This document shows, one piece after another, positions 1-64,000 of a stretch of 64,000 nucleotides of DNA. The stretch lies in NCBI GenBank assembly GCA_024679065.1, contig JAGIQG010000006.1, positions 8,060,001 to 8,124,000 of the forward strand, written 5' to 3'. This stretch comes from Sphyrna mokarran. Taxonomy: Eukaryota. A model generated the notes under the pieces. It ran no database searches. It saw only the letters and a program-made list of their open reading frames with translations, and was not told where the DNA came from. The first letter of the stretch is position 1, and each line of letters begins with the position of its first letter. The translations under genes and the position numbers were made by a program.

Positions 1-2185
1 TTGTGTGAAAAACTGCCCTCTAATATTTGTCTTATACATAGCCCCCCTCACCCTATGGCCATGACCCCTCATCCTATCCATTTCTGAAGGTGCAAAAAGT
101 TTACCTCCATTTACTCTATCTATACCCCTTATAATCTTATACACCTCTATGAGATCCCCTCTAAGCCGATGTCTTTCAAGGGAAAACAACCCCAGTCTAT
201 CTAATCGTTCCTCATAAGACAGTCCTTCCATACCAGGCAGCATCCTGGTAAACCTCCTCTGCACTCTCTCCAAGGACTCCACATCCTTCCGATAGTACGG
301 CGACCAGAACTGGACGCAGTATTCCAAGTGAGGCCTAACCAACGTTCTATACAACTGCAACATCAAACTCCTACTCTTGTATTCTATACCCTTTTCTATG
401 AAAGCTAACATACTATACGCCTTCTTTATCACCTTCTCCACCTGTGAGGACACCTTCAGAGACTTGTGAACCTGCACCCCCAAGTCTCTCTGCGTCTCTA
501 TGCTCCGTACCTTTTATCCTATAACTCTCTTCTACATTTTTCCGGCCAAAATGCATCACCTCGCATTTATCCGGATTAAATTCCATTTGCCATCTATCTG
601 CCCAGTCTACCAACCTATCTATGTCCTGTTGTATTGCCTGACACTGCTCCTCTGTACCCGCCAATCCAAGCATCTTGGTGTCATCAGCAAATTTGCTGAT
701 CTCACCACCTACCCCAACTTCCAAGTCGTTTATGTAGACCACAAATAGAAGAGGACCTAGTACTGAGCCTTGTGGCACTCCACTAGTGACAGGCTTCCAG
801 CCGGAAAAAGCCTTCCACTACTACCCTCTGTCTCCTCCTCCCGAGCCAGTTCTCGACCCATCTACATACCCGACCCTGTATCCCATGCGCCTTCACCTTC
901 TCTATCAGTCTACCATGAGGAACCTTGTCAAACGCTTTACTGAAATCCATGTAGACGACATCAACAGCCTGTCCTTCATCAACTGTTTTTGTCACTTCTT
1001 CAAAAAATTCCACTAGATTTGTAAGACAAGACCTCCCCTTGACAAAGCCATGCTGCGTATCCCTGATCAGATCGCAGCGCTCCAGATGCTCATACATCCT
1101 GTCCCTGAGGATCCTCTCCATTAGCTTACCTATAACTGAAGTCAAGCTCACCGGCCTATAGTTCCCTGGGTTATCCCTCTGCCCTTTTTTAAACAACGGT
1201 ACTACGTTTGCTATCCTCCAGTCCTCTGGGACCTCACCTGTGTCCAAGGAAGAGACAAAGATTTGCGTCAGAGGCCCAGCCAAGTCTTCCCTCAACTCCC
1301 TTAGCAGCCTGGGTAAATGCCATCAGGCCCCGGAGCTTTATATGTCTTTAAGCTGCCTAACAGCCCCAACACCTCTTTCCTCGTAATACTTATTTCCCTC
1401 AACCGATCCTCAACTTTGTCAACATCAGGCACAGACATCTGTCCAGTCTCCTGCGTGAATACCGACGCAAAGTATTCATTCAGGATCTCCCCCATTTCCT
1501 CAGGCTCTAAGCATAGATCCCCTCCTCTGTCCCTAAAAGGTCCAATCTTGCCTCTAACCATCCTTTTGCTCCTTACATAGGTGTAAAATGCCTTTGGATT
1601 TTCCTTTATCCTACCTGCCAGAGCCACCTCGTGGCCCCTTTTTGCCTTTCTAATACCCCTTTTAAGATCCCGTCTACACTCTCTATAAGCTTCCAGCGCT
1701 GTCTCAGCCCCCAGTTGCCTAGATCTAATGTAAGCCTCTCGCTTCTTCCTGATCAAGTCCTCAATCTCCCTGGTAAGCCACGGTTCTCTAATCCTACCTT
1801 TCCCATCCTTCCTCCTTGCCGGCACGTATCTTTCCTGCAGAGTTTTAGTTTTCCCTTGAAAGACTCCCACATGTACCTCGTCGACCTGCCCTCGGAAAGC
1901 TTATCCCAGTCGGTATCTTTAAGATCTTGCCTAATCTGGCTGTATCTAGCCCTCCCCCAGTTAAATACCTTCCCTTTTGGGCCGGTCTCGTCCTTTTCCA
2001 TTAATATCCTAAAGCAGACAGAGTTGTGATCACTATTTGACACCTGCTCTCCTACCTCGACGTCACCCACCTGGCCTGGCTCATTCCCCAGAACCAAATC
2101 CAGTATAGCCCCCTCTCTAGTCGGGCCATCCACATACTGCTCCAAGGACCCTTCCAAAACACACTGTACAAATTCCTCCCCGTCC
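1..2185 (-). mobile_element. CR1 LINE (family-B-related), 5'-truncated ORF2 (EN-RT) with frameshifts; 3' end lies outside the window
   Basis: Minus-strand ORFs with SDHN, PGPDG, YRPVSLTS, PQGSVLGP and FADD motifs. Similar to the 45310-47803 copy. Confidence 0.93.
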
Positions 2186-2235
2186 CCGTCAATTTTAAAC
2201 TGAGATTAGGCCTCACTGCTTTCCAAGTGGTTAAT

Positions 2236-3870
2236 GATGAACAAAGAACAAAGGAAATTACAGCACAAGAACAGGCCTTTCGGCTTTCCAAGCCTGCACT
2301 GACCATGCTGCCCCACTGAACTAAAACTCCCTTCCCTTCCGGGGACCATTTACTTCTAATCCCATCCTATTCATCTATTTGTTCAGATGCCCCTTAAAAG
2401 TCATTATCATATCTGCTTCACTACCTCCCCTGGCAGCAAGTTCCAGGCACCCACCACCCTCTGTGTAAAAAATCTGCCTCATACATTTCCTTTAAACCTT
2501 GCCCTTCGCACTTACAACCTGTGCCATCTAGTAATTGATTTTTCCATCCTGGGAAAAAGCCTCTGACTATCCATTCTGTCATCCCTCTCATAATCTTGTA
2601 GACTTCTATCAGATCTCCCCTTAATTTCCATTGTTCCAGTGAGAACAAACCAAATTTCTCCAAACTCTTCTCATAGCTAATGCCCTCCATACCAGGCAAC
2701 ATCCTGATAAATCTTTTCTGTACCCTCTCCAAAGCCGTCACATCCTTCTAGTAGTGTGATGACCAGAATTGAACACTATATTCCAAGTGCAGCCTAACTA
2801 AGGTTCTATAAAGCTGCAACATGACTTGCCAATTTTTAAACTCAATGTTCCAGCCGATGAAGGCAAGCATGCCACATGCCTTCTTGAGTACCTTCTTTAC
2901 CTTTGTGGCCACTTTCAGTAACCTGTATACCTGTACAGCCAGATCCCTCTGCCTATCAGTACATATGGGTTCTGCCATTTACTGTATATTTTTTATCTAT
3001 ATTAGACCTTACAAAATGCATAACCTCACAATTTTCCGGATTAAACTCCGTTTGCTACCTCTCCAAGTCTCCATCTGATCTATATCCTGTTGTATCCTCT
3101 GATGGTCTTCATCACTGTCCACAAATCCATCAACTTTTGTGTCATCTGCAAACTTACTAATCAATCCAGTTACATTTTCCTCCAAATCATTTATATGTAT
3201 TACAAACAGCAATGGTCCCAGCACTAATCCCTGAAAAATGCCATTTGTGACAGCTCTCCATTCAGAAACACACCTGTCTTCTATGACCAAGCCAATTCTG
3301 TATTCATCTTGCCAGTTCGTTCATCTGCAACTTCCCCTTCTGCACCAATCTGCCATGACGGACCTTGTCAAAGGCCTTACTGAAGTCATGTAGACAACAT
3401 CCACTGCCTTACCCTCATTAATCATCTTTGCCACTTCCTCAAAAAACTCGATCATGCTAGTGAGACATGAGCTCTCCTTCACAAAACCATGTTGCCTGTC
3501 ACAAATATGTCCATTTATTTCCAAGTGAGAATAAATCCTGTCTAGAAGAATTCTCTTCAATGATTTCCCTACCATTAATGTAAGGCTCACCGGTCTGTAA
3601 TTATCTGGATTATTCTTGCTGTCCTTATTAAACAAAGGAACAACATTGGCTATTCTCCAATCTCTGGGACTCCCTTCTAGCCAGTGAGGATACAAAGATT
3701 TTGCTCAAGACCTCAGAAATTTCCTCCTTTGCTTTGCTCTGTGTTCTGGGGTATATCTCATCAAGCCCTGGGGACTTGTCTACCTTAATGTTTCTCAACA
3801 ACCCCAATACCTTCTCTTTTCTGATTTCAACATGACTCAAACTATCTACACATCCTTCCCCAGATTCATT
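2236..3870 (-). mobile_element. CR1 LINE family D, degenerate 3' part with (TTCTTTG)n tail
   Basis: RT fragments (ORFs 2421-3894) and GAACAAA repeats at ~2239. Same 3'UTR as the 50497 copy. Confidence 0.9.
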
Positions 3871-4896
3871 TGGAATACATTTTTGTAAATGCACATCGTG
3901 TGATTGTTATAAAGCAAGGTGGATCCTGGTCTCTGAGAACTAACTCAGACACCCAAAGAGGAGGACCTTGTCTTAAAATCTGTAAAAAATGCTAGTGAAG
4001 TGATGTGATCTGCTCTTCAACACCTTCTGATTGTTAAATAGAAAAATAAATTCCTAACATTCTCTCTCTAAAACTATCACATAACAATTTATTTATCTAA
4101 CTAAAAGTGAACCAATGACTGGCAAAGCCAAAACACAATCTGACAGCAATCTGGAACACCCGACCGCGCAGACCAACCTTTCAATGCAGGACCTGCAAGC
4201 AAGGCAACAAATCCCCCATCCACATGCCGACCAGAGTGAAGAGCCTCATTGGACACAACCATATCCTTAACACCGCAAACCACTCTCACTGTCTCTCATG
4301 CTCAAACAGAAGCAGACATTCCGGGAAGTATTGAAATGTACAGGGCTAGAGGTGAGAGTGAAACAATGCAGTCCCAAGCCTCCCTCCCCAGCTTATTCGT
4401 TGCAAATGTCCAATCTCTGGAAAACAAGCTAGATGAAGTTAAAGCCAGGCTCACTTTCGAAAAAGAACTGAGGGACTGCTGTGCATTCTGTTCCATGGAG
4501 ACCTGGCTCACCCTGCTTCACCGGCCAATGCTCTACAATCAGAGGACTTCTCAATCCATCGAATGGACTGCAGAGCGGCCTCAGGCAAAGCCAGGGAAGG
4601 AGAGATCTGCTTCCTAATCAACACCTCATGATGCATAGACATAGCCAAACTAGCAACATTCTGCTCACACAAGCCACTAGCTTTTGGAACATGGCCCCTT
4701 CATCAGGTGAGTGGGAGTTCTGTTCACAAATATGGCATATAAAGACACAGCCTCCATTTATAAAATAATGATTGAAATGCATGTCTTTACAAGTTAGCAA
4801 GTCTTAAAGGTACAGAAAATGCAGGTGGAGAGAAGGTTAAGTACAGGTTGAAGAGATGTATATTGTCTCCAGCCAGTACTAGAGACAAAGCACACA

Positions 4897-5485
4897 AGAT
4901 GGGCACATGAATAGAATGGGAATGGACGGGTACAGAAAACTGATTTAAAATAGGGATCATGAGCCTTGGGAGTCCCTGGGAAGTGTGTAAATAGATGATG
5001 ATATTGATGTACTTGTTTTTATCATACAGATGCTTTGGTCCACCTTGTTGTCTAACAAGGGGCATACACATGATGGGTCGTGAGAGGGCTGCTCTTGGAT
5101 CTTTTTTCGAGAATATCCTAGTGCTTCACGTTGTTAGTGTACGCTTGACCTGGACCATTTGATGGGCAACACGACAGCTCAGTGACTATCACTGTGCTGG
5201 GCAGATACATGGATTTGGGCCTGTGTCTGTGGGAGTTTGCACATTCTCCCCGTGCTTACGTGGGTTTTCTCCAGGCACTCCGGTTTCCTTCCACACCCCA
5301 GAGATGTGCTCTTAGACTAATTGGCAAAACAAATTCTCCCTAAATTGTCTCAAATTTGGTTTTTAATACATAGATCTATAAACTTGGACAGGGATCGCAG
5401 GTAGAGTTGGGAACATCGGGGTGGCGGCACAGGCTCGTTGGGCCGAAGGGCCTGTTTCCCGTGCTGTATTGTTCTTTGTTCTTTG
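4897..5485 (+). mobile_element. CR1 family B 3' end (long structured 3'UTR + SINE-derived body + TTCTTTG tail)
   Basis: Matches the 3'UTRs attached to ORF2 at 38219-38820 and 47220-47803. Confidence 0.85.
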
Positions 5486-5564
5486 TAAAGACTTGCATTC
5501 CAGCCATTATTTTATAAATTGAGTTTATGTCTTTACATGTCCTGTTTATGAACAGAACTCCCAC

Positions 5565-5602
5565 TTATCTGACGAAGGGCAATGCTCCGAAAGCTAGTGG
5601 CT
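5565..5602 (+). ncRNA. Minimal Penelope-type hammerhead ribozyme motif
   Basis: CTGACGA-A-GGGC-AAT-GCTC-C-GAAA-GCT: conserved core boxes, short stem II and palindromic AGCT in the stem III position. Confidence 0.6.
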
Positions 5603-5619
5603 TGTGCTACCAAATAAAC

Positions 5620-6378
5620 AATGATCAAAAAACAAAGAACAAAGAACAAAACAGCACGGGAAACAGGCCCTTTGGCCCAAGGAGCCCGCGCCGCCACCTC
5701 GATGTTCCCACCTCTACCCGTGATCCCTGTCTATGTTTATAGATCTATGGATTAAAAACCAAATTTGAGACAATTTAGGGAGAATTTGTTTTGCCAATTA
5801 GCCTAAGAGCACATCTTGGGATGTGGGAGGAAACTGGAGCACCCGGAGAAAACCCACGCAAGCACGGGGAGAATGCGCAAACTCCCACAGACACAGGCCC
5901 AAATCCATGTATCTGCACAGCACAGCGATAGTCACTGATCTGTCGTGTTGCCCATCAAATGGTCCAGGTCAAGCGTACACTAACGACGTGAAGCACTAGG
6001 ATACTCTCAAAAAATCCAAGAGCAGCCCTCTCACAACCCATCACGTGTATGCCCCTCGTTAGACAACAAGGTGGACCAAAGCACCTGTAGGATAAAAACA
6101 AGTACATCAATATCATCATCTATTTACACACTTCCCAGGGACTCCCAAGGCTCATGATCCCTATTTTAAATCAGGTTTCTATACCTCTCCATTCTTATTC
6201 TGTTCATGAGCCCATCTAAGTATTTCTTAAATAACTCCAGAGTACCTGCCTCCACCACTTTACTTGGCAGCGCATTCCATACCCCCACCACCTTCTGTGA
6301 GAAAAAACTACCTCTAGCATCCAAATTATACCTTACCCCCCTCACCCTAAGCCCGTGACCCCTCGTGCTATTTGAGTC
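5620..6378 (-). mobile_element. CR1 family B 3' end including the last part of ORF2
   Basis: Reverse complement of 4897-5485 plus the ORF2 C-terminus. Confidence 0.88.
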
Positions 6379-6453
6379 CTGTTGGACTTTAACCGGATGT
6401 TATGAAACTTCTTACTTTGTTTACCCCAGTCCAATATTGGCATTTCCACATTA

Positions 6454-8259
6454 CATAGAACATAGAACATAGAACATAGAACAATACAGCACAGAACAGG
6501 CCCTTCGGCCTTCGATGTTGTGCCGACCAAAATAAAAAGCAATGCCCCTCCTAACTAAACCATTCCCTTCTCATCCATATACTTATCAACTAACCTCTTA
6601 ACGCCACCAAACTTGGCGCATCTACAACAGCTGCAGGCAGGGCATTCCACTCCCTAATCACTCTTTGAGTAAAGAACCTACCTCTGATATCCGTCCTATA
6701 ACTCATACCCCTTAATTTAAAGCTGTGTCCCCTCGTGCTAGCTTTCTCCATCCTAGGAAAAAGGGCTATCACTGTCCACCCTATCTAAACCTCTAATCAT
6801 CTTATATGCTTCAATAAGATCCCCTCTTAGCCGCCTCCTTTCTAACGAAAACAACGTCAAATCCTTCAACCTCTCTTCATAGGACCTGCCCTCCATACCA
6901 GGCAACATCCTGGTAAACCTCCTCTGTACCCTCTCCAATGCCTACACATCTTTCTTATAATGTGGCGACCAGAACTGCACACAATACTCCAAGTGCGGCC
7001 GCACTAGAGTTTTGTACAGCTGCAACCTGATGCTGCGGCTCCTAAATTCAATCCCCCTACCAATAAAAGCTAAGACTCCATAAGCCTTCTTAACAACTTT
7101 ATCCACTTGACTGCCTACGTTCAGGGATCTATTGACACATACACCAAGATCCTTCTGTTCCTCAACACTATTAAGAGCCCTCCCATTAGCCCTATACTCT
7201 ACACATTTATTGTTCCTGCCAAAGTGCATTACCTCACACTTTTCCACATTAAAATCCATTTGCCACCTCTCGGCCCAGCTCTGCAACTTGTCCAAGTCAC
7301 TCTGTAAACTAAAACAACCCTCTTCACTATCTACCACACCACCAACTTTAGTATCATCTGCAAATTTACTGATCCATCCCTCAATACCCTCATCCAGATC
7401 ATTTATAAAAATTACCAACAGCAGGGGCCCCAAAACAGACCCCTGAGGCACACCACTTGTCACCGAACTCCACGATGAATATCTCCCATCAACCACCACC
7501 CTCTGTCTTCTATCTGCCAGCCAATTTCTACTCCAATTAGCTAAATCACCCTCTATTCCACACATCTGCATTTTCTGTAGAAGTCTTCCATGGGCCACCT
7601 TATCAAAAGCCTTACTAAAGGCCATATATACTACATCAACCGCCTTACCCCCATCCACCTCTCTGGTCACTTTCTCAAAAAACTCAATGAGTTTAGTAAG
7701 GCATGACCTACCCTTCACGAAACCATGCTGACTATCCCCAATCAATTCATTTCTCTCCAAATAACTATAAATCCTATCCCTAATAATACTCTCCAATACC
7801 TTGCCCACCACAGAAGTAAGACTCACTGGCCTATAATTCCCAGGAAGGTCTCTCTTCCCCTTCTTAAACAATGGGACCACATTCGCCATCCTCCAGTCCT
7901 CCGGAACCACACCCGTAACCAACGAGGACCTGAAGATCAGAGCCCGAGGCTCTGCAATCTCCTCTCTTGCCTCCCAGAGAATCCTAGGGTAAATCCCGTC
8001 CGGCCCAGGGGACTTATCCAACTTCAAACCCTCGAGAATTTCTAACACATCCTCCCTATCTACTACAATACTCCCCAATTTGCAAACCTGTACCTCAGTG
8101 CTCTCCACAGCTACATTTCCAGCACTCTGCGTGAATACCGAAGAGAAATATTTATTCAGTGCCTCGCCAATCTCTTCAGGCTCCATGCACAACTTCCCAC
8201 TGCTATCTATGACTGGCCCTAATCTTGCCCTAACCAATCTTCTATTCTTAACATATCGA
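6454..8259 (-). mobile_element. CR1 family A, 5'-truncated, young; RT nearly open (443-aa ORF)
   Basis: ORF 6942-8273, (TTCTATG)n tail, near-identical to 25800-27616. Confidence 0.96.
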
Positions 8260-10704
8260 GTTATAATTATCATTATAACTCTCTGCTCCCCTGTTGCTAA
8301 AATGCTGCCCCTACTACCTTCTGCGGGAGTTCACCTCTGTTATCCCGATGGCAGTTTACATCTTACCCCATGCAGATGTGAAAATCATGCTGGATGAAAT
8401 ATACACTACTACGAATAGGCCTTGTTCATCGTGGCCGGGGACTTCAATCAGGCCAAGCTCAAGAGTGTACTACCAAGTTACTACCAACAGTAGTCTCCTG
8501 TTCCACCAGAGGCCCAAACATTCTAGACCATTCTACACAAGTATCAAATACCGCTCTATGACCCGCCCACAGTTTGGCAAATCAGACCATGATACTGTGC
8601 TCCTATTCTCAGTTTACAAGCAAAAACTAAAGTGGGAGAATCCATCAAAGAGAGTTGTGCAATGTTGGTCTAAGGAATTGGATGATCTCCTATAGGGCTG
8701 CTTGGAGTCAGTGGACTGGACAATATTTAAAAACTCTGTGACCAACTCTGTGAACAAGTATGCCACTACAGTAACTGACTTCATTAATAAGTGTGTAGAA
8801 TTCTGTGTGCCAAAGAAGCAAATCCATGTGTTCCCAGCTGGAAACTATTGGTGAACAGGGATAATCTTTGCTTGCTGAAGTCTAGAATGATGCGTTCAAA
8901 TCAGGCGACCCTGATCTATACAAGAAAGCCAGATATGATCTAGAGAGATCCATCAAAGATACCAAAAGATAGTTCCGGACCAAGCTAGAGTTCCAGGTTA
9001 GCCACATTCACCCCTGCTCTCTATGGCAAGGCCTGCAAAACATTACAGGCTACAAGAGGAAGGCATATAAAATCGTTGGTACCAACACACCCTTTCCCTA
9101 ATGAACTGAATGTATTCCATGCTCGTTTTGAGCAAGAGATCAGCGAGAACATGCCCCCCCTACCCTGGAAGCCCTGGACAAACCTCTACCTGGTGTCACC
9201 ATTGTCACCATTGCAGACGTGAGAGCAACTTTCTTCAAGGTCAACCCACAGAAAGTGACTGGCCTGGATGGGGTACCCAGATGAGCACTCAGATCCTGCA
9301 TAGATCAGCTGGTGGGAGTATTCACAAAATGTCTTCAACCTCTCTTTACAACCATTTGAAGTCCCTGTCTGCTTCAAGAAGATGACCATCATCCCAGTAC
9401 CTAAGAAAAACCAAGAAGACTATTGGCTGTTGGCTCTGACAACCATCATTATGAAGTGCTTCGAAATGTTAGTCATGGCACAAATCAATTCCAGTCTCCC
9501 GGATGACCTGGATCCCACTACAGTCTGCCTATCACTGCAACAGGTCCACAGTAGACGCCATTTCCTTGGCCCTGCACTCAGCCATGGAATACCTAGATAA
9601 CAAGGACACCTATGTCAGACTCCTATTTATTGACTGCAGCTCAGCCTTCAACAGCGTTATTCCCATAAAACTCATCTCTGGGCTCCATGGCCTGGGCCTC
9701 AGCACCTTCCTCTGTGACTGGATTCTGAATTTCCTAACTCACAAACCACAATCAGTAAGTATCGGCAAGAACATCTCCTCCACAACCATTCGGTGTCCCA
9801 CAAGGTTGTGCTCTCAGCCCCCTACCATACTCCATATACACATAACTATGTGGTTAAATTCCTCTACAATTTAAATTTGCTGATGACATCACCTTAGTGG
9901 GTTGGATTTCAAACAATGATGAGACAGAGTACAAGAATGAGATAGAGGATCTGATGAACTGTGGTGGCAACAATAATCTCACCCTCAATATCAACAAAAC
10001 AAAGAGACTGTCATCGACTTCAGGAAGTGAAAAGGAGAACATGTCTGTGTCTACATCAATGGAATGAAGTAGAAAGGGTCAAGACCTTCAAGTTTTTAGG
10101 TCTCCAGATGACCAACAACCTGAGCTGGTCCATCAATTCTGACACGATAGTTAAAAATGCTCACCAATGCCTCTAGTTCTCAGAAGACTATGGAAAGAAG
10201 ACTATGAGCACTGTGAGAATAAATTAACATAAATGCTCTGGTGGCAAGTCAGGCTGAGGATGTGAATAACTTGCCCCACAATCTTGAACGCCTGTCCACA
10301 ATGCAAGTCAGGACTGACAGAATACTCTCCACAAACTGGATGGGTGCAGATCAAACAAGAAGATCAACGTCATTGAGGCAAAAAACCCCGCACATGGTTG
10401 GCACTCTATCACCACGTTAAACATTCATTAATGCCACTGTCAAAATCCTGAAACTCCATTCCTAACAGCACTGTAGGAGTACTTACTGCAGTGGTTGAAG
10501 AAGGCAGTCCTATACCACCTTCTACAAAATTAGGAATGGGCAGTAAATGTTGGCCTTGCCAGCAACACACAATCCCATGAAGGAATGCAAAATAAATTTA
10601 AAATTGAATGTTTAATATTAGAGAGAACTTTAATATTAGAGAGCACTGAAACTCTAGAAGCCAAATATAAATAGAACCCATCACCAGTTCTTCAGTATTC
10701 CTTC

Positions 10705-11778
10705 TGGATTAGGAATTGGCCAGCTGATAGAAGACAGAGGGTGGTGGTTGATGGAAGTTATTCATCGTGGAGTTCGGTTACAAGTGGTGTACCTCAGAGA
10801 TCTGTTTTGGGGCCCCTGCTGTTTGTAATTTTTATAAATGATCTGGATGAGGGTATTGAAGGATGGATTAGTAAATTTGCGAACGACACCAAAGTCAGAG
10901 GAGTGGTAGATAGTGAAGAGGGGTGTTCTAGTTTGCAGAGAGACTTGGACAAGTTGCAGAGCTGGGCTGAGAGGTGGCAAATGGAGTTTAATGCGGAGAA
11001 GTGTGAGGTAATTCACTTTGGCAGGAATAACAAATGTGTAGAGTATAGGGCTAATGGCAGGACTCTTAATAGTGTTGAAGAACAGAGGGATCTTGGTGTA
11101 TATGTGCATAGATCCCTGAAAGTTGGCAATCAAGTCGATAAGGTTGTTAAGAAGGCATATGGAGTCTTAGCTTTTATTGGTAGGGGGATTGAATTTCGGA
11201 GCCGCAACGTCATGTTGCAACTGTACAAAACTCTAGTGCGGCCGCATTTGGAGTATTGTGTGCAGTTCTGGTCCCCGCATTATAAGAAAGATGTGGAGGC
11301 ATTGGAGAGGGTACAGAGGAGGTTTACCAGGATGTTGCCTGGTATGGAAGGCAGGTCTTATGAAGAGAGGCTGAGGGATTTGAGGTTGTTTTCGTTAGAA
11401 AGAAGGCGACTAAGAGGAGACCTTATTGAAACATATAAGATGATTAGAGGTTTAGATAGGGTGGTCAGTGATAGCCTTTATCCTAGGATGGAGAAAGCTA
11501 GCACGAGGGGACATAGCTTTAAATTGAGGGGTGGTAGTTATAGGATGGATATCAGAGGTAGGTTTTTTATCCAGAGGGTGGTTAGGGTATGGAATGCCCT
11601 GCCTGCGGCAGTTGTAGATGCGCCAAGTTTGGTGGCGTTTAAGAGGTTAGTAGATAAGTTTATGGACGAAAAGAGAATGGTTTAGGTTAGAGGGTCATTG
11701 CTTTTTCCTAATTGACCGGCGCAACATCGAAGGCCGAAGAGCCTGTTCTGCGCTGTAATGTTCTGTGTTCTATGTTCT
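10705..11778 (+). mobile_element. CR1 family A 3' fragment
   Basis: 314-aa RT C-terminal ORF, 3'UTR hairpin and TTCTATG tail. Confidence 0.95.
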
Positions 11779-11989
11779 TTCTCACTCAATCATCCTCCTC
11801 TCTTGATGCTATAATACAGAATTATTTGAAGTGTTTCTTCACTTCCAGTGAAACCCACAAGAGATGTTGATCATTGTCACTCAATTTAGTAGCTAATGGG
11901 ACATCCACTTGTGTTGATCAGTAACAGACATATTCATTTAAAGCTGAAGAAGTGGCATGCATCTCAGCATTTCAGAGAATGAGAGATTT

Positions 11990-12950
11990 TAGGTGGAATT
12001 TTATGAGATATTTTCTAAGTGCCCAGCTAGTTTGAATATGGGAGAGTTCCAGATCTACTTTTTGAGCAAGTTTTTACACCCAACCTTATGCACTCTGCCT
12101 GTGAAAAGATGAACTATTCCGTTTCTAGCCAATGAGGATTTGGACGGGGCTTAACTCACCACACAATCTGTAGAGGGAGGTATTGCACATGTACAGAAGT
12201 CTGATTCTGCACATGTAGATTAACAGTAGCAGAACTCTGGCAAACAGAGAAAGCACAGTCAGGCCCTGCTACTGCAGACCGCCTTAACTAGCTACCTGTC
12301 CCCACCGGAATTGGGGCGCCCATGGCCCAAGATGCGGCTCCCGCCATCCAGACAGATTGTGGCTCCACCATCCAGAACAATCACGCCTTCCCTCTCTCCC
12401 CCACCAATCACAAGCACATCGGCAGCAGGCCCCCTGCCCCCCCAATGGCCTCACACATTGGCCCCACCCCTGACATGCCCCAATCAGCTCACCCCCATAG
12501 GCCCCATCCCCAGCTCTGCCCAGTGGGCATTGCCCAGCTGCCAGGCTAGCATTGCCAGTCTGGCACTGCCCAAGGTGCATCTGCACTTTGTACTTGACCT
12601 CCCCAGGAGCCTCCAGTTCCACCACCAAGGCCAACATGACTGTTCCCCATTTGTGGGGAGCAAGTGCTTTCATCACCAGAGAGAACCTTCCCTAGTGAGG
12701 CCATAAAGTCAATTAAGCCCAGATGATTAAGCGGAGGGCTCGCTAAACACATTGAATCAAACATGTAGCTAAATTTAAATAAATAAATCAGCCTCTCGCC
12801 CATTTCCGGTGACCACGCCAGTAATCCAGATGTTGTAAAATAGCATCAGGCGCAAAAACCAATGTCATTCGCAATAGCTGCGTTATGCCTGAATTTACAA
12901 GATTTTCCCACCAGAAAATGGGTGTAAAGTGGCGATAAAATTCTGCTCTC
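11990..12950. mobile_element. Probable non-autonomous DNA-transposon-like repeat; a related copy starts at ~41068
   Basis: Ends ggtggaatttta / taaaattctgct are imperfect inverted repeats. The first ~60 nt and the C-rich interior resemble 41068-41670. Confidence 0.45.
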
Positions 12951-13758
12951 TGCATCAGCTTTAAATCTAATCCATCTAATCTAATGTCCATCAAATTCCA
13001 TAGGGGTTAAATTGATTTTAATAGGGATGTTATAATGCTGGTACACCAGCAACCCACTCCAACACATTGTACTGCACACAACAAGCGCTGGTACTCAGGC
13101 AAATTGTTGGGGCAACCGTGGGGAAAAGTAGAAAAGTCAAGGTTTTACACTGGTTTCTGTGGGTCTACCAGGGTGGTTTTAGGAGATCTTGTGATGCAGT
13201 GGACAACTTCCATCCGTCTGTACCAGAAACTCCAAGTTTGAATCCCATCCCAGGACTTGATAACCAAGGAAGGTACGTTCATGATGCAGCTAAACAGGTT
13301 TGGGTGTCTACCTGCTAATCCTTCCAAATATGCCAATGGCTGGCGGTAAGAATGGGAGAGACTCCTGGTCAGCAATACTTGATGTGCAGTGCTGCTCCTC
13401 AAACCAAAAACTCCTGGTGATGGGATTTGTGACTTGTTCTGGAAAATACTAGCTATGGAAACAGATAAAAATCTGCTTTTGTGCACTAGTAGGTGTGGGA
13501 AGAGAATTGGAATGGAACTGGGGTGGTTTACATTATGTATTGATGACTTTCTGAAGACAGCCATTATCTGTGGTGACAGATGGCTTTGTGCTTTCTAGTG
13601 ATTGTTTAAGAGGTATGGAGTACCCACAGGGGTAAGATACTGCCCGCTAAGTTACAAGATTGTGCAATCAAGTCGCTCTCCATATGCACACTCAATGAAG
13701 TAAGTAAAAGATTCTATGACACTATTTTGAAGAAGAATGGGAGAGTTCTCTGTGATAT

Positions 13759-14088
13759 GGGTGGCACAGTGCCACAATGGTTAGAATAGTTGTCTCATAG
13801 CTCCAGGGACTTGGGTTTGATACCTGACTTGGGTCACTGTCTGCACAGTTTGCATGTTCTCCTCATGTCTGCGTGGGTTTCCGGGTGCTCTGGTTTCCTC
13901 CCACAGTCCAGATGTGTGGGTTAAGTGGATTGGCTATGCTGAATTACCCCTTAATGTCCTGGAATGCATAGGTTAGAATGATTAGCAGGGTAAATTTGTG
14001 GGATAACAGGGATAGGGCCTGAGTGGGATTGGTGTCAGTGCAAACTAGATGGACAGATGGCCTCCTTCCGCACTATATGGATTCTATG
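13759..14088 (+). mobile_element. HE1-like tRNA-derived V-SINE inserted in an older SINE
   Basis: A/B-box-like head, central gtttgcatgttctcc..tgggtttcc domain, CR1-like tail ending ATTCTATG. Confidence 0.8.
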
Positions 14089-14479
14089 TCCTGGGAACTT
14101 TGATCTCTCAAACAATGTCACGGAAACAGACAATCTGATTATTATCACTGCTGCTTTTAGGATATTACAGAATATATAAATTGTGTCTGTGTTTCTTAGC
14201 TTACTATAGTGACTCAATTCGAAAATAATGCATTGGCTGTGAAGTCATTTGAGGTTTCCTGAGATTGTGAAAGACACAATGTAAAGACAAGGATTTTCTT
14301 TTACATAAAGACTATTCATCAAGATAGAACTTTACTACAAGAGGAATTCTGTCTTTGACAAACAATGGTTAATGATTCAGCACAAACTGCAATCTTACTT
14401 TGCCAGCTGCTCTATCGCTTTGGCCATTGTGGTACCTCTGTCTGCCTCTCCTTCCTCCTTAGCTCGATTTCTTAGAGGG

Positions 14480-14800
14480 ATTTGGTGGATAGTGGCATTG
14501 TCAATGGGCCAGTAATCGAGGGACTTAAGTTTGAATCCCACCACGTCAAATGGTAAAATTTGAATTCAATAAAAACAATTTTGCAATTAAAATTCTAATG
14601 ATGACTATGAAACTATTGTTGAAACCATCTGGTTCACTAATGTCCTTTAGGGAGGGAAATCTGCCCCTTTACCTAGTCTGATCCACATGTGACTCCAGAC
14701 CCACAGCAATGCGGTTGCTTCTGAACTGCCCTGGCCTGGCACTTAGTTAAAGGGCAATTTGGCCAGCCAGTGATGCCCATGTCCTGAACAAATAAAAAGA
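14480..14800 (+). mobile_element. Older SINE-like repeat; inverted relatives at ~16200-16500 and ~62880-63130
   Basis: tRNA-like head (gtttgaatccca) and a shared core gaaatctgcc..acatgtgactccaga. Confidence 0.55.
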
Positions 14801-16613
14801 AGCTGCCCTAAGCTTTCCTGGACTGTCAAGTTGTGAGGACACAATAGGCTGCTACAGTCAATGACACCACTGACAGGCAGACACTGAAGGTGCTCCCCGC
14901 CCCCTCACCTTCCAAATTGTCCCCTTCCTGCCCCCAAACTCCTACAATGAACTTCCAAAACTGAATACAGTAAAATGGTTTGTTCCTCGTCAGTCCCACT
15001 TTCACATAATCAGGATTAGCTGTTAGCTTCTTGCAGCCATCTCTCCAGCTTCAGCCTCTCACTATACTGTAGCCCTTTGGCACTACTTTCTGAATTCCCG
15101 TCTCCCCTCTTGCACCTTTTGTGAGACGCTGACACCCATATCACTTGTGAGATCAGGCAGGAGCTTTCTAATTCCCGGGTACACAATCGTTCAGAAAGAT
15201 GGTCAAATTGGCAAAGGGGAAATGTGGTGGTTGTGGGGGGGTGCATGCTGGGGCCTGATGGTAAAGAATGACAAAAAGATGTTCCAGCCCCTCCGCAGCA
15301 GGTTTTCCAGTGGTGGAGGCAGGCTACAATTTGCCAGTGGGTTCCTGATAGGCTGTGCGAATGTATCTTTCTCTGAGAATTCAAAGTTGCTTGCTGTTTG
15401 GAAGCTGCAGAGGGAGAAATCCTTTTCTGTCTCTGAAGTCAACTGCTAAGATACGACAAATCCCCAGAGCCTAGTGGCCTATCCAGTCCCAGTTCTACCT
15501 ATGGTTCTAAACAAGAAAGCTACAGGGATGGCTGATATGCTGGCTGCAATTTTCCAGGATTCATTGGATTTGGAATTAGTACCATCAGATTGGAAGTTGA
15601 GAAATGTTGCTCCACTTTTCAAAAAAGGGGAAAACGAGAAAATGGGGAATTATAGGCAAGTTAGCCTAATATCATTTGTTGGGAAACTGCTGGAATATAT
15701 TATTAAAGAAATGTTAACAATGCACAAAGGAAAGCATTGTATGATTAGAACAAGTCAACACAGTATTACTAAATTGACTTTAAGCTTAACCAAATTATTG
15801 GAGATTTCTGAGCATGTAACTAATAAGATAAATAAAGGAGAGCCATATTTGGATTTCCAAAAGGCTTTTGTCTAGGTATTACACAAAAGGTTAGTAAGTG
15901 CTCATAGACTTGAGGGTAATATATTAGCACGGAAAGAGGATTGGTCAATGGATCGAAAACAGAGAGTGAACATAAATAGGGAAATTGCAAGTTGGCAGGC
16001 AGTGACTAGTGGGTGCTACAGGGTCAGTGATGGGGCTCAGCCATTTACAAGCTTTGATAAAGAGACAAAGAGTAATGTATTCAAGTTTGTGGATGATACC
16101 TAGCTAGGTGGAAAGTTAAGCCATGAGGAGGACACACAGAGGCAAAGAGATATAGATAGATTAAGTGAGTGAGCAACAAGGTAATAGATGCAGTTTAATT
16201 ATTTTTTATTTGTTCATGGAATGTGGGCGTCACTGCTGGGACAGTAGCTTTTGCTCATCCCTAAGACCAATTAAGAATCAACCACATTGCTGTGGCTCTG
16301 GAGTCACATGTAGGCTCGACCATGTAAAGACAACAGATTTCCTTCCTTAAAGGACATTAATGAACCAGTTGGGTTTTTTATGACAATCAGCAGTAATTAA
16401 ATTTTTTTTATCGAATATGAATTTCACACTCTGCCATGATGGCATTCGAACCCAGTCCCTGGAGCATTACCCTGGATTTCTGTGACAATATCATGCATCA
16501 CTTCCTCCTTCAATGGAGGGAAGTGGAAGTTTTTCACTTTGGTCAAAAGAATGTAAGAGCTGAATATTTTTTAAAAGGTGAGACATTTATAAATGTTGAT
16601 GTTCAGAGAGACT

Positions 16614-16812
16614 TAGAACATAGAACATAGAACATTACAGCGCAGAACAGGCCCTTCAGCCTTCGATGTTGCGCCGACCAATTATGAAAAAAGCAATGCC
16701 CCTCCAAACTAAACCATTCCCTTCTCCTCCATAAACTTATCAACTAACCTCTTAAACGCCACCAAACTTGGTGCATCTACAACTGCCGCAGGCAGGGCAT
16801 TCCACTCCCTAA
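16614..16812 (-). mobile_element. CR1 family A, ~200-bp 3' stub
   Basis: Family A 3'UTR and tail. Confidence 0.92.
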
Positions 16813-17002
16813 CACCCTTGGGTGTGATTGTACAAATAATAAGGAAAGTTAAAGTACAGGTGCAGCAAGCATTTGGGAAGGCAAATGGTGTGTTGTTTTT
16901 TATTGTAAAGGGATTGGAGTACAAGTTTTGTTACAATTGTACAGAGTTTTGGTGAGATCAGACTTGGAATAGTGGGCCAAATTCTCCAACCTTGCATGCA
17001 GC

Positions 17003-18150
17003 TGGGATTTCCAGAAGGCGTTCGATAAGGTGCCTCACAAAAGGTTGCTGCAGAAGGTTAGGGTGCACGGAATTGCGGGTAAGGTGTTAGCGTGGATTGA
17101 GGATCAGTTGTCTAGCAGGAAGCAGAGAGTTGGGATCAATGGGTGTTTTTCTGGTTGGCAGTTGGTGACTAGTGAAATGCCACAGGGATCGGTGCTGGGG
17201 CCTCAACTGTTTACCATTTACGTAGATGATATGGAGGAAGGGGCTGAGTGTAGGGTAACAAAATTTGTTGATGACTCAAAGACAAGTGGAAAAGCAAATT
17301 GTTGTGGAAGGTGTGGGAAGTCAGCAGAGAGATCTGGATAGATTGAGTGGGCGAGGACCTGGCAGATGGAGTATAACGTTAGCAAATGTGAGGTTATCCA
17401 CTTTGGTAGAAATAATAGTAGGAGAGATTATTATTTAACGGATGAAAAGCTGCAGCATACTACAGTGCAGAGGGACTTGGGGGCCCTTGTGCACGAATTG
17501 CAAAAACCCAGTCTGCAGGTGCAGCAGATGATCAAGAAGGCGAATGGGATGTTGGCCTTTATAGCGAGGGGGATAGAATATAAAAGCAGGGAGATCTTGC
17601 TGCAACTGTACAAGGGACTGGTGAGGTTGCAACTGGAGTACTGTGTGCAGTTTTGATCCTGGTATTTGCGAAAGGATATATTGGCCTTGGAGGGAGTACA
17701 GAGAAGGTTCACCAGGCTGATACTGGAGATGAGGGGGTTAGCTTATAAGGACAGATTGAATAGACTGGGTATGTACTCGTTAGAGTTTAGAAGGCTGAGG
17801 GGGGATCGTATAGAGACTTACAAGATAATGAAGGGGCTAGATAGGGTAAAGGTAGAGAGATTCTTTCCGTTTGGAAGGATAGCAGGACTAGACAGCACAG
17901 CCTCAAAATAAGGAGAGGGCAGTTTAGAATAGAGTTGAGGAGGAACTTCTTCTCTCAGAGGGTGGTGAATCTCTGGAATATATTTAAGTCACGGTAGATA
18001 GATTTCTGATAGACAAGGGAATTAAGGGTTATGGGGAGAAAGCGGGAAAGTGGAACTGATCCACTTCAGATCAGCCATGATCTTATTGAATGGCGGGGCA
18101 GGCTCGAGGGGCTGGATGGCCAACTCCTGCTCCTATTTCTTATGTTCTTA
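17003..18150 (+). mobile_element. CR1 family E 3' fragment
   Basis: RT ORFs 17030-17911. The 3'UTR matches 32759-32940 in reverse. Confidence 0.9.
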
Positions 18151-19494
18151 TTCTTTGGTTCTGCTGCAGTGAATGGAGTGGAGCATAAATGGCTAAAGAA
18201 CTCCAGCCACTGTGTACAGTTTTGGTCTCCCTATATAAAAAAGGATATACGTGCCATAGAGACGGGACAATGAACTTTCACTAGATATGTCCGTTGGGGT
18301 GAGGGGAGTGTGCTATGTTGAGAGGCTAGTAAATTGGATCTATTTTCTCTGGAGTTTAGAAGAATGAGAAATGATCTCATTGAAATTGACAAGATTCTGA
18401 AAAGAGTCTGATGGCGTAGACACAGAGATTGTTTCTGCTGGTCAGCAAATCAGAGCAAAGGACAATACAGTGGAGGAGCTGGCCATTCGGCCCATCAAGC
18501 CTGCATCAATAATGACTTCTATCTCTCTGTTCATCTCCCAGTCATGTGTCTATCAAGATCCTGCCTAAATTTGCTACTGTGCCTGCTTCCACTACCTCCA
18601 CTGGCAGTGCATTCCAAATATCCACAACTCTATGTGTGAAAAACCTTCCCTGCTCATGTCCCCTAAACTTTCCTTAGGAAAAAGCCTCTGACTGTCCCCC
18701 TTAGCTATGCCTCTCATAATTTTGTAGATTTCTATCAAGTTGCCCCACGGTCTCCATGTTTCAAGTGAAAATAATCAGAGTTTATCCGATTATCAGAGTA
18801 CAGCACAGGACAGGCCCTTCAGCGCAGCAAGCTTCTGCTGATCACCTTGCCCTATCTTGAGCAACTGCCTATATCCTTCTATTCCCCACCTGTTCATGTG
18901 TCTATTCAGATAAGTCTTAAGTGTTGCTAACGTGCCTGCCTCAACCATCTCACTTGGTAGTGCATTCCAGGCCTTCTGTGTAAAAAAACTTGCCCTGCAC
19001 ATCTCAACTGAACCTTTCCCTCATTATTTTGAGCTTGTGCCCCTTGTACTTGTCATTTCTGCCCTGGGAAAAAGCTTCCAACTGTTTACCTTTCTAAGCC
19101 TCTCAAAATTTTATAAACTTCCCTCCAGTCATCCATCAGTCTCTGTCTTTCAAGGGAGAACAATCCCATTTTATTCAATCTCTCCTCATAGCTTATTTCC
19201 TCTATACCAGACAATATCGCAGTAAACCTTTTCTCTATTCCCTCCAAAGCCTTCACATCCTTCTGACATTGTGACGACCAGAATTGGACACAGTATTTCA
19301 AATGTGGCCTCACCAACATTTTGTAAAACTGTAACATAATTTGCCAATTTTATACTCAATGCCTCAGCTGATGAAGTCGAGCATGCCAAATGCTTTCTTC
19401 ACCACTTTTCCACCTGTGCTGGTACTTTTAATGATTGTGAACCTGTAATCCCAGATCTCTCCGTGTCTATGTTCCATTTATTTCATAGCTTCCA

Positions 19495-20068
19495 TCTGAA
19501 GATGGGAGCAGGCACGCTAGGGTTGTTTAAGGGTCTCTTGGACAGCCACATGAGCGGTCTGCAGATAGAGGGATATAGCAGGACTGTCTAAATATCTTAT
19601 TTGTTTCCACAGGCAATTCGGTCCACCTTGTTGACCAACAAGGTGCATGCATTCGGCAGGTCGTGCGAGGGCTGCTCTTGGATGTTGCTTCAGGAGTGGC
19701 CTTGTGCTTCAAATCGTTAGTGTATGCTTAAACTGGACCATCTGATGGGCAACATGACAGCTCAGAGACTATCGCTGTTGCTGTGCAGACACATAGATTT
19801 GTGCCTGTGTCTGCGGGAGTTTGCGCATTCTCCCCGTGGTTGCATGGGTTTTCTCCGGGTGCTTCGGTTTCCTCCCACATCCCAAAAATGAGCTCTTAGG
19901 CTGATTGGGTAACAAATTGTCCCTATATTGGTCCCTATATGGGAATCTTCCACAATAGGCATAGCCTAAAGTCACGGATATGTCATTAAGACGTTAGGAT
20001 GGCGGCGCGGGCTCACTGGGCCGAAGGGCCTGTTTCCCGTGCTGTGTTGCTCTTTGTTCTTGTTCTTT
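19495..20068 (+). mobile_element. Diverged CR1 family B 3' end (structured UTR + SINE body)
   Basis: Same module order as the other B copies with many substitutions, and a TTCTTTG tail. Confidence 0.85.
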
Positions 20069-20103
20069 GAATTGGATCTACCAAAATGCATTACCTCGCA
20101 TTT

Positions 20104-20462
20104 AGAACATAGAACATAGAACATTACAGCGCAGAACAGGCCCTTCGGCCTTCGATGTTGCGCCGTCCAATTAGGAACAAGCAGTGACCCTCTAACCTAA
20201 ACCATTCCCCTTTCATCCATAAACTTATCTACTAACCTCTTAAACGCCACCGAACTTGGCGCATCTACAACTGATACAGGCAAGGTATTCCATGCCCTTA
20301 CCACCCTCTGGGTAAAGAACCTACCTCTGACATCTGTCCTAAAACCACCACCCCTTAATTTAAAGCTATGTCCCCTCGTGCTAGTTTTCTCCATCCTAGG
20401 AAAAAGGCTATCACTGTCCACTCTATCTAAACCTCCAATCATCTTATATGTTTCAATAAGGT
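20104..20462 (-). mobile_element. CR1 family A 3' stub
   Basis: ORF 20197-20442 and tail. ATTT flanks both sides. Confidence 0.93.
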
Positions 20463-21326
20463 AAATTTGTCTGTATTAAATTCCATCTATCATTTCTCCA
20501 CCCAGTTTTCCAGCCCAACTATATCCTGCTGCATGCTCTGACAATCTTCATCACTATCTGCAACTCCAGTGTCATCCACAAACTTTCTAATCAGGCCAGC
20601 TACATTTTCTTCCAAGTCATTTATACATACTACAAACAACAGAGATCCAGCACTGATTCCTGCAGAACACCACCAGTTACAGACCTCCTTTCAGAAAAAC
20701 ATCCTTTCACCGCTACCCTCTGTCTTCTGAAGAGCTGGCCAGCCAGTTCTGAATCCGTCCAGCTAGATCACCCTGATTGCGTGTGATTTCACCTGTTACA
20801 CCAGCCTGCAATGAGGGACCTTGTCAAATACTTTACTAAAATCCGTATAGATAATATCCATGGGCTTCCCTTGTCAATCATTTTTGTCACCTCCTCAAAA
20901 AACTTAATCAAATTAGCAAAAATGTTTTCCCTCACACAAAACCATGCTATCTGTCACTAATAAGATCATTTTTAAATGTGTATAGATCCTATCCCTAGTA
21001 ATCTTCTCCAACAATTTCACTATCACTGACGTTAAGCTCACTGCCCTATAATTACCCAGGTTATCCTTGTTACTTTTCTTAATGGGTCCTCTTTTTATCG
21101 TCTCTGCTGCAAAGGGAATAAGCCCAATGTCTCTAATCTTTCCTTGTATCTAAAATTCCTCATTTATGGTATCATTCCAGTAGGGTTTTAATGAACTTCC
21201 TTAAATAAGGTGCCCAGAACAGAACACAGTACGCCAATGTGATCTGATCAATAATTTGAAGAAGAGTAGCATCATTTCCTTACTTTTCATACTCTATACC
21301 TCTACTTATAAACCCAAGGATCCTAT

Positions 21327-22140
21327 AGACAGAATACAAGAATGAGATAGAGAATCTGGTGAACTGGTGCGACAACAATCATCTTTCCCCCAATATCAAC
21401 AAAATGAAGGAGATTGTCATTAACTTCAGGAACTGTAAAAAGGAGAACATGCCCCTGTCTACATCAATGGGGATGAAGTAGAAAGGGTCAAGAGCTTCAA
21501 CTTTTTAAGTGTCCAGATCACCAACAACCTGTCCTGATCCCCCCATGCTGATACTATAGTTAAGAAAACCCACCAACACCTCTATTTTCTCAGAAGACTA
21601 AGGAAATTTGGCACGTCAGCTATGATTCATCAATTTTTAGAGATGTACCATAGAAAGCATTCTTTCTACTTGTATCAAAGTTTGGTATGTCTCCTGTTCT
21701 GCCCAAGACCATAAGGAACTACAAAAGATCATGAATGTAGCCCAATCCATCACACAAACCAGTCTCCCATCCATTGACCCTATCATCACTTCCCGCTGCC
21801 TCGGCAAAGCAGCCAGCATAATTAAAGAACCCGCACACCCTGGACGTTCTCTCTTCTGCTTCCTTCCTTCAGGATAAAGATGCAAAATTCTGGGGTCATG
21901 TACCAACTGACTCAAGAACAGCTTCTTCCCTGCTGCTGTCAGAGTTTTGAATGGACTTAGCACGCATTAAGTTGATCTTTCTCTACGTCCTAGTATGACT
22001 GTAACATTACATTCTGCACTCTCTTGTTTTCTTCCCTATGAATGATGTGTTTTGTCTGTATAGCGCACAAGAAACAACACTTTTCATTGCATATTAATAC
22101 GTGACAATAATAAATAAATAAATAAAATCAAGTCAAATCA
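21327..22140 (+). mobile_element. Rex1/Babar-type LINE 3' fragment with (AAAT)n tail
   Basis: Homologous to 9920-10190 and ends in aataataaataaataaat. Confidence 0.8.
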
Positions 22141-22816
22141 ACTTCTCTACCTGGAGTGCTGCTAGCCTTTTCAGTGGGTTTCCAAAGAACACACTTTGAA
22201 ACCTTCTCCATAAAAGGTTTTCTTTCAGATACCATCACCAAGGATCCATCTTTAGGATTTTGATCTTCCTCAATTGCTCAACATCACATTTTCAATTGGA
22301 CCATTGTCACACTTTGTTTTGACCTGTCTATTTTGTGTTATACTTATCTCTGTATCTCTGTGGCTTTTTCATGATTCTTCCAATGAATGATCTGAATGGT
22401 GACAGAGATGGTTTTGAAGGACAAGAGGTCTGCTCCAGTTCTGTGTCACTTGGATAGTTTGCGGACCTGTCAGTCTTTGGTTATCTATGGATTCAGTGGT
22501 GATTCTGATTTTTGATCTTCAGCTGCACTTTCTGTTACAGAGCAGAGTCACATTTCATTTGAACAAAAATATTAAGCTATTGTTTAGCAACAAAGAGCCT
22601 ACTCTGAAAAGCAAAAGCACTTGAGATTTAGATGGAACCAGATATCTGAGAAGAAAGCAGTTCTCACTGAACCTACTAACAGAGGCAACTGGAGTAAGGA
22701 ATGAAAAGGAAATCCCAAAAGCTAAAGAACAGATAGATCTTGAAACCAGGGATTGAAAAGAGAAGTTCCGAAGAGGGAAATCAAAGGGATAAAGAACTGG
22801 AATCTGAAAGAGTACT

Positions 22817-23140
22817 CATAGAATCCTTACGGTGCAGAAGAGGCCATTCAGCCCATCGGGTCTGCACCGACTCTCTGACAGGGTGTCTTACCTATGCCCT
22901 CTCTGAGCCCCCCCCCCCAATACCCCCAATCTCCATAACCCAACACATTTCCCATGGCTGATCTATCTTGGGACACCATGAGGCAATTTAGCATAGCCAA
23001 TCCATCTAATCTACTCACCTTTGAACCATGAGAGAAAACCAGAGCATCCGAAGGAAACCAACACGGACACAGTGGCAACTGAAGCTGGAACCCTGGAGCT
23101 GTGAGGCAGCAGTGCTAACCATTGAGCCATCGTGTCACCC
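22817..23140 (-). mobile_element. HE1-like V-SINE
   Basis: catagaatc tail and ctgtgaggcagcagtgctaacca head in reverse. Confidence 0.8.
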
Positions 23141-25018
23141 TGATTACTGAAGTTAAAGAAAATGGTAGAAAGAGGCTCCCAGTTAAAGGCAGAGCTGAAA
23201 GCTGCAGACCTGGTGAAGTTGGCCAGAGGGAAGCCAGATATCCAAAGTAATCCTAAGATTGATGACACCTTAATACAGCCTGTGAAAGAGTGATGTTCTG
23301 TTGATATGGTTGGGTCCCACCTCTTACTAGTTTACCCTCACAGCTTATCTCTTTCCTTTTTATTTGTTTTGTTATCTTTTGTTGTTTTTTTAAAACTTTC
23401 CCAATCTTCTGGCTTACTGTCGATCTTTGCCATTTTGTATGTTTTTTTTCAGTTGAATACTAATCTGAACTTCCTTGGTTCATTATAGTTACTTTATCCC
23501 CTATCTCGAATCCTGCTTCCTCATTGGGATCGATCTCTGTTGTGAGTCATGAACTATTTTCATAAATGTCTGCCAATGTTGATCAAGCACCTTTTCTGCT
23601 AAACTCCTCTCCTCGTTCACTCCAGACAATTCTGCCTTCATTCCTTTGCGATTACTCTTATTTACATTTTGCACAGTTGGGGGCAATTCTCCCAGAAGTG
23701 CTGAATTGATGGGAAAATTGCTCACAATCACGAGCTTTTTTTTCAGTTTAACTCCACACTCAAATCTCTGCACTCTCTGTGCAGTTCAGAGGTTCCGAAT
23801 GTGAATTTCATTAAAAAGCCAGGGGGCGGGGTATTCATTGCCGGAGTCTGAGATCTCTGAAACTCTGCATACGTGCAGTGGCCCCGATCTGTCAGATTCC
23901 CCGTATGCTGGCCAGCCTGGGGGACCCCTCAATGCTGCCCCTCCAATGTCTTCACTGGTCTCCAGCTCTGAGAGATGTGCATGTGTTCCCGGAACATGGA
24001 GAAATCCCGGAAAAGGCCAATGATGCGTATCTCCCAGCCCGACCCACCAGAAAAGTTGTGGGTCATGATGTCCCCATTGTTTCTGAGCCAAGTTTCTGAC
24101 TCTCGAACTGAATGTTAAATTTTACCATGTTATGGGCACTGTTTCTTAGGGGATCTTTCATTCTGTGATAGCTTATTAAACCTGCCTCATTGCACATCAT
24201 TGAATCCAAAATCTCTGGTTGGATCCACAATACATTGTTCTAGGAAACTGTCCCAAATACACTATGAATAAGAACTCTGCTAATTTGATTTTCCCAATCC
24301 ACATAAAGATTAAAATGCCATGCAACTTAACTAATAGATTATCACTTATTAAACAGCCACCTCCTGTAAAATCTACTTAATAAAAGCAGAAATTCTTTGT
24401 TGATTTCATTGGACCACTTACCCCAGCATTGGATTACAAACATGTTCTGGTTTTGTTCATCTATTTATTTCCTTCCGCTGGCTGGCCTTCACGAAACTAT
24501 TTCAGGAAACAAATTAGTCAGTGCTTTTACTGACATTGTTACAGTAGATAGAGGTTTACAGCATGGAAACAGGCCCTTCAGCCCAATTTATCCATGCCGC
24601 TCTTTTTTTAATTCCTAAGCTAGTCCCAATTGCTTGCGTTTGGCTCACATCCCTCTATATCCATCTTACCATGTAACGGTCTAAATATCTAAAGGACAGA
24701 ATTGTACTTGGCTCTACTACTACTTCTGACAGCTTGTTCCAGATACTCACTACCCTCTGTGTAAAGAAATTGCCCCTCTGGACACTTTTGTATTTCTCCC
24801 CTCTTATCTTAAACCTATGCCCTCCAGTTTTAGACTCCCTTACCTTTGGGAAAAGATATTGATTATCTAGCTGGTCTGTGCCCCTCATTATTTTGTAGAC
24901 CTCTACAAGATCATCCCTCTACGTTCTTCTACGCTCCAGAGAAAAAAGTCCCAGTCTGTCCAGCCTCTCCCTATAAATCAAACCACCAAGTCCCAATAGC
25001 ATCCTAGTAATTCTTTTC

Positions 25019-27616
25019 TGGGCTGAGATTAGAAACAGGAGAGGAGAGGTCACCCTGTTGGGAGTCTTTTACAGACCTCCTAATAGTTCTAGAGAGGTTG
25101 AGGAAAGGATTGCGAAGTCAATTCTGATTAGGAGTGAAAGTAGTAGGGTAATTGTGATGGGGGACTTTAACTTTGCTAATATTGATTGGAATAGCTATAG
25201 CTCTAGCTCGTTAGAGGGGTCAGTTTTCGTACAGAGTGTGCAGGAAGGTTTTTTGACTCAGTATGTAGATAGGCCAACTAGAGGTGAGGCTACATTGGAT
25301 TTGGTGCTGGGCAATGAGCCAGACCAGGTGTTAGGCTTGGAAGTTAGTGAACATTTTGGTGATAGTGACCACAATTCGGTTACGTTCACCTTAGTGATGG
25401 ACAGGGATAGGCATGAAGCTGGGGGCAGTAGTTATAGCTGGGGGAAGGGTAATTATGAGGCCATCAGGAGAGAATTAGGGTGCATAGATTGGACTAGGAA
25501 ACTACAGGGACTGGGAACATCTGGAATGTGGTGCTTATTCAAGGAGCAGCTGCTGCGAGTCCTTGATAAGTATGTCCCTGTCAGGCAGGGAGGAAATGGA
25601 CGAGTAAGAGAGCCTTGGTGTACGAAAAGAGTTGATTTGCTGGTTAAGAAGAAAAAGGAGGCTTATGTCAGGATGAGGCTTGAAGGCTCAGTAGTGCAAT
25701 GGATAGCTATAGATTAGCTAGGAAGGAGGTAAAAAGTGAATTGAGGAGAGCTAAGAGGGGACACGAGAAGATGTTGGCTGATAGGATTAAGGAGAATCCT
25801 AAAGCTTTCTTTCGATATGTTAAGAATAGAAGATTGGTTAGGGCAAGATTAGGGCCAGTCATAGACAGCAGTGGGAAGTTGTGCGTGGAGCCTGAAGAGA
25901 TTGGTGAGGCACTGAATAAATATTTCTCTTCGGTATTCACGCAGAGTGCTGGAAATGTAGCTGTGGAGAGCACTGAGGTACAGGGTTGCAAATTGGGGAG
26001 TATTGTAGTAGATAGGGAGGATGTGTTAGAAATTCTCGAGGGTTTGAAGTTGGATAAGTCCCCTGGGCCGGACGGGATTTACCCTAGGATTCTCTGGGAG
26101 GCAAGAGAGGAGATTGCAGAGCCTCTGGCTCTGATCTTCAGGTCCTCGTTGGTTACGGGTGTGGTTCCGGAGGACTGGAGGATGGCGAATGTGGTCCCAT
26201 TGTTTAAGAAGGGGAAGAGAGACCTTCCTGGGAATTATAGGCCAGTGAGTCTTACTTCTGTGGTGGGCAAGGTATTGGAGAGAATTATTAGGGATAGGAT
26301 TTATAGTTATTTAGAGAGAAATGAATTGATTGGGGATAGTCAGCATGGTTTTGTGAAGGGTAAGTCATGCCTTACTAACCTCATTGAGTTTTTTGAGAAA
26401 GTGACCAGAGAGGTGATGGGGGTAAGGCGGTTGATGTAGTATATATGACTTTAGTAAGGCGTTTGATAAGGTGGCCCATGGAAGACTTCTACAGAAAATG
26501 CAGATGTGTGGAATAGAGGGTGATTTAGCTAATTGGATTAGGAATTGGCTGGCAGATAGAAGACAGAGGGTGGTGGTTGATGGGAGATATTCATCGTGGA
26601 GTTCGGTGACAAGTGGTGTGCCTCAGGGGTCTGTTTTGGGGCCCCTGCTGTTTGTAATTTTTATAAATGATCTGGATGAGGGTATTGAGGGATGGATCAG
26701 TAAATTTGCAGATGACACTAAAGTTGGTGGAGTGGTAGATAGTGAAGAGGGGTGTTATAGTTTACAGAGTGACTTGGACAAGTTGCAGAGCTGGGCCGAG
26801 AGGTGGCAAATGGAGTTTAATGTGGAAAAGTGTGAGGTAATGCACTTTGGCAGGAACAATAAATGTGTAGAGTATAGGGCTAATGGTAGGGCTCTTAATA
26901 GTGTTGAGGAACAGAAGGATCTTGGTGTATGTGTCAATAGATCCCTGAAAGTAGGCAGTCAAGTGGATAAAGTTGTTAAGAAGGCATATGGAGTCTTAGC
27001 TTTTATTGGTAGGGGGATTGAATTTAGGAGCCGCAGCATCATGTTGCAACTGTACAAAACTCTAGTGCGGCCGCACTTGGAGTATTGTGTGCAGTTCTGG
27101 TCCCCACATTATAAGAAAGATGTGGAGGCATTGGAGAGGGTACAGAGGAGGTTTACCAGGATGTTGCCTGGTATGGAGGGCAGGTCCTATGAAGAGAGGT
27201 TGAAGGATTTGAGGTTGTTTTCGTTAGAAAGGAGGCGGCTAAGGGGGGATCTTATTGAAGCATATAAGATAATTAGAGGTTTGGATAGGGTGGACAGTGA
27301 TAGCCTTTTTCCTAGGATGGAGAAAGCTAGCACGAGGGGACACAGCTTTAAATTAAGGGGTATGAGTTATAGGACGGATATCAGAGGTAGGTTCTTTACT
27401 CAAAGAGTGATTAGGGAGTGGAATGCCCTGCCTGCAGCTGTTGTAGATGCGCCAAGTTTGGTGGCGTTTAAGAGGTTAGTTGATAAGTATATGGATGAGA
27501 AGGGAATGGTTTAGTTAGGAGGGGCATTGCTTTTTATTTTGGTCGGCACAACATCGAAGGCCGAAGGGCCTGTTCTGTGCTGTATTGTTCTATGTTCTAT
27601 GTTCTATGTTCTATGT
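25019..27616 (+). mobile_element. CR1 family A, 5'-truncated in the EN domain; ORF2 broken by a few 1-nt indels
   Basis: ORFs of 219, 246 and 347 aa, with a (TTCTATG)n tail. Confidence 0.97.
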
Positions 27617-28068
27617 TCTGCACTCTTTCTAGTTCAATAATATCCTTTCTATAATAGGGTAACCAGAACTGTACACAGTATTCTAAGTATGGCCTTACCA
27701 ATGTCTTGTACGACTTCAACAAGATTTCCCAACTCCTGTATTCAACGTTCTGACCAATGAAACCAAGCATGCTGAATGCCTTCTTCACCACTCTCTCCAC
27801 CTGCGACTCCACTTTCAAGGAGCTATGAACCTGTATCTCTAAATTTCTTTGTTACATAATTCTCCCCAACACCCTATTAACTGAGTAAGTCCTGCCCTGT
27901 TTCAATCTACTAAAATGCATCACTTCACATTTATCTAAATTATACTCCATCCGCTAATGGTCAACCCATTGGCCCAGTTGATCAAGATCCTATTGCAATC
28001 CTAAATAACCTTCTCTACTGTCCACTATGCCATCAATCTTAGTGTCTTCTGCAAACTTACTAACCATG

Positions 28069-28278
28069 CTTTACCCAGAGGGTGGTAAGGGTATGGAATG
28101 CCCTGCCTGCTGCAGTTGTAGATGCGCTAAGTTTGGGGGCGTTTAAGAGGTCTGTGGATAGGTTTATGGACGAAAAGGGAATGGTTTAGGTTAGAGGGTC
28201 ATTGCTTTTTCTTAACTGGTAGGCGCAACATCGAGGGCCGAAGGGCCTGTTCTGCGCTGTAATGTTCTATGTTCTATG
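28069..28278 (+). mobile_element. CR1 family A 3' stub
   Basis: 3'UTR and tail. ATGC occurs at both junctions. Confidence 0.9.
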
Positions 28279-28439
28279 CCTCCTACATTCTCATTCAAAT
28301 CATTAATATAAATGACAAATAACAGTGGACCCAGCACCCAGCATGAATTCTGCCTGTTGTGTGCAGCAGAATCTTCAGCTGTGGGTTAATCGTGTAACGC
28401 AAACTCCACACCCATTCTACACACTGATCAATTTAATCC

Positions 28440-28824
28440 CATTCTGATAACAAGATTGGAAGCTAATGCAGCATCTTCCATTTTCACTTGATGCTGTGGT
28501 TTGTACCTTTGTTTCATAAATAGACGTGGTGTGTTAGTCACCAACACTTTATTCGCTTTCTCAGCTCAACATAAATAGGCTTAGTGTTTTCCAAACACAT
28601 CTGAAGAGGACTTGAAACTCTGTTTCTCTCTCCATAGTTGCTGACAGAGTTTCTCTGAAATTTCTAAAAAAATTAAACAGATTTCCTGTTACAGGTTGAG
28701 GGAGATTTTTATCAGTTCTGGGTGATTTCACAAGAAGTGAAGGAACATCTTGAGAACTTCCGTATTTCAGTGTCAAAAGTCAACGAACAGTGAGTGAAAA
28801 AGACAAAACATTGAAGAATTGGAG
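28440..28824 (+). promoter_or_regulatory. Putative promoter/5'UTR of the Ig receptor gene
   Basis: Non-repeat DNA with RUNX-type TGTGGTT (28495), GATA (28445) and ETS-type cores TTCCTG (~28683) and ACTTCC (~28756). Short motifs only. Confidence 0.3.
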
Positions 28825-28885
28825 ATGGGTTCTGTCTATGTTTGGCTTTCCACTGTCCTGCTGTCGGTCTCAGTGCGGGGTTTCA
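28825..28885 (+). CDS. Exon 1 (signal peptide) of a Siglec-15-like Ig receptor: MGSVYVWLSTVLLSVSVRGF
   Basis: ATG at 28825 followed by a hydrophobic leader. Phase-1 donor A|GTAGGT at 28886 matches the phase of the acceptor at 30283. Confidence 0.75.
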
Positions 28886-29529
28886 GTAGGTGCTTTCTAA
28901 TAATAATTTTTCAAATTTATTTTGTTGCCTACGTTGTCCTTTTTACTACATTGCTTCAGGGTTGAGAGCGAGTGAATGTCTAATACAGAGTTTGAGGAAC
29001 AGAGTAGAAAGATTGTCAGGTTTCTATCAAGATACAAAGAACATGGAACAGGCCATTCAGCCCTTCCAGCCTGTGCTCAGATTCAGTGCGATCAAGGCTG
29101 ATTAGTATCTTAATTCCATGGACTTGCCTTGGTTCCATCCTCTCAATATCCTTACCAAAAAGAAAACAATCCAACTCAGTTCTGAGATTTTCAATTGACC
29201 CCACAGCATCAACACCTTTTCAGGGAGAGATTTCCCAATTTTCACCAAAGTTTCAACACTGTTTCTGAAGAGGAGGTTTGCACTGTCGCTGCATCAGGAT
29301 TCTGAAACCCTTCAATTGGATTCCAGTCTGTGACTCATTCCATATTGCCCAATATCAGTCTGCAAACTATCTCAAATCTGTGAAAAACCTATGTTCACTC
29401 AATGTCAGATTTAGTATACTGAGTGTAACAATTACATTAACATGTTTAGTATCAGGGGATAGCTGTAAGACCCCTGTATTAGAGTAAAATTACATGCTAG
29501 ACAAATACTTATACCTTAAGGTCCTAATA

Positions 29530-29848
29530 CATAGAGTCATAGAAACCCTACAGTGGGGAAAGAGGCCATTCAGCCCATAGAGTCTGAACTGATCACAATC
29601 CCACCCAGGCCCTATCCCCACATATTTACCCACTAACCTATGCTTCCCAGGACATTAAGGGACAATTTAGCATGGCCAATTAACCTAACCTGCACACCTT
29701 CAGACTGAGGGAGAGAACCGGAGCACCCGGAGGAACCTCACGCAGACCGAGGAAGAATGTGCAAACTCCACACAGACAGTGACCCAAGCCGGGAATCGAA
29801 CCCAGGAGCTGTAAAGCAGCAGTGCTAACCACTGTGCCACCGTGTCAC
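29530..29848 (-). mobile_element. HE1-like V-SINE in intron 1
   Basis: Reverse A/B boxes (gggaatcgaaccc, agtgctaaccactgtgcc) and V-domain. Confidence 0.85.
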
Positions 29849-30283
29849 TGATACCAACAGAACTTGTCGGCAAGGTTGTTGACTAGTTAGGAAAAACAGA
29901 CAGTTCCCAGTTAGAAAACTGTGGACACGCTTTTGGATGAAGGGTTAATTATACACCTTCGTAGGCAAGATTGAAATTTTAAAAGAATGTTCGTTATACT
30001 GATTAATTGTATAAATAATTTGTATCTGTGACTTGGAGCAGAGTGTTGTATTAGAATGTTCTCCCTGTGGTTAGCATGCTGTGTTAGAGCTGGATCAGAG
30101 GAAGATGCTACTACACAGGTTTCTCTGAGGCAATCCCTGTTGGAAACATGAATAAACTTTTGTAACCTGCCCCTGTGGCTAATTGGAAGAATTCACTCAC
30201 CGCTGAGGCCAGCAGATTGATTTTGAAACACTGATGTCTGTCCCTGCACTATTTTAATATTCTCTCTCTCTCTCTCTCCACAG

Positions 30284-30691
30284 CTCATTCTGAGAATGGT
30301 TGGTCAATGACAGTAGCAGATGAAGTGAATGTTGAGAACGGGGGATCCGCTGTCCTGCCGTGTACTTTCACCCACCCACCCACTAATCTCACACTCACCG
30401 GCTCCGTGATATGGTTCACCAAACCCCCAGGCGATAAGATTGAACGAAAGAATATTATCTTTAATTGTACATACCCGGGTACAGAGCACCCACGGGGTGA
30501 ACTGTGTGAGAATAGGAAACAGCGGGATTGGAGGAATCGATTCAGATTCGTGGGGAACCTCAACAATAACGATTTATCAATAATGATGGAGCGGCTGAGC
30601 TGGGAGGATGGGAACGTGAGATATCACTGCTGTGTGGAACTCAACATTGACAAGTTACAAATACCGACAGGAACCACTCTGGATCTGAGAA
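30284..30691 (+). CDS. Exon 2: Siglec-15-like V-set Ig domain (D1)
   Basis: (TC)n tract + CAG acceptor and A|GTAAGG donor, phase 1/1. Translation WSMTV..SAVLPCTFTHP..IW..FNC..GELC..RFRFVGNLNNNDLSIMMERL..YHCCVEL parallels Siglec-15 as recalled (WSMQV..AVLPCTFTHP..FRC..GSELC..RFRLLGNPRRNDLSLRVERL..YFCRVEF). Confidence 0.9.
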
Positions 30692-30702
30692 GTAAGGATC
30701 GA

Positions 30703-31690
30703 TGAGGGGAGAGGGGAGGAAAGAGGGAGGGAAGTGGGGGAGGGGAAGGCAGGGAGAGGGGGGAGGGGGAATTCCCCCTCCCCGCACTTCTCCCTCCCAA
30801 ATTCCCCCCTCCCACATCCCCCCATTCACCCATTCCCCCTCCCAAACACATTCCCCCCTCCCCACAATTCCACCCTCCCCCACAAATTCCCCCCATCCCC
30901 CAATTGAAGTTAACTGTTTGGGTTTTCATGATTTGGCTGGTTTTAAAAACCTGCTTATGTCCACCAAACGGAGCACCTCCCCAGATTGCATTCATTGCCT
31001 CATGGTAAATTGCTGAAATTTGTGGACTTCTGGACCAACCCCAAAGTCTCCCTCCCCCTCACTGTCCCCCTTCCCAGCCAGCCCCAATCTTCCTGTCCCA
31101 CCCTAGCCAGCTCTGAAGCTCCCACAACAGACTTCAGCCTCACCCAAATGCTGATAACTGACCCTGAGACCCCCGCCAACCCTTCCCCTCCCCTTCCCAT
31201 CCCTCCCGTTTGCTTTCCTCCCCTTCCCTCCCCTCCCCTTCCCTTCTCACCCCTCCCGTCCTCTCCTCTCCCCTCCCCCTCTGATGGTCAGTAGCACAAA
31301 AGATGAGGAGGAGGGAAGGGGAAAGGTGGAGGAGGGGAGGGGAAGGGTGGAGCAAGAGGGGAGGTGAGGGAGAAGGGAGAGGAGTATGGGAGGGAGAGGG
31401 GAGAGGAGGAGGGGAGGGAGGGGGAGGGAAAGGGGTGAGAAAGAGGGAAAGAGCAGGAGGAGAGGGGGAGAAGAGGGAGAGAGAGGGGAGAGAATGTGAG
31501 AGGTGGAGGGGAGGGAGAGGGCATGGGGAGGGAGGGAGGGAGAGGAGACACAGGGGGAGGGAGGGGAAGGAACACATCTCCATATTCCCCTCCCCCACAT
31601 CCTCTCCCTTCTGCTCCCCCTCCCTCTTCCCCCTCCCCCACCAGCCCAATGGTCAGCCCTGATAGCCCTCACTTCCTCCCTCCCCCACCG
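30703..31690. repeat. Alternating polypurine/polypyrimidine low-complexity tracts
   Basis: GA-rich 30703-30770 and 31300-31570; CT-rich 30773-30900, 31180-31280 and 31580-31690. Confidence 0.9.
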
Positions 31691-32344
31691 ATTCTCTTGC
31701 ATACAAGCAGCAAACGGTTCCACCCCACACCACCCCACTCCCCAGAACGCTCTGCCCCTTCTGATCCTGCCTCCTGGGCACTGCCAGGCTGGCACTGCCC
31801 AAGGGGCACTCTACCTTATTCCTGACCTCCCTGGGGGGCCTCAGTTCTCTCCAGTGGCATTGGGAGCCTGTTCCCTGTTCATGGGAAGCAGTTGTAAACA
31901 TTGCTGGAAGGAACCACTCCTGGTGGTGGAGCAGATACTAGTGAGTCCAGAGAATATTGTCCTGGGCTCGCTGATCATATTGAAATTCAGAATTCAACAT
32001 GCTAATCAACTCCGGAGTGATTTCTGACACGCAGTTGATGATGCTAAAAAACGCAGCCTGGGAAATGCACAGAGGCTCGAGGGCCCAGTATGAATCCCAC
32101 AAAATTCTGCTCCTGGTGTTTCCTGGCTGCGTTAATCGAGTAGCGCAGAGAATCCCGGCCATTAACTTCATTATTATTCACTTGGAAGACCGGTGTGACT
32201 TCTTCTCAGTTTGAATCTGATGAGGAGAGTTTGGAGTTTGTAGGAGAATCTACTGTTGTTCTCAGTCTCTTATTGCAAAAGAAAGTAACCAGCAAATTAG
32301 CTTGGGAATATTGAAGAAGTAACACAAGAAATTTTTGAAGTTCA

Positions 32345-32630
32345 TTTATTGAGGGTACAAGTAAGGCTTAACACTGCAATGAAGTTACTGTGAAAATCTC
32401 CTAGTCGCCACACTGTAGCGCCTGTTCAGGTACACTGATGGGGAATTCAGCATGGCCAATTCACCCTGACTCACACACCTTTCAGACTGTGGAAGGAAAC
32501 CGGAGCATCCGGAGGAAACCCACGCAGACATAGGGAGAATGTGCAAACTCCATACAGACAGTGACTCAAACCAGGAATTAAATCCCGGTTCCTGGTGCTG
32601 TGAGGCAGCAGTACTAACCATTGTACCACT
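32345..32630 (-). mobile_element. V-SINE with a non-CR1-type 3' tail
   Basis: tRNA-like head and V-domain, but the tail differs from the HE1-like copies. A tail fragment also occurs at ~47870-47925. Confidence 0.75.
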
Positions 32631-32758
32631 GTTCTTGCCCTTAGGGACTGAAATCTCCACAATAAAGAAAAGGGTAGGAGAAAGATTTGCCTCTAAGAAT
32701 AGCTGGAGCTGAAGAGAATTTTTTTAGAGAAATGTGGCATTATGAGTGGTTCCCACAG

Positions 32759-34545
32759 AAATAACAACATAAGAAATAGGAGCAGGAGTCGGTCATTTAG
32801 CCCCTCGAACCTGCCTCGCCATTCAATAAGATCATGCTGATCTGATAGTGGTTCAGTTCCACCTCCTCCCCATAACCCTTAATTCCCTTCCTGGTCAGAA
32901 ATCTATCTACCTGTGACTTAAACACATTTAACGAGGTAGCCTCCACCACTTCAATGGCAGAGAATTCCAAAGATTTACTACCCCTTGAGTGAAGAAGTTC
33001 CTCCTCGACTCTGTTCTAAACTGTACCTCCCCCTCATTATTTTCAGACTATGTCCTCTGGTTCTGTTTTCCTTTCTGAGTGGAAAGAATCTCTCTATCTC
33101 TATTCTATCTAGCCCCTTTGTAATCTTCTACGTCTCTATAAGCTCTCCTCTCAGCTTTCTAAACTCCAACGAGTACAGGCCCAATCTACCCAGTCTCTCC
33201 TCATAAGCTAACTCCCTCATCTCCGGTATCAACCTGGTGAACCTTATCTGTACTCCCTCCAAGGCCAGTATATCCTTTCGCAAATAAGGGGACCAAAACT
33301 GCACACAGTACTCCAGTTGCGGCCTCACCCGTGGCTTGTACAATTGCAGCAAGACCTCCCTGCTTTTATAATCCATCTCCCTCGTGATAAAGGCCAGAAT
33401 TCCATCTGCCTTCTTGTTCACCTACAAACTGGGTTTTTGCGATTCATGCACAAGGATCCCCAGATCCATGTGGTGATTTTTCACCATTTAAATAATAGTC
33501 CATTTTACTATTATTCCTCCCAAAGTGGATAACCTCACACTTGTCAATGTTATACTCCATCTACCAGGTCCTCGCCCACTCACAGCCCATCCAAATCTCT
33601 CTGCAGACTTTCCACGTCCTCCACACAATTTGCTTTCCCACTCATCTTTGTGTCATCCGCAAACTTTGTCATCCTACACTCAGTCCCCTCCTCCAGATCA
33701 TCTTTGTATATGGTAAATACCATCTGGAAAAGCATCTAATTATTCCAACTCTCTGCTTCCTATTAGATAGCCAATCCTTAATACACGCTAACACTTTACC
33801 CCCAACACCATGCACCTTAATTTTCTGCAGCAACTTTTTGTGAGGCATCTTATCAAATGCCTTCTGGAAATCTAAAAACACCACATTCACCGGTTCCCCT
33901 CTGTCAAACGCATTCATTACATCTTCATAAAAATCCTGTAAATTCTTCAAACACGACTTTCCCATCATGAATCCATGCTGCGTACTCTTGATTGAACCAT
34001 TCTTTTCCAGGTGTCCTGTTATTTCTTCTTTAATGATGGATTCCAGCATTTTCCCAACTATGGACATTAAGCTAACCAGCCTGTACTTACACGCCTTTTG
34101 TTTACCTCCTTTTTTAAATAGTGGCATCACATTAGCTATTTTCCAATCAGCTTGCACCTCTCCAGAGTCTAGTTGATAAATTACAACTAACGCATCTGCT
34201 ATTACTTCTGCCATTTCTTTCAGTACTCTGGGATGCATTCCATCCGGGCCCGGGGACTTGTCTACCTTTAGTCCCATTAGTTTTCCTGCACTACCTCTTT
34301 TAGTAATAGTAATCATTTTGATGTCCTCACTTCCTACAGCCCTATGACTGTTAATTATCGGTAAACTATTTGTGTCCTCTACCATGAAGACTGACACAAA
34401 AAACTTGTTCAAGGCCTCAGTTATTTCCTCGTTTCTCATTATTAAATCCCCCTTCTCGTCTTCTAAGGGTCCAACATTTACTTTAGCCACTCTTTTCCTT
34501 TTTATATATTTGTAAAAACTTTTACTATCAGTTTTTATATTTTGT
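32759..34545 (-). mobile_element. CR1 family E, 5'-truncated with an internal deletion
   Basis: ORFs 33669-34490 and 33128-33421. Confidence 0.92.
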
Positions 34546-34850
34546 AATATTTTTATTTATATTTATTTATTTCATTTATAGTTTTTATTTATATTTTATA
34601 AATTAATCACTCCAAGATTGATATGTCTTATAAGAGAATTCTTGGGAAAAGTATGAAATAAACCGAGTGCCTAATGTCTCTAGTTATAAATTATATTGTT
34701 GTTAATCATTTTGTTTTGTTAAAAGTGAAACCTTGTGGCATAGTTTAATTGGTTAAACAAGATATTGGGATTTCATTTGAAATATTAATGATCTGTAATA
34801 GAATCAGGACATCATCCAGACACTGATTGATCTGTTTGTCCTTTCCTCAG

Positions 34851-35198
34851 GTACTAGTGGAAATGACCCTGTGGTGAATGGGACTGAGGGAGCTTCGGTT
34901 ACATTGCCCTGTATGTTCACATTGAACGAATATTACACCCTGTCCACTGTTAGCTGGATGAGGAAGGAGCCCTACCAACACGTGGTCACATTTAGAGCCC
35001 AATCAAATGGATCATGGACAACTGTAAATGGTGAAAATCGATACGAGCTCATTGGGAGCCCAAAGGAGGGAAATGCCTCAATTAGGATAAACCAGCTGAA
35101 TGTGATTGACAATAACACTTACCTGTGTCTGGTGAATTACACATTGGATAAAGATCAACATCTAATCCTGACTGAGATACAGCTGCAGATCATACATG
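34851..35198 (+). CDS. Exon 3: second V-set Ig domain (D2)
   Basis: ctttcctcag acceptor and G|GTAAGA donor, phase 1/1. Motifs GASVTLPC, VSW, GNASIRI, DNNTYLC. Confidence 0.88.
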
Positions 35199-35744
35199 GT
35201 AAGAAATCATTGCTGCGTTCTCCAATGTATAGAGAATAACATTAATGGCAGCTGGTAATGGCAAATTGTCAAGTGCTGTGCATCAATTGATAACACTCAC
35301 ACTCTCAATCAGAAAGCCATGGATTCAATCCCACTGCAGAGATTTGGGCGCAAACAGAGAGTAGGAGATAAGACTGACATTTCAATCTACCACTGAGGGA
35401 GTTGGAGTTGGCATCATTCAGATGTATTGTTAAATGGAGGTCCTGGCTACCTTCTGAGACGCATGTAGCAGATTCTGCAGCACCATTTTGAGGAAGAGAA
35501 TTAGAGTTATCCCTGACATTGTGGCCAATATTACATACAAACACGCAAATTAGAAGCAGGAGTTGGCCATTCATCCCCTTGAACTTGCTCTATCATTCAG
35601 TATCATCACTGGTCAGCTGATTTTGGCCCTTGTGGTTGCTAACTTTAAAAATACACAATAACCCATCCTCCATCATTGTATGGGGAAGAGAATTCTACAG
35701 ACTCAGGAACCTCTGAGATTTAAAAAAAAAAGCTCTAATTCCAC

Positions 35745-37600
35745 TTGCCAGCATTTGGTCCAAAGCCTTGAATATTATGGTATGTCAAGTACTCATCCAG
35801 GTGGGAAATCCTGCCTCCACCACCCTCCTTGGCAGCACATTCCAGTCTGTCACTACCCTCTGGATAAACAAGTTTTTCCTCAAATCTCCTAGCCCTCACT
35901 TTTAACTTGTGTTCCCCTTGTAACTGTATCTTTAACTAAGGGGAACAGCTGCTCCCTATCCACCCTGTCCATGCCCCTCATAAACTTGAACACCTCAATC
36001 AGGTTGCTTCTTAGACTTCTCTACTCCAACAAAAACAACTCAAGCCTATCCAATGTCTCTTTATAATTAAGATGTTCCATCCCAGACAACATTGTGGTGA
36101 ATTTCCTCTGCACCACTTCCAGGGCAATCACATCCTTCCTATAACATGATGACCAGAACTGCCTACAGTACTCCAGCTGTGGCCTCACCACCATCCTGTA
36201 CAACTCTATAGTGACCTTTCTGCTCTTGTAACCTATGCTCAGATTGATAAAGGTATGTGTATCCTATACCTTTTTCACTACCCTATTAAACTGCCTTTCC
36301 ACCTTCAGAAATCTATCGGGGGAGAGGGGGAGTTGGGAGAGTTCCCATTGTTCTTCCGAATCTCCCCCAGTGTCAGAGGTTTCATAGCATAATTCATGTC
36401 AAATTATTCCTTCCAAATTGCACCACCTCACACTTTTCAGCGTTAAATTCTGTCTACCTCTTATCCTCCTATTTGACCATTTTGTTTATATCTTCCTGTA
36501 ACTCAAGACACCCAACCTCACTGTTAACCACCCGGCCAATCTTTGTGTCATCAGCAAATTTACAGATCCTGCTCTCCACATAGTCAATGTGTCATTTATA
36601 TAAATGATGAACAATGGGTCGCCCAGCACGGATCCGTGTGTTACGCCACTGGTTACTGGCCTCCAGTCACTAAAGCAGCAGTCTGTCATCACCCTCTGTT
36701 TTCTACCACGAAGCCAATTATGTATCCACCTTGTCAAATCATCCTGTATCCCATGTGCATTTTAATAAGTCTCCCACATGGGACTTTGTCAAAGACTTTG
36801 CTGAAATCCATGTAAATTACATCTCCATACCCTCCTTATCTACACACTTGATTACATGCTCAAAAATTTCAATCAAATTTGTTAGGCATGACTTCCCTCT
36901 GACAAAACCATGCTGACTATTCCTGATCAAACCTTGCCTCTCGAAATGGAGACAAATTCTCCCTTCAGAATCTTCTCCAGCAGTTCCCCAATCACAGACG
37001 TGAGGGTCAATGGTCTGCAGTTTCCTCTACAATCTTTCTTAAATATTAGCTATTTTCCAGTCCTCTGGCACCTCTCCAGTGGCCAGGAAGGATTTAAAAA
37101 TTTGGGTCGGAGCCTCTGCAATTTCCTCCCTTGCCTTCCAATTCATTTAGACCTGGAGATTTCTCCACTTTTAAACCCTTCAATACTTTGTCACTCCCAA
37201 TGATAATTTTCTCTAGTGCCTCACAGTCTCTCCCCCTCAGTTCCATAACCACCACTTCATTGTCTGGGTAAAGACAGATGTAAAATATTCATTTAACACC
37301 TTACCAATGTCCTCTGCCTCTATCCACAGATTTCTCCTTGATCCTTAATGGGCCCTACTCTTTCCCTAGTTATCCTCTTCCCTTTGATATATTTATAGAA
37401 TACCTTACGATTTTCCCTGCTATTGCCAGTCAGAGCTTTCTCATATCCCCTCTTTGCGTTCCTACTTGATTTTTTAAGCTCCATCCTGCACTTTCTGTTC
37501 TCCGCTAATGCTTCCGCAGACTTATTCCCCATATACTTATTAAAAGACTCTCTTTTCCTTCTCATTGTATCCTGAATATCTCTGGTCATCCATGGTTCTT
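35745..37600 (-). mobile_element. Old CR1 ORF2 fragment
   Basis: ORFs 36021-36203, 36486-36737 and 37320-37589. Confidence 0.85.
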
Positions 37601-37852
37601 TGTTACAAACCTATGAGGAGGGGTGACTGACTCTGTTTTTAATGAATTCACCTTGTGCTAGTAGCAACAAAGGTTTAATCAAATAAGGTCTCCTTTTCCT
37701 TGAGAATCTTTCCTAGACCCAATCACTATGTTTAAAATTGAGCCAAATTAACCAGGCTTTCTAGAGTTAAAATTAACTATTAAAATGGTCAGAAGAAATG
37801 GTAAAACACATGCATCTACAATCCTGTAAATTAGAAGTAAGATTTGTGTCCA

Positions 37853-40478
37853 ACAGTAAGGAAATGGTTGTAGTTGTGGAGGGTCTTTTCTACATGGAAG
37901 TCAGTCACTAGTGGAGTGCCCCAGGGATCAGTTCTGGGACTCTTGCTGTTTGTAATGTTCATAAATGACCTGGATGAGGAAGTGGAGGGATGAGTTGGTA
38001 AGTTTGCCAACGACACAAAGGTCGGAGGTGTTGTGGATAGTTTGGAGGGATATCAAAAGTTGCAGTGTGACATAGATAGGATGCAAGACTGGGCGGAGAA
38101 GTGACAGATAGACTTCAACCCAGATAAATGTGTAGTGATCCATTTTGGCAGGTCGAATGGGATAAAGGATTATAATATCAAAGGTAAGAATCTTAGCATT
38201 GTATAGGATCAGAAGGACAAAGAACAAAGAAGAACAAAGAACAAAACAGCACGGGAAACAGGCCCTTTGGCCCAATGAGCCCGTGCCGCCACTTCGATAT
38301 TCCCACTTCTACCTGTGATCCCTGTCTATGTTTATAGATCTATGCATTAGAACAAAATTTGAGACAATTTAGGGAGCATTTGTTCTGCCTGTCAGCCTAA
38401 GAGCACAACTTTGGAATGTGGGAAGAAACCGGAGCACCCGGAGAAAACCCACGCAAGCATGGGGAGAATGCGCAAACTCCCACAGACACAGGCCCAAATC
38501 CATGTATCTGCACAGCACAACGATAGTCACTGAGCTGTCGTGTTGCCCATCAACTGGTCCAGGTCAAGTGTACACTAATGACGTGAAGCACTAGGATACT
38601 CTCGAAAAATCCAACAGCAGCCCTCTCACGACCCATCGCATGTATGCCCCTTGTTAGACAACAAGGTGGACCAAAATATCTATAGGATAAAACAAATACA
38701 TCAATATCATTGACAATTTACACACTTTCCAGAGAACTCCCAAGGGTCATGATCCCTATTTTAAATCAGTTTTCTATACCCCTCCATTCCCATTCTGTTC
38801 ATGTGCTCATCTAAGTATCTCTTAAATAACTCCAGAGTATCTGCCTCCACCACTTTACTTGGCAGCGCATTCCATACCCCCACACCCTCTGTGTGAAAAA
38901 ACTCCCTCTAGCATCCAAATTATACCTTACCCCCCTCACCCTAAGCCCGTGATCCCTCGTGCTATTTGAGTCCATCCTAGGAAACAGCTTAACCCTGTTC
39001 ACTCTATCTATACCCCTCATAATCTTGTACACCTCTATCAGATCTCCTCTAAGTCTACGTCTTTCGAAGGAAAGTAGCCCCAATTTGCTTAACATCTGCT
39101 CATAACTCAGACCTTCCATACCAGTCAGCATCCTGGTAAACCTCCTCTGCACTCTCTCCAGTGTCTCCACGTCCTTCCGGTAGTAAAGTGACCAGAACTG
39201 GATGCAGTATTCCAAATGAGTTCTAACCAATGTTTTATACAACTGCAACATTAAAGGCCAACTCTTGTACTCTATAACCCTTCCTATAAAGGCTAGCATA
39301 CTATATGCTTTCTTCACAACCTTCTCCACCTGCTCAGCCACCTTCAGAGACTTGTGCACCTGTATCCCCAGATCCCTCTGCATTTCTATACTCTTAATAG
39401 GTCTACCTTTTATCATGTACCTCCCCTCTACATTCTTTCTCCCGAAATGCATCACCTCACATTTATCAGGATTGAATTCCATCTGCCATCTGTCTGCCCA
39501 AGCTACCAGCCTATCTATGTCCTGCTGCATCGCCTGACAATGCTCCTCACTATCTGCAAGTCTAGCCATCTTTGTATCGTCTGCAAACTTGCTGATCACT
39601 CCACTTACTCCCTCTTCCAAGTCATTTATATATATTACAAATAGAAGAGATCCCAGTACCGAGCCCTGCGGCACACCACTAGTGACCGACCTCCAGCTAG
39701 AGAAACACCCTTCCACTATTACTCTCTGTCTCCTATTACCAAGCCAGTTAATTATCCATCTAGCTATCTGTCCTTGATTGATACGCTATCCATCTTGGAT
39801 AGTTTATCCTTGTGGTTCGGGTCCATAGGACTCTTAAATCGGCCTTGCAGGTGGAGAATGTGGTCAAAAAAGCATATAACAAAGTAGTCTTCATTAGGGA
39901 TTGAGTTGAGGAGTTGGGAAATAATGCTGCAGCTTTATAAGACCCTAGTCAGACCCCACTGTGCGCGGTTCTGGTCGCCTCATTACAGGACAGATGCGGA
40001 AGCTATTGAAAGAATGCAGTGGAGATTTACGAGGATGTTGCCTGGATTGGGTGGCATGCCTTATGAGGATAGGTTGAGGGAGCTAGGTCTTTTCTCCCTG
40101 GAGAGATGAAGGATGAGAGGTGACCTGATAGAGGTTTATAAAATGTTGAGAGGTAAAGATAGGGTAGATTCTGAGAGGCTATTTCCAAGGCTGACATGGT
40201 CGCTACGAGAGGACACAGGTTTAAGGTGCTGGGGAGTAGGTACAGAGGAGATGTCAGGGGTAAGTTTTTCACTCAGAGGGTGGTGGGTGAGTGGAATCGG
40301 CTGCCATTGGTGGTGGTGGAGGCAAACTCGTTGGGGGCTTTTAAGAGATTCCGGATGAGTACATGGGACTTAATGGGATTGAGGGTTATAGATAGGCCTA
40401 GTAGGTAGGGTTATGATCGGCGTAACTTGTGGCCAAAGGGCCTGTTTGTGCTGTAGTGTTCTATGTTTTATGTTCTAT
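37853..40478 (+). mobile_element. CR1 family C 3' part, split by a family B insertion (pieces 37853-38218, ~39808-40478)
   Basis: Collinear with the reverse complement of 42634-43700, with a TTCTATG tail. Confidence 0.85.
38219..39776 (-). mobile_element. CR1 family B: 301-aa RT C-terminal ORF plus full ~600-nt composite 3'UTR
   Basis: ORF 38811-39716 runs directly into the structured UTR, SINE body and TTCTTTG tail. Confidence 0.94.
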
Positions 40479-41739
40479 GAAATATAAATAAAATGTTATA
40501 TGGAATAGTCCTTGACATGCAAGGAATAGGTGAGATTGCGAATGTTATAGATTGATTCCCTTATAGTTGGCCTCTGCAGGCATGTAGTTGTCTCTTCAAT
40601 TCAGATAGTTCTGTGTGTTGGTACGGAGATTTCAATTCTTTTTCCAGCTGCAATCCTTCTGGCTGATTAACTTCCACAGTCAGAGAGAGAGTTTCAAGAT
40701 GTTGGTGCAAAAGGCTATTTTCCTGTCTCAGTTACTGAATCAGATACGTTTTGTGCAGAAACCTTCCAGCTGCTTTTTCCCGAAGCACATGTACACAGAC
40801 CAACAAATAGACACCAGCAGTCTGGTAACAAACAGGCTTTTAACCCTCAACTATATCAGAAAGAAAAGATAACATTTCTAATGTCTATCTTATTCTCTAA
40901 CATTCAGGATTAATATAACGTATATGTGAATTAAGAGGTGAACTGGTCAGACACAGCACACTGCACTCTATATGGCAAATTTGACTAAGACAGAGCCCAA
41001 AGATTTTTCAGCAACCCACCCAGATGTCAGTCACCTCTGAGAGTCAACCAATCTCACTTTGACTATGGGTGGAATTTTAGGAGAAAAATTCTAAATGTCC
41101 AGTTAGCATTAAAATGGGAGAGTTAGAGATCTGATTTTTGGGTGAACATTATTCCTAATCTTATGCATCTAGTGTCTGAAAAATGGGTTAGACTGTTTCT
41201 AGCTACTAAAGGTAGTGGGCAGGGATTAATTCAGCAGTCAGTTTGCTCTAGGAGCAGAGGGAACTCTTGCAGGTGGCAAGAGACAGAGAGAGGAAAAGCT
41301 GTCAGGCCTCTGCTGTTGCAACCAGCCTCAACCCAGCCTCTCCCAACATTATTGTGGTGCTCCGTGAATGATAGTGAGCCCCACAATGCCCAAAAATATC
41401 GCTCCCCCCGTCCCACCATCTGATCAGATTGTGATCCCCACTGATCAAAGCTGCAGAGTGGCAGTGGGCCCTCCTCCCTTTCCCCACCAATTGGAGCAGC
41501 CTCACCCCCCCCCCCCCCCATCCCAATCAGTCTGCCCTGGTTTGATCCAGTCCCCATAGGCCCCATCCTCTTCAGGCTCTGGCAGACTCTGATGGGCAGT
41601 GCCAAGGTGCCCAGTGGGCATTACTAAGGTGCCAGGCTGGCAGTTCTGAGGTATCAGGATGGCACTGCCCAAAGGACACTTTAGAATTGCAGCCTATGTC
41701 TCTCTCACAAGGGATTCCCCTATTCATCTTGCGTCTATG

Positions 41740-41865
41740 CCTCACCTGACTTAGGGGCAAAGCCCCGAAAACCAGTGGCATTAAATAAAACTATTGGACT
41801 TCAATCTGATGTTATGAAACTTCTTATTGTGTTTACCCCAGTCCAAAGCTGCATCTCCACATCAT
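41740..41865 (+). mobile_element. Penelope pseudo-LTR fragment with a degenerate hammerhead
   Basis: CTGAC(TT)A-GGGGC-AAA-GCCCC-GAAA, then the same terminus as 6379-6452. Confidence 0.6.
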
Positions 41866-42633
41866 CCACACGCTGACATTGTATTGTCTCTCCTGCCTGT
41901 TGTCTAGAAGGACTACTGCCAACTTTACAGACCCCACTTTATCTGTGGAGTGACTGGATGGGCAGGAAGAGAATGACTATTGAGTCCTGTCAACGCGATG
42001 ACCCAATGTCCATCCAGCCCAGGGAGCATTCTACGAATAGTCAGTGACTACTGTACTCACCTTCTCACTGACATCCCCTCCAATCTCCTACATTGAAGAC
42101 CCCACGCAGGCCTTTCCTCACTCAGCGTGACAGATGGGCGTCTATCTCGGTGACCTTCTTTAGCCCTCAGATCTTTTGAAAGGCAAAATCAGAGGCCCAT
42201 GGGTTAACTGAATAGCCCTGTGTGCTGACCTTTGGGGAGAGTGGGGGGGGCGATCACCTCATCAACAACACATGTTGGAGCTGGGCGGCCTGGCGAACTC
42301 TGAAACCTTTGGCCCTTGTCTCAGATGCAGCACATCTGCTCAACCAACCTCACAGCAAATGCTGAAACCTTGGAATTTACAGAATGGAAAGCTCATTGTG
42401 GAGAGGGTTAACCTGTGAGCAGCAATCAGTGGTACAGATGTACATCACAACCAAATAATTGGGCTTACTTGGCAGTTGTGTCAGAGTTTCTGTGACAGAC
42501 ATGGTAAGCTCATTGCTGTGAAGCCTTCATATTACATTTAACAAGATCAGATTACACCACTGGACCCAGGTTCGATTCCAGCCTTGCATGACTGTGGAGT
42601 TGGTATGTTCTCCCCATGTATTGCTTGGGTTTA

Positions 42634-44180
42634 TAGAACATAGAACATAGAACATAAAACACTGCAGCATAAACAGGCCCTTCGGCCCACAAGTTGTGAC
42701 GAACACATCAAAACCCACCCAGCTATAGACCTATCTATAACCCCCAATCCCATTGGATCCCATATACTCATCCAGAAGTCTTTTAAAAGACACCAGCGAG
42801 TTTGCCTCAACCACCACTGACAGCAGCCGATTCCATTCACTCACCACCCTCTGAGTGAAAAACTTTCCCTTAGCATCCCCTCTGTACTTGCTCCCCTGCA
42901 CCTTAAATCTGTGCCCTCTCGTCGCGACCATTTCAGCCCTGGGAAATAGCCTCTGAGAGTCCACCCTATCTATTCCTCTCAACATCTTGTAAACCTCTAT
43001 CAGGTCGCCTCTCAACCTTCGTCTCTCCAGGGAGAACAGTCCCAGCTCCCTCAACCTGTCTTCATAAGGCATGCCTCCCAATCCAGGCAACATCCTTGTA
43101 AATCTCCTCTGCACCCTTTCAATAGCTTCCACGTCCTTCCTATAGTGAGGCGACCAGAACTGCGCACAGTACTCCAAGTGTGGTCTGACAAGGGTCCTAT
43201 AAAGCTGCAGCATTACCTCCTGACTCCTGAACTCAATCCCTCGATGAATGAAGGCCAGTACACCGTAAGCTTTCTTAACCACATCCTCCACCTGGGAGGC
43301 CGATTTGAGAGTCTTATGGACCCGGACCCCAAGATCCCTCTGCTCTTCCACACAGCTAAGACTCCTACCTTTGATAGTGTACTCATTCATCCCGTTGGAT
43401 CTGCCAAAATGGACCACAACACATTTATTCGCGTTGAAGTCCATCTGCCACTTCTCCGCCCAGTCTTGCATCCTGTCGATGTCATGCTGCAACTTCTGAC
43501 ATCCCTCCAGACCATCCACAACACCACCGACCTTCGTGTCATCGGCGAACTTACTCACCCATCCCTCCACTTCCTCATCCAGGTCATTTATGAAAATGAC
43601 AAACAGCAAGGGTCCTAGAACAGATCCCTGGGGCACTCCACTGGTGACCGACCTCCATGCAGAAAAAGAGCCATCCACAACCACCCTCTGCCTTCTGCAG
43701 GCAAGCCAGTTCTGGATCCACAAGGCCAAAGCCCCTTGGATCCCATGGCCTCTCACCTTCTCAAGAAGTCTTGCATGTGGGACCTTGTCAAATGCCTTGC
43801 TGAAGTCCATGTACACCACGTCCACTGCTCTTCCTTCGTCAATGTGTTCAGTCACATTTTCGAAGAACTCAATTAAGCTCGTAAGGCACGACCTGCCTTT
43901 TACAAAACCATGTTGACTATTTCTAATCAACCTAAACTTCTCCAAATGCTCGTAAATCTTGTCCCTCAGAAGCCTCTCCATCAGCTTACCAACCACTGAG
44001 GTCAGACTCACCGGTCGGTAATTTCCAGGACTATCCCTGTTCCCTTTCTTGAAAATAGGGACCACATCCGCAATCCTCCAATCCTCCAGAACCTCTCCCG
44101 TCTCCATCGACGACGCAAAGATCATTGCCAGGGGCTCTGCAATGACATCCCTCACCTCCCACAATAACCTGGGGTACATC
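42634..44180 (-). mobile_element. CR1 family C, 5'-truncated, uninterrupted 482-aa RT ORF; inserted in a SINE (42550-42630 / 44195-44342)
   Basis: ORF 42731-44179 and tail. SINE head lies on the left and SINE tail on the right. Confidence 0.95.
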
Positions 44181-44530
44181 CCATAATTCCCATAATCCAG
44201 AGATGTGCAGGATTAGCCATGGTAGACAGGTGGAGTTACAGGAATAGGATGGGGGAGAGGGCCTCGTTAAGAGATTCGGTGCAGGCTCAATGGGCTGAAC
44301 AGCCCTTTTCTGCATTGTAGGGATTCTATGATTTTATGATTATTGATACTGTCTGTTTGTTGCTTTTCATCCGCAGTTCATGCTCTTTGCTGAGTTCAGT
44401 TCCATTGACATAATATTTCTGATCTGCAATCGAATTCCACAATTGTCTACAGATTTGGATTATTATCTCTATGTTGTTGGTCTCTCAGCTTTTCTTGTCT
44501 CTGGTCTGATCTCTTTCATTTTCTGTTCAG

Positions 44531-44630
44531 CTGCAGAGACTTTCCCCACTGTGATATTGTGCATTCCACTTGGAGTGAAACTCCTTCCCCTTCTCATGAT
44601 GTGCATCGTTTTATACAGGGACAGAACCAG
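44531..44630 (+). CDS. Exon 4: transmembrane exon with intramembrane Lys (AETFPTVILCIPLGVKLLPLLMMCIVLYRDRT)
   Basis: Pyrimidine tract + ttcag acceptor in phase 1 and AG|GTATGG donor. About 22 hydrophobic residues with a central K, followed by basic residues. Confidence 0.78.
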
Positions 44631-45309
44631 GTATGGGATTTTCACTGCAAGAACTTGCCTTTAAAAGTCTAAAGCTCGATTAATGAGTGAACTTTGGTCT
44701 ATGTGCCTTAGCAGGTCATTCAAATCTTTATGTTATTCTGATTAAATCACACAGTACATGTCCAGCAGAGGTCACTGGATACCAACAGCAGCTGGAACCC
44801 AGAGCAATATTTCATCCCCTACTCCTGTAGCAGTTAAACCAATGGAGAATCCCTATTTCAGCCCAGTTGGGATTGTCTAAAATAGGACAGATCGGGGACT
44901 GAAACGGATCCCTTTGTGGTCTGTATGATTCAGCTCCTCACAGCCTAAACTTGCTGAAGTATTAGAGACATGATTAAAACCGTAGATCACTCTATTCACT
45001 GAGGTCTATTGTAATTTGTACACTGCTGTTAAGGGAGGTTTGTTTTTGACCCTGAATGGTGTGTAGCTTAGAGAGAAATTTGTAGGTGGTGCTCCTTTAA
45101 TCTCTGTCCACGTTCTTATGGTATAGGTTTTAAATTTGGGACAGTCTGCCAAAGAAGCTTTGGTCTGTTGCTGCAGTGCATTTTGTATATGGTGTACACT
45201 GCAACCATATTGTGCTGGTGGTGGAGGCAGTGATAACTTCAGATTTCATCAGTGCTGCACTCATCCAGGCAAGTGGAGAGTTTTCCATCACACTCCTGGA
45301 CATTCTGGA

Positions 45310-47803
45310 TAGGTGCAGAAAGAATAGGGTTGTTTATCTCCCTGGGTGGACTGGAAGGTACCTAGAGCTGGGGGTTCGGATGGGGAGGAATTTGTAAAAT
45401 GTGTGCTGGAGGGATATTGGAGCAGTATGTGGCTAGTCCGACTAGAGAGGGGGCTATATTGGATTTAGCTCTGAGTAATGAGCTAGAGCAGGTGGTTGAG
45501 GTTGCAGTAGGGGAACATGTGGTTAACAGTGACCACAATTCTGTCTACTTTAGAATACAGGTGGAAAAAGATACTTGTTGCCCTAAGGGGAGATTGCTAA
45601 ATTTGGGGAAGGCTAACTACAGTCGGATTAGGCAGGAACTTATGGAAACTGATTGGGAAAGGTTGTTCGATAGAAAGTGAAAATGTTGCAGGAAAGATGT
45701 ATGTAGACTCAGGGGAAGGATGGGAAAGGCAAGATTAGAAAGCTGTGGATTACTAGGGAAAGTGGGGACTTGGTTAGGAAGAAAAGAGAGGCGTATGTTA
45801 GGTCTAAACAACTGGGAACGGAGAGAGCATTGGAGGAATATAGAGAGAGTAGGAGGGAGCTCAAACGGGGAGTTAGAAGGGCAAAATGGGGACATGAAAT
45901 GGTTTTGGCCGACAGGATTAAGGAAAATCCAAAGGCTTTTTATTCCTGTGTTAGGAATAAAAGGGTGGTTAGTGGAAAAATTGGTCCTGTTAAAAACAGA
46001 GGAGGGGATCTGTGCTTAGTCCCCGAGGGAATGGGGGTGATCTTGAATGAACACTTTACGTCGGTATTCACGAAAGAGAGGGACTTGTTGACAGCTCCTG
46101 TCTCTGAGGGAGCTGTGGACCAGTTGAGGGAGATATCCATACTGAGGGAGGAAGTGTTAGAGCTTCCAGGTAGCATTAAAACTGATAAATCTCCAGGGCC
46201 TGATGGCATTTATCCCAGGCTGCTTAGGGAGGCGCGAGGTGAAATTGCTGGGCCTCTGACGCAAATCTTTGTCTCTTCTTTGGACACAGGGGAGGTCCCA
46301 GAGGACTGGAGAATAGTTAATGTCGTACCTTTGTTTAAAAAGGGTAGTAGGGATAACCCTGGAAATTATAGGCCGGTGAGTTTGACGTCAGTGGTAGGGA
46401 AGGTGTTGGAGGGGATTCTTAGAGATAGGATGTATAGGCACTTAGAGGTTGTGATCTGATTAGGGAATCGCAGCATGGATTTGTTAAGGGGAGTTCGTGC
46501 CCCTTTTTGAGGAGGTGACGAAAACGGTGGACAAAGGATGAGCCGTTGATGTCGTCTATATGGATTTCAGTAAGGCGTTTGACAAAGTCCCTCATGGGAG
46601 GTTAGTTGAAAAGGTCAAGGCTAATGGGATACAAGGACAGGTAGCTAGATGGATAAGTAACTGGCTTAGTAATAGGAGACAGCGAGTAGTAGTGCAAGGG
46701 CATTTTTCTAACTGTAGGTCGGTCACTAGTGGTGTGCCTTTATAGGAAGGGGTATAGAGTACAAGAGCTGGCATTTAATGTTGCAGTTGTATAAAACCTC
46801 ATTGCTAGACCTCATTTGGAATACTGTGTCCAATTCTGGTCGCCTTACTACCGGAAGGACGTGGAGACCCTAGAGAGAGTGCAGAGGAGATTTACCAGGA
46901 TGCTGCCTGGTAGAGAAGGACTGGATTATGTGGAAAGTTTATGTAAATTGGGGCTGTTTTCTTTAGAAAGACGGAGACTGAGAGGAGATCTAATGGAGGT
47001 GTACAAGATTATGAAGGGTATAGATAGAGTAAACAGTGGTAAGTTTTTTTTCTGGGTTGGAATCAAATATCATGAGGGGTCACAGGCTTAGGGTGAGGGC
47101 GTCAAGGTATAATTTGGATATTAGAGGGAGGTTTTTCACACAGAGGGTTGTGGGGGTATAGAACGCACTGCCAAGTAAGGTGGTGGAGGCAGGTACTCTG
47201 GAGTTATTTAAGAGATACTTAGGAACATGAGCAGAATAGGGATGGAGGGATATAGTAGACTGATATAAATGGGGATCATGAACCTTGGGATGTTCCTGTG
47301 AATTGCATAAGTTGTGTATGTTGTTGATGTATTTCTCTTTTATCCTCCAGGTACTTCAGTCCGCCTTGTTGTCTAACAAGGGGCGTACGTGCGATGGGTT
47401 GTGAGAGGGGTGCTGTTGGATTTTTTTGGGAGTAGCCTATTGCTTCACGTCGTTAGTGTACGCTTAAACTGGACCAGTTGATGGGCAACATGACAGCTCA
47501 GTGACTATCACTGTTGCTGTGCAGATACAGGGACTTGGGCCAGTATCTGTGGGAGTTTGCACATTCTCCCCATGCTTGCGTGGGTTTTCTCTGGGTTGCT
47601 CCGGTTTCCTCCCACACCCCAAAGATGTGCTCTTGGGCTGACTGGCGAAACAAATTTTCCCTAAATTGTCTCCCCAGTTTGGCTCCAATGCAAATTTCTG
47701 TAAACATAGACAAGGGTCATGGGTGGAAGTGGGAACATTAAAATGGTGGCAGGAGCTCATTGGGCCAAAGGGCCTTTTTCCTGTGCTGTGTTGTTCTTTG
47801 CTC
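45310..47803 (+). mobile_element. CR1 family B, EN-RT with internal deletions plus composite 3'UTR
   Basis: ORFs 45399-47091 and UTR modules at 47225-47803. Confidence 0.92.
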
Positions 47804-48405
47804 TTTTTCCTGTCTTGTGATTTGTAGATGGTTGACTGGCTTTGAGGAGTTAAAATTTATTTATTAATTTATTTATTTGTCGCATGTAAGGCTTATGCTA
47901 ACGCTGCATTGAAGCTATTGTAAAATACTGAATTGGGGGAATGAGTTATTTTCTGCACAGGTTTACCCATCTCTTGACTTTCCAAAGCTTGTCTACAACA
48001 CAACACCACCCTCTCGAAGGCAATTGGTGATGGGCCATAAAAATACTGTCTTCGCCATTCCATGAAAGATCAAAATGAAATTCCTGGGGTTCTCGGGAAT
48101 CGTAGCAGGAGGGACACTGACCATGCAAAGATCTATTGACTTCAGGCGGGATTTTCTTGCACTGGGGCGAGTGCAGCTGGTAAATCCTGCCCTTAATCTT
48201 CAATCTGTTATTGTGACACCGTGTTTATCTGGCTGGCCCATTTCAGTTTCTGATCAATGAGCAGAACGTCACTGAAGGGCTTTATATTCACCCGATATTA
48301 GAATTTACACTGCATGTAACTGACATCTAGTGCAGAGACACAGTACTAATATTCTGACTCAGTTTGATAAGCGTCCTTTCTTTTATTTATAATTTGGTGG
48401 ATATT

Positions 48406-49024
48406 TGGCATATGGAGTCTTGGCTTTTATTGGTAGGGGGATTGAATTTCGGAGCCGCAACGTCATGTTGCAACTGTACAAAACTCTAGTGCGGCCGCAC
48501 TTGGAGTATTGTGTGCATTTCTGGTCCCCGCATTATAAGAAAGATGTGGAGGCATTGGAGAGGGTACAGAGGAGGTTTACCAGGATGGTGCCTGGTATGG
48601 AGGGCAGGTCGTATGAAGAGAGGCTGAGGGATTTGAGGTTGTTTTCGTTAGAAAGGAGGCGGCTAAGAGGGGACCTAATCGAAACATATAAGACGATTAG
48701 AGGTTTAGATAGGGTAGACAGTGATAGCCTTTTTCCTAGGATGGAGAAAGCTAGCACGAGGGGACACCGCTTTAAATTAAGGGGTGATAGTTATAGGACG
48801 GATATCAGAGGTAGGTTCTTTACCCAAAGGGTGGTTCGGGAGTGGAATGCCCTGCCTGCAGCAGTTGTAGATGCTCCAAGTTTGGTGGCATTTAAGAGGT
48901 TAGTTGATAAGTATATGGAAGAGAAGGGAATGGTTTAGTTTGGAGGGGCATTGCTTTTTATATTGGTCGGCGCAACATCGAAGGCCGAAGGGCCTGTTCT
49001 GTGCTGTAATGTTCTATGTTCTAT
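48406..49024 (+). mobile_element. CR1 family A 3' fragment
   Basis: 177-aa ORF and tail. Confidence 0.95.
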
Positions 49025-49504
49025 TGTTTGTATCCTTTAATAAAGACGAATCCACTTTCATTCAATTGGTTTTACTTTTAGTCTGATTCTATGAGCGTCT
49101 TCCTGAGTGGCTAAAGAAGAGAAAATGCACTGTAAAGAAAAAAGTGATTTAATTGATACATTACTCTTAGTTTTGTTGATAATGGACGGGATCGTCCTCC
49201 CCGCACCCTCCCAATCCCTCGGAGTGTATTACAGTGTTGGAGGCATCCTGTCATAGGCTGGGAGATCTTCCAGTCTCATCACTGTCAGTGGGGTTTCCCA
49301 TTGTTTATACTCTCTATCACCAGGGGAACGGTGGCAGGGACTGGAAGATCCCATAGCTGGGAACAGCAGGAATATGGATTTGATTGCTTGTGTACCTTTA
49401 GTTAATACCAGTGTTTTGGTCACCTGACCTGGTGCGTCCTTATGCGCCTCAGTGTTGTATTGCACAGATTACACTGATGTGAAACATCTTGGGATGTTTT
49501 GTTA

Positions 49505-49835
49505 ACTTAAAATCCAACAGATTTATTTGGAAGCACGAGCTTTTGGAGCTTTGCCCTTTCATCAGGTGAATGATAAGTTTGGTTCATAAACAGGACATAT
49601 ATATAAACACCATCTCAATTACAAGATAATGGTTGGAATGTGATATAATTGAGTTTGTGTCTGTATATGACCTGTATGTGAACTGAACTCTTCACTCACC
49701 CAATGAAGGGGCAGTTTCCAAAAGCTCGTGCTACCAAATAAACCTGTTGGACTTGTTTTATGCCTTATGTTAACCTGGTGTTGTGAGACTACTTACTATG
49801 CTTATCCCAGTCCAACGCTGGCAACTCCACATCAT
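49505..49835. mobile_element. Palindromic Penelope pseudo-LTR remnant with two degenerate hammerheads
   Basis: 49513-49625 is the imperfect inverse of 49645-49752, followed by the same terminus as the other copies. Confidence 0.65.
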
Positions 49836-50032
49836 TATTAACTCAAAGGCATAACTTGTCCTCAGAAACAGGATTCTTTCATTATTTCACACACATATTG
49901 GTTATTAGATCTGTTCAAAAATGTGTGGAGAATCCTATTTAAACATACGCTGGCTGTATCTGGAGGTGCTGAAAATGCTCTTATTTTAGTATTAATTTGG
50001 CTTATTTTAATAGATTTTATTTGTGTTTCCAG

Positions 50033-50042
50033 AAAGGAGTAA
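50033..50042 (+). CDS. Putative terminal coding exon (R-K-E-stop), giving a short cytoplasmic tail
   Basis: Strong acceptor ttttatttgtgtttccag (AG at 50031-32) in non-repeat DNA. The phase-2 join gives AGA AAG GAG TAA. Confidence 0.5.
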
Positions 50043-50496
50043 GACAAATCCAACGCAGGAAGCTGAGAAGCCTAATGTACAATCTCAATACAAACCTGTC
50101 TCACTCGCCCTGTGCTGAATCTCAAATTGCAACATGAGCTGGACTTACTTTAATGGTCACTCACTGTGAAATCTTACAGACCAAACCCGAGCAATTGGGA
50201 GCATTGGGGGTTGGACGGTACCATGGTCAGCATGGACCAGTTGTAATTACACGCTGTAATCCTCTCAAACTCTATGCTGGGTTCCCAGAGCAAAATTCTT
50301 CCTGTTAACCTGCCATTTGATACAGTTCTACATCAAGTGGTGATGTTATAGTCTTGGTGGGACAGGATGATCGTGAATCAACAGCCTGACTAAAATCTCT
50401 GCCGTTGGCTGGAATTGAAATTACAACAGGGAAAGATATAAAGCCAGCTACTGATCGGCTGTTTTATACAATCGTACAAAGTCTACATAACCCAAT

Positions 50497-51280
50497 ACAA
50501 AGAACAAAGAGAATTACGGCACAGGAACAGGCTCCTCGGCCCTCCAAGTCTGCACTGACCATGCTTCTCAACTGAACTAAAACCACCTACTCTTCCGGGG
50601 ACCATATCCCTCTATTCCCATCCTACTCCTATATTTGTCAAGATGCCCTTGAAAGTCACTACTGTATCCACTTCCACTAACTGCCACGGCAACAAGTTCC
50701 AGGCACTCACTGCTCTCTCTGTAAAAAATTTGCCTCGTACATTTCCATTAAACCTTGTCCCTCGCACCTTAAACCTGTGCCCCCTGGTAATTGACTCTTC
50801 CACCCTGGGAAAAAGCTTCTGACCACTCACTCTGTCCATGCCTCTCATAATCTTATAGACTTCTATCAGGTTTTCCCTCAAACCTCCATCATTCCTGTGA
50901 GAACAAATCAAGTTTCTCCAATCTTTCTTGATAGCTAATGCCCTCCATACCAGGCAGCATCCTGGTAAATCTTTTCTGTATTCTGTCCAAAATATTCCCA
51001 TCCTTCTGGTAGTGACCAGAATTGAACACTGTATTCCAACTGTGTCCTAACTAAGGTTCTATAAAGCTGCAGCATGACTTGCTAATTTTTAAACTCAATA
51101 CCTTGACTAATGAAGGCAAGCATTCTGTATGCCTTCTTGACTACCTTCTCCAACTGCATTGCCACTTTCAGTGACCTGTGTACCTGTACACCCAGATCCC
51201 TCTGCCTATCAATACTCTTCAGGGTTCTGCCATTTACTGTATATTTCCTATCTGTATTAGACCTTCCAAAATACAACACT
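50497..51280 (-). mobile_element. CR1 family D 3' fragment
   Basis: ORFs 50612-51001 and 51082-51357. UTR as at 2236. Confidence 0.9.
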
Positions 51281-51394
51281 CTGAAAGGAATGTGAATTTG
51301 ATTATTCTCACTATAAAGCTGTGTTTTCTTAATACTGTAAATAGTGAGAGAGCTCATGTGACTGTGAGTAGGACAGGTTTAAATCACGAATTAA

Positions 51395-51785
51395 CACATT
51401 CCCAACATTCTCTCACAAATTCCCAATGTTTGCATTCCCATCCCGAGTGTTTTCTTTCCTTTTTCCGGCATTTTCCTCATTTTCCCAGATTTGGAGCAGA
51501 AATTCTCAGAGCTTTCTCTCTCATTCCTGCTATTTTATCTCTTCCCTGGTATCTTCTTTCACATTCCCAATTTTTTCCCTCCTATTTCCAGTATTTTCTT
51601 CCACTTATAGCACTTTCACTCGTCCTCAGTATTTTCTCACATTCTTGGCGTTTCCCATTCCCCGGTGTTTTCTCTCCCATTCCCAGGATTGTCCGACATT
51701 TCTGGTGTTTCCTCTTGCATTCCTGGTATTTCATCGCAGATTCCCAGGGTTTTCTCTGACTTTCCAGGAATTTTCTCCCACTTTC
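51395..51785 (+). repeat. Degenerate pyrimidine-rich minisatellite (~21-22-nt units, roughly CATTCCCAGTRTTTTCTCTCA)
   Basis: Recurrent attccc / ttttctc motifs. Confidence 0.55.
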
Positions 51786-52571
51786 GATCAGTTGCCCCAT
51801 GTGAGCATTCAGAGCCAATCTCCAATCAAGTCCGGACGCGGAAAATTTAAACTGAGTGGGATTTACAGTGGGAATGCAGGAAGAGGTGGAGGGGCAGGGG
51901 AGGAGGCTTTGATGGAAATGAGAGGGAGGTGGAATGACCTGAGACTGGGAGTGTGGAAGGAGGGGGATACAGGAGAAATGGGGAAAGAATGTGAGAGGAG
52001 TAGGAATGTCACAGGACGGGAAATGGAATTGTGGGATGGAGGGATGCAGGAAGCAAGGAAATTTGGGAGGGTGAATGCAGAGGGAGCGGGTAACGTGGAA
52101 TGAACCTCTCTAATCAACTGGCACCACTTTCATAGAATCCCGCAGTACAGAAGGAGGCCATTTGGCCCATTGAGTCTGCACCGACCACAACTTCACCTAG
52201 GTCCTATCCTCATAACTGTTCCATTCTCATAACTATCCTCATCCTGTTCCATTGGAGCAGCACGGAGAGGCAGCGATTTGGGAGAGCGAGAAGTTTGATT
52301 GATAAGTAGCTTTTTAACTTTTCTCTTTGTTTAAAACAGCGAGCGGGAGTAGTTTTTGCCGTTTTTTTTATTTAAACTAACTTGTAACCGGAAGTCGTCA
52401 CTAGGGGCTGCCGGTAGTTGTAGTTTTTCTCTCTGACTCTATAAATTGGTCCAGAGAGGAAACCCGATACTCTACACAGGTAGAGTATCCCACCCTCCCC
52501 CCTCCTCTAACCTAATAATAATAGTGTGTTTGTAGTTTTTTTTTTCTCTCCTGCAAATTAAAGTAACAGTG

Positions 52572-53495
52572 ATGGCAGTGCAGGTAGTACATTGCACCTC
52601 CTGCGGTATGTATGAGGTGAGGGACACCAGTAGTGTTTCTGCTGATTATACCTGCAGGAAGTGTGCACATTTGCAGCTCCTTGAGGATCGTGTTAAGGAG
52701 CTGGAGCTGGAATTAGAGGAGCTCAGAGTAATTCGAGAGGTTGAGGAGGATATAGGCAGGAGTAACAAAGAGATTGTAACTCCTCTAAGTGATAAGTGGG
52801 TAACTCTTAGGAGGAGGGGTAAGAAGCAATCGGGGAGACAATCCCCTGGGGCTGTTCCCCTCCAAAATAAATTTTCTGTCTTGGAGGCTACAGTTGAGGA
52901 AGAATCAACTGGAGCTGACAAAAGGGAGCAGGTCTCTGGGGGTGAGCCTGCTGAGAATGCTCAGGTGGGTGGGGGGAATAAGAGATTAGGCCTAGTTATA
53001 GGAGACTCCATAGTTAGAGGGACAGATAGGAGGGTAAATAGTAATAAACAGGACTCAGGGCTGGTGTGTTGCCTCCCAGGGCCTGGGGTCCAGGATGTTG
53101 CAGATCGGGTTTTTAGGATTCTTAAGGGTGAGGGGAGTCAGCCCCAAGTCATTGTTCATGTGGGGACACATGATGTAGGTAGGGCAAGGGAAGGGGATAT
53201 TAAACAGAAATTTATGGAGTTAGGGTGGAAGCTTAGGTCCATAACAGGCAGAGTGGTTATCTCTGGATTCTTGCCTGTGCCAAGAGATAGTTTAGAGATG
53301 AACAGAGAAAGGGATAGTTTGAACTCATGGCTGCGTGGATGGTGCAGGAGGGAGGGGTTCAGTTTCCTTAACAATTGGGACTCATTCTGGGATAGGTGGG
53401 ACCTCTTCAAGAGAGATGGTCTACACCTGAACCAGAGGGGGACTAATATCTTGGGGGGGAAATTTGCTAAGGCTATGATGGGGGCTTTAAACTGA
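52572..53495 (+). CDS. CR1 ORF1p: CxxC..CxxC zinc finger, leucine zipper, SGNH esterase
   Basis: CTSC..CRKC, LEDRVKELELELEEL, GDSIVRG, HVGTHD, DGLHLN. First ATG at 52572. Confidence 0.9.
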   Translation: MAVQVVHCTSCGMYEVRDTSSVSADYTCRKCAHLQLLEDRVKELELELEELRVIREVEEDIGRSNKEIVTPLSDKWVTLRRRGKKQSGRQSPGAVPLQNKFSVLEATVEEESTGADKREQVSGGEPAENAQVGGGNKRLGLVIGDSIVRGTDRRVNSNKQDSGLVCCLPGPGVQDVADRVFRILKGEGSQPQVIVHVGTHDVGRAREGDIKQKFMELGWKLRSITGRVVISGFLPVPRDSLEMNRERDSLNSWLRGWCRREGFSFLNNWDSFWDRWDLFKRDGLHLNQRGTNILGGKFAKAMMGALN

Positions 53496-56479
53496 TTCGG
53501 GGGGGGGGTGGGATCCTAAGTAGTTGGGGTGCCGAGAGGGATGAGAGTAAGGGGGTTATAGAGGAGAGTTGTAAAACACAGCGGCGTACGGGTGGGGTGG
53601 GGCAGGGTTTGAGATGCGTATACTTTAATGCAAGGAGTATTCGCAATAAGGGGGAGGAACTTGCAGCTTGGACCAGTACCTGGAGCTTCGATGTTGTGGC
53701 CATTTCAGAGACTTGGGTAGAGCAGGGACAGGAATGGATGTTGCAGGTTCCGGGGTAAAAATGCTTTAGTCGGAGTAGAGAAGGGGGTAGAAGGGGGGGA
53801 GGAGTGGCGTTACTGGTCAAAGACTGTATCACGGTGATCGAAAAGAAGTTTGATGAGGACTTGTATGTTGAGGTAGTATGGGCTGAGATTAGAAACAGGA
53901 GAGGAGAGGTCACCCTGTTGGGAGTCTTTTACAGACCTCCTAATAGTTCTAGAGAGGTTGAGGAAAGGATTGCAAAGTCAATTCTGATTAGGAGTGAAAG
54001 TAGTAGGGTAATTGTGATGGGGACTTTAACTTTGCTAATATTGATTGGAATAGCTAAAGCTCTAGCTCGTTAGAGGGGTCAGTTTTCGTACAGAGTGTGC
54101 AGGAAGGTTTTTTGACTCAGTATGTAGATAGGCCAACTAGAGGTGAGGCTACATTGGATTTGGTGCTGGGCAATGAGCCAGACCGGGTGTTAGGAAGACC
54201 AGGTGCAGGAAGGTTTTTTGACTCAGTATGTAGATAGGCCAACTAGAGGTGAGGCTACATTGTATTTGGTGCTGGGCAATGAGCCAGACCAGGTGTTAGG
54301 CTTGGAAGTTAGTGAACATTTTGGTGATAGTGACCACAGTTCGGTTACGTTCACCTTAGTGATGGACAGGGATAGGCATGAAGCTGGGGGCTGTAGTTAT
54401 AGCTGGGGGAAGGGTAATTATGAGGCCATCAGGCGAGGATTAGGGTGCGTAGATTGGACTAGGGAACTACAGGGACTGGGAACATCTGGAAGGTGGTGCT
54501 TATTCAAGGAGCAGCTGCTGAGAGTCCTTGATAAGTATGTCCCTGTCAGGCAGGGAGGAAATGAACGAGTAAGAGAGCCTTGGTGTACGAAAAGAGTTGA
54601 TTTGCTGGTTAAGAAGAAAAAGGAGGCTTATGTCAGGATGAGGCTTGAAGGCTCAGGTAGTGCAATGGATAGTTATAGATTAGCTAGGAAGGAGGTAAAA
54701 AGTGAATTGAGGAGAGCTAAGAGGGGACACGAGAAGATGTTGGCTTATAGGATTAAGGAGAATCCTAAAGCTTTCTTTCGATATGTTAAGAATAGAAGAT
54801 TGGTTAGGGCAAGATTAGGGCCAGTCATAGACAGCAGTGGGAAGTTGTTCGTGGAGCCTGAAGAGATTGGTGAGGCACTGAATAAATATTTCTCTTCGGT
54901 ATTCACGCAGAGTGCTGGAAATGTAGCTGTGGAGAGCACTGAGGTACAGGGTTGCCAATTGGGGAGTATTGTAGTAGATAGGGAGGATGTGTTAGAAATT
55001 CTCGAGGGTTTGAAGTTGGATAAGTCCCCTGGGCCGGACGGGATTTACCCTAGGATTCTCTGGGAGGCAAGAGAGGAGATTGCAGAGCCTCTGGCTCTGA
55101 TCTTCAGGTCCTCGTTGGTTACGGGTGTGTTTCCGGAGGACTGGAGGATAGCGAATGTGGTCCCATTGTTTAAGAAGGGGAAGAGAGACCTTCCAGGGAA
55201 TTATAGGCCAGTGAGTCTTACTTCTGTTGTGGGCAAGGTATTGGAGAGAATTATTAGGGATAGGATTTATAGTTATTTAGAGAGAAATGAATTGATGGGG
55301 GATAGTCAGCATGGTTTCGTGAAGGGTAGGTCATGCCTTACTAACCTCATTGAGTTTTTTGAGAAGTGACCAAAGAGGTGGATGGGGGTAAGGCGGTTGA
55401 TGTAGTATATATGGACTTTAGTAAGGCGTTTGATAAGGTGCCCATGGAAGACTTCTACAGAAAATGCAGATGTGTGGAATAGAGGGTGATTTAGCTAATT
55501 GGATTAGGAATTGGCTGGCAGATAGAAGACAGAGGGTGGTGGTTGATGAGAGATATTCATCGTGGAGTTCGGTGACAAGTGGTGTACCTCAGGGGTCTGT
55601 TTTGGGGCCCCTGCTGTTTTGTAATTTTTATAAATGATCTGGATGAGGGTATTGAAGGATGGATTAGTAAATTTGCAGATGACACTAAAGTCGGTGGAGT
55701 GGTAGATAGTGAAGAGGGGTGTTATAGTTTGCAGAGTGACTTGGACAAGTTGCAGAGCTGGGCCGAGAGGTGGCAAATGGAGTTTAATGTGGAAAAGTGT
55801 GAGGTAATGCACTTTGGCAGGAACAATAAATGTGTAGAGTATAGGGCTAATGGTAGGGCTCTTAATAGTGTTGAGGAACAGAGGATCTTGGTGTATGTGT
55901 CAATAGATCCCTGAAAGTAGGCAGTCAAGTGGATAAAGTTGTTAAGAAGGCATATGGAGTCTTAGCTTTTATTGGTAGGGGGATTGAATTTAGGAGCCGC
56001 AGCATCAGGTTGCAACTGTACAAAACTCTAGTGCGGCCGCACTTGGAGTATTGTGTGCAGTTCTGGTCGACACATTATAAGAAAGATGTGGAGGCATTGG
56101 AGAGGGTACAGAGGAGGTTTACCAGGATGTTGCCTGGTATGGAGGGCAGGTCTTATGAAGAGAGGCTGAGGGATTTGAGGTTGTTTTCGTTAGAAAGAGG
56201 CGGCTAAGAGGGGACCTTATCGAAACATATAAGATGATTAGAGGTTTAGATAGGGTGGACAGTGATAGCCTTTTTCCTAGGATGGAGAAAGCTAGCACGA
56301 GGGGACACAGCTTTAAATTAAGGGTTATGAGTTATAGGACAGATATCAGAGGTAGGTTCTTTACTCAAAGAGTGATTAGGGAGTGGAATGCCCTGCCTGC
56401 AGCTGTTGTAGATGCGCCAAGTTTGGTGGCGTTTAAGAAGTTAGTGGATAAGTATATGGATGAGAAGGGAATGGTTTAG
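53486..56479 (+). pseudogene. CR1 ORF2 (APE endonuclease + reverse transcriptase), disrupted
   Basis: Motifs YFNARS, SETW, YRPP, SDH, PGPDG, FADD, with in-frame TAA at ~53756 and frameshifts. Confidence 0.92.
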
Positions 56480-57814
56480 TTAGGAGGGGCATTGCTTGTT
56501 ATTTTGGTCGGCACAACATCGAAGGCCGAAGGGCCTGTTCTGTGCTGTATTGTTCTATGTTCTATGTTCTATGTTCTATAACCCCATGCATTTATCCTAG
56601 CTAGTCCCCCTGATACAAAGGAGCATTTAGCAATCCACCTAACCCACACACATTTGGAAACTGGAGCACCCAGAGGAAATCCACAGGGAAGAATGTGCAG
56701 ACTTCACACAGGCAATGACCTAAGCTGGGAATTGAACCTGGGTCCCTGGCGCTGTGTGATAACCGTGCTAACTACTGTAGCACCGTGCCACCCAATGAAT
56801 CCAGTTAATGAATTCCAGAACTAATTTTGTGGGGCACAGAGTTAGTTTCACTTAAATAATTGGTGTTAAAATGGGGCTTCAAACAGGTGACCAGATCCTT
56901 ATTTCCCTGGTTAAGGGCTGATTGCTTTGTTGTTTTAACCTTCAGCACTATGATTGGTGCCATGTCACTGGTTGGAAATGAAATGATCCTCCTGTCTGTT
57001 ATATCGTGTGAAGGAATGAAATAAACAAGTGCCACGGGCTAGGCCAGCATTTATTACCCTTAGTTACCCCTTCAGAAGGTGATAGCGAGCTGCCTTCTTG
57101 CAATCTCTGAGGTGTAGGTACACCCCCAGTGCTGTTAGGGAGGGAGTCAGAGGACTTTTATCCAAATCGGTGGCTTAGCTATGAGCACGCAACATGCATT
57201 ACACAGATCAATTCACAAACCACAGCTTTTATCTCTGGTGTAAATAGTAGGACGGAGGTGAGTGACTGGGTAGGACAGGTTTAACCCGCTAATTATTACA
57301 GGTGCTTTGCTCAGGGAACTGGCTGCTGTTTCCAACTCCTCGGCTGTGATGGGAGATTTTACTGGAGGTCAGCCAGTTTTCAATAACTGATCCCAGAGTG
57401 AATCTATGCTTTCAATTGTCAATCTATCAAAGTTGCAATGCTTGTGAACAGTGCATCAAATAAACAATTGTTTATGCATATACAATGACTTGTTTTTAGC
57501 ATCAACTTGCACTACACATCAATCAGAATGAAATGAGGCTATTCCGCCCATCATATCTGTGTCAGCCCTTTGACAGATCTAGCCAATTTGTTTGGGTTCT
57601 TGGTTTATGCGATGAAAGAGTGCCTGGCTAGTCCATCCCTAGTTGCTTCTTGAGAAGGTGGTAAGCTGCCTACTTGAACAGCGGCAGTCCCTGAAGTGTA
57701 TGTACACTCACCGTGCTGTTAGAGAGGGAGTTGCAGGATTTTGACTCAGCAACATCAACATTTCCAAGTCAGAATGGTGAGTAACTTGGAGGGTGGTCCC
57801 ATCCAACTGCTTCT

Positions 57815-60800
57815 ATGGGAATAAGAGATAGACCTGGTAATTGGAGACTCCATAATTAGGGGGACAGATAGTAGAGTAAATAGTAATAAACGGGACTCAG
57901 GGCTGGTGTGTTGCCTCCCAGGGGCTGGGGTCCAGGATGTCTCAGAATGGGTTTTTAAGATTCTTAAGGGAGAGGGGAGTCAGCCCCAAGTCATTGTTCA
58001 TGTAGGGACACATGATGTAGGTAGGACAAGGGAAGGGGATATTAAACAGAAATTTATGGAGTTGGGATGGAAGCTTAGGGCCAAAACAGACAGAGTGGTT
58101 ATCTCTGGACTCTTGCCTGTGCCACGGGATAGTTTAGAGAAGAACAGAGAGAGGGAATGTTTGAACTCGTGGCTGCGGGGATGGTGCAGGAGGGAGGGGT
58201 TCAGGTTCTTGAACAATTGGGGCTCATTCTGGGGTAGGTGGGACCTCTACAAGAGAGATGGTCTACACCTGAACCAGAGGGGAACCAATATCTTGGGGGA
58301 AAAATTTGCAAAGGCTATGCAGGGGGCTTTAAACTGATTCAGAGGGGGGGTGGGATCCTGAGTAGTTTGGATGTTAAGAGGGACGAGAATAGGGGGGTCA
58401 TAGATGAGAACTGTAAAGCACAGCAGCGTACGGGTGGAGTAGGGCATGGTTTGAAATGCATATACTTTAATGCAAGAAGTATTCGCAATAAGGTGGAGGA
58501 ACTTGCAGCTTGGACCAGTACCTGGAACTTCGATGTTGTGGCCATTTCAGACACATGGATACAGCAGGGACAGGAATGGTTGTTGCAGGTTCCAGGGTTC
58601 AAATGCTTCAGTCGGAGTAGAGAAGGAGGTAGAAGGTACCTTATTGAGTTTTTTGAAAAAGTGACCAAAGAGGTGGATGGGGGTAAGGCAGTTGATGTAG
58701 TATATATGGAATTTAGTAAGGCGTTCGATAAGGTGGCTCATGGAAAGCGTCTGCAGAAAATGCAGATGTATGGGATTGAGGGTGATTTAGCTAATTGGAT
58801 TAGGAATTGGCTAGCAGATAGAAGACAGAGGGTGGTGGTTACAAGTGGAGTACCTCAGGGATCTGTTTTGGGGCCCCTGCTGTTTGTAATTTTTATAAAT
58901 GATCTGGATGAGGGTATTGAGGGATGGATTAGTAAATTTGCGGATGACACCAAAGTCGGAGGAGTGGTAGATAGTGAAGAGGGGTGTTATAGTTTGCAGA
59001 GAGACTTGGACAAGTTGCAGAGCGGGGCCGAGAGGTGGCAAATGGAGTTTAATGTGGGAAAGTGTGAGGTAATGCACTTTGGCAGGAACAATAAATGTGT
59101 AGAGTATAGGGCTAATGGTAGGGCTCTTAATAGTGTTGAGGAACAGAAGGATCTTGGTGTATGTGTCAATAGATCCCTGAAAGTAGGCAGTCAAGTGGAT
59201 AAAGGTGTTAAGAAGGCATATGGAGTCTTAGCTTTTATTGGTAGGGGGATTGAATTTCGGAGCTGCAATGTCATATTGCAACTGTACAAAACTCTAGTGC
59301 GGCCGCACTTGGAGTATTGTGTGCAGTTCTGGTCCCCACATTATAAGAAAGATGTGGAGGCATTGGAGAGGGTACAGAGGAGGTTTACCAGGATGTCGCC
59401 TGGTATGGAAGGCAGGTCTTATGAAGAGAGGCTGAGGGATTTGAGGTTGTTTCCGTTAGAAAGAAGGCGGCTAAGAGGAGACCTTATTGAAACATATAAG
59501 ATGATTAGAGGTTTAGATAGGGTGGACAGTGATAGCATTTTTCCTAGGATGGAGAAAGCTAGCACGAGGGGACATAGCTTTAAATTAAGGGATGGTGGTT
59601 ATAGGATGGATGTCAGAGGTAGGTTCTTTACCCAGAGGGTGGTAAGGGTATGGAATGCCCTGCCTGTGTCAGTTGTAGATGTGCCAAGTTTGGTGGCGTT
59701 TAAGAGGTTAGTAGATAAGTTTATGGACGAAAAGGGAATGGTTTAGGTTTGAGGGTCATTGCTTTTTCCTAATTGGTCGGCGCAACATCGAAGGCCGAAG
59801 GGCCTGTTCTGCGCTGTAATATTCTATGTTCTATGTTCTAAGGGGGGGGTAGGAGTGGCGTTATTAGTCAAAGACTGTATCACAGTGACAGAAAGGAAGT
59901 TTGATGAGGACTTGTCTGTTGAGGTAGTATGGGCTGAGATTAGAAACAGGAGAGGAGAGGTCACCCTGTTGGGAGTCTTTTATAGACTTCTTAAAAGTTC
60001 TAGAGAGGTAGAGGAAAGGATTGCAAACGATCCTGGACAGGAGTGAAAGTAATAGAGTAATTGTTATGGGGGACTTTAACTTTACAAATATTGATTGGAA
60101 TAGCTATAGCTCTAGCATGTTAGAGGCGTCAGTTTTTGTACAAAGTGTGCAGGAAGGTTTTTTGACTCAGTATGTAGATAGGCCAACTAGAGGTGAGGCT
60201 ACATTGGATTTGGTGCTGGGCAATGAGCCAGACCAAGTGTTAGGCTTGGAAGGTGGTGAACATTTTGGTGATAGTGACCACAATTCAGTTACATTCACCT
60301 TAGTGATGGATAGGGATAGGCATGAAGCTGGGGGCAGTAGTTATAGCTGGGGGAAGGGTAATTATGAGGCCATAAGGAGAGAATTAGGGTGCATAGGTTG
60401 GACTAGGAAACTACAGGGACTGGGAACATATGAAATGTGGAGCTTATTCAAGGAGCAGCTACTGTGAGTCCTTGATAAGTATGTCCCTGTCAGGCAAGGA
60501 GGAAATGGTCAAGTAAGGGAACCATGGTGTATTAAAAAAGTTAATTCGCTGGTTAAAAGGAAAAAGGAGGCTTATGTCAGGATGAGGCTTGAAGGCTCGG
60601 TTAGCGCAATGGATAGCTATAGATTAGCCAGGAGGGAGCTAAAGAGTGAATTGAGGAGAGCTAAGAGAGGACACGAGAAGACTTTGGCTGATAGGATTAA
60701 GGAGAATCCTAAAGCGTTCTTTAGATATGTTAAGAATAGAAGATTGGTTAGGGCAAGATTAGGGCCGGTCATAGACAGCAGTGGGAAGTTGTGCGTGGAG

Positions 60801-62509
60801 CTGAAGAGATTGGAGAGGCACTGAATAAATATTTCTCTTCGGTATTCACGCAGGGAGATGTAAATGTAGTTGTGGAGAACACTGGGATACAGGTTGCAAA
60901 CTGGAAAGTATTGAAGTAGATAAGGAGGATGTGCTAGATATTCTTGAGGGTTTGAAGTTAGATAAGTCCCCTGGGCCGGACGGGATTTACCCTAGGATTC
61001 TCTGGAAGGCGAGAGAGGCGATTGCAGAGCCTCTGGCTCTGATCTTCAGGTCGTCGTTGGTTACGGGTGTGGTTCCGGAGGACTGGAGGATAACGAATGT
61101 GGTCCCATTGTTCAAGAAGGGGAAGAGAGACCTTCCAGGGAATTATAGGCCAGTGAGTCTTACTTCTGTTGCGGGCAAAGTATTGGAGAGAATATTAGGG
61201 ATAGGATTTATAGTTATTTAGAGAGAAATGAATTGATTGGGGATAGTCAGCATGGTTTTGTGAAGGGTAGGTCGTGCCTTACAACCTTATTGAGTTTTTT
61301 GAAAAAGTGACCAAAGAGGTGGATGGGGGTAAGGCAGTTGATGTGGTATATATGGACTTTAGTAAGGCGTTCGATAAGGTGGCCCATGGAAGGCTTCTGC
61401 AGAAAATGCAGATGTATGGGATTGAAGGTGATTTAGCTAATTGGATTAGGAATTGGCTAGCTGATAGAAGACAGAGGGTGGTGGTTGATGGAAGATATTC
61501 ATTGTGGAGTTCGGTTACAAGTGGTGTACCTCAGGGATCTGTTTTGGGGCCCCTGCTGTTGTAATTTTTATAAATGATCTGGATGAGGGTATTGAAGGAT
61601 GGATTAGTAAATTTGCAGATGACACTAAAGTCGGTGGAGTGGTAGATAGTGATGAGGGGTGTTATAGTTTACAGAGTGACTTGGACAAGTTGCAGAGCTG
61701 GGCCGAGAGGTGGCAAATGGAGTTTAATGTGGAAAAGTGTGAGGTAATGCACTTTGGCAGGAATAATAAATGTGTAGAGTATAGGGCTAATGGTAGGATT
61801 CTTAATAGTGTTGATGAACAGAAGGATCTTGGTGTGTATGTGCATAGATCCCTGAAAGTAGGCAGTCAAGTCGAGAAGGTTGTTAAGAAGGCATATGGAG
61901 TCTAGCTTTTATTGGTAGGGGGATTGAATTTCGGAGCCGCAACGTCATGTTGCAACTGTACAAAACTCTAGTGCGGCCGCACTTGGAGTATTGTGTGCAG
62001 TTCTGGTCCCAACATTATAAGAAAGATGTGGAGGCATTGGAGAGGGTACAGAGGAGGTTTACCAGGATATTGCCTGGTATGGAAGGCAGGTCTTATGAAG
62101 AGAGGCTGAGGGATTTGAGGTTGTTTTCGTTAGAAAGAACGCGGCTAAGAGGAGTCCTTATTGAAACGTATAAGATGATTAGAGGTTTAGATAGGGTGGA
62201 CAGTGATAGCCTTTTTCCTAGGATGGAGAAAGCTAGCACGAGGGGACATAGCTTTAAATTAAGGGGTGGTGGTTATAGGACGGGTGTCAGAGGTAGGTTC
62301 TTTACCCAGAGGGTGGTAAGGATATGGAATGCCCTGCCTGCATCAGTTGTAGATGCGCCAAGTTTGGTGGCGTTTAAGAGGTTAGTAGATAAGTTTATGG
62401 ACGAGAAGGGAATGGTTTAGGTTAGAGGGTCATTGCTTTTTCTTAATTGGTCGGCGCAACATCGAAGGCCGAAGGGCCTGTTCTGCACTGTAACGTTCTA
62501 TGTTCTATG
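57815..62509 (+). mobile_element. CR1 family A copy truncated within ORF1, interrupted at ~58636/59840 by another family A copy
   Basis: EN sequence stops at agaagg (58636) and resumes as aagggggggtaggagtggcg after the tail at 59840, as in the uninterrupted 53780-53810. Confidence 0.93.
58637..59839 (+). mobile_element. Nested CR1 family A 3' fragment (RT + tail)
   Basis: Begins at LIEFFEK and ends in a TTCTATG tail. Confidence 0.93.
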
Positions 62510-63159
62510 TGGTAAAGGTCACAGTTTTGGAAAATTCTGTCAAAAAAGCACTGGCAAGTGAATGTTAAAGGTCGTGGATAGGATGCCAATTAAACAGCTG
62601 CTTTTTGCTGGATGGTGTTGAGCTTCTTGAGTGTTGGCGCTGCACCCATCCAGGCAAGTAGAGAATATTCCATCAAACTCCTGACTTGTGTTTTAGATTT
62701 GGAGAATCAAAAGGCAAGTTAATTAGCCTCTGATTTGCTCCTGTAACCACAATATTTATGTGTCAGGTGCAACTAGGTTTCTGGTCAATTGTGCCTCACA
62801 GGAAATTGGATAGTAGGGGATTCAGTGATGGTAATTGTATATTGAACACTCAATAGTGAGGGGAACTGATTGGACTCGATCTTGTTTTGTTAATTGGTGG
62901 GATGTGGACATCACTGTCTGAGCCAGCATTTATTTCTCCAATTTCCCTTTGAGCCCATTCAGAGGGTATTGCTGTGGCTCTGGGAGTCACGTGTAGGCCA
63001 GACCAGGTAAGGATGGCAGATTTCCTTCCTTGAATCAGATGGGCTTTTAAGACAATCATTTCATGGTCATTAGACTTTTAATTCCAGATTTTTATTAAAT
63101 TTAAATAGTAGGATTTGAACCAGGTCACCAAAGCACTACAGGTCTATAGATTAATGGAG

Positions 63160-63720
63160 CAAAAGGCAGTCCCACGGCCCTGATGGCTTGCGTCTGAAAA
63201 TCCTAAAAGAAGCTACAGAAATAGATGAATTGGTTCTAATTTTCCAAAACTCCTTGGATTCTGGAGAAGTACCAGAGGATTGGAAACTGCCAATGTGACA
63301 ACACTATTCAAAGAGAGAAGGCGGCAAAAAGCAGCTAACTATGGAATCAATTATTAAAGAAATAAAACAGCAGATTTGGAAAAGCATAATCTAATCAAGC
63401 TGAGGCAGCAAAGCTTCATGAAAGAGAAATTGTGCCTGATTTATTATTTGAGGAAAATCTCAACCAGAATGGATAGAATGACACCAGTAGATGTGTTGTA
63501 TTTGGACTTCCAGAAGGTGTTCAGTGAAGTACCTTTTAAAAAAAGGATAACTGGTAAGAGCCTGTGGTATTGGATGGAATATATTGGTGTGTAGAGAATT
63601 GGGTAGGAAACAGTCGGTGGGGATAAGGGGTTCTTTTCAGGTTGGGTGACCTGTAACCAGTGAGATTCCACAGGGATCAGTGGTGGGACAGCAACTGTTT
63701 ACAATACAATGACTCGATGA
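63160..63720 (+). mobile_element. Old CR1 ORF2 fragment
   Basis: VDVLYLDFQKVF and PEDWK remnants. Confidence 0.75.
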
Positions 63721-64000
63721 GGAAACTGGAGCAGTCAGAGGAAACTCATGCTGAACGGAGAATGCGCGAACTCCACACAGTGACCTGAGCTGTGAATCAA
63801 GCCCAGGTCCCTGGAGCTGTGAAACAGCAGTGTTAACTACTGTGCTGCCCAAATATTGATAGGTTAAGCAAAGAAATTGTCAAATGTGGTGGCACAGTAA
63901 TTAGCACTGCTGCCTCACAGGGCCCGGGAGCCGGCTTACGATTCCCATATTGGTGGTCACGTCTGTGTCGCGTTTACAAGTTTCCCCCCACATCTACAAG
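63720..64000. mobile_element. Two SINE heads (63720-63850 minus, 63886-64000 plus)
   Basis: tRNA-like ggtggcacagt..agcactgctgcc heads and V-domain starts. Confidence 0.7.

Follow-up and report, generated by a model that had tools for sequence, protein, structure and literature searches.

Introduction

V-SINEs such as HE1, DANA and Ac1 consist of a head that derives from a tRNA, followed by a V-domain of roughly 80 nucleotides (PMC4824008, PMC6887750), and the reason for the conservation of central domains of this kind across animals is stated to be unknown (PMC4824008). The representative found in sharks carries the name HE1 (PMC3747384, PMC4824008) and forms a LINE/SINE pair with HER1 (PMC3747384). 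In PMC6887750, the capture of a V-domain by another element is described for the MITE MER6, a DNA element that spread the domain after the SINE had lost its autonomy. Sequence flow in the reverse direction, from LINE to SINE, has been described by Kojima (2018; PMC5786205), and the recombination of a SINE into a LINE has a precedent in Ingi-3_AC, since this element contains SINE-like sequence in its 5'UTR (PMC5786205).

CR1-clade LINEs with an esterase ORF1 combine this GDSL-like protein with an ORF2 that encodes endonuclease and RT, and they end in a hairpin and a microsatellite tail (PMC13343379). Poly(A) tails are described there as unique to Zenon within the CR1 group. A structured cis element in a LINE 3'UTR is known from ZfL2, a stringent LINE whose 3' stem-loop is bound by ORF2p (PMC4176376). 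Outside the non-LTR elements, the retroviral CTE and RTE offer an analogy, as long imperfect stem-loops lying beyond the last ORF of an RNA that has to escape splicing. Structured LINE 3'UTRs and captured modules are already known. Here we describe the 3'UTR of a CR1 family from Sphyrna mokarran, termed family B. Searching the literature for 3'UTR elements or ribozymes in CR1 and for embedded V-SINEs, we found no published account of this UTR; the family itself may already be catalogued in Repbase or Dfam.

Anatomy of the long 3'UTR

The 3'UTR of family B follows an order in which the ORF2 stop is succeeded by a spacer, a pyrimidine tract ending in CAG|G, a 120-nt fold, a tRNA-derived head with a V-domain and the CR1 tail. 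The spacer measures about 20-190 nt and ends, in long copies, in the pyrimidine tract and CAG|G, with the acceptor-like CAG located about 7-8 nt ahead of the fold. A short linker connects the fold to the tRNA-like head and a variable linker connects the V-domain to the hairpin tail. This organization is displayed for a copy of subfamily a1 from the analysed stretch of 64,000 nucleotides, henceforth termed the window:

19502..19591, + strand: 3' end of CR1 ORF2 from a subfamily a1 copy that is truncated at its 5' side, with the stop TAA at 19589-19591 (tblastn, 89.6% to the C-terminus of the L244 ORF2)
19592..19613, + strand: spacer that ends in a pyrimidine tract and CAG|G, together a candidate 3' splice-acceptor-like motif (AG at 19611-19612; 8/8 subfamily majorities)
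19602..19754, + strand: predicted outer helix P0, pairing 19602-19613 with 19741-19754, in which the end of the tract and CAG|G would be buried by pairing to the linker and the beginning of the SINE head (MFE and centroid of 19590-19756, z -3.41)
19620..19739, + strand: 120-nt three-way-junction fold (predicted folding and subfamily comparison), with a covariance-model match at 19617-19742
19620-19625 with 19734-19739, + strand: P1, predicted closing helix of the fold
19626-19643, + strand: P2, predicted hairpin of the fold
19644-19728, + strand: P3, predicted long arm, with its apical stem at 19669-19702
19747..19815, + strand: head of the captured V-type SINE, tRNA-derived and decayed, with 18 nt of T-arm/B box deleted (free-SINE alignment)
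19816..19890, + strand: V-domain (by-eye match to published V-SINE consensuses, PMC6887750 Suppl. Data S1/S2)
20004..20069, + strand: CR1 3' tail, consisting of the GGGCCGAAGGGCC hairpin region and a (TTTGTTC)n-type repeat, of the type common to short-UTR families

An earlier note on this DNA had counted five copies of the fold in the window, and all five were recovered in an unfiltered search with a covariance model derived from 36 genomic copies, as strong matches of 128-139 bits. The next-best match in the window scored 14.5 bits and a sixth copy is absent. Besides the copy listed above, the model identified:

5034..5159, + strand: fold of a subfamily b copy (element at about 4897-5486)
5958..6080, - strand: fold of a subfamily b copy (element at about 5626-6379)
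38553..38675, - strand: fold of a subfamily b copy that retains about 1 kb of ORF2 (element at about 38218-39776)
47355..47478, + strand: fold of a subfamily c copy (element at about 46736-47808)

About 25 kb past the right end of the window (L103:4729-5160, minus strand), exons read like those of what we take to be an SLC5 sodium:solute symporter.

The comparison with known RNA families suggested in the earlier note was carried out and returned none for the fold: Rfam gave zero matches at gathering across the window, and for three copies searched at E<=10 the matches were at chance level. Inspection together with Rfam led us to reject an HDV-like topology as well as 5S, Y RNA, SECIS and snoRNA boxes. 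When applied to 1.43 Mb of fetched loci in search of distant relatives, the covariance model returned, among the matches listed, the P2 palindrome on the opposite strand and two 7-bit matches, and none of 6 pattern matches from a metagenome pattern scan fitted the model.

Family B as a CR1-type carrier

Family B displays a CR1-type 3' hairpin, a short tandem-repeat tail and 5' truncation, and it resembles CR1-clade LINEs in its ORF2. Full-length copies of the d lineage are about 4.6 kb long, and 2 of the 20 that were fetched (L244, L256) contain an open ORF2 of 988-989 codons. The 989-residue product of L244 matches the Pfam domains RVT_1 (E 7e-34) and Exo_endo_phos (E 3e-12). ORF1 appears GDSL-like, with a match to Lipase_GDSL_2 (E 1.2e-6) whose 29.6 bits are below the cut-off of 32.9 and a match to OSK above its own cut-off. 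In the youngest lineage, d, the 3' ends L203, L204, L110 and L127 terminate in an A-run and not in (TTTGTTC)n, in contrast to the restriction of poly(A) tails to Zenon described for the CR1 group (PMC13343379).

The long 3'UTR distinguishes family B from other CR1 families. In 45 of 66 ORF2 ends contained in 364 kb, the tail motif follows 17-63 nt past the end of ORF2 and the cassette is missing, confirming that the 3'UTRs of other CR1 families are short, as had been noted for the window. The cassette is found in 9 of these 66 ends, where the tail is encountered at 417-577 nt. The remainder comprises 1 end with a distant match to the tail motif and no cassette and 11 ends with no detectable tail motif. 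Family B thus has a 3'UTR of about 420-580 nt compared to 17-63 nt to the tail motif elsewhere. Two cassette motifs found 0 matches in the 2026 CR1 consensus table of PMC13343379, a file that may be incomplete.

The terminal hairpin is located at about 20004-20045, with the fold residing about 270 nt further upstream. The role described for the ZfL2 stem-loop (PMC4176376) would fit this terminal hairpin, which is common to short-UTR families, while the fold itself is lineage-specific. Since short-UTR CR1 families thrive without the fold and share the terminal hairpin only, the fold should, by this analogy, be an accessory element that is unneeded for priming, and target priming should use the terminal hairpin.

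Subfamilies, descent and abundance

By use of diagnostic motifs, 193 distinct copies with sufficient flank were sorted into the subfamilies e1 (29), e2 (4, of which one is probably misassigned), c (29), b (47), a2 (15), a1 (23), d1 (38) and d2 (8, two atypical). These counts are no measure of abundance, because most copies came from similarity searches. For 13 natural copies, trees of the ORF2 end and of the cassette recover the same main groups, one containing a2, a1 and d and the other e1, c and b. The root of these trees is not firm (85/90), with only the local families A and C as reference. As judged from the two trees, the cassette descends vertically together with ORF2.

In 764 kb fetched by place, a sample that leans to repeat-rich contigs, we found 34 family-B 3' ends, 27 of which reach the fold, and 200 kb of evenly spaced stretches contained 2 folds. 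Together, these numbers suggest that the genome holds tens of thousands of family-B copies or more. Among the 34 ends, 6 are truncated at -35 to +58 of the fold, in addition to one that coincides with the edge of a locus, and the interval from +60 to +310 contains 1. This clustering, which involves small numbers, is possibly an effect of the structure on reverse transcription. Two rearranged copies were observed: at L149:1100-1700, the fold region of d1 is found in tandem and inverted partial copies, and L315 contains a c-type copy with an internal deletion, in which the end of ORF1 is joined to the linker preceding the tail, apparently at a short shared sequence and not at the acceptor.

Stability and evolution of the fold

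The copy at 19620 has a minimum free energy of -52.2 kcal/mol (z -4.89), with 0 of 200 shuffles being equally stable, and its MFE structure contains the helices that had been named in the earlier note. For the five copies in the window, z ranges from -1.9 to -4.9 in sense and from +0.2 to -2.6 in antisense. The majorities of all eight subfamilies are predicted to fold alike, with z of -2.0 to -6.7 in sense and 0 to -3.2 in antisense, and the lower sense values in the eight subfamilies support the proposal of a sense-strand structured RNA in the 3'UTR of this CR1 family.

The evolution of the fold was investigated in a random-placement test, in which the substitutions of a branch were reassigned among sites with the same base and the stability of the descendant was compared, with extant majorities treated as ancestors. 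Simulations as stable as the real descendant were rare on the branches e1 to c (0/400), e1 to a2 (0/400), a2 to a1 (5/400), a1 to d1 (1/400) and d1 to d2 (5/400), and were frequent on the branch c to b, where the result is not significant (112/400). With z <= -2.5 as the threshold, the fold is spared by substitutions on 5 of the 6 branches, compared to 4 of 32 ORF2 control windows. The test is anti-conservative, since control windows sometimes pass, with 5 of 32 reaching <=1/100 (windows with fewer than 4 changes being dropped). In antisense, the values are low as well on e1 to c (2/200) and d1 to d2 (5/200) and not low on e1 to a2, a2 to a1 and a1 to d1 (52, 25 and 33 of 200).

The divergence of paired sites between e1 and the subfamilies c, b and a2 amounts to 0.04-0.09 compared to 0.24-0.38 at fourfold sites of ORF2. 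On the younger branches, the element outpaces the fourfold sites (a1 to d1, 0.16 vs 0.10; d1 to d2, 0.09 vs 0.05) with the fold being retained. Stepwise compensations are found at the pairs 33:101 (C-G to U-G to U-A), 39:93 (G-C to mismatch to A-U), 47:85 (C-G to A-U) and 54:79 (U.U to U-A, U-G or A-U). The G-U intermediates point to pairing at the level of RNA rather than DNA. Among 21 natural copies, pairing holds for 90.8% of cells and both sides have changed in these four pairs, a number that does not exceed that of slid controls (1-5) or of shuffles (291/500). The paired cells and the covariation score do exceed the controls, with the structure being derived from the same subfamilies.

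The earlier description of the element as covarying is not borne out by the window, since 0 of 45 predicted pairs changed on both sides among the five copies, and strict covariation is modest genome-wide. A pair at 47383 that had been described as G-C, in place of A-U in the 19620 copy, turned out to be mostly an A.C mismatch in e, c and b and A-U in a and d. At this position, 40 of 47 b copies contain AC, and the G is found in 2 of 13 aligned c-type copies and hence constitutes a copy-level variant. Subfamily d1 has a shortened P2 and d2 has lost it altogether (6 similar copies: L110, L150-L154), and the hairpin is dispensable because this young subfamily amplified without it. A pseudoknot formed by the P2 loop is not conserved. 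In summary, the modelled helices P1 and P3 are likely to have evolved in a structure-sparing manner, with two-sided changes no more numerous than in controls. The claim that the RNA is selected agrees with the sparing of the fold on 5 of 6 branches and with a divergence of paired sites below that of fourfold sites in the older splits, and the element in the 3'UTR of family B is real and probably selected.

A captured V-SINE

Downstream of the fold, the 3'UTR contains a V-SINE module, with a tRNA-derived head followed by a V-domain of roughly 80 nt. From GGGC onward, head and V-domain align with the majority of free SINEs of the genome, derived from 90 aligned V-domain matches outside the fold context (117 found, mostly free copies), and they match published V-SINE consensuses by eye (PMC6887750 supplement). 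The upstream flanks of free copies share nothing and the 120-nt fold is absent from them. On alignment, the long UTR apart from the fold is a captured V-SINE. We take this SINE to be HE1-like, and the repeat content of the DNA suggests a cartilaginous fish. The V-SINE, like the acceptor-like motif and the predicted helix P0, had gone unnoticed in the earlier note.

The module shares its order of head and V-domain with V-SINEs and differs from them in residing inside the 3'UTR of an autonomous LINE, in a B box that degenerated and was then deleted, and in the fold located upstream. Subfamily e1 retains the T-arm with a degenerate B box, and the other seven subfamilies lack 18 nt. ARAGORN detected a tRNA in 0 of 5 loci. 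As an independent element the module is not recognizable, with its B box degenerate or its T-arm deleted and its 5' ends scattering into ORF2. Like MER6 (PMC6887750), family B spreads a V-domain by capture after the autonomy of the SINE was lost. MER6 is a DNA element, whereas the carrier in family B passes through RNA in each cycle, with the V-domain being conserved along the master lineage.

Between subfamilies, the V-domain diverges by 0.01-0.10 compared to up to 0.38 at fourfold sites, and as judged from these values it is conserved well below synonymous-site divergence despite a dead Pol III promoter. In head and V-domain, changes spare the predicted structure, with 0, 8, 1 and 0 of 60 simulations equalling the real sequence. 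The V-domain carries lineage-specific letters that are absent from free SINEs, and the linker between V-domain and tail is barely alignable. Lineage-specific letters, low divergence and a barely alignable linker together speak for selection acting on the LINE RNA and against a recent exchange with free copies.

The acceptor-like motif and splicing

The sequence preceding the fold has the features of a 3' splice site, a pyrimidine tract and YAG|G. CAG|G is kept in 8/8 subfamily majorities, and the tract contains 74-88% pyrimidines in seven subfamilies (d2 left out), though its letters and the spacer length differ; the tract of d consists of a U-run. We ruled out a reading frame downstream of the acceptor, since frames differ by subfamily and the length of the U-run varies. 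In 7 of 8 subfamilies, the CAG is predicted to pair with a YUG just past P1 with probabilities of 0.3-1.0, compared to 0 in b, where a different predicted hairpin buries the CAG. In the window copy, P0 spans 12 predicted pairs and covers the end of the tract. P0 is weak compared to 3'-shuffled controls, being equalled in 1-7 of 40 trials and in b in 16 of 40, and we treat it as a lead only, because in longer folds the partner of the CAG varies by subfamily. A long-range pairing of CACAGG with CCKGUR proposed by eye was not favoured in partition-function folds.

Donor-like sites are found in the 5'UTR, as AAG|GTAGGT in one e1 copy, GCG|GTGAGT in d and a weak AAG|GTGTTG in c, and after ORF1, as GTAAGT in c copies and one a-like copy and GTAACA in d. 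Close to the 5'UTR donor and ahead of the ORF1 start lie a tract and an AG that could serve it, and in a simple scoring with donor frequencies other sites in ORF2 rank as high as the donor candidates. Several features of 5' regions were observed alongside. Immediately ahead of the ORF1 start, an e1 copy (L209:3130-3270) has a candidate intron in its 5'UTR, which measures about 70 nt and runs from GTAGGT through a pyrimidine tract to CAG. The 5' region and ORF1 start at 52360-52790 of the window, which belong to another CR1 type, show a TATA-like box and a donor-like CAG|GTAGAG. Some 150 nt into the 5'UTR of the d lineage (L245:190-560; L285, L287, L269) there is an internal TATA box, and tandem monomers of about 190 nt are suggested by some copies and by one contig.

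Searches of the genome for spliced integrated copies gave 0 matches for three exact junction patterns, a search with no positive control. Exon-only matches were unspliced in 30/30 cases, as were matches to the 5'UTR (30/30) with a query that included 10 intron bases. In public data, consisting of 7 listed runs of assembled contigs whose RNA status is guessed or which are metatranscriptomes, and which convey neither strand, level nor ends, bins of the cassette are covered in two coded organisms. A joint between donor and acceptor was not encountered among 15 of 36 joints listed from four contig runs.

Discussion

As our preferred, if tentative, reading, for which the odds are still somewhat short of even, we propose that the fold acts in cis on the nuclear fate of the element's own sense RNA, so that the genomic RNA escapes splicing and remains stable. 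The closing helices P0 and P1 would hold the acceptor shut, and the long arm P3 would recruit a host factor through which the full-length RNA stays unspliced and stable and can be exported. The retention of the predicted fold in all eight subfamilies, the donor-like sites upstream and the predicted pairing of the CAG in P0 in 7 of 8 subfamilies are in favour of this reading. Both the clamp on the splice site and the protein partner are what we infer from the post-transcriptional elements of simple retroviruses. In family B, the host is a non-LTR element and the likeness to CTE and RTE involves no match of sequence or motif. Binding of NXF1 or RBM15 and export of intron-retaining RNA are the marks of a retroviral-type export element. 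With an acceptor held shut, the absence of spliced integrated copies would be expected. The clamp is weakened by the argument that loss of the AG would silence the acceptor more simply, and the CAG may be conserved only for pairing. Masking of the acceptor would also leave the long arm unexplained. Further points against the clamp are that the 5'UTR donor has an acceptor nearby and that a donor-like site is also found in the 5'UTR of another CR1 type.

If the acceptor motif were incidental and its CAG kept for P0, the fold, the hairpins of the tRNA head and the V-domain could form a generic platform that protects or packages the RNA. The structure-sparing changes and low divergence of head and V-domain would fit such a role, as would the lack of splicing in junction patterns and in the contig joints listed, but the pyrimidine tract, its letters altered, persisted through large deletions of the spacer and turned into a pure U-run in d, the lineage with a weaker distal part of P0, and we regard this explanation as rather unlikely. 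A lower likelihood is assigned to a neutral passenger, which would be host or repeat sequence captured together with the SINE, stable by chance and with stems perfected by hairpin-templated mutation bias. The small number of two-sided pairs, the loss of P2 in d2, the control windows that sometimes pass the placement test and the fact that the region was chosen for its folding are all compatible with this view. It is at odds with a divergence below that of fourfold sites in a segment whose flanking spacers are both barely alignable, with the sparing of the fold on 5/6 branches vs 4/32 controls, and with the many changes that create G-U pairs, while the antisense fold is not improved on the branches e1 to a2, a2 to a1 and a1 to d1.

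The same acceptor could also serve a regulated splice switch, in which a donor after ORF1 or in the 5'UTR joins the acceptor at a low rate tuned by the fold. ORF2 or the whole coding region would then be a regulated intron, and an ORF1-only mRNA or a short non-coding RNA containing the V-domain would be made beside the genomic RNA. The conserved acceptor directly after the ORF2 stop and the GTAAGT kept in the otherwise variable region after ORF1 (c copies and one a-like copy) are in line with this mechanism, for which the GAG-only RNA of Ty1/Copia provides a precedent (PMC5580714). Yet, the three exact junction patterns were searched in vain, exon-only matches were all unspliced, no such joint is among the 15 of 36 listed, the site after ORF1 is GTAACA in d, and a spliced RNA bearing the tail should be mobilised in trans, and we consider this switch improbable, to about the same degree as the passenger. 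If it were true, family B would follow a Copia-like expression strategy, for which we found no description in CR1, and the V-domain would gain a cis function in retrotransposition. The 85-nt arm, with about 35 pairs, might instead be a substrate resembling a pri-miRNA or bound by a dsRNA-binding protein and processed into a small RNA, and the sole Rfam match is a weak miRNA hairpin (E 1.1). Both of its arms changed in sequence among subfamilies, however, its base is located in a junction and cleavage would destroy the template for transposition, which makes this very unlikely. The earlier suggestion of an unrecognised self-cleaving ribozyme, prompted by a compact multi-helix fold in a retroelement, finds no support and is barely credible: the Rfam matches are confined to chance level at E<=10 with none at gathering, the hammerhead core CUGANGA is absent from 8/8 majorities, junction nucleotides and P2 vary or are deleted, and self-cleavage is implausible because it would separate the ORFs from the tail that priming requires.

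Family B is an autonomous LINE with natural open-ORF2 copies (L244, L256), in which the V-domain, the fold and the acceptor could be tested singly. For the host, each long enough copy that lands in an intron plants an acceptor-like motif together with a stable hairpin.

Follow-up and report, generated by a model that had tools for sequence, protein, structure and literature searches.

A transmembrane-lysine V-V gene of the Siglec-15 branch in Sphyrna mokarran, with V exons near-identical to those of an ITIM-bearing twin

Descriptions of Siglec-15 present a single conserved activating gene and a target for cancer immunotherapy, and Siglecs that pair and undergo conversion are described as a feature of the primate CD33-related group. 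According to PMC10264397, the Siglec-15 V-set is marked by two disulfides, C64-C142 and C95-C104, and its residues R143 and Y154 contact sialic acid (Neu5Ac), with R143A abolishing binding. Association with DAP10/DAP12 needs the transmembrane (TM) lysine, and a zebrafish Siglec-15 clone shows poor glycan binding (PMC7226832). The primate pairs Siglec-11/16 and Siglec-5/14 combine near-identical ectodomains with opposite signalling modules, repeated gene conversion and inverted orientation (PMC5701461 and PMC6288428), and a "counter-trap" role is described for such converted pairs in the latter.

Here we describe a gene in a window of 64,000 nucleotides of Sphyrna mokarran (contig JAGIQG010000006.1, positions 8,060,001 to 8,124,000) and the receptor cluster around it. 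The system resembles primate Siglec-5/14 and 11/16 but lies in the Siglec-15 branch, and it is absent from the literature searched. Its V domain shares with Siglec-15 (human 7zoz, bird P0080, lungfish P0067) two internal disulfides and an N-terminal Trp, its TM Lys sits in the same motif, and the sequences are reciprocal best matches. Unlike Siglec-15, a single conserved gene with a V-C2 layout, the window gene is V-V, has Cys at R143 and Leu at Y154, and is one of a cluster with ITIM members. The primate pairs are CD33-related, with V plus C2 domains, and SIGLEC11/16 lie about 9 kb apart with a similar region of about 3 kb, whereas the shark genes are about 850 kb apart with single-exon tracts. 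Great apes show changes of the essential Arg in both SIGLEC5 and SIGLEC14 (PMC7379906), while in the shark family the loss falls mainly on activating members. Human Siglec-XII R122C is a comparable Arg-to-Cys change that ends sialic-acid binding (PMC6288428); however, Siglec-XII, which recruits SHP-2, is interpreted as retiring, whereas the shark change lies in a TM-Lys gene whose twin keeps the Arg, and similar losses recur in other lineages. Skate MDIRs are likewise multigene activating and inhibitory Ig receptors of cartilaginous fish, but they are described as CD300/TREM/pIgR-like (PMC3031540), and the shark family best matches Siglec-15. Searches for Siglec-15 with elasmobranchs, or for siglec in cartilaginous fish, found no such paired family in the literature covered, which lay outside subscription journals and supplements; the word "siglec" is absent from PMC6795676 and PMC7677710 and occurs once in PMC8455134. 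The locus presents a paired system of cartilaginous fish that derives from the Siglec-15 branch. With two residues changed, it is also a natural experiment on the way in which an activator copied from an inhibitory sensor of self is kept from responding to self.

Structure and Siglec-15 character of the window gene

The original prediction of a five-exon gene of 927 nt (308 aa), encoding a leader, two V-sets and a TM segment with Lys, is confirmed by exon assembly and translation: the sole stop is at the end, and all introns are GT-AG with phases 1, 1, 1 and 2. On the plus strand, the coding part of exon 1 (28825..28885) encodes the leader peptide and ends in a phase-1 donor, and it is also found by tblastn with relatives' leaders. 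Exon 2 (30284..30691) encodes D1, a V-set of Siglec-15 type with four Cys (47, 82, 95, 136) for two disulfides, and exon 3 (34851..35198) encodes V-set D2; with 34.1 and 58.5 bits, both Ig exons clear the 26-bit threshold of the Pfam V-set profile. Exon 4 (44531..44630) supplies a TM helix, with a hydrophobic stretch at about residues 277-302 that includes Lys289 (codon 44578-44580), though taken alone this exon has no match in Pfam or PDB. From its first acceptor, exon 5 (50033..50042, plus strand) adds a three-residue end and a TAA stop, and relatives P0035 and P0041 have like ends; the stop corresponds to a Gln codon in an activating paralogue. An alternative acceptor 4 nt downstream would open a predicted 27-residue tail (50037..50118, plus strand) in the frame used by P0018, P0025 and P0062, and this tail resembles those predicted for Heterodontus P0018 and Pristiophorus P0025. 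The reading frame and every splice site are intact, as are all four Cys of D1 and the lysine of the TM segment. That the gene is no product of chance is borne out by 57 of 235 candidate proteins that match D1, all from sharks or rays by source name; those with a TM Lys repeat its layout, from the leader through two V domains and the TM to a short basic tail.

The Siglec-15-like character assigned to D1 and the TM Lys likewise stands. The best PDB match of D1 is Siglec-15 (E 8.7e-14), and its predicted model superposes on 7zoz with Z 17.1 and rmsd 1.8 over 120 aligned residues, the next fold reaching Z 14.2. Cys47/136 and Cys82/95 align with the Siglec-15 disulfides C64-C142 and C95-C104, and Lys289 lies in a Pro-Leu-Gly-x-Lys motif common to bird Siglec-15 (P0080). 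With a bird Siglec-15 query, the best 9 of 36 matches in this genome belong to this cluster, led by the V1 exons of the twin and the window gene; the match is reciprocal among genome and PDB sequences, with modest tree support. The prediction that the gene is not the SIGLEC15 orthologue holds for a one-to-one V-C2 orthologue but not for separateness, because the genome's best matches to bird Siglec-15 sit in the cluster. In a first-look search, a canonical V-C2-TM(Lys) SIGLEC15 was absent among the 36 matches from 95 scored candidates. A V-C2 gene at 8.27-8.28 Mb was considered for that role and ruled out by its neutral TM.

SLC14A, EPG5 and ATP5F1A are neighbours of human SIGLEC15. Here SLC14A-type and ATP5F1A genes lie on contig C1, unlike the receptor cluster on contig C1215, and the 200 kb after SLC14A contain no Siglec-15-like V exon. 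The flanks of the cluster, read without 7.27-7.76 Mb, hold a galactosyltransferase ORF (7.76 Mb) and a GNAT exon (8.59 Mb), neither of them informative. A stop-ridden V2 remnant (L013) lies 4 kb before the window, and the assembly is interrupted at 7.185 and 8.384 Mb by 100-N gaps, the latter flanked by identical tandem copies.

Exon-limited identity with an inhibitory twin

About 850 kb from the window gene, in inverted orientation, lies an ITIM-bearing twin with a leader, V1, V2, a neutral TM and three tyrosine motifs (TYSKI, TYASL and, last, the VTYAAV ITIM). Its V1 exon is identical to exon 2 of the window gene at 406 of 408 nt and its V2 exon to exon 3 at 346 of 348, against 70% and 86% for the activating paralogue at 7.98-8.03 Mb. 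Outside the V exons the order reverses: the leader exon is 82% identical to the twin and 89% to the paralogue, the TM exon 57% (near background; random median 44%) and 90%, and the 100-nt flanks of leader and TM 48-65% and 68-85%. Two highly similar ectodomains (V exons 99.4-99.5%) are thus joined to opposite signalling modules, a TM Lys with a short tail and a neutral TM with tyrosine motifs. One tract on the plus strand (30212..30704, 99.4% to the twin) covers exon 2 and reaches 72 nt into the upstream intron and 13 nt into the downstream one, and another surrounds exon 3 (34831-35203, plus strand), so that tract ends fall within 5-72 nt of the exons. Because the V exons match the twin while the leader, introns, TM and tail match the activating paralogue, this mosaic is most likely the product of exon-limited gene conversion, which may have run in either direction.

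The two copies differ at five sites, and the ectodomains they encode by three amino acids, of which two belong to the sugar site; judged by Mustelus P0006, all three replacements are derived on the window copy's side. Exon 3 carries one silent change and one Asn-to-Ile. Both D1 replacements fall at the Siglec-15 R143 and Y154 positions. The essential F-strand Arg, kept in the twin, is Cys137 in the window copy (codon 30631..30633, plus strand), a CpG transition; since the Arg codon contains a CpG, its loss is mutationally easy. The G-strand aromatic, Phe in the twin, is Leu145 (codon 30655..30657, plus strand). With 5-10 target residues of 135, and ignoring CpG bias, the chance that both changes hit named contact residues is 0.001-0.005; the R/C and F/L differences come from one assembly. 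Sialic-acid-dependent glycan binding is predicted to be lost in the window copy and kept in the twin. The original prediction missed the Cys at the essential-Arg position, and with it the locus's main feature, a converted inhibitory twin combined with loss of the sialic-acid Arg.

Transcript evidence bears on one of the four joints. A contig of a run guessed to be RNA covers 30536-30694 and crosses precisely the predicted joint into the start of exon 3, and V1 runs into V2 in contigs of all four runs examined, three of them from relatives. Of the sources listed none is on record as RNA; nine runs have shares of 0.04-0.10, and contigs were compared over the V1 exon. At both differing sites the sole near-identical contig of RNA type has the letters of the twin, encoding Arg and Phe, and it therefore supports the V1-V2 joint rather than expression of the window copy, of which no transcript was seen in these runs. 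In the genome no adaptor gene was found, the best DAP10 profile hit (E 0.44) being unconvincing, and an ITAM profile gave no match, though its control was silent too.

The V-V family in sharks and rays

Sequence comparison places the window gene in a V-V family that spans sharks and rays and apparently derives from Siglec-15. The family includes both TM-Lys and ITIM members, and TM-Lys genes occur in every elasmobranch order sampled; its database rows are predicted models, isoforms included. The ectodomains are shown to group by lineage and not by signalling class. In a tree built from 43 V1+V2 rows, pairs cluster together in Heterodontus, Scyliorhinus, Heptranchias, Pristiophorus, rays and this genome. 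Explaining the signalling class on this tree takes 11 changes, against a mean of 13.1-13.2 after shuffling, with 66-72 of 500 shuffles giving a count no higher. Forcing the activating members into a single clade lowers lnL by 961 and is rejected (p-AU 1.7e-113). Concerted evolution by gene conversion is supported by the mosaic identity, the species-wise tree and the AU test.

Loss of the Arg is skewed towards the activating side, affecting 9 of 18 TM-Lys rows, the other nine retaining it, versus none of 23 inhibitory or neutral rows. Over 11 independent pairs, 6-7 go the same way and none the opposite (sign p 0.016-0.031), and over all 71 database proteins the counts are 8 of 17 TM-Lys versus 1 of 29 inhibitory or neutral. 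The neutral-TM model P0007 has Cys at the Arg position in one of its two V1 domains, and Rhincodon P0041 has lost the F-strand Cys. No family member scored has an F-strand Arg in D2.

The V-type D2 also holds up, since it passes the Pfam cut-off and fold comparison agrees. The window contains no C2 exon: across its 1617 ORFs a C2 profile gives a best E of 0.69, while it recovers the C2 exons of neighbouring genes at E 1e-25. The same profile rules out a C2 exon hidden in the 9.3-kb intron, and the RNA-type contig joins V1 straight to V2, so the additional C2 exon that would have contradicted the predicted layout did not appear. The claim of a lineage-specific receptor does not survive in its narrow sense, and recent exon shuffling is improbable. 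The V-V-TM layout is common to sharks and rays, and V-V-C2-TM(Lys) relatives exist in a chimaera (P0097) and 125 kb downstream in this genome. Because the chimaera has this arrangement, the V-V module would predate the elasmobranch split; with both relatives in view, loss of C2 from an old V-V-C2 gene appears a better account than recent shuffling. A V-domain tree of 55 rows places D2 apart from the Siglec-15 set, next to TIM-like rows and the second V domain of the V-V-C2 subfamily. This tree, in which the outgroup does not form a single side of any branch and from which the C668 domains are missing, does not settle the origin of D2.

A paired receptor and competing explanations

We read the window gene as the likely activating half of a paired receptor that shared V exons with its ITIM twin by conversion and then lost the Arg and the aromatic, and give this a probability of roughly two in three. 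The structural and evolutionary part is very probable; the functional part stands only slightly above even odds. The window protein would sit on the myeloid cell surface with a DAP12/DAP10-type adaptor bound through Lys289 and signal through Syk, while the twin would read self sialic acid and brake through SHP phosphatases. Conversion would hold the activator's surface equal to the brake's, so that a microbe gripping the brake through a protein ligand would also trip the activator, and loss of the Arg would leave the activator silent on self sialoglycans. With an ectodomain near-identical to the twin's but without the sialic-acid residues, the protein is therefore likely the activating partner of a pair, which would fire on microbes and ignore the animal's own sugars. 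Against this reading stand the lack of a window-copy transcript among the runs, the failure of the profile searches to find an adaptor gene, the nine TM-Lys members that retain the Arg, the Cys in one V1 domain of P0007, the mutational ease of losing a CpG codon, the dependence of the R/C and F/L differences on one assembly, and the poor glycan binding of the zebrafish clone.

The same paired history could instead end in decay, with relaxed constraint, the CpG Arg codon mutating first and the activating copy heading to a null allele. Three replacements against one silent change since conversion fit this account, as do the exon 5 stop where the paralogue has Gln, remnant L013, the missing F-strand Cys of P0041, the lack of a window transcript among the runs, and the retirement of human Siglec-XII through R122C and common null alleles of Siglec-14 and Siglec-16 (PMC6288428). 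A decaying copy is nevertheless unlikely in view of the intact frame, splice sites, D1 Cys and TM Lys, the low chance of striking both contact residues (CpG bias again ignored), and the persistence of TM-Lys genes across all elasmobranch orders sampled. Far less probable is that an unrelated V exon was shuffled into a gene resembling Siglec-15 to give a lineage-specific receptor that acts alone. The D2 position in the V-domain tree and its fold score, Z 14.9 to Siglec-15 and tied with VSIG4, B7-H3 and nectin-1 (14.2-14.4), would suit such an origin, but the best single-domain PDB match of D2 is the Siglec-15 V domain (36 bits) and the chimaera gene dates the V-V module earlier; "lineage-specific" and "alone" are refuted outright by the shark- and ray-wide family and the inhibitory twin. 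Near-identity could also be an assembly artefact of collapsed or cross-polished exons, leaving two ordinary diverged paralogues, and the single assembly, its 100-N gaps with tandem copies beside one, and the single version seen in RNA are compatible with that. This is the least probable account, since the copies differ at five sites, the tract ends are sharp, the flanks are unrelated or paralogue-like, and independent assemblies of other species give the same within-species grouping.

The paired-receptor reading suggests, tentatively and at a little under even odds, a "copy, then blind" cycle in sharks and rays. The activator would repeatedly re-copy its twin's V exons, here over nearly a megabase, and selection would then remove the Arg, in this gene also the G-strand aromatic. 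This would have happened separately in six or more lineages and, within one cluster, in two subfamilies, leaving a decoy that fires on microbial proteins directed at the brake and stays silent on self sugar. The neighbouring V-V-C2 subfamily repeats the Arg-loss pattern: its sole TM-Lys gene has His at the Arg position, five neutral-TM V1 exons have Arg, and the V2 and C2 of the TM-Lys gene are 92-97% identical to those of the neutral-TM genes, with exon-limited ends.

Gene structure and domain identity

The receptor gene consists of five exons (28825-28885, 30284-30691, 34851-35198, 44531-44630 and 50033-50042), located where the original prediction implied, with GT-AG introns throughout, compatible phases (1, 1, 1, 2), and a coding sequence of 927 nt (308 aa). 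Exons 2 and 3 encode D1 and D2, both Pfam V-set domains, and exon 4 encodes the TM segment, where Lys289 sits inside the hydrophobic peak, so the proposed V-V-TM(Lys) architecture holds. Exon 5 has another acceptor 4 nt downstream of the first, which gives a predicted 27-residue tail (50037-50118) that also occurs in three relatives; its formal S-x-Y-x-x-V match is absent from the relatives' tails and probably arose by chance. Additionally, a possible acceptor 130 nt 5' of the ATG (28680-28695) suggests a non-coding first exon, and the first downstream ATTAAA and AATAAA lie at 50747 and 52866 (region 50747-53199). The remainder of the window is largely LINE reverse-transcriptase fragments, presumably of CR1 type.

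Contigs from sequencing runs confirm the V1-V2 joint. One contig from run X1, presumed to be RNA, spans 30536-30694 with two differing letters and then enters the start of exon 3, reproducing the junction exactly; as the sole near-identical RNA-type contig, it carries the letters of an inhibitory twin gene, not those of the window copy. More distant contigs from X2, X4 and X8 likewise pass from V1 to V2, making four of four runs compared. The original prediction named an additional C2 exon in transcripts as evidence against itself; none was found in the window using a profile built from 14 relatives (best E 0.69 among 1617 ORFs), which recovered the neighbouring genes' C2 exons at E 1e-25.

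Sequence, fold and tree agree that D1 is Siglec-15-like, as predicted. Its nearest solved structure by sequence is the human Siglec-15 V domain (E 8.7e-14; next 7e-5), which is also the nearest fold to its model (Z 17.1, rmsd 1.8, 120 aligned; next 14.2). In a 55-row tree, D1 falls within a set of Siglec-15 and Siglec-15-like rows (support 96/94) that also contains long-branch PILR-like and MPZ-like rows. D1 retains the N-terminal Trp and the four Cys of the two disulfides described for the Siglec-15 V domain (PMC10264397). D2 is V-type, again as expected: its top single-domain match is the Siglec-15 V domain (36 bits), with CD276 scoring higher only through summed domains. Its model ranks the human Siglec-15 structure 7zoz first but tied (Z 14.9 vs 14.4 for VSIG4), and the 55-row tree places it outside the Siglec-15 set, next to the V2 domain of a neighbouring subfamily. 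The motif surrounding the TM Lys matches that of bird Siglec-15, in line with the predicted resemblance.

The inhibitory twin and the origin of the V exons

The twin lies at 7.19-7.26 Mb of the same contig, C1215, on the minus strand. Its leader, V1 and V2 are followed by a neutral TM and by cytoplasmic exons that carry the motifs TYSKI and TYASL and end in a VTYAAV ITIM. The 5' ends of the two genes face each other, with about 851 kb from V1 to V1, of which 7.27-7.76 Mb lies outside the region read. Identity between them is limited to 30212-30704 (99.4%) and 34831-35203 (99.5%). The window gene matches the twin at 406/408 positions in V1 and 346/348 in V2, compared with 70% and 86% for an activating paralogue at 7.98-8.03 Mb, whereas the paralogue is closer in the leader (89% vs 82%), the TM (90% vs 57%), and the leader and TM flanks (68-85% vs 48-65%; random 100-mers give 44%). 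This mosaic, a frame of the activating line combined with the V exons of the twin, most likely reflects exon-limited gene conversion. Conversion likely ran from twin to window gene, because the pair's sister is a Mustelus inhibitory protein with the same leader as the twin. A G-rich/C-rich low-complexity stretch (30705-31650) starts exactly at the end of the first tract, with a poly-C run immediately past the corresponding point in the twin.

The comparison was extended across species with a 43-row V1+V2 tree, built from three genes of this genome and 40 of the 71 database proteins (isoforms, multi-V, TM-less and partial models excluded). Activating and inhibitory rows pair by species or lineage, with 11 changes of class label vs a shuffled mean of 13.1-13.2. 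Forcing the 18 TM-Lys rows into one group is 961 log-likelihood units worse (p-AU 1.7e-113). Gene-converting Siglec pairs are already known in primates; in the accessible text of the literature searched, no paired family derived from Siglec-15 is described for elasmobranchs, and PMC6795676 and PMC7677710 make no mention of Siglecs.

Positions of the Siglec-15 sialic-acid contacts in activating members

Of the five sites that distinguish the window gene from the twin, one is intronic, one is silent and three change a residue; polarized by Mustelus, the three replacements are all derived on the window gene's side. Two of them lie in D1: a CpG transition turned Arg into Cys137 at the position aligned with Siglec-15 R143, and Phe became Leu145 at that of Y154. 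In Siglec-15, R143 forms a salt bridge and Y154 a CH-pi contact with sialic acid, and R143A abolishes binding (PMC10264397). The chance that both changes hit a set of 5-10 named residues among 135 is 0.001-0.005, ignoring CpG bias.

Arg loss is skewed toward activating members. It occurs in 9/18 TM-Lys and 0/23 inhibitory or neutral rows of the 43-row set, two of the 23 being classed by tail in models without a TM. Across 11 independent pairs, drawn from a tree that still included the Arg column, 6-7 show loss on the activating side and none on the opposite (sign p 0.016-0.031). Among the 71 database proteins the counts are 8/17 and 1/29, the exception being the neutral-TM model P0007; 18 scored TM-less models (five with loss) and seven unscorable ones fall outside this count. 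The V-V-C2 subfamily follows the same pattern: its TM-Lys gene has His where five neutral-TM V1 exons have Arg, and resembles those copies at 92-97% in V2 and C2 and 76% in V1. Such activator-skewed loss is not described in the accessible text of the literature searched, including PMC7226832, PMC10264397, PMC5701461, PMC6288428, PMC7379906, PMC8455134 and PMC3031540.

Known Siglecs couple to DAP10/DAP12 through a TM Lys and to SHP phosphatases through ITIMs, and gene-converted pairs serve as counter-traps for microbes exploiting the inhibitory partner (PMC7226832, PMC6288428, PMC5701461). By analogy, the twin would sense self sialic acid and brake, and the window gene's product would present the twin's surface to microbial ligands without being triggerable by self sugar. 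No DAP10/DAP12-type adaptor gene was found in this genome with the profiles tried. The main rival is that the window gene may be a dispensable activator in decay, for which Siglec-XII R122C and the Siglec-14/16 null alleles offer precedents (PMC6288428, PMC7379906). Two observations count against an activator-linked loss of sugar grip: Arg persists in half of the activators, and the twin's letters appear in the only near-identical RNA-type contig.

Relatives and genomic neighbourhood

A search with D1 matches 57 of 235 candidate proteins, all named as sharks or rays and carrying mixed automatic NCBI labels. Most are leader-V-V proteins of two kinds, one having a TM Lys and a short tail, the other tyrosine motifs after a neutral TM. 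Among the 20 looked up of 99 representatives from a wider search, lungfish Siglec-15 and a chimaera protein are V-V-C2-TM(Lys), the V-V proteins of salamanders end in tyrosine-bearing tails, and the usual V-C2 form is found in birds, mammals and frogs. The V-V-TM layout occurs across sharks and rays, so the receptor is not lineage-specific in the narrow sense proposed; the simplest history would be an old V-V-C2-TM Siglec-15 offshoot followed by C2 loss, which fits better than a recent exon shuffle.

In this genome, the top nine of 36 bird Siglec-15 matches all fall in one C1215 cluster, and that search found no V-C2-TM(Lys) gene. Beyond the twin and the paralogue, the cluster holds a broken V2 exon (L013, 8056109-8056357, 4 kb before the window; three stops, 73% to D2), the window gene (8.09-8.11 Mb), a V-V-C2-TM(Lys) gene (8.21-8.23 Mb, plus strand), a neutral-TM V-C2 gene (L021, 8269932-8280921), and five or six neutral-TM V-V-C2-TM genes (8.32-8.44 Mb, minus strand). 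L021 carries the Arg, and its V domain scores 65 bits against human Siglec-15 (D1, 55) and lacks the second Cys pair; its tail was not found. The V-V-C2 genes (8.21-8.44 Mb; L004-L009, L014-L020) make up a second paired set, with the TM-Lys gene facing the neutral copies and a single exon encoding C2 and TM; in one copy, C2 is frameshifted (8.3696 Mb). The assembly has 100-N gaps at 7184682 and 8383893, and the V exons flanking the latter (8.325-8.331 and 8.386-8.391 Mb) give identical translations, possibly through duplication in the assembly. SLC14A-type and ATP5F1A genes, which we take to be the neighbours of human SIGLEC15, lie on contig C1 and not with the cluster; the 200 kb after SLC14A contain no Siglec-like V exon.

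Other V-exon clusters occur elsewhere. Contig C960 (15.16-15.19 Mb; L022-L025) has PILR-like V exons (L024, E 2e-20 to PILRA) in two duplicated pairs, with the F-strand position Arg in one and Cys in the other. Cys-rich clusters at C446 28.0-28.2 Mb and C938 7.45 Mb (L026-L031), presumably TIM-like, served as outgroup only. V exons at C668 1.76-2.84 Mb and C2 75.48 Mb (L173-L178) carry an F-strand Phe-Arg motif, which we take to be of CD33/Siglec-1 type, and probably represent a second Siglec cluster.

Follow-up and report, generated by a model that had tools for sequence, protein, structure and literature searches.

A conserved U_UUA_AAC heptamer at the ORF1 stop codon of CR1-type LINEs is a candidate site of −1 ribosomal frameshifting

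The junction analysed here lies in a 64 kb stretch of DNA (the window) from an animal genome of 2.77 Gb and was found to be the ORF1/ORF2 boundary of a young CR1-type LINE, the features of which are collected in Table 1. The element is a CR1-type LINE with an esterase ORF1, as judged from its sequence by the esterase encoded in ORF1 (a match to PF13472 above the cut-off), the APE endonuclease and reverse transcriptase (RT) of ORF2 and the tandem-repeat tail; self-comparison of the window element revealed no terminal repeats (LTRs). The closest named protein matches of ORF1 came from sharks and rays. The window copy is 98–99% identical to young copies in the rest of the genome, and the youth of the family was also indicated by 39 other best matches at 99% identity among the matches listed in the genome search. 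ORF2 of the window copy is disrupted by a stop at 53756, a 106 nt tandem duplication (54097–54300) and further breaks. From elsewhere in the genome, 14 longer copies were picked for their apparently open ORF2, and in seven of them the −1 frame was open for 963–964 codons from the heptamer, five of these seven also carrying a full-length open ORF1. A further 5′-truncated copy with a similar junction (59844–62510) lies directly behind the second element of Table 1, and many additional CR1 fragments of several ages are present within the window. In the 5′ UTR, the segment 52480–52569 begins with GT, continues through a polypyrimidine stretch to AG just before the ORF1 AUG and resembles a small intron; contigs from sequencing runs of related organisms showed no joint there.

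Table 1. Features of the CR1-type elements in the window (positions are those of the window).
Feature	Position	Strand	Remarks
Near full-length CR1-type LINE copy, dead	52250–56579	+	5′ end from common start motif (approximate), 3′ end from tail repeat
ORF1, 307 aa, ending A-L-N-stop	52572–53495	+	N-terminal Cys motifs, coiled-coil-like stretch, SGNH/GDSL esterase
Slippery heptamer U_UUA_AAC (TTTAAAC)	53486–53492	+	ORF1 phase T_TTA_AAC
−1-frame linker, 45 codons, heptamer to endonuclease, without AUG or stop	53486–53620	+	
ORF1 stop TGA, immediately 3′ of heptamer	53493–53495	+	TAA or TAG in older families
G10-T-GGG tract, candidate 3′ stimulator	53499–53512	+	G enrichment across families
ORF2 remainder, APE endonuclease and RT, broken in window copy	53621–56479	+	
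First in-frame ORF2 AUG, residue 85	53738–53740	+	3′ of endonuclease Asn48 and Glu75
3′ tail, 7 nt tandem repeats	56551–56579	+	
Second copy, sister subfamily, internal deletion	57817–59840	+	Same heptamer, stop and open −1 frame at 58328–58337

In the original prediction an in-frame TTTAAAC immediately preceded the ORF1 stop, and the −1 frame was open from that point as ORF2; both the coordinates and the phase were correct, the −1 frame reading FKLIRGGGGIL...LRCVYFNARS...SETW. T_TTA_AAC is the sole in-frame canonical X_XXY_YYZ heptamer of the window ORF1. TTTAAAC by itself is frequent, with 11 occurrences on the + strand of the window; given an x-L-N end and the codon usage of ORF1, T_TTA_AAC would arise by chance with a probability of approximately 0.025. 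Upstream of the heptamer the −1 frame is closed, a TAA lying five codons 5′ of it in all 30 near-identical copies inspected. The predicted late first AUG was confirmed as well, since the ATG of residue 85 lies beyond both Asn48 (53627) and Glu75 (53708), and the same residue was the first in-frame AUG in 30/30 near-identical and 14/14 longer copies. A start at this residue would cost the first 63 of 225 positions of the Pfam endonuclease model and lower the score from 72 to 46.5 bits. Moreover, in an alignment with the L1 endonuclease Glu75 is the counterpart of Glu43, and as it precedes residue 85 it would be removed by an AUG start; we take Asn48 and Glu75 to be catalytic. Thus, as the first AUG lies past these endonuclease residues, ordinary AUG initiation on unspliced RNA cannot make the ORF2 protein of this family.

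In order to follow the junction through the genome, copies were anchored by requiring the DGLHLN motif and, 20 codons after it, a stop-like codon, which yielded 4728 places as compared with 17 for a reversed-pattern control. TTTAAAC preceded the ORF1 stop in 4197 of the 4728 and differed at the first base only in a further 247. As these counts are dominated by young families, an older sample was formed from the first 100 among the 600 places where the stop was TAA or TAG, chosen irrespective of the heptamer and with none dropped (approximately five rows are misregistered). In this sample the wobble base of the preceding codon was T in 93/100 copies even though the residue varied (G, D, A, N, T, S), the Leu codon was TTA in 85/87 and the Asn codon AAC in 81/86. 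A control Leu-Asn pair within the anchor, 20 codons upstream, used CTG (52), CTA (23), TTG (12) and TTA (5) for Leu, i.e. TTA in 5/96, and AAC and AAT in a ratio of 74 to 26 (n = 100). The heptamer is therefore conserved clearly beyond the need of the amino acids (TTA 85/87 vs. 5/96), and we conclude that the heptamer junction is real and strongly conserved, keeping in mind that copies and representatives are related and that all such counts overstate independence. On these grounds the predicted fusion of ORF1 and ORF2 by a frameshift gains support at the level of sequence.

The linker between the heptamer and the endonuclease was examined in 189 loci, clustering of which gave nine families of at least four copies (family 0 being represented by 40 of its 87 members), with two smaller clusters and 21 singletons left outside these tests. 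The linker was a multiple of three in all nine families (135–237 nt), the majority-occupied columns from heptamer to endonuclease motif numbering 135, 147, 183, 186, 153, 156, 141, 237 and 156; families 6 and 8 gave 220 and 154 columns with four copies each and 237 and 156 with 25 each, family 6 retaining three ambiguous columns in its G-run. Over 498 codons of the nine families, majority stops numbered zero in the −1 frame vs. 32 in the 0 frame and 49 in the +1 frame, the last two figures being sums made by hand that leave out the TAA inside the heptamer. The linker pN/pS ratio of the −1 frame (0.68) was not singled out from those of the other frames (0.91 and 0.71). A per-copy count of linker phase in old copies (27, 17 and 21 per frame) is uninformative because of indels and was replaced by the family column counts.

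An open linker would likewise be kept if a separate ORF2 protein were made by termination–reinitiation near the ORF1 stop, either independently of AUG or coupled through UAAUG, with the heptamer as a by-product. Both forms have been put forward for other LINEs, AUG-independent reinitiation having been proposed for L1 and UAAUG being used in SART1 (PMC3708506; PMC5009743), and in the present data a CUG overlaps the stop (C-UGA) in the family of the window while UAAUG occurs in family 4. No start codon overlapping or adjoining the stop was conserved among the nine families, however, UAAUG being found in one of them and CUG only together with TGA; a CUG start overlapping the stop was rejected as a candidate, for it is lost in families with TAA or TAG, where it turns into CUA (600 anchored copies). 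The first −1 codon past the stop is also variable (ATT, GTT, GAT, GAA, AAT, ATG), and reinitiation leaves unexplained the fixed synonymous bases 5′ of the stop and the class switches of XXA_AAC described below. We consequently regard reinitiation as improbable, while ranking it first among the alternatives to frameshifting. The UAAUG stop–start overlap of family 4 was seen in five G000 loci (L033, L050, L152, L159 and L173), in the −1 frame and right after an intact heptamer, so that frameshifting and reinitiation are both conceivable there.

As to an in-frame AUG upstream of the endonuclease, the prediction held for five of the nine families, including that of the window, where none was present, and failed for the other four, where the majority sequence of the linker contains an in-frame AUG, at unrelated positions (nt 9, 114, 123 and 198). 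These AUGs, together with those of the distant loci L192 and L195 and the existence of a G_UUA_AAC lineage (see below), would fit a mixed situation in which both routes operate or lineages differ, frameshifting being ancestral while some families use a gained linker AUG and keep a partly vestigial heptamer. Yet AUG-bearing families retain the heptamer (exact in 16/25 copies of family 6), and in three of them the frame is open for 38–66 codons upstream of the AUG, which makes this combination quite unlikely in our estimation.

The G_UUA_AAC lineage was recognized among the 247 first-base variants, of the first 100 of which 82 were assigned by eye to one young lineage with GCG TTA AAC. Its copies (21 compared) differ by approximately 1.2%, share linked changes, fall into internal sub-lineages and have different flanks wherever these are visible; ORF2 is fully open in two of five longer copies. 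The lineage has been amplified to very roughly 200 copies, and as some of these have an open ORF2, the first base of the heptamer is not strictly required, which weakens the case for the perfect heptamer as essential. For equine arteritis virus, GUU is given among the deviations tolerated at the P site (PMC3542737), and by analogy this tolerance would be consistent with frameshifting on G_UUA_AAC.

The original prediction further assigned a stimulatory role to the G10-T-GGG tract, which begins 6 nt after the heptamer as proposed; G-richness at this position is kept across families, whereas the G10 run itself proved subfamily-specific. Across 34 groups the frequency of G was 0.56–0.57 at 7–18 nt past the heptamer vs. 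approximately 0.27 further on, and the enrichment extends to third positions of the −1 codons. The G4Hunter-type score of the tract was matched by 1/71, 1/75, 0/84 and 1/7 other windows in four elements, and a two- or three-tier quadruplex was predicted for 7/12 shark representatives and 0/3 metagenome loci. Local folding, with the stimulator expected 5–9 nt from the heptamer, revealed no 3′ stem-loop shared among seven folds (two of which began 10 nt early); only the window copy folded better than its shuffles (z = −2.1), its main hairpin lying at a distance of 16 nt, and the other six gave z = −0.7 to +1.3. Our guess is that a G-rich protein-binding or quadruplex element, aided by the adjacent stop, stimulates the shift; a 2016 review described frameshifting stimulated by natural G-quadruplexes as ‘not currently known’ (PMC5009743).

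To see how far the junction extends, the ends of ORF1 proteins were inspected in the 150 top-ranking representatives of a 50% clustering, of which 118 contained the motif and 114 ended within 45 residues of it. The last residue of these 114 was Asn in 67 (L-N 37, G-N 22, K-N 3, other 5) and another residue in 47, so that 62/67 Asn-ending representatives had L-N, G-N or K-N against a background of 23%. Leu, Gly and Lys are dissimilar residues with XXA codons in common. The residue before each pair fits the required wobble base in 36/37 L-N, 22/22 G-N and 3/3 K-N ends; residues with pyrimidine-only codons precede L-N (14 vs. 1) and those with purine-only codons precede G-N (14 vs. 0), a split with a Fisher p of 2e-7 that is inflated by relatedness. 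For most of the distant homologues, the heptamer class was read from such ends only, these being protein predictions, and this holds in particular for the A_AAA_AAC class, taken from the K-N end. In a quick tree, the careful search for which was unfinished, F-L-N and S/A-K-N ends nest inside the G-N clade, which suggests that the heptamer class switched more than once. A separate clade (P0113, P0119, P0124, P0145, P0162, P0183, P0190 and P0191) has x-K-N where the other proteins terminate and extends slightly beyond it, which at the protein level would fit A_AAA_AAC with a longer overlap; some others have F-F, F-L or G-F at that position. Two proteins labelled Pseudomonas (P0010) and flatworm (P0034) look like vertebrate-type CR1 ORF1 and are possibly contamination, and two database proteins (P0026 and P0038) already continue past ORF1 through part of the −1 linker, probably owing to copy-specific indels.

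DNA of such relatives was obtained from one metagenome scan with 17 loci, 15 of which were examined together with one locus from a viral collection, two being cut before the end of ORF1. L192 and L195 both read CAG GGA AAC TAG (G_GGA_AAC), with the −1 frame open for 930 and 980 codons, respectively, and a Met at or slightly before the start of the endonuclease. L197 reads CAT TTA AAC TAG (U_UUA_AAC_UAG) with the −1 frame open as far as the end of the contig, and L194 has G_GGA_AAC one codon 5′ of the stop, at the contig end; in nine other examined loci no LINE junction or no stop was found. In the supplement of PMC13343379, of which apparently the first 400 letters per consensus were covered, 17 of 23 matches to the heptamer plus TA were judged by eye to be ORF1 ends, which, as the search was by motif, gives a range and not a frequency or frame. 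According to our interpretation of the labels, consensuses with the same junction came from crocodilians, frog, coelacanth, bowfin, halosaur, chimaera, sharks and rays. The junctions of the sister families in the present genome, inspected by eye, also look like published CR1 consensus entries. The supplements of PMC7140322 gave no sequence matches, those of PMC4316615 (all files but one) gave matches to 3′ ends only, and viral or prokaryote DNA collections searched for amniote DNA gave none of relevance.

Conservation of nucleotides does not by itself imply decoding, and the motif might have been kept for another role, such as protein binding, packaging or processing, with ORF2 translated from a spliced or shorter RNA. 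The motif, however, lies at the stop in exact register with the codons and is invariably accompanied by an ORF2 in the −1 frame, its first four letters change jointly (UUUA, GGGA and, by protein, AAAA) with the X_XXA_AAC form kept, and the linker is purine-rich with no splice acceptor evident from its sequence. We hold such a role to be the least probable of the readings considered, and a very remote one.

We therefore favour, with a probability of about 0.78, the reading that ribosomes would make an ORF1–ORF2 fusion by −1 tandem slippage on U_UUA_AAC at the CR1-type junction; with a slippery signal and no usable ORF2 start codon in the youngest family, ribosomes are likely to slip back and yield a fused protein. 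Ribosomes would pause at the heptamer just 5′ of the ORF1 stop, because of this stop, the G-rich tract or both, and a minority of them would slip back one base, the two tRNAs shifting in tandem from UUA/AAC to UUU/AAA. The slipped ribosomes would produce a fusion of esterase, linker, endonuclease and RT, which may persist intact or be cleaved in the variable linker, and the remaining ones would stop and produce ORF1p, resulting in a low, fixed ratio of ORF2 to ORF1, and the ORF1 part of the fusion would bring the enzyme into the RNP in the manner of Gag-Pol. Weighing against this reading are the linker AUGs of four families, the Met of L192 and L195, the amplified G_UUA_AAC lineage, the pN/pS values, the finding of no shared 3′ stem-loop in local folds and the 47 ORF1 representatives with an end other than Asn.

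Viral −1 sites, such as coronavirus U_UUA_AAC, the arterivirus GUU variant and retroviral gag-pol, resemble the CR1 junction in having an in-phase X_XXY_YYZ where the first ORF ends, the polymerase ORF in the −1 frame and the same heptamer classes (PMC3542737; PMC5009743). Unlike them, the CR1 site resides in a non-LTR retrotransposon and is followed by a G-rich tract, with no conserved local stem-loop found at 5–9 nt. According to a review figure legend, ORF2 of Dictyostelium TRE5-A and TRE3-A needs a −1 frameshift (PMC5911963), and frameshifting is mentioned for HeT-A (PMC5009743), so that frameshifting in non-LTR elements is not unprecedented; TRE5-A and TRE3-A are likewise APE-type non-LTR elements with ORF2 in the −1 frame, but differ from CR1 in lineage and ORF1 type. 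Mammalian L1 and silkworm SART1 share with CR1 a bicistronic LINE RNA and low-level ORF2 (PMC3708506; PMC5009743), but make a separate ORF2p by unconventional initiation or UAAUG reinitiation, whereas the CR1 signal predicts a fusion. The described vertebrate CR1 elements, with ORF1 type IVB (CR1 subgroup 7; PMC4120745) and canonical CR1 (PMC13343379), have the same esterase ORF1 with a zinc-finger-like N-terminus, the same APE-RT ORF2 and repeat tail, and the same heptamer at published consensus junctions. The word ‘frameshift’ is absent from the main texts of both papers, and the full-text literature searched, outside which lie Repbase and the papers of the 1990s on chicken and turtle CR1, contained no report of CR1 frameshifting. 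The junction would thus be an instance of an established recoding mechanism in one of the major LINE clades of vertebrates, for which the literature searched gave no description of it.

Other layouts were encountered in sister LINEs. In two L2-like esterase LINEs with a DGxHP motif (L208:566–571 and L196:1818–1823), ORF2 lies in the frame of ORF1 behind a single UGA, with the contexts UGA_CUA and UGA_CAU and the first Met following after 181 and 49 codons, respectively. UGA_CUA is a type II readthrough motif (PMC3542737), and both junctions are, by sequence, candidates for stop-codon readthrough; an end in [LGKP]-N was found in only one of 16 DGxHP-type proteins, and a search for the L2 readthrough motif in published consensuses gave no usable matches. 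At a single locus, L198, ORF1 ends in GUU_UAG_C with the stop near 977, and ORF2, of 974 codons with its first Met at 193, lies in the +1 frame, the same motif having been described for closterovirus +1 frameshifting (PMC3542737). With considerable doubt, the picture may be extended to CR1-type LINEs across jawed vertebrates and to distant relatives, which would make a Gag-Pol-like fusion on X_XXA_AAC stimulated by a G-rich or G-quadruplex element and not by a stem-loop, while sister esterase-ORF1 LINEs would reach the fusion via UGA_CUA readthrough or a closterovirus-like GUU_UAG_C +1 shift, so that all three viral recoding routes would be in use.

In most vertebrates the dominant retrotransposons belong to the CR1 group (PMC13343379), and the translation of LINE ORF2 has been described as unclear (PMC3708506). 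If the frameshift reading is true, the model of two separate LINE proteins fails for this clade, CR1 ORF2 annotations starting from the first AUG lose catalytic residues, and a fused esterase-RT explains how the enzyme enters the RNP. The conserved heptamer makes this reading directly testable in one experiment and offers, from its sequence context, a candidate answer to how CR1-type LINEs may make their reverse transcriptase.
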